Assembly (NCBI GenBank): GCA_036785375.1
Contig: JAWMAR010000116.1
Span: 2,914,001 to 2,978,000, forward strand
Reading direction: 5' to 3'
Origin: Leucoraja ocellata
Lineage: Eukaryota
Length of the DNA stretch: 64,000 nt
The notes under the pieces are model-generated. The model saw only the letters and a program-made list of their open reading frames with translations. It ran no database searches and was not told the origin of the DNA. A program made the translations under genes and the position numbers. Shown here one piece after another: positions 1-64,000 of this stretch. Numbering within the stretch: the stretch's first letter is position 1; every line of letters starts with the position of its first letter.

Positions 1-208
1 GTATATGGAAAAAAGTAAATATATTTTAAGATTAGATACTTGAGTGGGATATAAAATCATTGATAACAATCTGTGTGATCCAGTAGAGATTCTGGGCTCA
101 CAAATCTGTACATTTTGCTGCTTGAAGCAACAACATTCATAGAGTACATGAGGAGATGTATTCTCCCTTTCTCTACCTATCTGGAACCCTGGCAACTTCC
201 ACTTGATC

Positions 209-513
209 CACAGTGGCGCAGCGGTAGAGTTGCTGTCCTACAGCGTTTGCAGCATTAGGGTTCGATCCCGACTACGGGTGCTGTCTGTACGGAGTTTGTA
301 TATTCTCCCCGTGACCGCGTGGGTTTTCTCCAAGATCGTCGGTTTCCTCCCACACTCCAAAGACGTACGGGTATGTAGGTTAATTGGCTTGGTATCAGTG
401 TAAATTGTCCCTACTGTGTGTAGGATAGTGTTAATGTGCTGGAATTGCTGGTCGGTGCGGACTCGGTGGGCCGAAGGGCCTGTTTTCGCGCTGTATCTCT
501 AAACTAAACTAAA
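209..513 (+). mobile_element. tRNA-derived SINE (HE1/V-SINE-like), full length
   Basis: A-box-like GTGGCGCAGCGG, B-box GGTTCGATCCC, central GGTTTCCTCCCACA..AAAGAC motif, CR1-like 3' end GGGCCGAAGGGCCTGT and (AAACT)n tail; about 20 homologues in the window. Confidence 0.9.
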
Positions 514-526
514 GTAACTTACAGAC

Positions 527-697
527 TGGGACTCGAAAATGGCACCAAATCTGGCAGCTCTGTATAATGACTCAGGGTACTGCTACTATACACTTGTATT
601 GTATCTGTGATGCTTATCTAAGATGTATCTGAGCTTATGTATGGTGATATTGGACTGAACTGTATAACAAAATGATTTACACGGTACCACTGTACCT
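527..697 (+). repeat. Unclassified short interspersed repeat (family X)
   Basis: Homologous to 3096-3292 (minus) and 29387-29600/30243-30335; begins CTGGGAC..GAAAATGGC.CCAAA. Confidence 0.75.
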
Positions 698-1158
698 TTG
701 TAATTTTGTAACGCTGCAGTACATTGCATAATGCCGCCAATGAGACATTGTGTTAGGTATCTGAGACGGTTGCCCTAAAGTTCTCGGGACACCTTCTGTT
801 CGCAGCGGAAGTGTTTCTGGGATTGTGATATTGCCGTGGCAATGGGTGTACGATCCGTGTATAGTGGAGCATCATGGGAAGGTAGTGGAGGGGAGCACTG
901 AAGAATCAAGGATCCTGTTGCTCCAGAAAGACAACGAGATGTGCACCCACTCCTTGCGGCTCACTAAGGAGCAAGCCCAGCCTGCTGCCATCATCACAGG
1001 TCTAATATAACCCTGGTTACCTTCCTACTGAGACACAAGGTCACCTTCTTGATTTGTTGCAGATTGTTGGAGCACTGGAATTGTTGCAGCGCTATCCAAT
1101 GAAGGGAGTTTCATGGCTTCTACCTCCCTCACTCTGGCTCCTAGCACTAGCAGGATAT

Positions 1159-1448
1159 TGTGGCGCAGCGTGTAAAGATGCTGCCTCACAGCGCCAAAGA
1201 CCCGGGTTCGATCCTAACTATCGGGGCTATCTGTGTGGAGTTCGTACATTTCCCGTGTGGCCACATAGGGTTTTCTCCTGGTGCTCCAGTTTCCTCCCAC
1301 ATCGCAAAGACGTGCAGGTTTGTAGGTTAATTGGCCTTAGGAAATGACCCCTGATGTACGGGACATAGAACGAGTGTATGGGTGATTGATGGTCAGTGTA
1401 GACTCGGTGGGCCAAAGGGCCTGTGTCCATGCGGTGTCTCTAAACTAA
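1159..1448 (+). mobile_element. HE1/V-SINE-like SINE
   Basis: Same boxes, central domain and AAACT tail as 209-513. Confidence 0.9.
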
Positions 1449-2182
1449 GATTGAGTTGAAAGTGCTACGTTTATCCCTCCTGCACATCTGCCATTAGGAG
1501 GAGAATCAAGACTGTATCGTCATAAGGAATTGTTAACCATTATTTATTTGCATTGGATCCTTTCACAAAGAAATTGGGATCATAATTTCGCACCCCATTC
1601 AAGTACCTAATCTGAGATTATGTTGATTTGTTTCATACAATTAAATATTTTCCCACCTATAAACCTAATTGGGTTTGTATCATCAGCGCGTATCGCTATA
1701 AAGCTCGTCAGTCTGGCTTCCTATGTTTTGATACATTTATGTTCATGTATAATTCATAACCACCTCCATTAACCAAGAAATGCCTCTTATAACTGACAAA
1801 ATATTGATCCATTTTATTGCCTATTGCTTTAGTTCACCGTACCTGTCCTGGCTAATGAGTATATTTTCTCTCGCTAGTGTGTTTTAGAATCATCTGCCTG
1901 GAGAGATTTTTTTTAATGCTTTGTCCCCCAGGGTAAACTCCTTTTATTTTAATGTGTTTCTCTCTCATTACTTTTCATAGTTAAAGAGGATAAGTGGGAG
2001 GAAGCACTGAGAATGGGGGAGGGTACCAGAGGGAGATTTAAAGGGTCAGTCTTCAGCAGGGTTTGCCCTGTTTTTACGTTTCATTAACGAAGATTATAGG
2101 TTGCACCTTTACGCACCGATTTTCTCGGCAAGGCTGCAGTGCACATAATGATGTCATTAGCTATGTGACTGTCACTGACAAA

Positions 2183-2966
2183 TCCCTGGTTAACTCATCC
2201 CTGTCCACCCAAACTATCTTCCCCCCTGGTACCTTCCTCTGCAGCCGCAAAAGATGCAACACCTGTCGCTATAGCCCCTCCCTCGAATCTGTCCAGGGAC
2301 CCTCGACAGTCCTTTCAGGTTAGGCAGAGGTTCACTTGAATGTCCTCCAACCTCATCTACTGTATCCGTTGTTCAAGATGTGGACTCTTATACATCAGTG
2401 AGGCCAAACGCAGACTGGGCGATCGTTTAATGGAACAACTTCGTTCAGCCCGCCTGACCCACCTGATCTCCCGGTTGCTGGACACTTTAATTCTCCTTCC
2501 CATTCCACCACAGACCTTTCTGTCCTCGGTCTCCTCCATTGTCAGAGTGAGGCTAAACACAAATTGGAGGAACAGCAGCACATATTTTGCATGGGCAGCT
2601 TACAGCCCAGTGGTATGAATATTGATTTCTCTCACTTCAGGTAGCCCCGGCATTCCCTCTCTCTCTATCCCTCCCCCACCCAAGTCACACTAGCTTCTCA
2701 TTTTCACCCTACAAATAGCTAACAATGGCCTGTTTCCTTTATCATCATTACTTTTTTCCATATCCTTCATTCATTGTTCTTTATCTCTCCACATCACCGT
2801 ACATATCTCTCTTGTTTCCGTTATCCCTAACCAGTATGAAGAAGTGTCTTGATCCGAAACGTCACCCATTCCTTCTCTCCAGAGATGCTGCCTGTCCCGC
2901 TGAGTTACTCCAGCTTTTTGTATCTATCTCCGGTTTAAACCAGCATCTGCAGTTCCTTCTTAAACA
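2183..2966 (+). mobile_element. Penelope-like element 3' fragment: degenerate GIY-YIG endonuclease plus terminal repeat with degenerate hammerhead
   Basis: Frameshifted ORFs PGTFLCSRKRCNTC and SSNLIYCIRCSRCGLLYISEAKRRLGDR (Cys-rich linker plus GIY-YIG of PLEs), then ATGAAGAAGTGTCTTGATCCGAAACGTC at 2836-2863. Confidence 0.88.
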
Positions 2967-3095
2967 TTGACAAATGTCAGCCAGGCAATACGGAAACATG
3001 CCAGAAGTTGCCTGCTGAAAAATGATCATGATTGCATACAGAATGGCTTTTAGGCAAAGAACAGCACCATAGGAAATGAATGGAAATGAGTCCAT

Positions 3096-3292
3096 TCAAC
3101 GGTTCAATGGTACTTCATCTGTCACATGTACCGAGGTACAGTGACATTAATGTTTGTATACAGCTCAGCACATATCACTATACATAAGCACTTAGATACA
3201 TCTTAGATAGGCATCTCAGATACAAGTGCATAGCAGTAATACACGGAGACAGTATACAGAGTCGCCAGTTTGGCACCATTTTCAAGTCCCAT
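3096..3292 (-). repeat. Family X repeat
   Basis: Reverse-complement homology to 527-697, including the GTACATGTGAC..CCATTGAA tail. Confidence 0.75.
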
Positions 3293-3804
3293 TTGTTGTA
3301 TGTGCAGGGTTCTTGACCCGACATTGAAGAACCGTTGTCCGAGCGCCATTTCTAAGCAAAGCTATACAATTTTCTTTTGACCTCTACCTGCACTTCACCG
3401 ACTGCATTGTGATCAGAGGCTCAAAAGCATGTAGTCCATAAACAATCAACCTTTGCACAGTTGAAATGCAACTTATTCCCTCCTCCCATGAACGTTGGCT
3501 TAGTTATCAGCTCTTCCATTTATCTCTTTATTAGCGGGTATGGGCTTCATCCCACTATGGTCATGATCATCAAGGCACGTCAGTGTGTGTGACTCTAGTA
3601 GTGCCTAGTTAAGCGCAGCTCCAATAGTCAAAACGCTCATCAAGATCCACTTGACCGGTCATTTATTGAAGAGTTGGCTCTTCAAAGACCTGTCTCCTTT
3701 GCTATGAACAAGTAATTTGTAGAAAGCCCAAACTGGAATAAACTGGAATGACAATACAGGCCTTACCTTGTACGGAGAAGGAATCTTATACTATGTGTCC
3801 ACAG

Positions 3805-3957
3805 TATGTAGATACTAAGTGCTGGAGTAACTCCGTGAATCAGGTAGTTTTTCTGGAGAAAAAGGATGTGTGTAGAGATGCTGCCTGACCCATTGATTTG
3901 CTCCAGCACCTTGTGTCTATCTTCAGTATATACAGCACCAGCATGTGCAGAACCTGT
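3805..3957. mobile_element. PLE terminal-repeat inverted pair, centre deleted
   Basis: GCTGGAGTAACTC..CTGGAGAAAAAGGAT followed by AGAGATGCTGCCTGACCC..CTCCAGCA. Confidence 0.65.
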
Positions 3958-5171
3958 CTGCAAATTTTGTCCATGGTATATAATCCATAAGATGCCAGGT
4001 TATCTGAATTTAAATGTGTGCATTTGTCTTTTCAAAATTTTAAATGTGTTTTTTATTTCATCAATCTTATTGCATGCCATTAAAAAAAAATCATATAGTC
4101 AAAAGGAACAAATAGTTTTCTAGGTCATCATCAGCTGGAGTTCCTGCTGCAAGATCCTGTTGTGCATCAACATAGCAGAGTGGAGATATGTTTTGGCACA
4201 GTTTGTAAAATCTTAACCAAGTGATGGACCAAGTGATAGACCCTGAGGTCGGAATGAGCTACCTTTGCAAAACATAGTTGTGAGAATGTTCATCTGCATG
4301 CTGCATATTACCTTTTTGCACCTTGAGGGAGATTGTTTGTGGGATTCCAACAGCTACAGAGAACCTGGAGAACCTGAAAGGGGCAGGGAAAATGTAAGGG
4401 TGGGTTCTTTGAAGAGGCCCGATGAATATTCATAATTACTTACCAGGATGCCCTCTGGCTTCTCTGTTGAACCTTGTCACGTTTCACTCAAATTGAATAC
4501 TTTATGGAATACTTTATTGTCACATGTGACAAGTCACAGTGAAAGTCTTTGCCTGCAATACCCAAGGTATGCAAACAGTCGCCACATAAAGGGTGCTGAC
4601 AAAGTTACAAGTATCCCGTGTCAAGTCCACATTTGTTCTCCCTCCTTCTCCAACCCTTGGCTCTCTGATTTAATTCCGATTTATTTTTTTCAAACCACCC
4701 CTAGACACAATCTAGGTGCGACCACTTGGCTTTCGATTGCGCACAAGAATCTCAATGTTGAATCCCAACTTCAACATGGTCCAATGTTTCACCCCCCCCT
4801 CCGCTCCCCCCCCCCCCCCCCCCCCCCCCCCATTCCATTCTGCGGTTTGTTGTGGGTGGGTTTTAATTCAGTAAAGAGCAACATGCTTGGCCTCCATGAC
4901 TACAAAGTAATGCCTTGATATGACCCTGCCGGAAAGCGCAAGGGCAAAACCTCTTTGAATTCTAATATCATGTGATGTACTATGGTTTCTATGGTCAACC
5001 TCAACAAGGGTGTTGCTGATTTGAAACTGCCCGGTTTTGACTGAAGGAAAGTCAAAGATCCGTCTAGACAATGTCCAATAGCTGGATTGACAAGAAGGGC
5101 AACATAAACTGCACCTTCTTTGATTTCTTATGTTTTTATGTAATCAGGATGCAAGGAGTCAGGGCCACCAA

Positions 5172-5286
5172 TCACACACACCCCCTCCACACACATGTAC
5201 GCAACACACACACACACCCTCAAACACCCTCCTCACACACACCCAAACACCCCCTCCACACATACACGCAAACACCCCCTCCACAC
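5172..5286. repeat. CA-rich simple repeat
   Basis: Low-complexity CACAC/CCCCTCC units running into a gap. Confidence 0.9.
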
Positions 5287-5478
5287 NNNNNNNNNNNNNN
5301 NNNNNNNNNNNNNNNNNNNNNNNNNNNNNNNNNNNNNNNNNNNNNNNNNNNNNNNNNNNNNNNNNNNNNNNNNNNNNNNNNNNNNNNNNNNNNNNNNNNN
5401 NNNNNNNNNNNNNNNNNNNNNNNNNNNNNNNNNNNNNNNNNNNNNNNNNNNNNNNNNNNNNNNNNNNNNNNNNNNNNN
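5287..5478. other. Assembly gap (N)
   Basis: Run of n. Confidence 1.
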
Positions 5479-5599
5479 GATGAAACAGGGAAGAACAGTA
5501 AAAACACATCTCAATCAAAATCTGTGACTGTGTATCTGCCCAAGCATTAGTTCATAGTTATTTTAAATTATGATGGTCTGTTTAGCAATAATCACCTAG

Positions 5600-6600
5600 A
5601 GACATGGAGTCATTGAATCATTCAGCGTGGAAACATTCAGCCCAGCTCATCCACACTAACCAATGGACTCCCTTCTGTATTAATCCCATCTCCCGGTATT
5701 TGGTCCATAAACATCTATGTCCAGGCAATTCAAGTGCTTTTCTGGACACTGACATGTTATCAGTGACCCAGTTACAACCGTTCTGTCAGGCAGTGTATTC
5801 CACTCTCTAATCAAAAACATTTCCCTCAAATCGCTCTACATCCATTCCACCTTACCCTCATTCTGTGCCTTCAAGTTTTATTTCCCTCTATTATGGGGAA
5901 AGGTTTCCAGTAACCAATCCTATTTATAATCCCTTGTAACTTTATATAGTTTCTCCAGTCATAAATCGAGACCCAAACTCTCGACGGTCCATTTTCCTCC
6001 AACTGCCCCATCCTAGGCAACAACCTGATGAATTCTGCTGCACGATACCTAGCATTATCACACCCTTCCTATAGCATGGTGACCAGAACTGCGTACAGGA
6101 CTCCACCTGAGGTCTGACCATATTTTTGTAAAAATGGAACATTACTATCCTAATTCGGTGTTCAACGTCCCAACTAATGAAGGAACATCTACTTTCCGAC
6201 AACTATATGTCCTTGACAAAACAATTTTGGACGTCTCTGATTAGTCCCAGAATTTCCAAGTGTCTATCGATCCTCTCCGTGAGAGATTTTCCAGTATCTT
6301 CTCCAACACTGATGTAAAGCTCACAAGCCTACAGCTGCCAGGCTTTTCGTTGCTGCCTTTCTCAAAAAGGGAAATCACATTTGCTGTCCTCTGGTAATCT
6401 AAGTACCTCTCTTATGTCCAGTGAAGAGTTAGAAATCTCAGCCGGAGCACCAGCGATTTCTCCCCTTGCCCCGTGTAACAGCCTGGGATGTATCATGTCT
6501 GCTCCTGGAGACTTATCCACCCTGTAGCCCTCGAAGGCATTGAGTACTTTCTCTTTACTTATGGAGACCTGCACTAGACCTTCACCTGGACTAGACCTTC
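5600..6600 (-). mobile_element. Old degenerate CR1 LINE fragments
   Basis: Minus ORFs with VRPQVESCTQFWSP and DKSPGADMIHPRLL resemble CR1 ORF2. Confidence 0.75.
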
Positions 6601-6821
6601 ACTGAATCTAACAACCACACAGTCTGCCAGCGCCACACCCTTGCACATCTCCTTCCCTCCCAGCTCTCATGGAACACCAAAGCATTAATTTACACATCAA
6701 GAGAAAAGCATTGTTGAATTTTATACAATGAACTATAATTCAAGTGGGTTGTGAACATTTACGTCAAGGAAGAGGTGCGCAAGATTTATGCGGCTTGATT
6801 TGCATATTGTAAGGTTATTTA

Positions 6822-7517
6822 AGGGCCTGTCCCACTTACGTGTCTTTGGCACGCAAATTACATGACCTCGTGGTCGCGTTAAGGCGCACGGGCATCGTAT
6901 GGTCGCGCGGGACCGGTCCCACTGAGAAGCGCGGAGGGGTATGTAGTTGTGCGCGACATCGCGCGGGGCTCCAAAATGTTTGTAGCGAACAATATCTTCG
7001 CGCGTCAACGGCCTGTCGCGTAAATGACGGCCAAAGTGGGACAGGCCCAAGACCCTGGCGTGATGCAACGTCTCACCTTCAACAGCAGCAGAAGCAGGCA
7101 AACAATCGCCGAGCTCGGCCTGCGGCTCACGGCCGTTGCGGTCCGGGTCCGCCTCCACATCAACTCCCAGAGCGGGGCCAAGAAAATTGAAGATAGACAC
7201 AATATGCTGGAGTAACTCAGCGGGACCGGCAGCATCTCTGGAGAGAAGCAATGGGTGACGTTTCAGGTCAAGACCCTTCTTTCCGACTGAAGAAGAGTCT
7301 CGACACGAAACGTCATCCATTCCTTCTCTCCAGAGAAGCTGCCAGTCCCACTGAGTTACTCCTGCATTTTGTGTCCATATTCAAATGACGTCACGCACTC
7401 CAGACGGCTGTGCGGGCGAATGAAGTTGTACGCGACCTTCGCGGGACCGTCGCGCCTCAGCGCGACCACAAGGTCGCGTAATTAGCGTGCCAAGGGCACG
7501 TAAGCGAGACAAGGGCT
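6822..7517. mobile_element. MITE (Harbinger-like) with about 70 bp imperfect TIRs, CpG-rich, containing a PLE-derived insertion
   Basis: Left AGGGCCTGTCCCACTTACGTGTCTTTGGCACGC.. matches the reverse complement of the right end; flanks TTA/TAA; shares CCTGTCCCACTTA with the MITEs at 15629 and 29864. Confidence 0.8.
7187..7384. mobile_element. Palindromic PLE terminal-repeat pair with hammerhead-like motif on each strand
   Basis: Inverted arms of about 95 bp; minus motif 7256-7285, plus CTGAAGAAGAGTCTCGACACGAAACGTC 7287-7314. Confidence 0.85.
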
Positions 7518-9387
7518 TAAGTCAGCATTAAACGGCTTCAAAGAAATTAGATACTTGGTTGATTGTTTTACCGCATTGATAAAGCCTTCAATAAACCGAC
7601 TTGTTCCATAGACTCACTACTGATTTACGAACTGTTTGATTTTGTGTATGTGCCTGTCTGAGTAAAGTCAGATGTAGGGTACAGGTATAGCACAAAATAC
7701 CCTCGTACACCGGCGAATTATGACTACTGTACCACGTTATGATTTCTTGGTTGACAATTGTTTTCGATTCATTTTTTCCAGTATGTGAGTTTTATAGCCA
7801 AGATTGTCCTTCCCTCATTACATTGAGAAGGTGCTGATACAGGCTGAGATAGGTTTCATAACAAGGTGATGAAGAATCATACACATGAATGGGACTGGAA
7901 CAACTTTGTGTGCAGAGCAAAGAAAATCAAGAGATTTGCTGCAACTCAAAAGGACATTGACAGAATTCATCATATTCATTGCCACACCCTTCCACTTCTC
8001 TAAGCATTTTTATACCAACAGTGTTCGCACGTAACTCTTACTTTCCCCTTGTTTTCAAGTTAATAGAAATGCTCAAAGCTAATGTCACTTTCATCATTTA
8101 CTTTAATTTCACTCTCATCTAGTGTTAACAGTGCATTTGCTTTGATCTCGTAGATCTGAAGTATTTAAAAGTTGACAGACAAGTTTCATTCATGTACTTT
8201 GGTACTGGGCATCGGTAATAGATAGGACAGGTTCTCCTCTAGGCTCTGCTTCTCCAAGCCAAGAACTAGGCAACCAGACAGATTTATGTGGCTTGACACC
8301 CTTGATTTGTATTTTGTAAGGTTATTCAGTCAGCACTGAACTGCTTCAAAGAATTTGAAAATGAAAACAATTATTATATCTCATGTAATCTTAGCCGCAT
8401 ATCTGCTAGCTTTTCGTCATATTACAAACCTAACCTTGTTGTTGCCTCTGGGAGTTATCTGTTTAGCCAGCATCCCTGACACAGGTGACTGTAGCAAAGA
8501 ATAAAAATAATGGGGTTTTGTTTCAAAGATGTGATGTGTCTTTAATCTCAGCCAACTGAGGCTACAATTTCAGGCTATCAAACAATCATAGCACGGAGTT
8601 AACCTTTTCAAAAGAGATCTAACCTTTTCATCAATGTCTATGTTCTTCCTCTATTATTCCTGTTTGATTGCTGTGATTGAATTATAAACAGGGAGAAGAT
8701 GTTCTGAAGCAACATTTGTTCTGTTGGGTGTCTTAAGAGCACTTGTAGAAAAAAAACAGGATGAGCATGGAAGAGATAGCATTAACTTCTTCCAGCTTCA
8801 TTCTCAATGAGCGGCTATATGTAATTTGTCCCTTGTATTTTCATGTAACTAATCAAGCTCAGAATACAACTTCTTAAAATATTTCTTAGGGGCAAAGGAA
8901 GTGAAATAACTCCTCTACAAAGGAAATAAATTAACTCCTCTAAGATAGGTGGGGTGTTAAAAAAACACCTTGCATAACATCAAGCTTCCTACTCCCCTCC
9001 CTTGGTCTAGTATTAATGAAGGCAAGTGAGAGAGAGGGGTAACTGGGTAGTGATAGAAAAGGTTGTATGTAAGCAGTCCACTTCCAAGGAGTCTTTTCTA
9101 AGTCTATCAGATATAAAACAATCTCTTCCTCAATTGGTCAAGTTTCTGAGACATGACCTCCACCAAACAAAGCCAGGCTTACTATCACTCATTAATCCAT
9201 GCCATTCCGGGTGATAGTAATTCCTATCGCTAAGAATGCTCTCCATTATTATCATAACTAATTTCAAAAATATTTACATGATTATAGCCTGCATTTCCAT
9301 TTTCAATCTCATATCCAAAATCCTTCCAATTTGAGTGCACAGCCCAAATGAATAGCAAGTTGAAACCTCAAGAATGGTTTGTGCGTG

Positions 9388-9655
9388 GAGACACAGGAAA
9401 CTGAAAATGCTGGTATCTTGAACAAAAAAAACTAAATGCTGGAGAAACTCCATGGGTCAGGCAACATCAGAACATTTTGGTTCAGTACCCTTCTTCAGAC
9501 ATATGGAGTGAGGGAGGGGAGAAAGCTGGAAAAGGAAGTTGGGATGGGGCAAAGCCAGCAAGTGATAGGTGGATGCAGGTGAAGGTTTAGGGTGACTGGC
9601 AGATGGGTGGAGGCATTGACAAAGTCTAGAGGTGAACAGGAGCCAAAAGGATGTC
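9388..9655 (-). mobile_element. PLE 3' fragment (terminal repeat plus pyrimidine-rich 3' UTR)
   Basis: GCTGGAGAAACTC..CCCTTCTTCAGAC followed by a purine-rich tract homologous to 12700-12970. Confidence 0.7.
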
Positions 9656-9682
9656 AAGACTCAAGAGTGTTTTATAGTTATA

Positions 9683-10717
9683 CTAGACTAAGTGGGACCC
9701 GTTGGGTCCCAGGTTCACACGGGAGGGCTGGTCCCTCAACGCAATATTCCATTTCTCCACCAATTCCAATTTGGTGGCCAGTAGGGGGGGGGGGTTCTGA
9801 AGCGCTAGCATAGGTATTGTGGGTTGGGTCAAGTCAAGCCAAGCACAGTGAGTGCAGGGCCAACAATTCACTTCAATCCATTTCATGTCAAGTCAATCCA
9901 TTTCAAGTCAAGTCTAGCACAGGGCAGGCGGGGACAGACCACATTACAATCCATTTGCTTTCATTTCAGGTGAGCTCAAGCAAAGCAAAGCTAAAACAAA
10001 AGCAAAAGCACAGGTCATGCGGGGCCAGCCTACAATACAGTCCATTTGCTTTCATTTCAGATGAGGTCAAGCAAAGCAAAGTCAAAGCAACAGCAAAAGC
10101 ACAGGCAGGCCAAACAACTCATTTCCTTTCATTAATGGCTAAGAAATCATTTATTGCAAGCACATTAAGGGTTAACAAATCATCATGCATTGCAAGCACA
10201 TTGCTGGCTAATACATAATTTATTGCAAACACATTACGGGTTAACAAATCATCATTCATTGCAAGCACATTGCTGGCTAACAAATCATTTATTGCAAGCA
10301 CATAAAGGGTTAACCACATAAAGCACAAAACCACATAAAGGGTAGACTCACAGTTCAGTAGACTCACAGTTCAGCAGACTCACAGCAGAATCAGAATTGT
10401 GGCCTCTCCCTCACGATCTTTCAGAGTAACTGACTCACATCCAGGCATCCATGGTTTTATAGTCCTGCCCTCCCCCGGGAAGGGGCGTTACCTTCATCGT
10501 GGTGATTGACAGGCGAGAGGAACAATCAGCTGATTTTTTAAACACTCATAACTTTTTTATTTTTCATCAATCGGAAAAATCCTCAGGGCTGCCTCAGGGG
10601 AGGAGGACTGTGAGTAAGATGGCCAAAAATCACAGCGATATAAGGTAGCGTTTTTTTCTAAAATCAATATACAGCGCAGACAGGAAGTGGTCAAGATGAG
10701 ACTTTTAATTATATAGA
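9683..10717 (-). mobile_element. Non-autonomous Helitron
   Basis: Minus strand starts TCTATATAATTAAAAG and ends GGGACCC-AAC-GGGTCCC-ACTTAGTCTAG; inserted between A and T with no TSD, splitting a Rex1 tail. Confidence 0.88.
10140..10390. repeat. Minisatellite (about 33-39 bp units) and GACTCACAGTTCAG repeats inside the Helitron
   Basis: Repeated ATTGCAAGCACATT..GGGTTAAC/GGCTAA units. Confidence 0.85.
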
Positions 10718-11838
10718 TGTCCCGAGTGGGACAATGAAATTCTTACTTGCTGCAGCACGACAGAATATGTGAATATGTAAAAATAGTACATAACGGGGAA
10801 GAGAAAAAAATGAAAAGTTCAATAAATAACAAATATGGTGCAATAATAATATTGTATTTTGCAGTTCAGAGCTTGGAGCTTATTCTTTGTTGTGTTTAAT
10901 AGCCGGATGGCGGTAGGGAATAAGCTGTTCCTGAACCTGGACATTACAGTTTTCAGGCTCCTGTACCTTCTTCCTGATTGCAATGGTGAGATGAGTGTGT
11001 GGCCAGGATGGTGTAGGTCCTTGATGATTTTGTCTGCATTTTTGAGGCAGCAAATACGATAGATCCCTTCGACGGTGGGGAGGTCAAAGCCGGTGATGGA
11101 CTGGGCAGTGGTCACAACTTTTGGTAGTCTTATGCACTCCTGGACGTTCAAGTTGTCGAACCAGGCCACGATGCAACCAGTCAGAATGCTCTCTACCGTG
11201 CACCTATAGAAGTTTAGGAGAATCCTCTTCGACAAGGCGAATCTCCGTAATCGTCTCAGGAAGTAGAGTCGCTGATGTGCTTTCTTTATAATTGCATCGG
11301 TGTGCTTTGTCCAGGAGGGATCTTCGGAAATATGCACACCCAGGATTGTGAAGTTATTGACCCTCTCCACCATCGTCCCATTGATATGAACAGGATTGTG
11401 GGTCCTCATCCTTCCCCTTCCAAAGACCACAATCAGTTCCTTTGAGAGCCAGGTTGTTGTGCTGGCACCATTTGCTCAGTCGGTCGATCTCACTTCTATA
11501 CTCTGACTCATCCCCATCTGTGATTCGTCCAACCACAGTGGTGTCGTCGGTGACCAACTTGATGATGGAGTTCGCACTATGTCCAGCTACGCAGTCATGG
11601 GTATAGAGTGAGTAAAGCAGGGGGCTGAGCACGCAGCCTTAAGGTGCTCCCATACTAATTGTTACTGAGGATGAAGTGGTTCCTCCAATACGAACAGACT
11701 GTGGTCTGTGGATGAGGAAGTCGAGGATCCAATTGCAGAGGGATGCGCAGAGTCCCAGTTCCATGAGCTTGGTAACCAGTTTGGAAGGGATGATGATATT
11801 AAACGCCGAGCTGTAGTCTATAAACAACAGCCTGATGT
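10718..11838 (-). mobile_element. Rex1/Babar LINE, 5'-truncated, frameshifted RT; tail continues at 9655-9682
   Basis: ORFs 11639-11950 ([12 protein letters not shown]), 11354-11632 (LSPLLYSLYTHDC..DDTTVVG), 10819-11430 (KKAHQRLYFLRRLR..RFRNSLFPTAIRLLN). Confidence 0.9.
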
Positions 11839-12970
11839 AAGGAAAGAAGAGTAGGGGTGAGATGTAAAGCTGGAGGGAGTGATATGGGTGGAAGGAGGAC
11901 AGGGGGAGAGGAAAGAGGAGATCTGGGATGCAGGGATGGGAGATGAGCATTCCAAGGAGGGGAAAGGAGCAGGGTGATTAGGGTGGTGAGAGAAATAATG
12001 CGAGTTGGGAGTGGGGGAAAGGGAAAGAGAAAGGGGGATATTACTTGAACTTGGAGAATTTGCCTGCAACTACAGGGATTGTAACAGCTGTCCCTTCCCT
12101 CCTCTCTCACTTCATGCAGAGACCTGCGCGTAGACCACTGAGACCTTCTGGGGGTCCCAGTTGCTAACTGCTCTTCCCATACCCGTACCAACTTTTCTGT
12201 CCTTGACCTCCTCTGTTGTTGGAGTGATGCCAGACAAAAACTGGAAAAACAGCACCTCATATTTTGCCTGGGTAGCCTACAACCCAACTATGATCATCGA
12301 AGTTTCCAATTCCAAGTATATCCCCATAACCTACTTGCCCTGCGGTAGAGTTGCTGCCTTGCAGTGCAAGGGAACCAGGTTCAATCCTGACTGTGGGTGC
12401 TATCTGTATGGCGTTTGTACATTCTCCCAGTGACCACGTGGGGTTCCTCCGGGTGCTCAGGTTTCCTCCCACGTTCCAAGGATGTACAGGTTTGTAGGTT
12501 TATTGGCTTCGGTAACTTGTAAAATTGTCCCTAGTATGTAGGATAATGTTAGTATACAGGGCGATCGCTGGTCAGCACGAACTTGATGGTCCGAAGGGCC
12601 TGTTTCTACTCTGTGCATCTAAAGTCTAAAGGCTAAATCCCTGAGTTCCAGATTTATTTTACCCCCTCTTACCCCATCCAGTCCACCCATTTCCCATCCC
12701 TCCAATTTAACATTTCACACCTCCTTTCCTTATCTGGCACCCTTTTGTCTCCTTTTCACCACTAATGTTTGTCACTTACTCAACCCATCTGTCAACCACC
12801 CTCCCCCACCCCTCTACTCACCTGCATCCAAATATCACTTGCTAGGCTGTGTCCCACCCCCACCTTTCTTCTCCAGCATCCTGCCCCCTACTCTGGGGGT
12901 CAGTCTGAGGAAGGGTTCCAACCCAAACCACCATCTGTCCATTCCCTTCCCAGATGCTGCCTGGCCCATT
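11839..12970 (+). mobile_element. PLE fragment with inverted 5' piece (11839-12062), GIY-YIG remnant and terminal repeat, interrupted by a SINE
   Basis: NWKNSTSYFAWVAYNP matches the 2340 ORF; CTGAGGAAGGGTTCCAACCCAAA near 12905. Confidence 0.7.
12340..12636 (+). mobile_element. HE1/V-SINE-like SINE
   Basis: Family homology. Confidence 0.88.
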
Positions 12971-12971
12971 C

Positions 12972-13162
12972 AATTTCAGTTTAGTTTATTGTCACATGTA
13001 CTGATGTACAATGAAAAGTTGCATGTTCACCAGTCAGCGGAAAGACAATATATGAAAACGATCGAGTCATTTACAGTGTATAGATACACGATAATAGTAT
13101 AAAGTTTAGTGCTAGGTAAAGCCGGTAAAATCCGATCAAAGATAGTCCAAGGGTCACTAATT
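12972..13162 (-). mobile_element. Rex1/Babar 3' UTR fragment
   Basis: Homologous to 35885-36080 and 42440-42600. Confidence 0.7.
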
Positions 13163-13704
13163 TCTCCAACATTTGGTTTTGTGTTGGGTTGTATATGTGT
13201 AGAGGGGACATTGGACAATGAACAGGCATCTGTGGTATAAAGCTATTTTCTTTCATTGGAATAAAATACATTTAGTCACTGAGCAATCAAAATATTTTTG
13301 ATTTTTGAGTTATTTTTTTCCAATTTGGAAGATAAAGGAATAATGGTTCAAAGACACTGATCATTTTCTTGAGACTGATGTTCATATCAAAGCTTAACCC
13401 GAAATTATAACTTCATCTGTCAAAATATATTAATTAACATTTCAAACCAGCGTTCCCATCAATCAATGTTGCTAGCCTAATTGATCTCTGAACCTAAGAT
13501 ATTTCTCCATTTCCAGCATATTGACCATCTCCTGATATCCAATTTAAAACCTAATGAAGAGGCAGTGCCATGAATTTTGAATACTCTTCACTTTGCAGTT
13601 CCGCGGCTTATTCTTTCATTAAGCAGCATTTATCTTGTGAACCAGTCGTTATTGTTCAGTCTCTGGAATTGTTTAAGTCAACACAGCAAATGCAGAAGTA
13701 TTAG

Positions 13705-14097
13705 GACGGCACAGTGGCGCAACGGTAGAGTTGCTCCTTTACAGCGCCAGAGATCTGGGTTTGACCATGAGCGCTGTCTGTGTGGAGTTGGCACGTTCTC
13801 CCTGTGACCGTGTGGGTTTTCTCGGGTGCTCCGGTTTCCTCCCACATTCTAAATATGAGCAGGTTTGTAGGTTAATTGGCATCTGTCAATTGCCCTCAGT
13901 GTGTAGGAAATAGAACTAATGTATGGGTGATTAATGGTCGGTGGGCCAAAGGACCTTTTCCCATGCTGTACCTCTAAGCTAGGATTGAGTAAAAGTGCTA
14001 CGATTATCACCCGTAGGAGTGCGAGTGATCAATGGTCAATGTGGACTCAGTGGCCGAAGGCCCTGTTTCTACGCTGTATCTCCAAACTAAACTAAAG
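13705..14097 (+). mobile_element. HE1/V-SINE-like SINE plus second SINE 3' tail
   Basis: Family homology; two GGCC.AAGG tails. Confidence 0.85.
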
Positions 14098-14632
14098 TGA
14101 AGAAAAAACCCTGCAGATGCTGGAAATCAGAAAGGAAAACTGAAAATGTTGGAATACTCAGCAGTCAAGGCTTGCCTGAGGGGAGAGAGTCAGGGTTCAT
14201 TTCTCACTTCAGTGAGCTTCTGTCACAAGTGATGAATGGTACTTCGCAAGGGACTGACAACAGTCAATCATCTTTGGGAAACACCGCCTGCTGTGGATTT
14301 GCGAGGATTTGATTCTCACAAAAGGCAGGAAATGGCTTCATCATAATCTCACCATCGTTCACAACATTCCTTTACTTATGCAACCTAAATCACTGTACTT
14401 GCATCTTTTTCAGAAAAGATTTTGTGGTTAGTGGGAACACATTTTTTGGGGAATTCAGACATTTATGGTAGAGAAGGGAATAGAAGTTACACTAATACAT
14501 TTAGATGGGAAATGACAAGGAGAGGTTGGTCGGGAATATAAATGCTGGCCTAGGCTTAATCGGCGGCATTGTGAATGAAGCAGAAGTTTCAATGAAGGAT
14601 CAATGTTCAGTACTGTAAAACTCCAATAATCT

Positions 14633-14790
14633 ATTTAGTTTAGTTTAACGATACAGCATGGAACAGGCTCCTTTGGCCCACTGAGACCACCACGCTGACC
14701 ATCGATCACCATTCACACTAGTTCTATATTATCCCACTTTCTCATCTACTCTCTTACACATTAGTGGCAATTTTACAGAGGCCAATTAGT
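14633..14790 (-). mobile_element. SINE 3' fragment
   Basis: TTTAGTTTAG..GATACAGC..GCCAATTA. Confidence 0.7.
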
Positions 14791-15628
14791 GGAAATTTGT
14801 TATTTTTCCCAAGTTCACCTTAAACTCAACAGCAGTCCCATTTCACAGTTGTCTGAACTTACTGGCTTACTAGCCAATTGATTGTAAAATTGTGTAACAT
14901 TTAAAAAAATAGTAAATTCATAATATGATTAGGGGGGAAAACAATAGTCCAGAAAATCAGTCATTCCAACACCATCAAAGATCCAACTCTACCAGACTAT
15001 CAATGTTTTACAGTAGTTTGGATAACAACGTTATTTCCTTTTTTACTGTATTACTTGGCTACTATATTCTAGAAACAGATTTCTGCCTCGGTTACTTAAA
15101 TGCAAATTTCTAATAGGTTGCAGACACAATTGTTTTTTTCAGACTGAAGATTAAGAAAAATTTGCCAAGAAACTCCCTTAGCAGTTTCCTGTCAGTGGCA
15201 GATTCGCAAAACCCCCATCGATATGTAATTTTGGAATATTCTACTGGTTTATATTGAAAGATATGACAGCCACTCTTCAAACTGCCATCAATGATTTGAT
15301 TTAAATAAAACCAACCCATCTGCTGCAGCTGAAGCAGAATAGAAGTTGTGTAAAACACACGGTATCTGTGGCAAGATATACCCAAAATGCTGGAGTAACT
15401 CAGTGGGTCTGGCAGCATCTCCGGAGGGAAAAAAGGTGGTCACTGGGAAAATATGAAAACTCTACACAGACAGGACCAGAGGACAGGATTGAATCCAAGT
15501 CACAGGCACTGTGAGGTTGTAGCTCTGTCATCTGTACCTCGATGCTGTCACTGATGATATACTATAATGAGTCTGTGTTCTGCTGGTGAAACCTAAACCT
15601 AGCATCATTGGGATGCTTGAAAGACTAA

Positions 15629-15856
15629 TGCCCCTGTCCCACTTAGGAAACCTGAACGGAAACCTCTGGAGACTTTGTGCCCCACCCAAGGTTTCCGTGC
15701 GGGTTTCCCAGAGGTTTTTGTCAGTCTCCCTACCTGCTTCCACTACCTGCAACTTCCGGCAACCACCTGCAACCTCCGGGAACCGCACAGAAACCTTGGG
15801 TGGGGCGCAAAGTCTCCAGAGGTTTCCCTTCAGGTTTCCTAAGTGGGACAGGGGCA
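15629..15856. mobile_element. MITE, 228 bp, long near-perfect TIRs (Harbinger-like)
   Basis: TGCCCCTGTCCCACTTAGGAAACCTGAA..TTCAGGTTTCCTAAGTGGGACAGGGGCA; TAA/TTA flanks; second copy at 29864. Confidence 0.9.
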
Positions 15857-16011
15857 TTATAATAACATCTTCCATACTCTGCTTATGATGGAAGTAGATC
15901 TTCAGCCAGTGATGAGCTGGGTTGGATCCATCCTTCTTTAATTAGGCAGGACAAACCTGAGCAATTATTATGTATATACCAGTGTTGGAACTGAACTAGA
16001 ATAACCTGACT

Positions 16012-16260
16012 ATAAAATGCTGGAGCATCTCAGCGGGTCAGGCAGTATCTCTGGAGAATGTGGATAGGCAACGTTTCAGGTCTGAACCATTTCTTCTGAC
16101 TCAAGAACTGTCAAAAAACTCAAGAAGATTCAGTCTGAAGAGGGTTCTGACCGGAAACATTGCCTATCCATGTTCTCAAAGGATGCTGCCAGACTCACTA
16201 AGTTACCACAGCATTTTGATTCTATATTTGGTATGAAGCACCATCTGCAGTTCCTTGTTA
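16012..16260. mobile_element. Palindromic PLE terminal-repeat pair
   Basis: Minus arm 16012-16100, spacer, plus arm from AGTCTGAAGAGGGTTCTGACCGGAAAC. Confidence 0.8.
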
Positions 16261-16464
16261 TTAAAGAATTGCCTGACTAGTTTGTTCTGGAATTCAAGCC
16301 TTCAGTGATATAGAGGATCCCAATAGCTGATATCACAGCAAAATTAACATTGGGAAGTTCAAAAAACAGCGTCTTGCACATTAAAAATATCATTCTGGGC
16401 AAGATCCTGAAGGTTTTCTCCCCAGCAAGATTTGTGCTTTCAGGAAAAGAACATGAGGACTGAA

Positions 16465-16560
16465 GAAGAGTCTGAAGAAGGGTCCTGACCTGAAACGTTA
16501 CCCATCCTTTCTCTCCAGAAGTGCCGCCTGACCCACTGAGTTACTCCAGCATTTGAGTCT
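16465..16560 (+). mobile_element. Short PLE-derived hammerhead element with TSD
   Basis: CTGAAGAAGGGTCCTGACCTGAAACGTT from 16472; TSD AACATGAGGACTGAA / AACATAAGGACTAAA. Confidence 0.82.
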
Positions 16561-17949
16561 AACATAAGGACTAAAATGGCTTTTCTTCACCTAATTTCAC
16601 CACAATCAAATTGCCCTGTTAGGTAAAAAAAAATACCCCCCTCTATCAACACACAAATGAATGTTAATTAATTTACAGCCTGATCTACTTTAGACATTAA
16701 TTTGTTCTCGGGTTAAGGGCTAATTGAGTCAAGGAAAAAAATAGACTAAATTCAGAGCTCTTTTTTAAAATTGCTGATTTCCTGAGCAAACACAAATGAG
16801 AATTAAATCATGTTTGATTCTTGTAACAACACTTTGATTTGTTTAGCGTACAGCAGAGGCCGCGACACTGGCATGCTCAAAATCGACAAGCATAAAAATC
16901 AGTTCTGATTTACTGCTGTTTTTAATCACTAACTGAAGCCCTTTAAATTTACATAATTTAGAAATGATATCTACGCTTAGATGAGATTAATGGCTGTAAA
17001 CACAATGAACTGCTGATTATCTAATGTTCTCTGGATTAGTAAAACATAGTGATCAACTTCCTCCCCACATTTCAGTGAGAGGTCTTCATATACAAAAGTT
17101 GCTTTCATGTTTAGTGAGTAATTGCCCAGTGACGTTACTGAATTTCAAAAGAGTTTTATGCTTATTCCATAAATTTCATACACAAAATAGATAGATCCAA
17201 AGCCAAATGCATCATAGACTATGATTTACAAAAAACATTCCCAAAAGCATTGAAATCTTGTGTAACTGGGCATATTTCCCTGAGAACATTCTCTCTCTCT
17301 CGACTTCTGTCCAGTCCCTAAAGTTACCCTTGAGTGGTAGCATGTAGTGATCTGAATCCAGCTAATTTCAGGTCCCAGTTCATTAGAATGGAAATCTCAT
17401 GAGCTAAAAGCCATTAATTTATAAAACATTCAAATCCTAGTCTAAGATTATTTTTCCAGCTAACTGCCATTTTAAAAGGAAACTTGTTTTGTGCAAAAGA
17501 TCCTTGTAAACTCCATTAGTCTCCATTCATGCAGAGCCAGATTCCCCTGTGTAAAATTCCTGCAGGCTCATGTTGAACGCAGCAAGGGGACTTAGCTGGG
17601 GAATCACCAGCAAAGCTTTGCCAGTACATTCAGAAACACAATATACCATGTTGCAGTCCAAAGTTGCAATCCTCAAAATGAGAAATAACAGCTGTTCCAT
17701 GCAGAGCGGTTGGCAAAATCGAGCAAATTTGGGCTTTTATTATTTAAAAATGTGCCCAGTTTTGTAGAGGTTAGCTGAGGAACCTGAGGAACGCTCATAT
17801 ATAATATTAGTTTCATTAGAACAAGTGAGTTTGTTCAACGGTTACTGCGCCTCAGTAAACCGTGTCATAGATTGAAGTATATTTTCAACGGTAAAAGCTG
17901 CAAATGTCAGTAACACTTAGCATCTGTGGAGAGTTAACATTTCGGGCCT

Positions 17950-18270
17950 TTCTGTCCTGGGCTTCCTCCATTGTCAGAGTGAGGCCACACACAAATTGGG
18001 GGAACAGTCCCTCATATTTCGCTGGGGCAGCTTGCAACCTAACGGTATGAACATTGATTTTTCTCCAATTTCAAGCAACTCCTGCATTCCTTCCCCTATG
18101 AACCTACAAACCCACTTTGGAGTGTGGGAAGAGAACCAGAGCACCCGATGAGAACCCATGCAGTCACAGGGAGAATGTGCAAACTCCGTACAGACAGTAC
18201 CCATAGCCAGGATTGAACCTGGGTCTCAGGCGCTGCGAGGCAGCAACTCTACTGCACCACTGTGCCGCTT
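17950..18270. mobile_element. PLE GIY-YIG 3' remnant (+) abutting a SINE 5' half (-)
   Basis: CTCCATTGTCAGAGTGAGGC..AAATTGG matches 2535-2640; SINE 18100-18270. Confidence 0.75.
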
Positions 18271-18739
18271 AGTATCTGTCATTTCTGTAAATGAAAATGG
18301 CTGGAGGATTGGCTTTCGTGTCAATTAGTCTAACGGAAAGTAATTCAGCGTGAGTATCTCAGGTATTTTTAACATGCTTGATGTAAATCCAAGTTCAAAG
18401 TTAAAAGAAAAGTCTTAAAGCCTAAACATTGGATTGTATGGCCCTAGTATTATCAGCAGTGCAGAAATGAAACTAATGTAGCCCGGAGCAAATTGGATTA
18501 TCAATCATTTCTATATGAAATCACATCAACAGTGAAACGGACAATGTTCCCAGTGGTTGGAGGGTCCAGAACCTGCAGAGTATGGGAGATGCCATTTAGA
18601 ATTCAGATCATGACACATTTCTTCACCCAGACGGTAATTAACCTGTGGAACCCCCTATCAAAATTGGCCAAGTCATTAATTACATTTAAGGAGTAGATAT
18701 ACTTCTTAGTGTTAAAGGGATCTAGGCATTTCATGAGAA

Positions 18740-19275
18740 ACCCGCAAACCTGTATGCCTTTGAAATGTGAAAAGAAACCAGAGCACCGGGAGGAAATCCA
18801 TACTGTCACTGGGAAAGTGTGCAAACTCCACACAGACAGCACTCGAGGCCAGGATCAATCCCAAGTATTGGGGCTCTGTGAGGCAGCAACTCCACCACTG
18901 TGCCACTGTGCTGTCCAAAAGCCTTTCTAGTTTATCACATAGAGACTTGATCCATGGTGCAAAATAGGTTTTTTTTAGTTTTAGAGATACAGAGCGGAAA
19001 CAGGCCCTTCAGCCCACCGGGTTTGCACCGGCCAGCGATCCCTGCACATTAACACTATCCTACACGTACTAGGGACAATTTACACTTGTACCAAGCCAAT
19101 TAACCAAAAACCTGTATGTCTTTGGAGTGGGAGAGGAAACCTAAAATCTCGAAGAAAACCTACGCGGTCACGAGGAGAACATACACACTCCGTATAGACA
19201 GCACCCGTAGTCAGAATGGAACCCAGGTCTCTGGCACTGCAAGTGCTGTAAGACAGCAACACTACCACTGCGGCA
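18740..19275 (-). mobile_element. Two HE1/V-SINE-like SINEs (18740-18912 partial, 18972-19275 full)
   Basis: Family homology. Confidence 0.85.
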
Positions 19276-19603
19276 TCATATCGCCTGCTCGGTGTGAAGT
19301 AAAACTGTCTAGATGAGAAGGGTAGTGTGAGAAAATGGCAAAGTGCTGGAGGGGTTGGAAGGGATGGGCTTGGTGGGTACATGTGTGTGTGCGTCTGTGC
19401 ATACCTACACATACTGTATGCATAAATAAGTGTCCAGTGTAAAGAATTGCTGTAGAAATCACCATGACAAATCCAGCTGTGACAATATTGTTTCCATTAC
19501 ATTAGTTCTCTCTCTTACCAAGTAAGACATTCATGACCACATCAATCTTTCAGAGAAACTTGGTGCTATTACCCTGTCATCTCCAGCCTCTCTTTCTTCC
19601 ATG

Positions 19604-19832
19604 TGTAAGAAGGAACTGGTGATGCCGGGTTATACCAAAAATAGACATAAAAAGCTGGAGTTACTCAGCGGGTCAGGCAGTATTAAAAAAGATTTAAGTA
19701 ATGTTTCTAGCTGGAACCCTTCTTCAGACCCTGAAGAGTCTGAAGAAGGATCATGACCCGAAACATCACCTATTCCTTTACTCTTGAGATGCTGCCCGTC
19801 CTGCTGAGTTACTCCAGCATTTTGTGTCTCTC
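19604..19832. mobile_element. Palindromic PLE terminal-repeat pair
   Basis: ..CCCTTCTTCAGAC / GTCTGAAGAAGGATCATGACCCGAAACATC.. Confidence 0.8.
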
Positions 19833-20856
19833 TTTCCTCCATGGTTGGCTGCGGTGGGAATGTGCTTTTATGAGCAGGTGTCATTCTCTGATTGCTGTAC
19901 AACAACGCATCAGAACTGCAATAAACTGGAAGTGCCCACACACACCGCAACTTAGATATCTCAATGGGAACCAGTTTCACAACAGTTGTTTTGAGAGACA
20001 CAGTTTGCTGCTCACTCTACACAACATTGATTCAACACATTAGGAAAAATGAATCCAATTTCTAAGAAAAAATCAGTAAGGAATTCCGATAATCTCATAC
20101 TTAACCTAATTCTGCAAAATTTAAAAAAAGCTACTAAATTGTAAAATCAACATATCTTGCTTTTTCTGTGCAGTGTTGTGAAGCAGTTTGGAATTATCAA
20201 TACTTCAAATTTTTTATAATATTTACCCATTGTGAACCATAACTGGCCGATCCTTATTTTTTTTAACATTAAAATTAACAGGTGAGGTGGAATTGAGCAC
20301 AGCTTGTGACTGTGCAGAGAATGTCAAGCTATTTATTTCCCGCGGCTAATCTGGTCCTAAAAGATTTGCTACATTTGACACTGGTGCATTTGTGGCACTT
20401 TATTCATTCTCCTTGCTGTTTATTTACTGAATTTCAATGTCCAATAGATCCATGTAGTTTATCTATTTTCTGCCTGTTTTGATGCAAGCTGACATCCTAA
20501 AAGTAATAGTAATTCAGAAAAGCTGCCCGGGCAAGTGATCAATCAGCATACCGAGTATGTGAATCCATATCCAGCCAATAAATCAACTAGGTCCCTTTCC
20601 AACTCTGGATTTGAGTCCACATACCCAGCTAATAGACCCGAAGATCGTGCCACAAACTTCTGAGAGAAAGGGATCTATCGTACAATCTTTGGCATGGGTT
20701 AAGTCCCCCATGTGTAAATTCCAGAATTTCACAATGCCTTCCCTTTGCTTTGTTGTTGCATTTTTGGAAATAGATACACAAAGTGCACTCTGGCCAAATG
20801 ACTATCGGCACTGGCCAGTACACTCACCAGTACAAAATGTGCGAGGAAGACACACA

Positions 20857-21208
20857 CATAGGTCATAAGTGATAGGAGTAGAATTAGGCCATTCTGCCCA
20901 TCAAGTCTACTCCACCATGCAATCATGGCTGGTCTATCTCTCCCTCCTAACCCCATTCTCCTGCCTTCTCCCCATAACCTCTGACCCCCGTACTAATCAA
21001 GAATCGATCTATCTGCCTTAAATATATCCACTAATGGCCTCCACAGCCTTCTATGGCAAATAATTCCACAGATTCACCACCCTCTGACTCAAGAAATTCC
21101 TCCTCATTACCTTCCTAAAAAATCGTCCTTTCATTCTGAGACTATGACCTCTAGTTCTAGATTCTCCCACTAGTGGAAACATCCTCTCCACATCCACTCT
21201 ATCCAAGC
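20857..21208 (-). mobile_element. CR1 3' fragment
   Basis: DRVDVERMFPLVGESRTRGHSL..QRVVNLWN. Confidence 0.88.
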
Positions 21209-21825
21209 TTGCAAACTGTAAGGCTAAGTTTGGCTCTGTTATGGATGTTTCCAAAGCTGAAGAAAGATGCCACTTTTTCACAGATCAATGTTATTCCCAC
21301 ATTAACACCAAACATTTTTGTACCAGATTTCTGGCCTCATTATTAAAATAATAGAAAGAAAAACTCAGGATAATCAAATCAGTGTTGGATTTGTGCTGAT
21401 TGTAAATGTTGCTCTCATATGTCATGACTCAAATGAAAATAATACAAAGATGTAGCGTGTAGTTTCTTGTCAGGACATATCGGGCCTGCATTCTGCATCG
21501 TTAGAACAATGGGAAAGGCTTTCTGCCGTGCATTATCAATACCACCTGACTTTTGGATGTTGCTGCCTGGCCTCAGACAGAATGTTATGCACTCTGTCTT
21601 AATCCGAGACAGGACTGTGATAATTCCTGCACATTTTGATTTTATGCTTTAAAGATGGTGCACCAACCAGTGTTTTGCTTCTGTAGCTGCTGAACTTTGT
21701 CCTCATCGCAATGAGGCTGCAGCAAGAAGAACATATATGGTGTCGGCGTGTAGCAATGTAATAATAATACGGCATCCATTTTTCCAGTCGTACCTCAAAA
21801 GCAATACTCATTTCATCAAATGAAC

Positions 21826-21965
21826 AGTCTGAAGAACAATCAAAAGGTCAGTCTGAAGCAGGGTCATCCATTCCTTCTCTCCAGAGCTGTTGGCTGACCC
21901 GCCAATTCACTCCAGCATTTTGTGTCAATATACAGTGTATACCAACGTCTGCAGTTCGTTCCTTC
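21826..21965 (+). mobile_element. PLE terminal-repeat fragment, ribozyme stem deleted
   Basis: CAGTCTGAAG..CCATTCCTTCTCTCCAGAG..CTGCAGTTC. Confidence 0.7.
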
Positions 21966-22114
21966 ACCAATTAACTGAGTATTGTTTTTGAGATATGACT
22001 GGGAAATAGATGTAATACTATTATTAATTTATAATGACTTGAGTGTATCCACCTGTAATCAGTTATGATGTTGTGCAGAATACTATGAAAAGTATCCCAG
22101 GTGAAGAGCTTTGC

Positions 22115-22680
22115 ACAGAAGGAATTATATAATGCTGGTTTATACCAAGGATAGACACAAATTGCTGGAGTGATTCAGCTGGTTACGCAGTATCTCTGGA
22201 GGAAAAGGATAGGTGACATTTCGGGTTGAGACTCTTCTTCAGACTGGAAGTAGGGACTGGATGAAGAGCTGGAGGCAAGAAAAGACCAGGAGCAAACAGG
22301 GCCGGTAACAAATGACCTCAGGCAGGGAGGGGTGGCCTGGAAGGCCCTATTGGTGGCTAGGGAAGGTGTGATCTCAAGAGGGATACAATGTGGTGAACTA
22401 TGGAACTGGTTAAATGACTAGGGTGGAGGAAGGGGACAAGGGGGGGAGTGGAGGGGAGTGTTAGTAGAAGTTACTTAAAATTAGAGAATTCAACGTTCAT
22501 GCCACTGGGTTGCAAGCTACCCAAGCAACATATGAGGTGCTGTTCCTCCAATTTGTGTGTGGCCCCTCTCTGGCAATGTAGGAAGCCCAAGACCGAAAGG
22601 TCAGTGCGGGAATGGGAAGGGGGGAGTTGAAATTGTTGGCAACCGGGAGATTCAATAGGCCTCGGCAGACCGAGCGGTCT
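22115..22680 (-). mobile_element. PLE 3' fragment (GIY-YIG end plus terminal repeat with hammerhead motif)
   Basis: Reverse complement of CTGAAGAAGAGTCTCAACCCGAAATGTCACC at about 22212-22243; endonuclease end at 22470-22680. Confidence 0.82.
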
Positions 22681-22734
22681 GAATTTTATTTAAACTGTTC
22701 ACTTAATCGTGACCAAAACACCTTTGGCCTTAAA

Positions 22735-22950
22735 TTTAGAACTTAGAACATTGAACAATAGACCTACAGGAACAGGCCCTTCAGCCCACAATGTCCGTGC
22801 TGAACATGATGCCAAGTTAAACTAATCTCCTCGGCCTGCACATGATCCAAATCCCTCCATTGCCTGTCTATCCCTGTGCCTACCTAAAAATCTAAATACC
22901 GCTAATGTATCTGCCTCCACCACCATCTATGGCAACGTGTTCCAGATACC
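22735..22950 (-). mobile_element. CR1 3' fragment
   Basis: ACAGGCCCTTCAGCCC tail; homologous to 50625-50830. Confidence 0.7.
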
Positions 22951-23477
22951 CAGCGAGCTTTTAGGTCCTTTGTACTTTGGATTTAGCTATTTATTTTGTC
23001 ATTAGGTTTAACCAGGCTTACTATTGTGTTAACCCAGTATGAAATACTGAGAAATAATTACCACAAAATAACAATATTAATAATTCAAGCACTGGTAACC
23101 CCAGTCAAATGAATAAGGTTGCAGTTCATATGCCGATCACTGAGGGGCCAGATGTGAAGTGCACCTGGTCCACTTTGTTCAGTGGTGAATCCAGCAATGG
23201 AGTGAACATTTCGAATGATCCTCCCAGGTTATTTTGTACTTCCACATTAGGTTGAGCAAGGATAGAACTCTTAAATAAACTAATTTAAAAAACTGCCAGA
23301 GAAACTCAGCAGCTCAGGTAGCATCTGTGGAGGGATATGAATAGACAATATGGATGCTGCCTGACCTGCTGAGTTTCTCCAGCAATTTGCTTCTCACTCA
23401 AATGTCCCAGCATCTGCAATCTCTGGTATCTCCATCTCCAACAAACTAACCTGGAAATAGCTGAAAATTAACTTTTG

Positions 23478-23793
23478 TTTAGTTTAGTTCAGTTTAGAGA
23501 TACAGCGTAGAAACAGGCCCTTCGGCCCACCGAGTCCACACCGACCAGTGATCTCATACACTATCTCAGCACTATCGTGCAGACTGGGGACAATTTACAA
23601 TTACTGAAGCCAAATTAACCTACAAACCTGCATGTCTTTGGAGTGCGGGACAAAACTGGAGGTCCCCGGAGAAAACCCACGTGGTCACAGGGAGAATGTA
23701 CACACTCCTTACAGACAGCATCTGTAATCAGGATCAAACCTGGGTCTCTGGTGCTGTAAGGCTTAGAAACTACCGCTGTGTCATTGTGCCGCA
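23478..23793 (-). mobile_element. HE1/V-SINE-like SINE
   Basis: Family homology. Confidence 0.9.
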
Positions 23794-24944
23794 CCTATCC
23801 TTCAGATTGTCTTTTAATAGGTCAGCCTGTTAAAACATCCAAAACTACTTATGTTTTCCTTTGTGATCAAGACTGGAAAATAACTGCGACAAACTAATTG
23901 CCGGCGGACTGCCATGTTGCTTCATTCAGAAGTCTCACCATTTCCCCCCGGACCACTACTACGCTCATCCACCCCATCTTTCAGCACCTCTACAGGTAAA
24001 CTACAGCTTTAGTCAGGGCTGCAAAACATAACCTTCAATAGAACTTTCTTTAAGAATACGAAATTCTACAGATAGAGCAAATAAATGTATTGTCATTTTA
24101 AAGTGCCGAGTCACCATGGTTGCATTTTGTCAGTGCACTTGGTGCTAGTACTATGACCTGTACACAGGAGTGATGTATAGACACAGCGTGTCACTGAAGG
24201 TATTGGATGCAATCCCAATGGATATAATGAAAACCTTATTAATCAACGTCTTACTGTGAGGCAAATGAACCTGGTTCATTAATAATGAAAATTCCAATCC
24301 TGGATGATGTGTCGTTGGATCCTGATAGATATTGTGTTTGGAAATTTTTCAAACTGTCAAGTGGTGCATCTATCTCTCAAAGATTAGCTATGCAGTTTAT
24401 AAAATTTACCCACACCCTTCCATTGTTAAGGTAATTCAAACTGTATTAAATACTGTTATTGATGTCTTTAGCAACAAACCTGTAAGGCAAATATAACCGA
24501 GTAGGAAGCAGTCAACCTTGAAGGTAATTTAGGAGTGGCATTTGTGATCATAAAAAGAGCAGGATATATCAAATGGATCACATTTCTAAAATAACACTAA
24601 TGATTCTCATCTGCGTATGAGACTCGAAGCTACCATGCAGAATTCTGATAGATAATAGCAATTATGCACATAGAAAGCCAAAGAATCATAAAGACATACC
24701 ATTCAATACGTTAGGCGAGAAACAATATTCACATTCCTTTCTGCTAAATTCATACATCAAAAAAGTATACATCATACATCTAAATTCATCCTCCTTATTG
24801 CATTTGGGTGTGCCAACTGTTTTTTTTTGAGATCATGACAAAACATTGGACCTGAAATGGTTGTATTTGCATATTTGGAGACAAAGTTTCTTTTGTTAAG
24901 TGAAACAGGTTGAACTTTGAATTTGCTCAGTAATATTCCCACCG

Positions 24945-25190
24945 CCTTGTGCAAGTGGTGACGTACACACTAAGGTTCCACAAGCTCGCTTTCTTTAGCA
25001 GGAGACTACGGAGCCTGGCCAATATGGTAGAAAGACTAGGCCGCCTCTCGTCCCACCTATCCAGCCACATCATCAAGTGTACCCTGCCTCTCAATGGCAG
25101 AATCCGAAGATCTCACGTTAGTCTCATCGGCCAACTTAGAACGCACAGAACTGGAATGGAAGCGAATCAAAATATACCCCGTGGGTCTAT
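24945..25190 (+). mobile_element. Degenerate RTE LINE 3' end
   Basis: GRIRRSHVSLIGQLRTH resembles the C-terminal CxxC..SxIGLxSHxRTH motif of RTE ORFs. Confidence 0.55.
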
Positions 25191-25194
25191 GTTA

Positions 25195-25790
25195 AAGAAG
25201 GAGTGGGATTGTATGAAAGAGGAGAGATAGAAAGCGAGTGACTGAAACAGAGAGAGGCGATGGAGGGAGAGATAGAAAGCAAGAGGAGTGGTAAGAAAGA
25301 GAAGAGAGTGAGTGAGAAAATGGAAAATGTGAAAGAGGGGCAAATAAAAAATATTGAGAGCGTAAAATGGGGGAGGGAGGGAGAGAGAGAGGGTGTTTAA
25401 GAGAGGACTGCAAGTGTGTGTAAGAGCGTGAACGTGAGTGCGCAAGGGAGTGAGTATGTGAGAAAGAGGAAGAGACGGTGTGTGCGAAATTGTGCATGTG
25501 AGCATGTGTAAAAGTGTGCGAGTGTGCACGAGAGAGTGAAGGTGAGATTATGTAAGTGTGTGAGAGAGGGTGAGTGTGAGAAGGTGTGTGTGAGATGGAG
25601 TGGTTGTGTAAGAGAGTGTGTGTATGAGTGTCTGTGTGAGAGAGAGCATGCATGGGAGAGAGTGTTGGGTGTGTGGGAAAGTGTGCATGAGGTGGATTGA
25701 GCGTGTAAGAGATACTGGCTGTGTATGAGAGAGTGTCTGTCTATGAGAGATTGTCTGTGTATGAGAGAGAGCGTGCATGTGTGAGAGTGT
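25195..25790. repeat. GA/GT-rich low-complexity tract
   Basis: Degenerate (GA)n/(GT)n. Confidence 0.9.
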
Positions 25791-25920
25791 GTAGGAAAAA
25801 AACGTCAGATGCTGGTTTAAACTGAAAATAGACACAAAAGACTGGGGTAACTCAGCGGGTCAGACAGCAACACTGGAGAAAAGGTATAGGTGACGTTTTG
25901 GGTCGAGACCCTTTTACAGA
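25790..25920 (-). mobile_element. PLE terminal-repeat fragment
   Basis: GATGCTGGTTTAAAC..GGTGACGTTTTGGGTCGAGACCC. Confidence 0.8.
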
Positions 25921-26554
25921 GAGAGAGAGAGGGAGAGAGAAAGAGGGAGCTACTGGCAGTGTTCCTGTTGCCGCAATGGCCAACTTTAAATATAGAGTAG
26001 ATGACCTACTTGAAATTGTAGGGTGGGGTTCATTAGAAGTGCTAGCTTGGAAAACATCCGGCATATTTCCCTCTTAGTAGGTCTTCATGCTATGCGGATT
26101 CCTCAACAGTAGTGATTGCATGATGACCACTAGATATGAAAGGCCATAGCATCAATTCTCCACTGACATCATTGAAATATAGCCAATTCATTGGTAACCA
26201 TACATCCAGCATTGTTAACATTTGCAATTCAAAGAAGCATTTGAGGTTTACATTTATGCAGAAATATACATCCACGGGATGTTGCATTTACATTTCTCAT
26301 GTAAATCATGAGCTTTAAAAAACACGTGACTGCATACAATAATGAATAATTGTGATCTTAGTTGCACATTGATGGCACATGTAAAAACAAAGAGGAAATG
26401 ATTAGTTCAGTTTATTGTTTTTGTCTACATTCATGCATACCAGGGTGCAAAGAAGTCCCTTCTTCACACAAAGTCCATATTGTAAACAATGCAAAAAAGC
26501 TGAGTGGTGCAGATATTGCAATTGAAAGTAGAGCAAAAAAAAGCCAAAATGCAA

Positions 26555-26840
26555 TAGTCATAGAGCCATACAATGTGGAAACAGGCCCTTCGGCCCAACT
26601 TGCCAACACCGACCATCATGTCCCTTCTACACTAGTTCCACTTGCCTGCGTTTGGCCCATATTCCTCTAACCCTGTCCGATCCATGGACCTGTCTAATTG
26701 CTTCTTTAAAGTTGCGATAGTCCCTGCCTCAACTACCTCCTTCAGCAGCTCATTCCATACACCCAACACCCTTTGTGTGAAAAAGTTACCCCTTAGATTC
26801 CTATAAAATCTTTCCCCCTTCACCTTTGGTTCTCGATTCC
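26555..26840 (-). mobile_element. CR1 3' fragment
   Basis: GNFFTQRVLGVWNEL..VVEAGTI. Confidence 0.85.
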
Positions 26841-27526
26841 GCAAATACAGAATTACCAAATGAGATAGAGTTAAGATTATGTGGCAGCAAGGTCAGAAGC
26901 TAGAACAAAAACAATTTTGTGCCATTTACCTTGAAACTTATCTGCAACTTGACACAACACTTTGAAACCCATTTGTTAGAGTGGTCTGCAGAACAATGTA
27001 TCACATTCTATAAATAATTTTCAGGTGGGACACCGTCTACAGAAAGTGTGCATACACAAGTGTTCCAATTGCTCAACTAGTAACAATGCTTTTATTTCAT
27101 AAAACGCTGTGGGCTTTCCTTGGTGGCATCAATCACTGTAATTTTGTTTATTCATTCACAGGATGTCAACTTCACTGGCAAGTCTGGCCATTTTTGTCTA
27201 TTCAAATTTTCCTCAAATTAGGAAGCCAATTAAACCAGCCCAAATGAAAGGGTCTGACCTGAAACACTATCTGTCCATTTCCCTCCACAAATGCTGCTTG
27301 ACCCGTTGAGTTCCTCCAGCAGATTGTTGCTTCAGATTCATAAGGTCATAAGGAATAGGAATAGAATTAGGCCATTCAGCCCATCAAGTCTACTCCGCCA
27401 TTCAATCATGGCTGATCTATCCCAATTCTCCTGCCTTCTCCCCATAGCCTCTGACACCAGATTCCAGCATCTGCAGTCTCTTGTGATAAACCAGATGAGT
27501 TTTTAAAACATTCTATTAGCTTCACT

Positions 27527-27930
27527 GTTATCGTAGGCCCCTCTCGGTCATGACTGACCATGGGTGATGCATCCTGGTCGGATGCAAGCCTGGGCGATGT
27601 CACATGGAGGACAGGCTGTTGCCCATGTAGCACGTCCCCCCTCTCCACGTCGTGTATTGATCCGAAGGAACAACAGGGCCGTTACAGTTTGGCACCAGCG
27701 CCATCGCAGGAGCTGCCAGAACGAGGCTATAGACAACAACGAACTGCCTTAGGGGCTCTGACTCCAGATTTTCTTGAGGTTTACTCCTGGAGCCTTTTCC
27801 ATGACTGGATATGGCCACAAGGCTAGATGGACTGCCTTCCCAGGCTGACGAGCACCACCTGCCCGAGACTCGTGGGGGCGGGAGCGTCTACCTTCCCGTG
27901 CAGGTCTATAGCACCTGCCCACTGCCCGCA
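27527..27930 (-). mobile_element. Probable bipartite non-autonomous RTE element (5' UTR joined to 3' end)
   Basis: Minus strand CTCGTCAGCCTGGGAAGGCAGTCCATCTA..AGGAGTAAACC..CCCCTAAGGCAGTT..GCTGGTGCCAAACTGT, then CCATGGTCAGTCATGACCGAGAGGGGCCT resembling an RTE 3' end; similarity recalled, not searched. Confidence 0.6.
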
Positions 27931-28312
27931 ATTATCACCACTCATATTAAATTGAATTATTATAATGGAAAGCCACTCGTTAATATTTTGGGAGGGCTTC
28001 CATTCTAGTAATTCAAATTGTCATTTAAAATTTGCCGAAGTTTACATCTGGTAAATTTTATATTTGATAAATTTTAAAGCCTGTTTGTCATGATCAATGG
28101 CTTGGACTGCTAGACACTGTTCAACGTTGTTATACAGTATGCGAAGAAATTAAATGCAATACTCAGCTCAAATGCAAAGAAACTGCAGATGCAGTAAATC
28201 TGATCAGAAAATGCAATAAATATTCAGCAGGTCAGTGAGCATCCATGGAGAGGGAAATAGCGTTATTGTTCAAGAATGGTAGTTTTCCATTAGAAGTAAA
28301 AGTTTGAAAACA

Positions 28313-28607
28313 AGTTTAGCTTAGCTTAGAGATAGAGCAGAAACAGGCTCTTCGGCCTACTAAGTCCGCACCGACCAGCGATCCCACACACGCGGGACAA
28401 TTTACACTTATACCGAGCCAATTAACCTACAAACCTGTACGAGTTTGGAATGTGAGACGAAGCCGAAGATCTCAGAGAAAACCCACGCGACCACAGGGAG
28501 AATGTACAACCTCCGTGCAGACAGTACCCGTAGTCGAAATCCAACCTGGGTCTCTGGCACTGCAAGCATTGTAAGGCAGCAACTCTACCACTGCACCACC
28601 ATGCCGC
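28313..28607 (-). mobile_element. HE1/V-SINE-like SINE
   Basis: Family homology. Confidence 0.9.
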
Positions 28608-29215
28608 ATATGTTTGTTTTAAGTCAAGCGAACATAGGGAATATCTATAAGAGGATGGAGACCAAGACAGACTGAATGACTCAAGAGGCATTGGTGCTGA
28701 CTGAGGGAGTATTTCATGGAGACTTTTCTGATTACAGATAAATAATCTGGTCTGCTCTCATCCTTCTCCCACTTTTCACATAGGGTCCATAAAGTTATTA
28801 AAACTGCCAGGAATTCCTGAGATAACCATTAATTGTTATCAAATATAGTGAACTTAGTTTGGTACTGTTGGACGGCACTTGAACACAAAGCAGATTGTGC
28901 AGCCATCGAACTGAAAGAGTAGACACAATCTGATGTTGGCCAACATTAGCCGTCACTCATCATTAACAATATTGAAAATGAAATGTAATCACTCACACTA
29001 TCTGGAAACATTACAAAAATTGGCATCACATCAGACTGTAATTACGCTGTGCCTTGAGGAAAGTCCCGCAGCATGGGAGGACGTTTAAGATCTCTTCCAT
29101 TAATGAACTTTGACTAACTTTTTGCCAGAATTACATCAATTTGTTTGTGTCGATGAAAAGCTGAAAGTGCTTCCACGTCAACACAAGCTGCAAATGGTCA
29201 GGTTCCCTTACTTAC

Positions 29216-29247
29216 CTTTGATCACACAGCTGCCTCGCTAATTCCAC
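29216..29247 (-). other. Candidate 32-nt micro-exon
   Basis: Minus: ttttttctatttaacAG|GTGGAATTAGCGAGGCAGCTGTGTGATCAAAG|GTAAGT; in unique sequence. Confidence 0.5.
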
Positions 29248-29423
29248 CTGTTAAATAGAAAAAACACCTAAGGCTTTTTGAAAGCTGCCTGATATGAAGT
29301 CCAGCTTAACCTTCAGCCTCAATGTTAAGTGATGCTGGGAATGGCTGTTACAACCAAATGGTATTCAATGGAGGCAGAACGTGCAACTGGGACTTGAAAA
29401 TGGCGCCAAACTGGCCACTCTGT

Positions 29424-29457
29424 GGTCTGAAGATGGGTCTCGACCCGAAACGTCACC
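29424..29457 (+). ncRNA. Minimal type-I hammerhead ribozyme motif
   Basis: GGT-CTGAAGA-T-GGGT(CTCG)ACCC-GAAA-CG-TC-ACC. Confidence 0.7.
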
Positions 29458-29509
29458 CATTCCTTCTCTCCAGAGATGCTACCTGCCCCGCCGAGTTACT
29501 CCAGCTTTT
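29424..29509 (+). mobile_element. Short PLE-derived hammerhead element with 12-bp TSD inside family X
   Basis: TSD TGGCCACTCTGT (29412-29423) / TGGCGACTCTGT (29510-29521). Confidence 0.85.
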
Positions 29510-29611
29510 TGGCGACTCTGTATACTGTCTCAGTGTACTACTGCTGTACATTTGTACTGTATCTGAGATGCTTATCTAAGTTGTATGTCAGTGCTTATTT
29601 TAGTTTACCAG

Positions 29612-29778
29612 AGACAGAAAATGCTGGAGTAACTCAGCGGGGCAGGCATCATCTCTGGAGAGAAGGAATGGGGGACGTTTCGGGTTGAGACCCTTCTTCA
29701 GATCTCAGACCAGAAACATCAACCAGCATTTGTGTCTAACTTCAGTGTATAACCAGCATCTATAGTTCCTTCCTACTT
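29612..29778. mobile_element. PLE terminal-repeat inverted pair, plus arm internally deleted
   Basis: GACGTTTCGGGTTGAGACCCTTCTTCAG followed by TCTCAGACCAGAAACATC. Confidence 0.78.
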
Positions 29779-29782
29779 AATT

Positions 29783-30240
29783 CAGTTTAGTTTGGAGATA
29801 CAGCGCATAAACAGGCCCTTTGGCCCACCGAGCCCGCACCTACCAACAATCCCCGCACACTTATGCCCCTGTCCCACTTAAGAAACCTGAACGGAAACCT
29901 CTGGAGACTTTGCGCCCCACCCAAGGTTTCCGTGCCGTTCCCGGAGGTTGCAGATGGTTGCCGGAGGTTGCAGGTAGTGGAAGCAGGTAGGGAACCTCCG
30001 GGAACGCAAAGTCTCCAGAGGTTTCCGTTCAGGTTTCCTAAGTGGGACAGGGGCATAACACTATCCTACACAAACTAGGGAAAATTTACAATTTTACCAT
30101 TCCAATTAACCCACGAACCTGTATGGTCTTTGGAATGTGGGAGGAAACTGGATCACCCGGAGAAAACCCACGCAGGTCCCAGGAAGAACGTACCAACTCC
30201 AGCACCCGTGGTCAGGATCGAACCCGGGTTTTTGGCACTC
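29783..30240 (-). mobile_element. SINE interrupted by a MITE
   Basis: Family homology on both sides of 29864-30055. Confidence 0.85.
29864..30055. mobile_element. MITE, same family as 15629, opposite orientation, internal deletion
   Basis: Near-identical TIRs; TTA/TAA flanks. Confidence 0.9.
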
Positions 30241-30857
30241 TCATATCAGTTATTTATAGTGACATGTACTGAACTGTACACAAAAATGTGTTTACTTCGG
30301 TACATGTGACAAATAAAGTACCATTGAACCATTGAAAATGAAGTAATTGTTTAAGATGTGTACTCTTGGAGAAGGAATGATTGGTGGAATTTTTTTTTTA
30401 ATCATGTTCCAAAGCAATACTTTTCCTGCTCCAGTTTCACAGAGCATTGTACTGCTCCACTTCGGGCCTAGATATTCATCATTCCATTTGCTGCTATGCC
30501 AAGTTTAAAGACCCCAAGCTCTCAACTGCTCTCCTTAAATCTTGCCGGCTCAGTATCTCATTCACCTTTATTTTAAAAAACATCACTACGTTCAGGCTTT
30601 TATCCACCGATTCTAATACCTTGTGAAGATATATTAAGCTGATTAAAGATTCAGTATACAAATGAGTTTTCTGCTGGATGATAATGGATTTATTGGAGTG
30701 TTGGTTAACAGGGTACTCTGCAGTGGATGACTTTTACTGAAAATATCAAAGCAGGCAATGCTGTGGGTTTATCAAACGGGGTCTGAAATTGGCCAGCAGT
30801 AGTTCCTAAATGGACAGTTTTGTTTACCAGTGACAGGCACCATCAGATTGTTTTGCT

Positions 30858-31156
30858 TTGTTTAGATATACAGCGTAGAAACAGGCCCTTCGGCCCACTG
30901 AGTCCGTGCCGTACAGCAATCCCCACACACTTACACTATCCTGCACACACTAGGGATAATTTTACATTTATAACAAGCCAATTAACCTACAAACATATAT
31001 GCCTTTGGAGTGTGGGAGGAAACCAAAGGTCTCAGAGAAAACCCATGCCTGTCACGAGGAGAGCGTACAAACTCCGTAAAGACAGCGCCCCTAGTGGGTC
31101 GAACCCGGATCTCTGGCGCTGTAAGGTAATAGCTCTACCACTGCGCCACCATGCCG
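30858..31156 (-). mobile_element. HE1/V-SINE-like SINE
   Basis: Family homology. Confidence 0.9.
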
Positions 31157-31218
31157 TACAAATAACTGTGTGTTATTTGCAAACACTGGTATCATTGACA
31201 TAATTAAGTTAAGACTTA

Positions 31219-31385
31219 TGATAGACACAAAATACTGGGGTAACTCAGCTGGTCAGGCAGCATCTCTGGAGAAAAGGAACAGGTGATGTTTCGGGTGGAG
31301 ACCCTTCTTCAGACTGACAGTCAGGGGAGAGGGAAACTAGAAGTATGATTGGGTATAGAACAAATCAGAGCTGACACCGATGACT
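31219..31385 (-). mobile_element. PLE terminal repeat with hammerhead motif
   Basis: GGTGATGTTTCGGGTGGAGACCCTTCTTCAGACT. Confidence 0.8.
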
Positions 31386-31904
31386 CAATGACTGAAATGA
31401 ACACTAGAAATTAGATTTATATACAGAATCATGCAAAGCAAAGCAGCAAAATACAAACATCACATACAATTCCAATAATGAAATCAAATTGAAAAATTAT
31501 TGAGGGAAATTTACACAAGGAAATAAACTGAAGGAGATAATGATGATAGCAATGAGAGAAAAGAGCTGCCAGAGATGTGGTAAGAATATCCTGAAGGAGA
31601 AACAGTTTTGTGTTGGTTCTGTGCAGCGTTATTCACAAAGATGACTGATGCAATGGAGGAGTTAACTTCTTCAAACATTTCAGATCAATTATCGCAGCAG
31701 AATGTCAGTAATATCACCACTCTCACCCGGACATTGGTATCCTCTCAAAGAAAGGTAACTAGTGACACCTACTGGTGAAACTGCAACCCTGGCTTATCAC
31801 TTGCATCGCTTACTGTTGAAACCGTCGCAACTTGGTTTGGCACTGAGATTGCAAATTCAATTCAATAGGACTGGGGGAAGAACACAAAGGAGGACGCTTT
31901 AAAA

Positions 31905-32473
31905 TATAAAAGGAGTCTATTATTTTTGGCCTTCCGGAAGGCCACCAGAGAAGCCGAGGAGGAGGAGCCTCGTGGGTCGGAGGAGCCTTGTGGGTCGATG
32001 AAGCCTCACGGGCTGGAGCCCGGGCCTCGCGGGTCTGAGGTGGAGCCTCGTGGGTTGGAATCAAAGCCGCGCTAGTTAACCGAGCCCGCAGCTGGGGCCG
32101 GGGTCAGCGCCATGGAGGCATCCTGAGAGGATCCGGCAGCGATAGTAGAGAGGTCAGTGCGGTGGTCGATGATGGCAGTGACCAATGGACAAGGTCAAAT
32201 GGCATGGAGTGAGGATGCCGCTGCCGGGAGAAGGAAGAAAGGAGGACCCGGTGTGGGGGGACCACCGTGAGGGTGTGGGGGGGGGGGGAGGGCAATGGAG
32301 GACCCGGCATTGGGGGACCAGCGGGAGGGAGGGAGAACAAAGGGGGACATGGCGCAAGGATATTTTGTAACTTTGCCAATGCCCTTTATGTGGCGACTAA
32401 TTGCATACCTTGGTATGCAAGCAAAGAATGTCACTGTTTCTTGTCACATGGAACAATAAAGTATTCATTCATT
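31905..32473 (+). mobile_element. GC-rich unclassified retroposon-like element with 18-bp internal repeats and (ATTC)n tail
   Basis: GGAGGAGCCTCGTGGGTC repeats 31958-32060; 3' end homologous to 4488-4640 (minus); AATAAA then microsatellite. Confidence 0.65.
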
Positions 32474-32587
32474 CAAGTATTTTTCACAATCTCAGGGCAT
32501 CCGCAGGTTTATTATAACTATTGAAATGCATTTGTGTTTTCATAGGTTAATGCAATGGCCACTTGGGAACATCAGATAACACAAACG

Positions 32588-32898
32588 GATGGCACGGTGG
32601 CGCAGCGGCAGAATTGCTGCCTTACAGCACCGGAGACCTGGGTTCGATCCTGACTACGTGTGCTGTCTGTACAGAGTTTATACGTTCTCCCTGTGACCTC
32701 CTGGGTTTTTTCCTGGAACTCCAGTTTCCTCCCACATTCCAAAGACGTACAGATTTTGTAGGTTAATTGGCTTGGTTTAATTGTAAATTGACCCTAGTGT
32801 GTGCAGGAAAGCGTTAGTGTACGGGGTGATCACTGGTCGGCGTGGACTTGGTGGGCCGTAGGACCTGATTCTGCACTGTATCTCAAAACTAAACTAAC
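32588..32898 (+). mobile_element. HE1/V-SINE-like SINE
   Basis: Family homology. Confidence 0.9.
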
Positions 32899-32967
32899 TA
32901 TTTGGTTGAGATAATCGTACTTACTGGAATAAAGTCACCTATCACAGAATCTTTAATGCTCATATAT

Positions 32968-34376
32968 GGGTGCTTCCATAAATAAGGGTAGCAACCCGTG
33001 ACATGGGTGCCCAAATTTGAACGTTATTAAATTATACCGAAATACCACTTTAAAAATGGCCTACCTATGATCCTTTTCAGCTAATTTGTGATCAAAATCG
33101 ACCAAAATTTGACCAAAATTTAATATTTTCAAAATTTGAAAAAAAAAGAGAAAAAAAACATTTATAATTTTTTTTTCAATGTACATAAATGAGAAAGAAT
33201 ATAGTAACGTTTCATCGAATTCAATGTTAATTTACTTGCAATTTGCCTGGAACCAAAAGCATCCGTGTAGACAGGAGCATACTTTCAACGAGACATGGCA
33301 TTATCTGGGGCCAGGTCACTTTTGATTCCCTTCGTCACAGTGCATACACTTTACAACAACATAGCAACAAGCAATGAAAGTTTAACTGAATTTAAACATT
33401 TCTACAGCAAACCAGAAGCAACATTTACGAGAAAAGAACGAAAAAGTGCACAAAGATTTTTACTAACCAATGATTCCAAACAAAAAACAAGTGAACACAG
33501 TGTTATCCAGAGTACAGATGCCCACAACGTGACCATTAGTCTCATAGAAACATAGAAAATAGGTGCAGGAGTAGGCCATTCGGCCCTTCGAGCCTGCACC
33601 GCCATTCAATATGATCATGGCTGATCATCTATGCTCCATTTCAAAATGTCGGCACGTAACCCACCATCCAGGCACATAGTTCAGGTCAGGATCATTACAA
33701 CCGCGTTGTTTGAATTTTTTTTAAATGGCGACGAAAAAAACATGACAGCATTGATGACGTCAAAAAACGGAATGGACCACAGAAGGAGATGTCGCTAAAT
33801 ACGTGAGCAAATAGTAGATTTTTATTTCATGAGTTTAAGTTCTATTCGTTATTAAGTATTTCAATGGAAAGCTTAAATACAAAATATATACAATAAAAAA
33901 AGAAACAAAAATTATATAAACGGTTACTTTGCTTTTAATTCACACATTTCATACGTGACCAAATGGACATTGCTACTCATGTTGTGCTGCAAAAACTTGA
34001 GGCATCAGAAAACAATCTAATCGGGAGATTAATGATAAAAATCATAAGCATAATCAGAATTTGGCTTATATAGAGTTATTTACTTGCAAAATTAATGTAA
34101 TCTTTCTAGTATAAATTAGCCTAAGGATTCGATGAAATCCTGCTTGAAAAATTTCACAAAAAAAGGCAAGAAAACACGTACCTGATATTTTTCGTTGTAA
34201 AAACAGATTTATTTATTTTTGCTTCATCTCATTAATTTGGCTATACACCGTGATCTATACTACTTAAAATACAGAATATGAAACAATGGGATATTACATT
34301 AAAAAACAAGAAAATAACCTGGACGTTATGGAGACTTTCAGTTTCATTACTGAGTGCTGTATTTACAGAAACACCC
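32968..34376. mobile_element. AT-rich non-autonomous DNA transposon (ISL2EU/Harbinger-related), with CR1 tail inserted at 33543-33632
   Basis: TIRs GGGTGCTTCCATAAATA / TATTTACAGAAACACCC, both flanked by ATAT. Confidence 0.68.
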
Positions 34377-34823
34377 ATATTTGAACGAGTCACTGTATAA
34401 AATCATATAGAGGCAATTTAAACTAAAAATATGTAGGAACACTCAGCATGTCATGTAGCATCTGTGGAAAGAGGAACAGTCCACAGTTCAACTTGGACCC
34501 TTTGCCAGTTTTTACAGCGTTATGCTTTCCACAGACAATGTCTGACCTGCTGAGTGTTTCCACCATTTTCTCCAGAGTTTTATTCCAGATTTCTAGCATC
34601 TTCAGGTTTTTTGTTTGTTGATGTTCATCACAAAGAAGGTCGTCACTTTACACAATGCACCAATTTCTCTGATGCATCAACATAGCCATAGACAACCTGG
34701 TCAAGTCCTAACTCTGAGGGAACATGGTAGACAAAATTTCAATAAAAATTTGAAACAATCCCTCACATACCATCTTTCCAAAACAAGTTGAAAGAGAAAA
34801 TGAATCAAATACTTGAATTGACA

Positions 34824-34942
34824 CCAGTCTGAAGAAGGGTCTTGACCCGAAACGTCACCCATTCTTTCTCTTCAGAGATGTTACTCCAGCTTTTTGTGTC
34901 TATTTTCGGTTTAAGCCAGCATCTGCAGTTCCTTCCTACACA
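34824..34942 (+). mobile_element. Short PLE-derived hammerhead element
   Basis: Family homology, ending CATCTGCAGTTCCTTCCTACAC. Confidence 0.85.
34826..34859 (+). ncRNA. Minimal type-I hammerhead ribozyme motif; predicted cut after C34856
   Basis: AGT-CTGAAGA-A-GGGT(CTTG)ACCC-GAAA-CG-TC-ACC. Confidence 0.7.
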
Positions 34943-35869
34943 TTTGAAATATTTAATCTCTCTTGTTACTTGCATTTTTTTTTAAACTCTCATAAATTGT
35001 AATCACACTATAGTTACCAACCTCAGACTGATTTCCAGCAAGTTTCTTGTGAATGCTGTCTGGCTGGGGATTGTATTCCTCAAACGAGGAAATGGTTCTG
35101 AGTGTGAACATGTTTACACATGGGCTCAGCACTTTGCTCTCCGCTGCCAAACCTAAAGTCCATGGGAGCAGAAGCAGGGGTGAATATTCTTCATGATACG
35201 AGCTCTTTAAGGCATCCAAAGGGTAAAAAAAAAACCCTCTGAGCACAATCCTAATTAGGTTTCACAGTAAAGAATGATTCTCCATATGGTATATCAAACT
35301 CAAGCAATGCAAAATGGTTTCCTCCAGGGGCCTACCACTTCTTTCCTCTCGATTCAGGTCAGACTCTAGTCTGGGATTACTCTCTTGCATTCACGTTGCA
35401 ATGAAGTTGAAACAGGCAGTCACACTGCATCCTGCAAATGACTAGACACTTCCTAACGACTGCTATGTGAAGCCGAGCCAATTAATCCTCGAAAACAAAA
35501 TAAAGAAAACCTTTGGATTCGCCAAAAGAGTTAGTCAGTGAAGTAGGTGGGGAAACTGTAACAGCCACAAAGCATTAGGTGTGGAGGGAAGGTAGAACCA
35601 TGGAAGATTAGAGCTGCAGGGGTAAACATGCTGGTTTGTTTTCAGCAGAAGTTCCTGCCTAACCCTTCCTCAGGGTAGGTAGAGAATGGAATTTTTCGAT
35701 CTCCGATGGCACGCAGGATATTTGTTTCTTTCAACAAATCCAAGATAAAGATTAAAATGGAAATAAGGATAACCGACGCTTACACCATGAAATTTGAACT
35801 TACCGAAAATTATTTTTTGTGGGACAATTCATCGTGCCGTGCTAAATGACAAGCTCAAGCTCCATTTTG

Positions 35870-36425
35870 AGTTTAGTTGTAGTTTAGTTTAGTTTATTGA
35901 CAAGTGTACCAAGGTAGAGTGAAAAGCTTCTTGCTGCGTGCTATCCAGTCAGCGGAAAGACTTTACATGATTACAATCGAGCCATCACCACAGTATACAT
36001 TTTCGGATAAACGGTATAACATTTAGTGCAAGATAAAGTCCAGTAAAGTACGATTAAAGATAGTCCGAGGTTCTTCAATGAGTTAGTTAGTGCCTCAGGA
36101 CTGCCCTCTAGTTGTAGGTAGGATGGTTCAGTTGCCTGATAACAGCTGGGAAGAAACTGGCCCTGAATCTGGAGGTGTGCGGTTTCACACTTCTGTACCT
36201 CTTGCTGGATGGTAGAAGTGAGAGTGACAGGCATGAGACTCATCCTTGATTGTGCTGGTGGCCTTGCCAAGTGTAAAGTGTAGATGGAATTAATGGAAGG
36301 GAGGTTGGTTTGGCTGAGAATTGTGGGCTGCGTCCACAACTCTCTGCAACTTCTTGCGGTCTTGGAAGGATCTGTTCCCAAACCATGCTGTGGTGCATCC
36401 CGATAAAATGCTTTCTACGGCGCAT
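35870..36425 (-). mobile_element. Rex1/Babar 3' fragment
   Basis: Homologous to 10900-11210; (TTTAG)n tail. Confidence 0.8.
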
Positions 36426-36704
36426 TTTTTAACTAATCAGTTAAAAGTGCCACGCTCATTCATTCCATCAATTACAATTTATGGTACATTCACAGCAATT
36501 GACTCTGATACTGAGCACAGAGCAGGAGACGATGGTACCGAAATTCATCTGCACCATCATTCTGGCATTAAATCATTATCAATGATCTCTAACACTAAAA
36601 TCGTTAAATTAGTTACTGCCAGTTCCAAAGCAGGGCCGGTGGGCTCATTCATATAACACCATCTGTTTCAGGAATGACAGGCTTAAGTATTAAACATCCT
36701 GCAT

Positions 36705-37012
36705 TTGGTTTGGTTTAGTATAGATTCTAGAGATGCAGAAATAGGCCCTTCGGCTGACTGAATCCATGCCAACCATTGATGACTCGTACACTAATTCCAT
36801 CCAGCACACTAGGAGAAATTATGACAGAAGCCAATTAACCTACAAATCTATATGTCTTTGGAGTGTGGGAGGAAACCAGAGCACCCAGAGAAAACCCACG
36901 CGGTCACAGGGATAATGTCCAAACTCCATACAGACAACACCCATAGTCAGGATTGAACCCTAGTCTCTGGCGCTGTGAGGCAGCAGCTCTACCGCTGCTC
37001 CATTGTGCCGCT
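36705..37012 (-). mobile_element. HE1/V-SINE-like SINE
   Basis: Family homology. Confidence 0.9.
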
Positions 37013-37218
37013 CTGCAGCTGTGTATTAAAGACACCTTTTCCTCACAGTTCTGCCTTCAAAAAGTTAGCCTCCCAAAGGAAAGGAAGCAAAACAACCATC
37101 AATCTTTCCATCACTCGAGAGTGCAGGCAAAGAATAAGTGCCTGTACAGAGCTGGGATTGGGGACTGCAGACTTCTTCCAGATGACCACAGCAACCTGCT
37201 TTGGCTCAGAAGCCCAAA

Positions 37219-37970
37219 GTCACAATCACAATCACAATAATACTTTATTAGCCAAGTATGTTTTGCAACATATGAGGAATTTTATTTGCCAAGTCAGTCA
37301 TACAAATAAAAAGCAACGGAACACACAAAATACATTTTAACATAAACATCCACCACAGTGACTCCGCGACATTCCTCACTGTGATGGAAGGCAAAAAAAG
37401 TTCAAATTTCCTCCCTTTTCGCTCTGCCGTGGTCGGGGGCCTCGAGCCTTCCGCTGAGAGGACGACCTTGACTCCCATAGCCGGCGGTCGGGCCCTCCGC
37501 ATCGGGGCGATCAGCTCCTTCATCGGGGGGGATGTCAGCTCCCCCACACTGGTGATCAAACCCCGCGTTGGGGCTGGTTGAACCTCTGCACTGTTGGAGC
37601 TCCCGACTCGCCTCTCCCGAGACTGTGAGCCCTTGATGGTAAATCCGCAGGCAGCGGTTGGAGCGATCCCAGGCAAGGGATCGGCTCCGATGTTAAGTCC
37701 AGGCCCCGCGGTGGGGCACAAAGTCAGTCCGAGGAGGCTTCCAGCTCCATCGATGGTAGGCCGCAGAGTGACCGGTGAATGCGATCCGGAAAATAATCGC
37801 ATCTCCGGCAAGGTAAGAAACTGAATAAAAGTTTCCCCTGACCCCCTCCCCTTCACTCCACATAAAACAAACCAGAGAACATTTACACAAACTTTTAACA
37901 CCCACTAAAAATTAAAAAGAAGACAAAAAAACAGTTGGCGGGGCTGCCAATCACGCGGCGTCCCTGGTGA
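37219..37970 (-). mobile_element. GC/CpG-rich non-coding retroposon (family Y)
   Basis: About 750 bp homologous to 52150-52867 (+); AATAAA plus (ATTGTG)n tail. Confidence 0.8.
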
Positions 37971-37974
37971 TAAT

Positions 37975-39043
37975 TCGAGGGAGTTAGATGTGGCCCTTCT
38001 GGCTAAGGGGATCAGGGGGTATGGAGAGAAGGCAGGTACGGGATACTGAGTTGGATGATCAGCCATGATCATATTGAATGGCGGTGCAGGCTCGAAGGGC
38101 CGAATGGCCTACTCCTGCACCTAATTTCTATGTTTCTATGTTTCTATGAATGTACATTGGAGACACAATCTGAGGAAGGGTCTCGACACAAAACATCACC
38201 CATTCCTTATTTCCAGAGATGCTGCCTGTCTCGCTGAGTTACTCCAGCAATTTGTGTCAGAAACATTCTCTTTGTCCACATGGGCAAGAAGTTGTTTGTT
38301 TATTGAGGTTCATATCCTAAACAATGTGTGTGTGTACTGCTCTAGACACAAATTCAGGGTAACTCCCACCATTTGAAACTTTATCTCAAGATTCTCAAAG
38401 GCTCTTTCTGTGGATATCAATCACGCATGGAACTTTTCTGCTCATTGCCACATTACAAAAGCTAAGGGTAACCTTACTGGCAAAGTGAGAGATAAATACA
38501 ACCTTTGCACTTACACCTCTAAGGGGCATTTGGCAGCGATTCTACTTCTAGGTTGCGATTCAGAATCCTAAAGAAACATCCATGGTGGGCAAAGAAAGCT
38601 CACACTCCTTTCTTGCATCTTTTTTTCCCTCCCCTCCTACAACAGTCTGAAGAAGTATCCCGACTTGAAACATCACCTACCCAAGATCTGTAGATATGGA
38701 TATTTTTAAGATGGAGATTGACAGATTTTTGATTAGGAATTATGGGGTTATGGGGAGAAGGCAGAAGAATGGGATTGTGTGGGAAAGATCAATCAGCCAT
38801 GATTGAATGGCAGATTAAACTTGATGGGCCAAATGGCCTTATTCTGCTCTTAGAACTTATGAAATTATGCTACCTGACCTGCTGAGTTACTCCAGCACCT
38901 TGTGTCTTTCTTTGGTAAACCAGCATCAGCAGTTCCTTGTTATTAGTTGAATGATCAGCCATGATCATATTGAATGGCGGTGCAGGCTCAAAGGGCCGAA
39001 TGGCCTACTCCTGCACCTATTTTCTATGTTTTTATGTTTCTAT
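37975..39043 (+). mobile_element. Cluster of CR1 3' tails (37975-38147, 38690-38865, 38950-39043) and PLE repeats (38168-38260, 38640-38942)
   Basis: GGCCGAATGGCC hairpin with (TTTCTATG)n tails; CTGARGAAG motifs. Confidence 0.8.
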
Positions 39044-39279
39044 ATTACATTCAAGGTGGTCACAGAGAAGTTTACATGCCTGGCAATGTTCTTCCATGAA
39101 TGATACCTCTATCCACCTTTCTCTGTCATTTCTGATCTGATGATCATGAAACAACTTCTATTTTTTAATGGGGTATGATGAATTGAGTTCCAACCTGCAT
39201 CAGTCTACTTGAAGATATTTTAGCAGAGAGTTGTACTATATTGTGGCAAGGAGAGATGTGTCCGAGTATAAATAATCCA

Positions 39280-39702
39280 AGCCTTGAATCCAGAACCAGG
39301 GGCCACAATTTAAGGCCTGAAGAAGGGTTTCGGCCCGAAACATTGCCTATTTCCTTCGCTCCATAGATGCTGCTGCACTCGCTGTTTTTCTCCAGCACTT
39401 TTGTCGGCCACAGTATAAGAATAAGGGGTAGACCATTTAGAACAGAGATGAGGAAAAACTTTTTCACCCAGAGAGTTGCAAATCTTTGGAATTTTTGTCT
39501 CAGAAGGCAGTGGAGGCCAATTCTCTGGATGCTTTCAAGAGAGAGTTAGATGGAGCTCTCAAAGATAGCGGAGTCAGGGGATATGGGGAGAAGGCAGGAA
39601 CGGGGTACTGATTGTGGATGATCAGCCTTGATCACAATGAATGGCACGGATGGATCGAAGGGCCAAATGACCTTTTCCTGCTCCTATTGTCTATTGTCTA
39701 TT
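39280..39702 (+). mobile_element. CR1 3' fragment interrupted by a hammerhead element (39315-39405)
   Basis: GHSIRIRGRPFRTEMRKNFFTQRV; TSD GGCCACAATTTAAG / GGCCACAGTATAAG. Confidence 0.85.
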
Positions 39703-39799
39703 TAGCATTATTAAAATGAATGAATGGTATAAGACATGATTTAGACCAATGTGATGAAAATCTCACTAGAGCCAAAGTTACCAACTGCTACGACATAGA

Positions 39800-40403
39800 A
39801 GGAGGTCAGATGGTTCCTCAGGTCCACACTGGCCAAACCCGTCCATGCCAACCCAGATGCCCCATCTAAGCCAGATACGTTTGCTGACATTTGGCCCATA
39901 CTGTATCTCTCTAAACCTTTCCTATCTATGTACCTATTCAAGTGTCTTTTAAAAATTGTTATACTATCTGTCTCAACAACCTCCTCTGACAGTTCGTCCC
40001 ATATATTCATCATCCTCTCTCCTCTCCTCCAGCGCTGCGTGCACCTTGTCCTGTTTCTCTTTGATTGTTTCATCATCTGCATACACAAACGGTTAAATTA
40101 CAATAACCAAGTAACCATCCAGCATCTCAGTAGGATGTGGCAGGCAACTAGAGCACCGGAATGAAACACAGAGAGTGGTGAATCTCTGGAACTCTCTGCC
40201 GCAGAGGGTAGTCGAGGCCAGTTCATTGGCTATATTTAAGAGAGAGTTAGATGTGGCCCTTGTGGCTAAAGGGATCAGAGGGTATGGAGAGAAGGCAGGT
40301 ATGGGATACGGAGTTGGATGATGAGCCATGGTCATATTGAATGGCGGTGCAGGCTCGAAGGGCCGAATGGCCTACTCCTGCACCTAATTTCTATGTTTCT
40401 ATG
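39800..40403. mobile_element. CR1 3' fragments (39800-40020 minus, 40165-40403 plus)
   Basis: 40165-40403 is near-identical to 56587-56825. Confidence 0.85.
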
Positions 40404-40597
40404 AAACTTACAGTCATGGGGAGAGCATGCAAATTCCATTCAGAAAGCAACAAAGGTCAGGATCAAAGCTGGATCCCAGAAATGAGAAGGCAGTGACGTT
40501 AGTTACTTACTCTGGTTAGTTACTCTGTCACCGTGCTAGTCTCATATTTGTTTGGAATCATTAATATTTGTTGTGTACTGTATCCCTCTCTTGTTAT

Positions 40598-40912
40598 TTA
40601 GTTCAATTTGGTTTGGTTTACAGATACAGCGCGGAAACAGGCCCCTTCGGCCCATCGAGTCCACGCTGACCAGCGATCCCCGCATATTAACACCATCCAA
40701 CACACACTCGGGACAATTTCCATTTATACAAAGCCAATTAACCTACACACCTGTACGTCTCTGGAATGTGGGAGGAAACCGAAGATCTCGGAGAAAACCC
40801 ACGTGGTCACGGGGAGAACGTACAAACTCTGTGCAGTCAGTACCCGTAGTCGGGGTCAAACCCTGGCCTCTGGCGCTGTAGGCAAATCTACTGCTGCATC
40901 ACCGTGCCACCC
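40598..40912 (-). mobile_element. HE1/V-SINE-like SINE
   Basis: Family homology. Confidence 0.9.
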
Positions 40913-41372
40913 GTGTAGGGTGAGAACAGTGCCCACTGCCCTTTTATTCGGTGCACAGCCACTGACTTGTACTCATGTATGATATGAGTGTTCTCACGTA
41001 TGGTCTGCCTGGATGGCACGCAAAACAAAGCATTTCCCTGTATCTGTACACATGACAATAATAAACCAGCATCAATCATTTAAACATGTTGTAAAACCAG
41101 GAGCGGGACGTGAAATTCGCTGACAAATTACACTTGATTGCACTTGACTGACTTCAACTTCAACTCATCAAAAACATACACAAGATCATTAAAGCAGAGC
41201 CAACACATTTTTTTCTGTTTTGTTGTCAATTTTTCAGGAGTTGTGAACATGAATTTCTAGGTTAATCTGTTGATCATTCTCGAGTGGGGAAGAAATTGAC
41301 TCCAGCTTAAACTTATTTTTTAACATTCCTGTCTCGATTTAGTGCGATCACACACTACAATACTATTTGGAT

Positions 41373-41507
41373 GTACACAAAAACCCTTCAGGATTTTGGC
41401 CCGAAACGTTGCCTATTTCCTTCGCTCCATAGATGCTGCTGCACCCGTTGAGTTTCTCCAGCATTTTTGTGTACCTTCAATTTTCCAGCATCTGCAGTTC
41501 CTTCTTA
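41373..41507 (+). mobile_element. PLE-derived short element (subfamily B) with perfect 14-bp TSD
   Basis: AATACTATTTGGAT at 41359-41372 and 41508-41521. Confidence 0.88.
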
Positions 41508-42084
41508 AATACTATTTGGATTGCTGGATTGCTATTACCCATAATAACACCATCAATGGAGGTAGATACCACTATCATTGCAGGTAGATAGGGTGATGAA
41601 GAATACTTTTGACACACTATACTTCATCAATCAGGGAACTGAGTATAGAAGTTGCAATGTTATGTTACAGATGTTACAGAGATCGAACTTGGAATATTGA
41701 TTTCCATGTGCAAACCAGTAACTCCCAGTGTAGTCAGGAAATCCAGGTGGATTTTCCTTCCAAGCAGTTTTTGATCAGATGACATCAGCCATTCCGAACT
41801 GTTAGATTGCAATAAATAAAATCTCCAAATTCACTGAAAAGATATGCAAACCAATATCAATGCACTCTCCCAGCAAGTAAGAATTTCATTGTTCTATCTG
41901 GGACATATGACAATAAAACAATTTTGACTCTCTTGATCACCATTTCCAGCACTGATGTCCTAGTTAGTCAACTATGTTGAATAGACCGTATGTTGATGAG
42001 AGGCATCGATGGTCATAGTTTTTGTTTCTCAGGTTTGCTGAGTAGGGCAGCTTAAAGCTAGAAGTTATGGAATTAAGGTGATAG

Positions 42085-43085
42085 ACTTTAGAACTTAGAG
42101 ATACAGTGCAGAAACAGGTCCTTCAGCCCACTGACTCCGCCCCGGCCAGTGATCACCCCGTACACTAACACTATCGTACACACCAGCCGAAATTGCAGCC
42201 CTGACCATCACGCAAACCAATCTCCCTTCCATTGACTCCATCAACACTTCATGCTGCATCAGCAGAGCCACCAGCATAATCAAGGACCAGTCTCAGCCCG
42301 GTTACTCAATCTCCTCCCCTCTCCCATTAGGCAAGAGGTACAGAAATTTGAAAACTCATACTCCAGACTCAGGGACGATTTCTTCCCAACTGAACCGTCC
42401 TCTCAGCTAGAGAGTGGACCTGACCACCCATCTACCTCATTGGAGACCTTCGATCTATCTTTAATACGATTTTACTGGACATTATTTTGCACTAAATCTT
42501 TATCTGTACACTGTGGATAGCTTGATTGTAATCATGTATAGTCTTTCGCTGACTGGATAGCAGGCAGCAAAAAAGCTTTTAATTGTTCCTTGGTACATAA
42601 ACTAATCTCACCGATGAAAATTTACAAGAATGTTGCCAGGACATGAGGGCGTGAGCTATAGGGAGAGGTTTGGTGGGCTTGGAGCACGGGGGTCTGAGGG
42701 ATGATCTTAGAGAGGTGTGTGTATAAAATCATGAAGGGAATAGATCAGGTGAATGCACAGTCTTTTTTTCCAGGGTAGGGGAATCAAAAACCAGAGCGCA
42801 TAGGTTTAATTAAGGTGAAAGGGGAAAGATTTAATAGGAAGGGGCAACGATTTCACACATAAGGTCGTTGTTATATGGAAAGAGCTGGCAGAGGAAATAG
42901 TTGAGGCAGGTGCAGTAACAACATAAAAAATTCATTTGAACAGATCCGTGGAAAGGAGATATTTAGTGGGATATGGGCCCAGTAAGGGAAAATGGGACTA
43001 GGTTAGATGGGACATGGTGGTCGGCATGGACAAGTCAGGCAAAGTGCCTGTTTCTGTGCAGCATGAGTCTATAGCTCTATGATTA
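42085..43085. mobile_element. SINE tail (-), Rex1 3' fragment (+, 42195-42600) and CR1 3' fragment (+, 42615-43085)
   Basis: Homology to other copies in the window. Confidence 0.78.
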
Positions 43086-43089
43086 TCTC

Positions 43090-43400
43090 TATGGTTCCAG
43101 ACCATGCCCGATACCAGATTCCACGCCTGATACTATCAGAACTCTGTCAGGGAGCGAGATTAGCAAGCAGACAGAGAAAAAGATTCAAGATGTGCCCAAA
43201 GCCTCCTGAAGACACACAGCACCCCCACCGACTCCTGGAAACATCTGAAACATCTGAGTGCAAACGGAGAATGCAGGATGTATTGAGAAGCTTGAGACCA
43301 GTCATTGGGGTGCAAACAGAAGCCCTGAAAAACAGGGGAAGGATCGCACCACCCCACCAACTCGCCATAGCCTGACCACTCAGTCCCTTCTGTCCATCTG
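43090..43400 (+). mobile_element. Degenerate RTE LINE fragment
   Basis: IPRLILSELCQGARLASRQRKRFK resembles the RTE C-terminus. Confidence 0.6.
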
Positions 43401-43756
43401 TGAATGAGTGTGTGTGTCCAACTTGACCTCAGTAAGCACCTCAGAACTCACAAAGCTAGAATGCCTAAGAAGAAGAAAAAAAGACAAAGGAGATGAAAAG
43501 GAAGAAAACAACTACTGTTTACATTTATTGGAGCGAGTGATACTGCGTGGAAACAAGTCCATGCCCATCATTCCACCATTTACACGAATCCAACATTAAT
43601 CTTGTCATAGAGTGATAGAGTCAAACAATACAGAAACAGGCCCTTCGGCCCAACTTGTCCATGCCAACCAAGATGCCCCATAGACCTTAATCCCACCTGC
43701 CCTCGTTTGGCCCAAATCCCTTTCTTATCCATGTAATCCACCTTTATTCTCTCCAT

Positions 43757-43986
43757 GTTCAAGAAGGAACTGCAGATGCTGGAAAATCGAAGGTACACAA
43801 AAATGCTGGAGAAACCCAGCGGGTGCAGCAGCATCTATGGAGCGAAGGAAATAGGCAACGTTTCGGGCCGAAACCCTTCTGAAATTCCAGTCTGAAGAAG
43901 GGTTTCGGCCCGAAACATTGCCTGTTTCCTTTGATACATAGATGCTGCCGCACCCTCTGAATTTCTCCAGCATTTTTGTCTACCTA
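43757..43986. mobile_element. Palindromic PLE terminal-repeat pair with perfect 13-bp TSD
   Basis: TTATTCTCTCCAT at 43744-43756 and 43987-43999; plus motif CTGAAGAAGGGT(TTCG)GCCCGAAACATT from 43892. Confidence 0.9.
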
Positions 43987-44104
43987 TTATTCTCTCCATA
44001 TCGTTATCAATATCTCCCCCCAGATTCCAGCACAAGGGGTCATTTACTGCAACCAATTTAATCTGCATGTCTTTGGGATGTGGGGGCAAAATGAGTAGGT
44101 TAAC

Positions 44105-44552
44105 CAATGATGAGCGTTTGTCAGCACGGGGCTTGTACTCGCTGGAGTTTAGAAGAATGAGGGGGGATCCTCATAGAAACATACAGAATAGTGAAAGGCT
44201 TGGATAGAGTGGATGTGGAGAGGATGTTTCCACTGGTGGGATAGTCTAGGACTAGAGGTCATAGCCTCAGAATTAAAGGACGTTCTTTTAGGAAGGTGAT
44301 GAGGAGGAATTTGTTTAGTCAGAGGGTGGTGAATCTGTGGAATTCTTTGCCACAGAAGGCTGTGGAGGCCAAGTCAGTGGATATTTTTAATGATTAGTGA
44401 TAGATTAGTGATTAGTACATGTGTCAGAGGTTATGCGGAGAAAGCAGGAGAATGGGGTTAGGAGGGAGAGATATATCAGTCATGATTGAATGGCAGAGTG
44501 GACGATGGGCCGAATGGCTTAATTCTACTCCTATCACTTATGACCTTATGAC
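44105..44552 (+). mobile_element. CR1 3' fragment inserted in an older minus-strand SINE (43990-44700)
   Basis: Homology to 20857-21208; SINE halves on both sides. Confidence 0.82.
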
Positions 44553-45044
44553 CTAAGGAAACCAAAGCATCCATAGGAAACAAACACAGTCACAGGGCGA
44601 ATGTGCAAATTCCATACAAACAGTAGCCAAGGTCAGGATTGACCCCAGGTCTCCAGCGCTGTGGACAGCGGCTTTACAAGCTGTGCCATTGTGCCACCCA
44701 CAATTACACTTGTCAAAAAGAAGGCACTTAACAGGAGTATTATAAAATAAAATCTGGTAGCAAAACCAGGTGACCAAAAGATTGATTAATAAAAAGTAAT
44801 GCTTAAGGTAAATAATACAGAGGACTAGAGAGGAAAATGGGTTCAGACAGGGAATGCCTAAACTATAGCAGCTGAAATATGAACATCAAAGGGGTGACAC
44901 ACAGGTGCCCGAGACTGGAGGACCACCGAGATTGCAAAGGGATTTAGTCAAACGGTAAAATGGAGTGCAAATACACGGCTTGATGGGAAAACAGAACTAA
45001 GAATCTTAAAATCAAGATGATGTCAATCTGGGAATTGGTGATTT

Positions 45045-45360
45045 TTACTTTAGGCCTCAGAGATACAGCGCGAAAATAGGCGATTTGACCCGTCGTGTCC
45101 AGACGACCAGCAATCATCCCGTACACTAACACTATCCGACACATTAGGGACAATTTACATTTTTTTACCAAAGCCAATTAAGCTACAAACCTGCACGTCT
45201 TTGGGGTGTGGGAGGAAACCGGAGCACCTGGAGAAACCCCAGGTGGTCACAGGGAGCACGTACAAACTCCATACAGAAAGCGCCCGTAGTCAGGATCGAA
45301 CACAGGTCTCTATCTGTTGCTGTAAGGCATTAGCTCTACCATTACGTCAACGTGCCGCCC
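45045..45360 (-). mobile_element. HE1/V-SINE-like SINE
   Basis: Family homology. Confidence 0.9.
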
Positions 45361-45613
45361 TCCCCTATTTACTCTATGAGCTTCATTGAAAGAAATTTAA
45401 TTGCAACTTTGTGTATATGAGACTAAAGTAAACCAAATTTAAAACTGAATCTAAATCTTATTTGTTGCTATTCGTGGTGCCTCACTGTGAACACAATGAT
45501 GACATGATACAATGCCATTATTTACATACATTCACAATTGTAAATTGCTTTTGAACATCCCCTGGACAAGAGGCAAGTTATCAATGTCTATTGTTTGCTT
45601 GTGCCATGGTGAC

Positions 45614-45880
45614 NNNNNNNNNNNNNNNNNNNNNNNNNNNNNNNNNNNNNNNNNNNNNNNNNNNNNNNNNNNNNNNNNNNNNNNNNNNNNNNNNNNNNNN
45701 NNNNNNNNNNNNNNNNNNNNNNNNNNNNNNNNNNNNNNNNNNNNNNNNNNNNNNNNNNNNNNNNNNNNNNNNNNNNNNNNNNNNNNNNNNNNNNNNNNNN
45801 NNNNNNNNNNNNNNNNNNNNNNNNNNNNNNNNNNNNNNNNNNNNNNNNNNNNNNNNNNNNNNNNNNNNNNNNNNNNNNNN
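45614..45880. other. Assembly gap (N)
   Basis: Run of n. Confidence 1.
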
Positions 45881-47599
45881 CCAAGGGAAATGAATGATAA
45901 CATCTCGAGGCTTGAAGGAGGACTTTGTCTTTATCCTCATTTATTTGGGCCCCATGATTTGCATATTTGCCCCCTTCAAAGGGACTAATGGTTTTATAGT
46001 AATTGTCATTGCCTGTTCAGATTTACTGTACTCTGCTGCCTTCCCCAGTGAGCTGAATATTAGCGTTGAGATTCTGGAAGTTCAAAATTACACATCCAGC
46101 AATGCCCAGCCCTGTATCACACTGTGCACCAGGGAGCAAACACTCAACAGGCAGTCGGACTTTGTGGTCTCATCTTTACACGTGCCAAAACAAAGAATAG
46201 TTTCAAATTGTGGTTTGGGAAGTTTAGCTTGTTACGGTGCAGGAGCACAGGAACTTGGGAGCAGACCATTCAGCCCCTCAGGCTTGTTCCGTAGTCTAAT
46301 TGAAACCTTGTGCCGCCCCTTCCCCTTGCAGGGAGCTCTCCCCCCCCCCCCCCCCCCGACACCCTCCTTTCACCCAGCTCCTGGAGGTGCAGTCCACATC
46401 TGAATCTTGGTAGGCAGGCCCAATGATCGTCCCCTTTCTCGCTTTTGCTCAGCGAGGAATACCGAGCTCGCCCCTTTGAGGATCATACAGCTGCGTTGGA
46501 TTTCCTGCCCTCAGCCAGGGAGAAGCCCAAGCGAAAAAAGCCCGGAGTTTGCATTGAAAGCATGAGCTGGTGCCAGGAAGAACGAGGGGGGATCAGCTGT
46601 TCCTAATAGATCGCAAGTGCATAGCTCACAGCAGCCCATCCATCCCACAGCACGAGCATGCGACTGGAAACTTTCCTTTCTCGCTTGCCAAGTATCTGAC
46701 TTGCAACTACCGAATGCTTGTAAAGCAATGGGTTTAATTTCCTCTGTGTTCTAATTTTAACACACTGATAATGTGTTCACATTAACTTCCTGTCTAAGCT
46801 ATTTTAACACAATCATTAACATCTTTATTTTAGAAGAGCGGAGACATGAATTTAACATAAATGTGCTGAGGAAATGAAATCCCCCAAAGGACTCATTGAG
46901 TACATCAAAGACTCTTTAGAGGAGTGTTTAAAACACAGCCTTTGTGTAACCATTTTATATGATCATTGCACTGATTAGTTTTCCATCTAGCTCTTAACTG
47001 CAGAGATCACAAACTTATATTTTCTCTTACAGCTCTCCTGCTAATTGCAATGGTGACCATTAACATGGGCCTAAACTTGCCATCATTTCGACAGCCACGG
47101 AGATTGTAAAGTGCTTTAGAAAGGCAACTTTTGAGAAACGGTCCTCGAGTAATTCACTGAATAAATCACGTTTTCGGTAAAAAAAACGAGATATTGCTTT
47201 GCTGACATCAGAGTGACTTGAAAAGACATAGCAGGGGTGAGTTTTCCCTGTGTGCTACTTAAAGAGGAGGCTGGCGAGAACAGGTCCGAGTGCTGAACAC
47301 ACAGAAAGGAGCCCTCCAAGCTATTCCAAAGGCACAAAACTGGGGTGGAGCTCACTTGGTATGGGCAAGTGGCAGCATCTTATATCATGAATTTTATATG
47401 TTGCATTTTATGTCATGAATGCTAAGAACATGATCATGGTAGCAGCAAGACCTTCAGTGGAGCCTTTGGATGCAAATACACAGCATTTCAAAGCCTTTGA
47501 GGTGAAGGTCTGGATACGATTCAGAAAGGATGAGGGATTCCAACTGCGTCAGATAGGAGAAGCTGCAACTGTTCTTGTGAAAGTTGACAGAGAAGCAAT

Positions 47600-47830
47600 G
47601 CATTTGCAGATGCTGGTTTACACCGAATATAGACACAAAAAGCTGGAGTAACTCGGTTTGGTCAGGCAGCCTCTCTGGAGAAAAAGAATAGGTGACGTTT
47701 CGGGTTGAGACCCTCCTTCAGACTGAGAGCCAGAGTAGAGGGAAACGAGATATATGAAAAGGTACGAGAGATATGAAAAGGTACATAGAACAAATTTATG
47801 AAAGATATGGACAAGGACAAATCAACAGCA
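47600..47830 (-). mobile_element. PLE terminal repeat with hammerhead-like motif
   Basis: GGTGACGTTTCGGGTTGAGACCCTCCTTCAGACT. Confidence 0.82.
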
Positions 47831-48189
47831 AAATTGAGGTGGCCTAGATTGTGACTGGATTAGAGAGGGTTAATAGGAAAATGTTGTTCAGAGCAAAGAA
47901 ATAGATCTAAAATCAGGGACAAAAGAGACTGGAGTGATGTGAGGATCGCTTATTTACAATGACAATAGTTGTGATCTAGAGGTCACTGCCTGTAGGAGTG
48001 TTATATGCACACAAAAGGGAACTAGATAGAATATAGAAAATAATTTGCAGGACAAGCGAACAATTAGAGGAATGGGATTGAATGGGATAGGTTAGCAGAC
48101 CAAATGATGTTAACAATTGTATGATTCTAAGGCGAGGCTATAAAAATATCAATAAAAACAGTGCAACTGGAAGCAGCTGAGGATTCGTA

Positions 48190-48392
48190 GAAAGACACAG
48201 AAAGTTGGAGTAACTCAGCGGGACAGGCAACATCTCTGGAGCGAAGGAATGGGTGGCGTTTCGGGTCGAGACCATTCGATCCGAAACGTCATGCATTCCA
48301 TTTCTCCAGAGATGCTGCCTGTCCCGCTGAGTTACTCAAGCTTTTTGTGTCTGACTTTGGTTTAAACCAGTTTAGGCAGTTCCTTCCTACAC
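48190..48392. mobile_element. Palindromic PLE terminal-repeat pair, junction inside the ribozyme
   Basis: GCGTTTCGGGTCGAGACC / TCGATCCGAAACGTC. Confidence 0.85.
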
Positions 48393-48964
48393 GGACCTTC
48401 AACAGACCTACTTAAATGTGATAGGTCTGAGATTATCCTTCCTAGCCGTCCCCATTACGGCTCCCTCTACCACCCCAACTGACAGTCTCTCTGGTGGCAG
48501 TACACAGTGATGGGCTGCACTACAGCGGCGTGGAGGTTTCAAGGAAGGAGGTGGGAGAAGGGAAGAAAATGCCAAGTTTTCTAACCTTGTTATTTGTGTT
48601 GAGTATAGATGTGAAGATTAAAAGTGGAACCTTTAGAGGCAACAGTTGGTCATTAAGACTTTTGAACTTTCTCTATAAAGGAAAGATTTGAATTTATAAA
48701 GTCCACATTGGATCCCATTCAGTGAGTCCCGAAGGACTTTACAACCAATGGCTTACTTATGAACTGTAGTAGCTTTTATAGTAAATCTTTTAGGCTGTTT
48801 ATCTATTGCAAGCTGCCACAACTAGTAATGTGTTAATGACCAATGGTCGTCTCCTTACTTGCTACAGAGGGACCGCCGCAAAGATTTACAGACATGTTCC
48901 AGATGTGGCAAATTTTCCACATGAGGAGAGATAGGGGTGGACTAGGTCCGTGTTCTCTAAGAAT

Positions 48965-49265
48965 GATAGATGGTAGAAGGTACAGGAGCCTGAAGACTGC
49001 AACGACCAGGTTCAGGAATAGCTACTTCCCCACAGCCATCAGACTATTAAACTTAGCTCGGACAAAACTCTGAACATTAATAGCCCATTATCTATTTATT
49101 TGCACTTTATCAGTTTATTTATTCGTGTGTGTATATATTTATATAATGGTATATGGACACACTGATCTGTTCTGTAGTCATGCCTATTATGTTCTGTTGT
49201 GCTGAAGCAAAGTAAGAATTTCATTGTCCTATCAGGGACACATGACAATAAACTCTCTTGAATCT
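48965..49265 (+). mobile_element. Rex1/Babar 3' end inserted in an old CR1 (48860-49470)
   Basis: GRRYRSLKTATTRFRNSYFPTAIRLLN. Confidence 0.85.
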
Positions 49266-49810
49266 TTGATGTCATTGAAATGTTTAAAATTCTCAAAGGG
49301 CTTAAGGGAATAGATGCAAGGAAGACGATTCCTCTGGCTAGGGAGTGTGACACTACAAGCTGTAATTTCACAGGAGTCTACCATTTAGCAGTGACCTGAG
49401 GAGCAACTTCTCCATTCAAAGGATGGTATAATTTTGAAATCCCCAACCTCAGAGGGCTGTGGAAGATCAGCCAAAGCACAGGTCATTGGATTCCCTTAAC
49501 AATTTGTGTAGTGGTTTCTAATCTCAGCTGAATCCACAACACAAAACAGTGACCGTACCTACAAGGAGGATGGGAGAAAAAGTGAGAAGTGTCACCTGCA
49601 ACCTGCTCATAGCATAGTTGAATTTCAGAGGCAATAGATTCCTGGAACGATGAGGAGTAATACCACCAACAGGTTCAGGCAAAGAGGCTCTGTTCTGCTT
49701 AATTACCTTCTCTTCTTCAGTTTCTCTCAGGTGGTGTAGTTTGCCAACCCCACAGGCCAGCATGGGCCTACACGAAGAACAGCACAGCCACTCATTTCCA
49801 CTGTGAAGCT

Positions 49811-52800
49811 TAGAACATAGAACAGTACAGCACATGAACAGGCCTCTTGCTCACAATGTCTGGGCCATGATTCCAAGACAAACTCTTCTTGTCTGCAGAC
49901 AATCCATATCCTTCCATTCCTTGTATATCCGTGTGCCTATCCAAAAGCTTAAATGCCACTATCTACCTCCACTGCCACTCCCGAGAGCGCGTTCCAAGTT
50001 TTCACCACCCTCTGTGTAAAAAAAAAATACAACTAATGGATCTTACACTACTTGTACCAACATTGCCAAAACAGACTATCTGGTCATTCTAATATTGTTG
50101 CTTTTTGAGTGAAGTTATACTCCTGTAGTTTCATAGAGTCATACAGCGTGGAAACAGACCCAGTGGCCTAACATACCCACACTGGCCAACATGTCCCATC
50201 CACACTAGACCCACCTGCCTGCATTTGGCCCATATCCCTTTAAACCTATCCTATCCATGTATCTGTCTAAATGTTAATTAAACATTGCGATAATATCTGC
50301 CTCATCTACCTCCACTGGCAGCTCGTTCCATACACCCACCACCCTTTGTGTAAAGAAGTTACCCCCCAGTTTCCTATTAAATCTTTCCCCCCTCAACTTA
50401 AGCCTATGTCCTCTGGTTTACAATTCCTCTACTGTGGGCACCAGACTCTGTGCGTCTACCCGATCTATTCCTCTCATGATTTTGTACATCTCCATAAGAT
50501 CATCCCTCATCCTCCTGTGCTCCGAGGAATAAAGTCCAAGGTTGCTCAGCCTCTCATTATAGTTCAGCCCCTCAAATAATATGTCCTCTGCACCCTTTCC
50601 AGCTTAACTGAATAGTGACTATATATGTCAGAGCACAGAAACTGGTCTTTCAGCCCACAATGTTTGCACCGAACATGATGCCAAGATAAACTGATCTCAT
50701 TGGCCTGTACATGATCCATTTTCCTCTGTTCCTTGTGCCTATCTAAAAGCCTCTTAAACTGCACTATCGTATCTGCCTCCACCACCACCACACCTGACAA
50801 TGCGTTCCAGCCCCCCACCACTCTCTGTAAGATACTTGCCCCACACATCTCCATATTCCCTTCTCATCTTATGGCAATATCCTCTAGTGGAGGACATTTC
50901 CAACCGAGGAAAAATGGTTCTGACTCTCTACCCTATCTATGCCTCTCATTATTTTATATGCTTCAAAAAAGTCTCCCCTCAACCTCCAATGTTCCAGAGA
51001 AAACAATCCAAGTTTATCTAACCTCTCCTTGTAGCTGAAACCTGCTAACCCAGGCAGCATTCTGATAAGCCTCCTCTGCACCCTCTCCAATCATTCCTGG
51101 AATAGGGTGACCAGAACTACACGCAATACTCCCAATACGACCTAACCAACGTCTTATAAAGCTGCACCATAACTTTCTGCCTGATACTCAATGTCCTCAG
51201 CAATAAAGACAAGCATACCCAACGCCTTCTTTACCTCTCAATTTACTTGTGCTTCCACCTCCAGTGAGCTATGAACTTGACTCCGAGATCCCTCTGCACA
51301 TCAATGCTGTTAGAGGTCTTGTCATTACCTGCATACTCTCACCTTACGTTCAACTTCCCAAAGTGCAAAAACTCACACTTGCTCAGATTAAACTCCATCT
51401 GCCATTTCTCCACCCATTTCTGCAGCTGATCTACCTCAATGTATCTTCTGGCAGTCTCCCTCACAGTCTGCAACTCCTCCAATTTTGGTGCCTTCAGCAG
51501 ACTCTCTCACCAACCCATCTACATTTACATCCAAGTCATTAAGATATAACACAAACAACAGGGATCCCAGCAGAGATCCCTGTGGAACTCCACTGGTCAC
51601 TGACCTCCAGCCACAATATCTTCCTTCCACCACAACACTCTTTCTTCTATGAACAAGCCAGTTCTGAATCTATCGACCAAGCCACCATTAGTCCCATGAA
51701 GCTTAATCTTCTGCATCAGCCTACAATGAGGGATCTTGTCAAAACCCTTAATAGAATCCATGCATACAACATCCACCACCCTACCTTCATCATTCTCCTT
51801 TGTCACCTTTTCAAAAGCTCAATCAAGTTAGTAAGACACGACCTGCCACATCCAAAGTGGTGCTGGCTATCTCTGGCCCATTCTCTTCCAAATGGGAGTA
51901 AATATTCTCTTGAAGAATTCTCTCCAATAGTTTCTCCACGACTGACATGAGGCTCACCAGCCTATAGTTCCCTGAATTCTCGCAACTTCTCTTAAACAAA
52001 GGAACAACATTGGCCACTCTCCAGTCCTCCGAAACCTCGCCTGTGGCTTGAGAAGACACGAAGACCCTTGACAAGACCCCCACAATATTCTCTCTTGTCT
52101 CCCTCAATAATCTGGGGAAGATCTGATCAGGCCCTGGGGTCTTATCCCGGCAGTCTGTTCGTTTTTTCATTCTTTTTGTTATTTTTTAGTGTGTAAAAAT
52201 TTGTTTTAATGTTCTTCAGTTTGTTTTATGTGTGGGAAGGGGATCAGGGGAAACTTTTTTTCAAGTTCTTATCTTGCCGGAGATGTGATTAATTTTCGGA
52301 TCACATTCTCCGCGCGCCCTGCGGCCTTCCATCGATGGAGCTGGAACTGCTCGGACTGACTTTGAGCCATATCGCGGGGTGCGGACTTAACATCGGAGCT
52401 GATCCCTTGGCCTGGGATCGCTCCCACCGCGGCCACCACGGACTTTACCATCAAGCTCATAGTCGGGAGAGGCTAGTCAGGAAGTTCCAACATCGCAGAA
52501 GGTTCAACCAGCCCTGACTCGAGGTTCGGTCGCCCGGTGCGGGGGAGCTGACATCCCCCCCATGCAGGAGCTGATCGCCTCGACGCGGAGGGCCCGAAAG
52601 CTGCCGGCTACGGGAGTCAAGAACGTCCCGTCAACGGAGGCTCGAGGCCCACGACCGAGGAAGATCTAAAGGAAGGGCTTGAACTTTATTTCGCCTTCCA
52701 TCACAGTGAGGAATGTGTAGGAGTCACTGTGGCGGATGTTCATGTTAAAATGTGTTTTTGAGTGATCTGTTGCTTTTAATTGTATGACTGACTTGACCAT

Positions 52801-53000
52801 TGAAATTCCTTGTATGTTGCAAAACATACTTGGCAAATAAAGTCTGATTCTGATTCTGATTCTGATTAATGCTCTTCAAGAGCCTCAGCACTACCACCTT
52901 CTTGATCCAAATCGCCCTGGCGTAGTTGTACTATCCACACTGATCTCGCTGTCCTCCAAGTTCTTCCCCTCTGTGAATGCAGATGCAAAGTGCTCATTTA
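49811..53000 (-). mobile_element. Stacked old CR1 LINE fragments (49811-50020, 50135-50615, 50625-52145, 52868-53000)
   Basis: Frameshifted RT pieces PGPDQIFPRLL, VTSGVPQGSLLG, ERVQRRLIRMLPG. Confidence 0.88.
52150..52867 (+). mobile_element. Family Y GC-rich retroposon inserted in CR1
   Basis: Homologous to 37219-37970; (CTGATT)n tail. Confidence 0.8.
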
Positions 53001-54536
53001 GCTAAATCCTGCAATTGGGTTTGAAGATTGTATTGTATTGTATTCAAATGTATTGTCATTGTCTCAATTAGAGACAACAAAATGAATTTCCCTTTACAGT
53101 CAGTATCATAAAAATAAATAAATAATAAATATTAAAACATATTAAAAAAAAAAAAAATAGAAATTTAAAAAAAAAGCACAAACACAGAAAGTCCACGACA
53201 CAACACAACACAGTGGCACCAAGATGAGGAAGGCACCATTGTCCAGCCAGCCTCCCCTCCGATCTTCCCAGATGTTCATCCGTGGTCGGGGATTCACGGT
53301 CGGGGTTGCCGATTCAGTTCTCCCAACATTAGCAGGTGGACCCTCCAAATGACGAGAAAAACCACAGTAAGATAGAATGCTCCTTGTTCTATGACAGTCG
53401 CAAGGTAACCATTGCATTTTAGTTTGAGTCAAGGATAAAATTGGGTGTTAGATGAATAGCAGCATCAATATGTCCATGTATGGTCACAGTCTGATGTAAT
53501 TTCGTGTTTAATGATATTTCACCCTGCAATGATCGCTAAAAAGACAATTTGCTGCAGGTAAACACGATTTTTGTGCAATTCACACCTAAAGGTTGGACAC
53601 TAATTGATTGAGGGTCTTGGCTCTTATTTGTAAAGCAAGTCCAATGCCATTAAACCATTGCAAAGTTGCGTGGAAAGTACAAATCTCCTAAAAATAGAAC
53701 CCGATGAAGCAAAAGAGGAAGTCCTGATAAGTATTTTCCTTTTTCTCTGCATGCTTCAGCCTCCAATTGCTGACATTTTCCAGTTTAATTAAATAACATC
53801 ATAAAATTCCTACCTAGCAGGAGCTCTTTCACAAATGCACGTGACCGTGCTCAGCAGAGACATTTTCTGTTTGCCCTTTCGTTTTATTGGGTTCGTAACT
53901 GCGTCCGTTTTTCTGACTTTCTGGGACCATGTTCGAGCAAATGGTCTTGCAGTTGGTGTCCATCCAGCCTCTTGAGGGAACTCAAGGACATTTGCTCCAA
54001 TCTTGGGTCCTTGGCCACATGAATCAACGTAAATGCGGAAAAGACATGCAAAATAGGAATATCATTATTTAGGATTTACTCATCAGACTCTCTGGCTCCA
54101 GCACAAGCAAAACAGTAGCAAATCATTGGTACATTCATTGATGTGGCAATAAAGCTGCTGCTAGTTAGAGCATTTATTCCTTTTTTAGAAGTCTTTTTAT
54201 AGGGAATTTTTATCGCCCATGATGTCTGGTATGAAGAGAATCTGCTTAAATGCTGGCAATATTGTTCTATTTATCAGCAACTCATCTAAAAGGATCCAGG
54301 CCTCCATTCCTGTCAGCATTTACATGGAAATGCACATGACTTTACCCAGTGCCAATGCTTGACATGAGTCTAAGAGAGTGAGCAATGCAGTTAGCCTGTG
54401 ACACGAGGCAAAGGCACCATTGTATTTTGTTCAAGATTATTTTACTTTTGGTTTCTGCACAGACTTTTCAAAGGACAGATAATGCTAGACATAAAAATAG
54501 GGCCTCAAGCATAAAATTTCAGCTCCTTGCAATATT

Positions 54537-54797
54537 GGACTGAGATGAGGAAAAACGTTTTCACCCAGAGAGTTGTGAATCTGTGGAATTCTCTGCAACA
54601 GAAGGCAGTGGAGGCCAATTCACTGGATGTTTTCAAGAGGGAGTCAAATATAACTCTTAGGGCTAAGGGAATCAAAGTGTATGGGGAAAAAGCAGGGACG
54701 GGATATTGATTTTGGATGATCAGCCATGATCATATTGAATGACTCGAAGGGCCGAATACCCTACACCTGCACCTATTTTCTAAGGTCTATGTTTCTA
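54537..54797 (+). mobile_element. CR1 3' fragment
   Basis: EMRKNVFTQRVVNLWNSL..GEKAGTGY. Confidence 0.88.
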
Positions 54798-55357
54798 ATA
54801 TTCCCATGAATTGGCCTGAGACCACTCTTTATAGAATTTATCCTGCTTAAAATAAAACATTATGGTGTTTTCTTTCTATTTTGTTTGTTTCAGTGTTGTT
54901 CAACAGTTGCATCAATTGAACTTTGGACATTGTAAATAACAATATGCATATGAGATTTCCTAACTAGTTATACTTGCAGAGTATGTTCATCCATCGATTT
55001 CCCTTTATTTATTTAAATACTAGCCAGAAGAATTTTAGACCAACATCAAATGATACCATTTTAACCCACAAAGTTAATCATTGTAAAAAAACACAGCACT
55101 TCCTACTCCAATCCCTGCAACTTCCCTCGCAAGCCCTTCTTCTCAGTATTAACAACATATGCTTCATGTCCAGGAAAAAGGCTGTGTGTGGAGGACATTT
55201 GTCCTCACTCTGAGTCAATAACGTTCCTTGGAAAACCAACAACTTGTGTAATAATGGAATGTTACAACTTACAAAATCAGATGTGCGTCAAGAGAAAATA
55301 ATGTAAATAATTTTTCATCTAGCATTAGGACATTTCCTAATCTGATTTTGTCAAATA

Positions 55358-56831
55358 CCTGAGGATTGGCGGGTAGCAAACGTAACCCCACTTTTTAAGA
55401 AGGGAGGGAGAGAGAAAACGGGGAATTACAGACCAGTTAGTCTAACATCGGTAGTGGGGAAACTGCTAGTCAGTTATTAAAGATGGATAGCAGCACATTT
55501 GGAAAGTGGTGAAATCATTGGACAAAGTCAGCATGGATTTACGAAAGGTAAATCATGTCTGACGAATCTTATAGAATTTTTCGAGGATGTAACTAGTAGC
55601 GTGGATAGGGCAGAACCAGTGGACGTGGTGTATCTGGACTTCCAGAAAGCTTTCGACAAGGTCCCACATAAGAGATTAGTATGCAAACTTAAAGCACACA
55701 GCATTGGGGGTTCAGTATTGATGTGGATAGAGAACTGGCTGGCAAACAGGAAGCAAAGAGTGGGAGTAAACGGGTCCTTTTCACCATGGCAGGCAGTGAC
55801 TAGTGGGGTACCGCAAGGCTCAGTGCTGGGACCCCAGCTATTTACAATATATATTAATGATCTGGATGAGGGAATTGAAGGCAATATCTCCAAGTTTGCG
55901 GATGACACTAAGCTGGGGGGCAGTGTTAGCCGTGAGGAGGATGCTAGGAGACTGCAAGGTGACTTGGATAGGCTGGGTGAGTGGGCAAATGTTTGGCAGA
56001 TGCAGTATAATGTGGATAAATGTGAGGTTATCCATTTTGGTGGCAAAAACAGGAAAGCAGACTATTATCTAAATGGTGGCCGACTAGGAAAAGGGGAGCT
56101 GCAGCGAGACCTGGGTGTCATGGTACACCAGTCATTGAAAGTAGGCATGCAGGTGCAGCAGGCAGTGAAGAAAGCGAATGGTATGTTAGCTTTCATAGCA
56201 AAAGGATTTGAGTATAGGAGCAGGGAGGTTCTACTGCAGTTGTACAGGGTCTTGGTGAGACCACACCTGGAGTATTGCGTACAGTTTTGGTCTCCAAATC
56301 TGAGGAAGGACATTATTGCCATAGAGGGAGTGCAGAGAAGGTTCACCAGACTAATTCCTGGGATGTCAGGACTGTCTTATGAAGAAAGACTGGATAGACT
56401 TTGTTTATACTCTCTAGAATTTAGGAGATTGAGAGGTGATCTTATAGAAACTTACAAAATTCTTAAGGGGTTGGACAGGCTAGATGCAGGAAGATTGCTC
56501 CCGATGTTGGGGAAGTCCAGGACAAGGTGTCACAGCTTAAGGATAAGGGGGAAATCCTTTAAAATTGAGATGAGAAGAACTTTTTTCACACAGAGAGTGG
56601 TGAATCTCTGGAACTCTCTGCCACAGAGGGTAGTCGAGGCCAGTTCATTGGCTATATTTAAGAGGGAGTTAGATGTGGCCCTTGTGGCTAAGGGGATCAG
56701 AGGGTATGGAGAGAAGGCAGGTACAGGATACTGAGTTGGATGAACAGCCATGATCATATTGAATGGTGGTGCAGGCTCGAAGGGCCGAATGGCCTACTCC
56801 TGCACCTAATTTCTATGTTTCTATGTTTCTA
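55358..56831 (+). mobile_element. Young 5'-truncated CR1 (HER1-like) LINE
   Basis: RT ORF, 3' UTR hairpin GGCCGAATGGCC, (TTTCTATG)n tail; possible TSD ATCTGATTT (55340-55348 / 56831-56839). Confidence 0.93.
55499..56734 (+). CDS. CR1 ORF2 reverse-transcriptase C-terminal portion, 411 aa, truncated
   Basis: QHGFTKGKSCLTNL, YLDFQKAFDKV, GVPQGSVLGP, KFADD motifs. Confidence 0.9.
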   Translation: MESGEIIGQSQHGFTKGKSCLTNLIEFFEDVTSSVDRAEPVDVVYLDFQKAFDKVPHKRLVCKLKAHSIGGSVLMWIENWLANRKQRVGVNGSFSPWQAVTSGVPQGSVLGPQLFTIYINDLDEGIEGNISKFADDTKLGGSVSREEDARRLQGDLDRLGEWANVWQMQYNVDKCEVIHFGGKNRKADYYLNGGRLGKGELQRDLGVMVHQSLKVGMQVQQAVKKANGMLAFIAKGFEYRSREVLLQLYRVLVRPHLEYCVQFWSPNLRKDIIAIEGVQRRFTRLIPGMSGLSYEERLDRLCLYSLEFRRLRGDLIETYKILKGLDRLDAGRLLPMLGKSRTRCHSLRIRGKSFKIEMRRTFFTQRVVNLWNSLPQRVVEASSLAIFKRELDVALVAKGIRGYGEKAGTGY

Positions 56832-56944
56832 TCTGATTTAGAGTTAAATATAACTTTAATGATGAAAGTCAACCTAGCTTTTGGAAGATTTATTGGGACC
56901 ATTAACATAATTTACTAAAATATAGCAGTTAAATAAGAACACAA

Positions 56945-57880
56945 ACAGAAGAGGATAGGAGCAAGAGGAACCTATGAGACACTTAAAAACTGCCCCACAA
57001 TTTAACATGATCATGGCTGATCTATGTTGGCCTCAACTCCTCTTCTGTGCGACTTCTCTAAACTTCTCTATTCCTTAACCTATTTATCCGCCTTTTACAG
57101 CTCCCACCACTACCCTGGGTAGAGAATTCCAGAGATACATCATTCTTTGCGTGCAGAAATGTTTACATGCCTCAATTGTAAATGAGCGACCCCTTAGTTA
57201 TGTCTTATTATTCCAGACTCTTGCACCAGTGAAACATCACATTGTCTGTCCTGTCAAGTCCCTTTAGGACCGTATATATTTGAAAAAGGTCATCCCTCGT
57301 TCTTCTAAAATAGGATAACAGAATCAAACTATTTTGTATCTCCTAGTAGGACAAACCTCTCATCCCTGGAATTGGCCTGACCAATCTCCTTTGGACTACC
57401 TCCAATATAACGATATTTTTTTTTTAGGGTATGGGATTAAAACTATATATGGTATTCCAGATGAGGCCTGACCACCATTGTAACAAAACCTCCCTATTTT
57501 TAAATTCCAGTGCCCTTCCTTGTGTTGGAAGTCCAAAAGTTGTCTTTCCTTCTGCCTGCCAGCCAGCTTTTTGTGATTCAAGCATTAAAATACATGGATC
57601 CCTCTGTTGTTCACTCAGTCTCTCTCCACTTGGATAATAATCAGCCTTCTGATTTATTTAATTGGAGTGCCTGGCTTCACAATTCCCCACTTTAAATGCC
57701 ATTTGGCAGTCTTTTGGCCACTCACTCAATCTATCTATATATAATCACAAAATATGGAATTCTCTCTCGTGGAAGGCAATGGATGCAAGATCATATGTTA
57801 AATTGAAACCTGAGATCAATAGGCATTTGCTAGATGAGAGTATTAAAAGAGATTGAGCCAAGGCAGAAGAGTGGAATTAA
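56945..57880 (-). mobile_element. Old CR1 fragments
   Basis: ATGATCATGGCTGATC tail and degenerate RT homology. Confidence 0.65.
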
Positions 57881-58374
57881 ATGGCCAAATGTGACTTTAG
57901 TGTAAAACAGATCAGACTCACGTGACTGAATGGTTGCCAATCCATTGTTAGCGGAAATCACAAGGACATTGCCTAAATTTTCTCTTTAATTCGCTTCTTT
58001 TTTTATAACAAATCAAATATTTGTAGGTAATGATAAATGACAGATGAATTTCAGTTTCATTTTTACCAGATTTGCAGTGGCTCTAAAGGACTTTGACATA
58101 AGAAATTGACCAGAAAGTTTTCAAATATGTCCTCCCAGTTTCAGCGCAAAGCTTAATCTCTCCAGTGTAATTGGAAATATTTACGTTCCTCATTGCTCTC
58201 CTGTTGTACTGCCATAACCTTCCAAGAGGATCTTCTCAGTGCATGGTTGCAACATACTAAAAGGATAGAAATTAACTTTAAACCCTTTCCGCTGTGTTTT
58301 CACCAACTTCCAACCAAGGTTGAAAGAAGTCCCATAGAAATTCTCCTCAATTTCCTGAGAGAATATTTGGGACA

Positions 58375-58492
58375 ACAAAGACAGTAGACAATAGACAATA
58401 GACAAATAGGCAATAGTCAATAGATGCAGGAGTAGGCCATTCAGCCCTTCGAGCCAGCACCGCCATTCAATGTGATCATGGCTGATCATCCA
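58375..58492 (-). mobile_element. CR1 3' tail with (AGACAAT)n
   Basis: GGAGTAGGCCATTCAGCCC..GATCATGGCTGATCATCC. Confidence 0.85.
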
Positions 58493-58581
58493 CATGGATA
58501 CACGTGGAAAGCATACAAGTACATTCATTTTTCTGGCATTCATTTTCAAATGACAATGATATGTGGCATTATATTTTAGAA

Positions 58582-58709
58582 TGCTGAAGAAGGGTCTCGA
58601 CACGAAACGTCGCCCATTCCTTCTCTCCAGAGATGCTGCCTGTCCCGCTGAGTTACTCCAGCTTTTTGTATCTATCTTTGGTTTAAACCAGCATCTGCAG
58701 TTCCTTCTT
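58582..58709 (+). mobile_element. Short PLE-derived hammerhead element
   Basis: CTGAAGAAGGGTCTCGACACGAAACGTC at 58584; body near-identical to 2860-2960. Confidence 0.85.
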
Positions 58710-58784
58710 ATAATTATAATTTATAAGGTTGCTTAAGAAACAAATCCAGGTATTAAAATATGTCTTTGGATTTAATACCTTTTG

Positions 58785-58930
58785 AATTGAATTGAATTGA
58801 ATTGAATTGAATCCTTTATTTGTCATTCAGACCTTTCGGTCTGAACGAAATGTCGTTGCCTGCCGCCATACATGTAATAATAAACAACACACAATAAACA
58901 CAAATTAACATCCACCACAGTGAGTTCACC
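58785..58930 (-). mobile_element. Family-Y-related 3' fragment with (AATTG)n tail
   Basis: ACATCCACCACAGTGA shared with 37345. Confidence 0.6.
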
Positions 58931-59326
58931 AATCTCCCCAATCTCCTTTTGGAAGGAATAGAACTGCAATTTGCAAATCCAAAGGTTTTGTGTGTAATTA
59001 TGTAATAAATATATATTATTCTCCAAATAGCAATTTGGAATATTTGCTTTACCATTGGAAAGAGAGGTTGTTGTGATTAAGTTGCCTTACTTTAGATAAC
59101 ATCCTCAAGTATGTAGCCAGAAGTTGTACTATAAATGATGCTGTGGGTAGATGAAAAATAACTCTCAACCATCAACCTCTGCTTCCATCCATGAAGACAA
59201 TTCTCTATACAGTCAACTAGCTCTCTCTATATCCCATGTGAACTAACCTGCAAGAGAAGCCTACCATACAGAACCTTATTGAATGCCTTGCTAAAGTCCA
59301 TAGAGCCAACTTCAATGGTTTTGTGA

Positions 59327-59742
59327 TTAGTTTAGTTTAGCTTAGAGATACAGCACCGAAACAGGGCCTTTGGGCCACCAAATCCGCGCCGACCAACGAG
59401 CCCCATACACTAGCACTATCCTCTACACACACAAGGGACAATTTACAATTTTACCAAGCTAACTAATCTACAAACTTGCACATCTTTGCAGTGTGGGAGG
59501 AAACCGGAGCTCCCGGGAAAATCCATGCAGGTTACGGGGAGAACGTACAAACTCCAAAGTATTTGGAGCAAAAACTGCTGGAGAAACTCAGCGGGCGAGG
59601 CAGCATCTATGGAGAGAAGGATTTGGCGACGTTTCGGGTTGAGACCCTTCTTACAAACGCCATACAGACGGCATCCTTAGTCAGGGTCGAACCCAGGTCT
59701 TTGGGGCTGTAAGGCAACAACTCTATCGCTGTGCCACCATAC
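59327..59742 (-). mobile_element. SINE interrupted by a PLE-derived element (59557-59651)
   Basis: TSD TACAAACTCCA / TACAAACGCCA. Confidence 0.85.
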
Positions 59743-60769
59743 CAACCTTTTTGGTTACTGCTACAGTTCAATAGTTTTATATGCTACTGATAAGTCTTTG
59801 TTGATGAAATTACTGAGCTCAGTTATGTAATTGTCTGTTTATTACATTAAGCCTTGGATATTTCCCATTTTGACATGGCCTTTACAAATGCTTCATTTTT
59901 CTTCTTTCATGACATTAAAATAAATTCCCAAAAGATGTGCAAATTGTGGTGAAGCAACTTTCTCATGGATACATAACAGCTGTGGGCTAAACATGATAAT
60001 AGCGGAAGATTTCAGTTTGTTTGGAAAATGGAAACTACTTGCGTTACAACTGGAAGACCACTCAAAACCAGGATCAGTTATCTTCAACGGTTGTGCATCG
60101 AGCAGATGATGTGTTTAGCAGTGATATTTTTGCTCTGGTGTAATCTCATATAGTTGCAGGTTCAGTTTTGAATCTGTACTTTGGTCATGAAGTGACTGAC
60201 ATGGTATTCCTTGTTTAAGCTGCATGTTCATTTTACAAGTCACTATCAAGACTATGAACATCAGGACACATAAGGAAATGCAGGCACTGAAATCTTGAAT
60301 AAAACACAAAGTACTGGAGTAACACAACAGGACAAGCCGCATCTCTGGAGGACATGGATAGGCGCCGCTTTGGAATTGAGTTGATCTACTTAATCTTTTT
60401 TAGAAAATATTGTTCCAGAGTGATAGAAATTTGGGAAACAGAAGACAGATGGTCCTTCACACCCATGCAAGATAAGGTGACATCTCTGTGAATATCAAGT
60501 AAATGAATGAGGTATTCAAAGCAATGTTTGAATTCAGGTGGCAAATAAATTAAATTATGTTTATACAATCTTAAAAACGTTCCCATCTTTTTTGTTCGTA
60601 GCACAGGTACAGTGAATTCAAAATGACCCCAAAGCTGAATGAATCACCCTGTAATCTAAAAGCCGTGGCCTATGATCAGGACTGTGCGAAACACCGATAT
60701 AACTATTCCCTTCCCGGCTTGGATACAATGCGCTGAATAGCCCCTTCTGTTTTGTTCTATGAACCTATG

Positions 60770-61034
60770 GCGGCGGCACGGTGGCGTAGCGGTAGAGTTG
60801 CTGCCTTACAGAGCTTGCAGCGCCAGAGACCCGGGTTTGATCCTGACTACGAGTGCCCTCTGTATGGAATTTGTACATTCTCCCTGTGACCGCGTTGGTT
60901 TTCTCTGAGATCTTTGGTCTCCTATTATCCCTAGTGTGTGTAGGATAGTGTTAATGCGTGGGGATCACAGGTTGGAGCGGACAAGCTGGGCCGAATGGCC
61001 TGTTTCCGTGCTGTAATCCAAACAAAACTAAACT
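60770..61034 (+). mobile_element. HE1/V-SINE-like SINE, central deletion
   Basis: Family homology. Confidence 0.88.
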
Positions 61035-62137
61035 ATGAATGCTCTATAGTGGTAGAGAGTGTGAATCAGCTACAGTTATAAAGTGATTGGATTATGTTGG
61101 TATAGATTGCATTGCTCACTACCCCCAGATTTATCCGTCAACTGGAAATGCCCTCAACATGAATCCATGGGCAGCCCAATAGAGATTTCTCCGGAAGCAA
61201 TTACATACAGTGTGGACTTGCAAGAATACCGCTCCACAAACGATGAGTGCCCATTGACTGGAATACATTTCTCTCCTGATGCAACCTATAAAAGTTACAT
61301 CTAAAGGTGTCGTCTGAGTCTGTGGCATGGATAGAAGATGAATGGCAGGTATTTTATCAGTAAAAGTGAGGGAAGGGACCCAACATCCACTGGACAGTTG
61401 TCATGACACCTTGAACAGTTGCTGTCTATTCCTGGCAGCACAAATGGAACACCTCTCTCAATGCCAACTCTATCAAAATGAATCTACCATCTCATAATTG
61501 GAATAATAATCATATCCTATTCCCCTGTAGAGCAAAACATTCATAGAATCATAAGAAGTTACAGATTGAATGGGCTATTAAAGCCAATCACATCCATACC
61601 CGATAAAGAATCATTATTTCGGCATTTCCTAAATCGGAATCACCATGCACACCATGTAACGTATATTCCATGATGGGTTCATGAGATTTCAATGTACTGA
61701 GATCTCCATCACCCTGTTAATGCAGACCTTTACCACTTTGGTTAAACAAAGCTTTTCACAATTCCCATCCAATCTTTCTTTCCATTCCCTTATACCATCT
61801 TTTAATTATTGACCACCCAACCAAGGGAAACAGAGCAACCTTGAATTTAAATCAACATATCAAAACTGATTAAGAAAGACAGCTGTAATATGTTCACTGA
61901 ATACTCACCCTGATTCATTTAATACTCTCTCTAAACATCCATCTCACTTCCATTTTGCTCTCTTGTAGTTAAATCAACAGTGACATTGACATTCAAACTT
62001 TTTGCAGCTGAGCATTGCAGTATGAGAGGACACACAAATGCATTTTAGAGCGCTAATTGTTAACATGAGTAATGCATGGGGAATGTAAATAAATATTCCT
62101 TTATACAGGAAGGGGTGGCAATGGAGATGTATATTAG

Positions 62138-62648
62138 TGTTAATTCTGGCCAAATTGGAGCTGCCAGGACACTAATATTGAGTAAAGGCTTCTGTGCTCC
62201 TAGGCCACTGGGTCAATTTAAATGTGCCTTTTTTAAATTTAATTGTCCCAAGATTTTCAGGAATTATAGGTTATAGGTTCGACTATGGAAAGGGATGGAA
62301 GAATGGACAACAACACAGATGGAGGGAATTTGCGCCCACGAAAACTCGGGAGATGAAGACGCATCAGACGGAAATTGCAAAGCTATGCCCACGAAAACTC
62401 GGGAAGCTTGATAAGATTCTGAGAGGAAATATCATCATCTTGTTGTTAATAGATGGATAATGTAATAGTCACACATATGTATATCTGGTTATCTGATTAT
62501 CTGATTATTTGGTTATCATAAATGATGGTTTATCATATATGATAAAAGGAAGGAATGTTACTTCTGGCCAAATTGGTGCTGCCAGGACACTAAAATTGAG
62601 TAAAGGCTTTTGTGCTGCTAGGCCATGGGTCAATTTAATGTGCCTTTT
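62138..62648 (+). repeat. Pair of about 93-bp direct repeats (62138-62232, 62556-62648)
   Basis: TGTTA.TTCTGGCCAAATTGG.GCTGCCAGGACACTAA..TGTGCCTTTT present twice. Confidence 0.9.
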
Positions 62649-62941
62649 GCAGAACTGGGACAAGCTGCTGAATGGTACCAGTTTGTCTGTGGCCCAGATA
62701 AGAGTTGCGGGGAAAAAATGGGGCATCTGCAGATTCCTACAATTCCTAAGGTGTAAATTGCATGAAACACATTGGGTGAATGCAAACCAGATATACACAT
62801 TGTAAATATTGTTGCAAACTTTACTTTGCTAGATGTTGATTGGGTTAAGTGTTGAGCCTTGTCTGGGTTTCTTGAATTTCCAGGCACATGTTGCATAATT
62901 CATCTTTGTTAACTTGCATCTAGAAACTTCGTCAGATATAT

Positions 62942-63327
62942 TGTATTAGTCACTGTTTTATTGGGTTAGGGAAATGTCTATCATGTACTGTGTTAATCGA
63001 TATTTGTTATTGGACTGAATAGAGACCACCCCCATATGGTTCGGCCCCTCAAGGTTCAGGGACCTATAAAAGGTACCTCCCATGAGGTCCGATGTCGATC
63101 TTCTGGAAGAACTCTTGGGACTGTGTGACCTTTTGGAGTGTCTCTGCTTGCACGAGGCTAGAAGGGTTTGGCCAAGCAGATACAAGGATCGAACCCGCGG
63201 TTGTTCGTATAGTAGTGGGGAACTGTTATTTGTGTTTTCCAAAATAAAGTTTAGTTGCGTAAGTGCTTGACTCAGTATCTAATTGACTGAAACTAGACTG
63301 GGGGAAGCTTCGAACCAGCTATTTACA
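62942..63327 (+). mobile_element. Probable solo LTR
   Basis: TGT..ACA ends, TATAAAA 63065-63071, AATAAA 63243-63248; no clear TSD. Confidence 0.5.
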
Positions 63328-64000
63328 TTAGCACCGATTCATTTTAAAAACAATGCAATAACTCCAACAGAAGTCACTTCATTCATCACCACACAAAATG
63401 CTACTCATTTATTTTGGCCAATGAACTTCATAAATTACCAAGAATCTGGCGAACATTTTATTTATAACATATATTAAAATTTTGTTTAATAATCATAATC
63501 ATAATCGTACTCATAATCATACTTTATTAGCCATTTAAACAATGTCCCTTTTTTAAAGTATTTTACTGCTGAATATTTTATTGCAATCGGTCAAGAAACT
63601 AAAAACTTAATTACTCCTGTGAGTAGTCTCCAGGCAAGATCTTTGGTGGATAGCCTGTTTTAGTAAATAATGTTTATATAGAATCCCCTTGGAAAAGAAA
63701 CTGTCTCCAGATTGGTGTGGAGCCGCAGAAGTGAAATATAAGTGAAACATGAGCTGATAAAGAAACAGATAGAAACAGGAAATGCATCAGGAACAAGCCA
63801 GAGCTAAAAAAAACAATGATAAAACATAATTTTCAAACCTAGTTGTCAGCCATGCCTTCATGTGGCTCAGCCTTTAACTTTAACGCCATAAACCTCTCCA
63901 CTGTTTTTCCCTTTTCCTTTTAGATTTATGAAAACATATATCTTTGCCAAACCCCTTTCTTAAAGCATTTTTTAAAGGATCGTGATAAATTTTGATTTGC

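Follow-up and report, generated by a model that had tools for sequence, protein, structure and literature searches.

The window is the whole 64,000-nucleotide stretch of Leucoraja ocellata DNA that was analyzed. A profile search identified 39 copies of a short repeat in it, 38 of them inside 2183..59651, and none in a reversed control. The repeat is the terminal repeat (pLTR) of a Penelope-like element (PLE) with a reverse transcriptase (RT) and a GIY-YIG endonuclease (EN). A preliminary description had reported a unit of 85–250 bp at one copy per 2 kb. The repeat is real and the density was borne out by the profile counts, but the unit is ~90 or ~130 bp, and the forms of 180–250 bp are head-to-head pairs. 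In a random genome sample of 1.51 Mb the profile found 740 copies; the genome-wide total is estimated at ~1.7 million copies, or ~4–5% of the assembly. The copies in the window are listed below, where the core is the minimal hammerhead (min-HHR) motif.

2183..2644, plus strand: 3' part of the PLE ORF with Cys linker and GIY-YIG endonuclease, truncated on its 5' side and frameshifted, stop codon 2642–2644, 86% match to the full-length element, EN end by tblastn
2645..2836, plus: pyrimidine-rich 3' UTR, with CCAGT at its end just before the core
2837..2966, plus: pLTR with decayed min-HHR (2837–2864) and long tail (+130)
22115..22680, minus: second EN-UTR-pLTR fragment, older subfamily, core start 22242, long tail, EN end by tblastn
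16472..16561, plus: short copy, intact descriptor, core 16472–16499, short tail
29427..29511, plus: short copy, intact descriptor, core 29427–29454, junction GGT, short tail
34829..34942, plus: short copy, intact descriptor, core 34829–34856, 18-bp internal deletion, long tail
29612..29775, both strands: head-to-head pair; minus copy with intact descriptor (core 29701–29674, short tail), plus partner truncated, long tail
7191..7378, both strands: head-to-head pair, with a long hairpin predicted (−134.9 kcal/mol)
16011..16260, both strands: head-to-head pair, short and long tail
19602..19833, both strands: head-to-head pair, long and short tail
43756..43983, both strands: head-to-head pair, younger UUCG/GCCC subfamily, long and short tail
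48186..48392, both strands: head-to-head pair, short and long tail
3809..3950, both strands: head-to-head pair, with truncation below the core in each partner
23287..23418, both strands: head-to-head pair, with truncation below the core in each partner
39317..39405, plus: short copy, younger subfamily, G16.2 lost
58584..58710, plus: short copy, long tail, stem II broken
31220..31341, minus: copy with ~30 nt of UTR, core start 31312
47605..47814, minus: copy with ~90 nt of UTR, core start 47721
25806..25920, minus: short copy, long tail
38170..38258, plus: short copy, short tail
59569..59652, minus: short copy, short tail
Near 9498, 12906, 15434, 21863, 27248, 34502/34523, 38647, 38867, 41390 and 60373: further partial copies

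The unit terminates both GIY-YIG fragments of the window (2183–2966 and 22115–22680), as had been described. In the full-length copy (L151/L152) the order is pLTR (hammerhead motif plus tail), ORF, UTR and pLTR, so that pLTRs flank the RT-EN ORF at both ends. Pfam found 0 families in 12/12 frameshifted frames of an old full-length copy and the window fragments; the RT and GIY-YIG domains were recovered once long open frames were used instead. Three stop-free frames of 682–815 aa all matched RVT_1 and GIY-YIG, RVT_1 over the cut-off in 2/3 and GIY-YIG under it in 3/3 (E 0.001–0.007). The hammerhead motif lies at the 3' end of 10/10 long-frame loci. A single ORF with RT, then GIY-YIG, and two Cys between the motifs is the arrangement of an EN+ PLE, and the insertions show the features of that group: partial tandem pLTR, inverted 5' copy, tail and variable TSD. 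Homologues of the protein were found, and its CKKCNTC region is the CX2-5CxxC linker ahead of the endonuclease. This linker is common to Neptune and Nematis, of which Neptune, not Nematis, has been reported in vertebrates. The nearest proteins come from stingray, devil ray and carpet sharks, in agreement with the proposed cartilaginous-fish context. EN-linked copies make up 37/740 of the random sample, counted with a cut-off of 40–330 nt that misses older copies with longer UTRs (467–656 nt), and short copies exceed them 20 to 1.

The motif CTGAAGA-N-GGGT-loop-RCCC-GAAA was found where it had been placed at 16472, 29427, 34829, 39317, 43892 and 58584 (plus strand) and 29701 (minus strand). Two minus-strand positions, 22243 and 31311, were off by one base and become 22242 and 31312. 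C34856 is the correct C17. While nine cores had been called clear, only those at 16472, 29427, 34829 and 29701 pass a strict descriptor. G16.2 is lost at 39317, 43892 and 31312, stem II is broken at 58584, and core 22242 has lost C15.2 and one stem II pair. Intact-descriptor copies number 68/740 in the random sample and 4/39 in the window (reversed control 0). The classification as a minimal type-I hammerhead with a palindromic helix III fits the published min-HHR consensus. The extra base after A9 had been regarded as a defect; it belongs to that consensus and is present in 71/72 descriptor-passing copies. Helix I in these 72 copies has 2 bp in 43, 3–4 bp in 10 and fewer than 2 in 19, against a range of 2–6 bp for PLE min-HHRs.

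Doubt about ribozyme activity was upheld by modeling, in which the predicted probability of stem II was at most 0.15, and of stem I at most 0.01, in 6/6 copies folded. Two subfamilies had been said to differ while keeping the pairing. They do, through a one-sided change in stem II from U-A to U-G, which is not compensatory; the UUCG/GCCC type is the end of younger RT-EN copies. The proposed covariation check was negative, with both-side changes within the shuffle range for all 4 stem II pairs among 386 copies of close subfamilies, and the CG of helix III is broken in 114/379 copies. Neither an extended stem I (−5/−6 with +32/+33) nor an alternative hairpin showed convincing covariation, and both were rejected. 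Rfam covariance models gave no hammerhead among 18 matches with E up to 10; the top matches were miRNA models on inverted repeats. Core substitutions are about half of the number that downstream rates predict (29 vs 53; 50 vs 91), which fits constraint acting on parent elements or an edge effect of the alignment, and also weak selection on the copies. From the models, the ribozyme is predicted to be likely off in solitary and inverted copies. If it acts at all, it would do so within the parent element, as a dimer helped by protein.

The short unit had been proposed to amplify independently, as a retrozyme-like family. Such a non-autonomous retrozyme- or SINE-like element would be self-transcribed and re-amplified, its RNA processed by its own ribozyme. 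The 20 to 1 excess of short copies, their sharp 5' edge with an initiator-like motif kept in some, the lower mutation of the core and the ability of rotifer pLTRs to act in trans (PMC3846280) all suit this proposal. Common short-copy variants, however, also occur in UTR- or EN-linked copies at equal divergence in the 1.51 Mb sample, a scale at which rare short-only lineages are possible. Same-strand neighbors are no commoner than chance (38/740 vs ~52), and no whole-unit tandem array with two cores was present among 85 arrays of period at least 40. Copy ends lie away from the cut site, intact cores amount to only 9%, and covariation is lacking. By analogy with the anole element PAc, ~55 nt past the distal start may also be required, and short copies would lack them. 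We consider the proposal largely refuted and very unlikely.

TSDs of 9–19 bp flank short copies; they were detected in 42/321 solitary copies, only 13%, against 2–5 after shuffling. The 5' ends of these 42 copies fall at −6..+5 in 26, and their 3' ends at +85..94 in 21 and at +123..133 in 16. Tails end at two positions, ~+90 and ~+128 from C3. Head-to-head pairs comprise 18/39 copies in the window (9 pairs) and 261/740 copies (35%) in the sample, where 2.4% is expected by chance. A TSD surrounds 39/129 pairs (0–1 expected), and a long tail is combined with a short one in 80/98 pairs against 48.5 expected (p 4e-11). The pairs are single insertions, usually with one long and one short tail.

Solitary copies could instead be what remains after the two pLTRs of a full-length insertion recombine with each other. 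TSDs would then be kept, and solo pLTRs formed by deletion have been suggested in rotifer (PMC3846280). Near-full-length copies are rare, however, with a coverage of 2 at the RT N-terminus and 46 at EN, and recombination alone accounts neither for the edge, nor for pairs with truncation inside the unit, nor for the tail asymmetry. We regard this origin as extremely improbable.

At the 5' side, 75% of core-reaching copies end within a few bases of the core, ~28 nt upstream of the cut site, their ends scattered over ~10 nt; 96/387 run on into the UTR (control 2/200). Starts at the cut site (+26..30) number 27/730, against 17 and 17 on either side. A separate peak of starts at +20 derives largely from 66-bp arrays (12 hits in 3 loci). 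A G precedes GT at the junction in 22/43 clean solitary copies (31% expected, p 0.004) and AGT in 8/15 (p 0.036). Genome-wide junction counts are GAGT 837 vs AAGT 723 and GGT 1332 vs YGT 1249; the excess of G is modest and is inflated, above all in these genome-wide counts, by A-to-G change and by microhomology with the inverted partner. With their sharp edge and junction G, the copies look as if they recorded an uncut, capped RNA start. That the copied RNA has its 5' end at a capped start on the initiator-like TCAGT immediately ahead of the core, rather than at a ribozyme cut, has in our view an even chance of being correct.

The same by-products could have an edge made by an RT stop, the core pairing with +28..+46 and the cDNA folding back or jumping after the hairpin base. 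In most copies folded, the core is predicted to pair with downstream pyrimidines, in about a dozen of 131 pairs the start of the core is joined to the partner's +37..48, and self-priming has been proposed (PMC3846280). Such a stop does not predict the extra G, though, and the hairpin pairing is weak in older subfamilies, with no clear covariation. A quarter of the copies pass through the site, and the full-length element L149 begins at the same place as the short copies. An RT stop is possible, though on the unlikely side.

The pyrimidine tract and CAG ahead of the core are conserved in EN-linked copies. They could act as a 3' splice site, with the short copies made from spliced RNA; in D. virilis Penelope an intron ends at helix I (PMC4209133). 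Yet solitary copies have no common upstream exon, composition equals background beyond −6, and flanks are unshared except for local duplications and UTR remnants. No splice joint was present among the 15 joints listed for a polyA RNA-seq run, which has 402 more. Splicing is scarcely credible as the source. A shared first exon or 5' transduction was likewise rejected, as the 8 flank pairs among 176 solitary copies trace to local duplications, to remnants of UTR and to a single host repeat.

Taken as a whole, the best explanation is a PLE terminal repeat whose short copies are likely dead-end products of the PLE's target-primed reverse transcription, an account we hold to be probable; the repeat is likely not a self-spreading ribozyme element. 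By analogy with PAc, the PLE protein would nick DNA and prime within the transcript's first pLTR, using either of two internal sites. With priming inside the first pLTR, only 90–130 nt would be copied, up to the RNA 5' end. Pairs would form when both nicked ends are primed, one per site, and the two cDNAs are joined. Inserted copies would decay neutrally. The single polyA run, from another organism and blind to caps and small circles, had equal reads on both strands over the unit and no pile-up of starts or ends. Its EN region had a 2–4 fold strand bias, without a strand control. Several points were counted against target-primed by-products. In PMC3846280 pLTRs alone sufficed for mobilization in trans, and self-priming was preferred for head-to-head junctions. 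A frequent young variant was seen in 5 short copies and in 0 linked ones, and 66-bp arrays show that pLTR pieces spread without the ORF.

These arrays are a young tandem derivative outside the window, with 23,048 exact junctions. The 66-bp unit retains the cut site, has neither the catalytic strand nor CUGANGA, and inserts in register into old copies; none of 9 array starts examined lies at the cut site. A joint reading, which we find improbable, would take the stubs as a fossil map of the Penelope transcript that bred a 66-nt retrozyme without its own ribozyme. The map would mark a capped start lying a few bases ahead of the core, one priming site of two per DNA end and a ribozyme cut left unused. 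The parasite would be a rod-folding, substrate-only 66-nt unit keeping the helix III palindrome and the cut site. Its cleavage would occur in trans or through an upstream head, followed by circularization; the Penelope RT would roll it out as tandem arrays, and it would home to old copies in register.

The motif and the element are known, here in a lineage and at a scale for which we found no report. The family had been called possibly uncharacterized, and this holds for lineage and scale only, as solitary and opposite-strand min-HHRs of truncated PLEs are known (PMC4209133). Our literature search found no description of this repeat family in cartilaginous fishes, and a prior annotation is possible. 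At ~4–5% of the assembly, with a third in inverted pairs, the repeat is predicted to place long double-stranded RNA inside host transcripts. PLE insertion mode and the role of the hammerhead are stated as open questions in PMC8557442 and PMC11167929, and the repeat offers a natural experiment on both. The ends of over a million insertions suggest that the copied RNA was uncut at the ribozyme; they lend support to the two-site priming observed in vitro and indicate an exact position for a promoter.

Animal non-LTR retrozymes (PMC7229834; bioRxiv 10.64898/2026.07.22.740005) also have a type-I HHR, derive from or are related to PLE pLTRs and reportedly include dispersed monomers. They are defined by head-to-tail repeats with the HHR in at least 2 consecutive units and by circular RNA. 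The window unit shows no such head-to-tail repeats; the 66-bp derivative is tandem but lacks CUGANGA. The min-HHRs of metazoan PLE pLTRs (PMC4209133, by Cervera and De la Pena, 2014) are among the related systems. Their consensus CUGANGAH-G..C-GAAAN-palindrome-NUH fits here, helix III is loopless and palindromic, 2-bp helix I has precedents, and most motifs occur singly and stem from truncated PLEs, with some on opposite strands. Helix II here, unlike theirs, is only 4 bp. Cartilaginous fish are absent from the part of their list consulted. In scale, ~155,000 intact-descriptor cores are extrapolated here (from 68 in 1.51 Mb), compared with 4,000 in coelacanth and 9,000 in Xenopus.

In PAc Poseidon of the green anole (PMC11167929; Frangieh et al. 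2024), the tail results from a pair of internal RT start sites, which would match the two tails here. The distal start lies ~120 nt past the stem II start here and 111–118 in PAc, where cleavage is not needed for insertion. PAc belongs to a different clade, and its ORF starts at stem II, whereas the first ATG here is ~35 nt past the long tail. Neptune-type EN+ PLEs with the CX2-5CxxC linker (PMC8557442, PMC3846280) share the RT followed by a C-terminal GIY-YIG, the C-x-C-xx-C-xx-C linker region and two Cys inside GIY-YIG. They also share the partial tandem pLTR, the inverted 5' copy, a 30–40 bp tail at one end and TSDs. What sets the element here apart from them is that its products overwhelmingly measure 90–130 bp and have a 5' edge lying sharply at the core, together with a quantified tail asymmetry.

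The hammerhead-bearing repeat is ordinary in identity, being the terminal repeat (pLTR) of a Penelope-like element (PLE) with a reverse transcriptase (RT) and a GIY-YIG endonuclease, and unusual in scale. A sequence check bore out the hammerhead motif at the places in the window where the preliminary description had put it, as well as its statement that both endonuclease fragments of the window are terminated by the pLTR unit. A profile was made from the window copies, then rebuilt on random genome copies, using reversed sequence as the control. The random sample comprised 151 stretches of 10 kb (1.51 Mb) chosen by position on the larger contigs. The profile matched 39 times in the window, 740 times in the random sample and 0 times in reversed sequence. 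The density of 4.9 per 10 kb (bootstrap 4.35-5.47) is equivalent to 1.5-1.9 million copies in the 3.44-Gb assembly, and 4.8% of the sampled bases lay under matches, a slight overcount from flanks. One exact 35-letter head occurred 6,695 times in the genome (control 0). The assembly search (G000) also yielded locus pairs situated on separate contigs or arms and 97-99% identical along the entire flanks (e.g. L001/L002, L011/L013, L115/L116; L numbers are loci elsewhere in the assembly). Judged by sequence, these are likely uncollapsed haplotypes, so the haploid pLTR number may be below that estimate. The 2183 region of the window also has a 97-99% identical twin locus.

The short pLTR copies are insertions, because target site duplications (TSDs) of 9-19 bp surround 41/321 solitary copies compared with 2-5 in shuffles; a 42nd match (34 bp) was a tandem duplication. 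Positions are numbered from C3 of the core (0), which would place the cut between +27 and +28. The 3' ends of TSD-flanked copies fell at +85..94 (21/42) and +123..133 (16/42). These two clusters correspond to the PLE tail; the available text of PMC11167929 attributes this tail to RT starting at either of two internal sites and demonstrates that it does not depend on ribozyme cleavage. Head-to-head neighbours within 60 nt included 261/740 copies (chance 2.4%). One TSD was common to both partners in 39/129 pairs (shuffles 0-1), the partners shared a subfamily in 14/17 pairs (4.9 expected), and a long tail was joined to a short one in 80/98 (48.5 expected); L255 is a clean example. Excerpts of PMC3846280 and PMC8969392 already describe inverted pLTRs in which the tail is one-sided. 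Tandem neighbours were not in excess over chance among the 740 random copies. At L224:742-4160 three identical copies lie 1.66 kb apart within a larger local tandem duplication.

The short unit had been thought to amplify independently. With subfamilies defined from downstream sequence alone, short copies and copies linked to the PLE 3' UTR occurred together in 6/6 clusters, endonuclease-linked ones in 4/6, and short and linked copies had similar divergence (0.079 vs 0.085; 0.123 vs 0.116; 0.033 vs 0.042), which argues against that claim. Nor did the proposed likeness to retrozymes hold, as the short unit falls outside the definition used in the available portions of bioRxiv 2026.07.22.740005 and PMC7229834.

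The 5' edge of the unit is sharp. While 388/730 copies reached +2, only 96 of 387 testable core-reaching copies continued into the UTR and 45 extended by at least 80 nt; by arithmetic on these counts, per-base loss at the edge is several-fold that within the unit or UTR. An excess of starts at the cut site amounted to at most ~10/730. In the main rival explanation, this edge would be due to RT stopping at a hairpin. Conservation of solitary copies declines from T(-1) to A(-6), and the TCAGT before the core resembles the initiator (Inr) consensus. Excerpts of PMC2377424 show that the internal promoter of D. virilis Penelope contains Inr and DPE, and in those of PMC3846280 the pLTR of a rotifer has a site that is Inr-like. 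G was in excess at junctions whose first missing template letter was -3 (22/43) or -4 (8/15); internal truncations, used as a comparison, had no G excess (13 G vs 18 A), and genome-wide counts agreed in direction with the excess at the edge junction. In LINE-1 an extra G is ascribed to copying of the cap (excerpts of PMC4038843). The sharp edge, the initiator-like TCAGT and the extra G at the junction lead us to favor a scheme in which reverse transcription would prime in the first pLTR and RT would run off at a capped RNA 5' end. PolyA reads of a related organism were equal by strand over the unit (5,207 vs 5,383) and had no end pile-up, in a data type blind to caps and small circles; in these reads transcription of the unit is passive and the sense strand is without sign of loss. 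At L152:4800-5450 polyA reads were strand-biased 2-4 fold, towards sense or antisense, over the endonuclease and not over the pLTR.

A strict hammerhead descriptor was passed by 68/740 random and 4/39 window copies, and the helix III CG was broken in 114/379 copies, mostly via CpG decay. The preliminary description had named excess conservation or covariation of core and stem II as one check on its ribozyme. Neither was found in stem II, where two-sided changes were not above shuffles (386 clustered copies) and substitutions were at or above the downstream rate (38 vs 31 expected; 171 vs 128 expected), but the core was not clearly without it, its bases being mutated about half as often as expected (29 vs 53; 50 vs 91). 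We read the low core mutation as the joint result, in inseparable shares, of constraint acting in the parent elements and of an edge effect. In predicted folds of six copies, stem II probability was ≤0.15 and stem I ≤0.01, the core pairing with downstream pyrimidines instead; inverted pairs are predicted to fold as long hairpins. Older divergent copies (L022:7255, L098:9890, L073:2897) start CTGATGCAGGG and have a C either at position A9 or before it; they probably belong to an old family whose core is altered.

Outside the window, an identical 66-bp head-to-tail unit covering +20..+86 was present in 3/151 random stretches.

Loci of the 66-bp tandem derivative
L040:6936-7424, 66-bp tandem derivative
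L179:8670-8904, 66-bp tandem derivative
L027:3017-3183, 66-bp tandem derivative
L261-L271, further loci with the derivative

Its junction has 23,048 exact genome occurrences in short arrays bunched in some, GC-richer regions, and the derivative is young. The palindrome of helix III and the cut site are both kept in the unit; CUGANGA, the catalytic strand, was found on neither strand of it. The predicted fold of a 66-bp circle is -10.7 kcal/mol vs -4.6 +/- 2.4 shuffled (4/300 shuffles equally low). A bold reading is that the arrays would arise by trans-cleavage and rolling-circle copying. Arrays are often inserted in register into old copies: at least 846 come directly after an old head in register, the heads belonging to several decayed subfamilies. 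At L270 a single unit has an old head on one side and an old tail on the other; the array at L268 is free and shows a duplication of 10 bp. Of the arrays examined, 0/9 start at the cut site. Gene conversion or copying of linear multimers explains the spread without circles. Back-joints within the pLTR tail were seen in other organisms' contigs (X1, X5, X12 on L152:5643-5740); that of X5 goes from +78 to +20 with 7 letters between, which would make the unit 66 bases long. Other species may thus have tandem derivatives of the tail as well. The pLTR copies form a testable record of the Penelope mechanism, and the 66-bp derivative is worth pursuit.

The window also has two copies of a GC-rich, MITE-like fold-back element unrelated to the pLTR, on which Rfam miRNA matches lie far below gathering score.

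Copies of the fold-back element (~190 bp, terminal inverted repeats)
window:15644-15841, first copy
window:29864-30055, second copy

Longer PLE copies have the 3' end in common and varying 5' ends. Upstream walking led to a 3.7-kb copy with 22 nt of UTR, core, long tail, ORF, RT, endonuclease, UTR, core and short tail, its ORF starting at an ATG ~35 nt beyond the long tail. Ten younger copies have stop-free frames of 556-815 codons, 10/10 terminating in the UUCG/GCCC motif form, and RVT_1 plus GIY-YIG were matched in 3/3 long-frame copies scanned. Copies at L202:421-796, L186:2642-2966 and L221:8619-8981 continue past the long tail and enter the start of the ORF (to +184..+253), some with another head next; they would be partial tandems or reflect a third, later priming site. 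Same-PLE GIY-YIG fragments at window:12173-12288 and 17947-18093 have a UTR truncated by other repeats and are without a pLTR.

The family is absent from the available portions of PMC4350176 and PMC8455134. The nearest database proteins (57-64%) are from Hypanus, Mobula, Rhincodon, Stegostoma and Chiloscyllium, in support of the elasmobranch origin first suggested. In the longest open frame YIDD is accompanied by a Cys linker and by two Cys within GIY-YIG; by motifs it agrees with the Neptune/Nematis pattern (Cys linker, two Cys inside GIY-YIG) in the excerpted text of PMC8557442. The Leucoraja pLTR motif fits the minimal hammerhead consensus in the available part of PMC4209133. In that paper the base added after A9 is a conserved feature, helices I of 2 bp occur, a monomer was not cleaved and dimers were cleaved at a low level.
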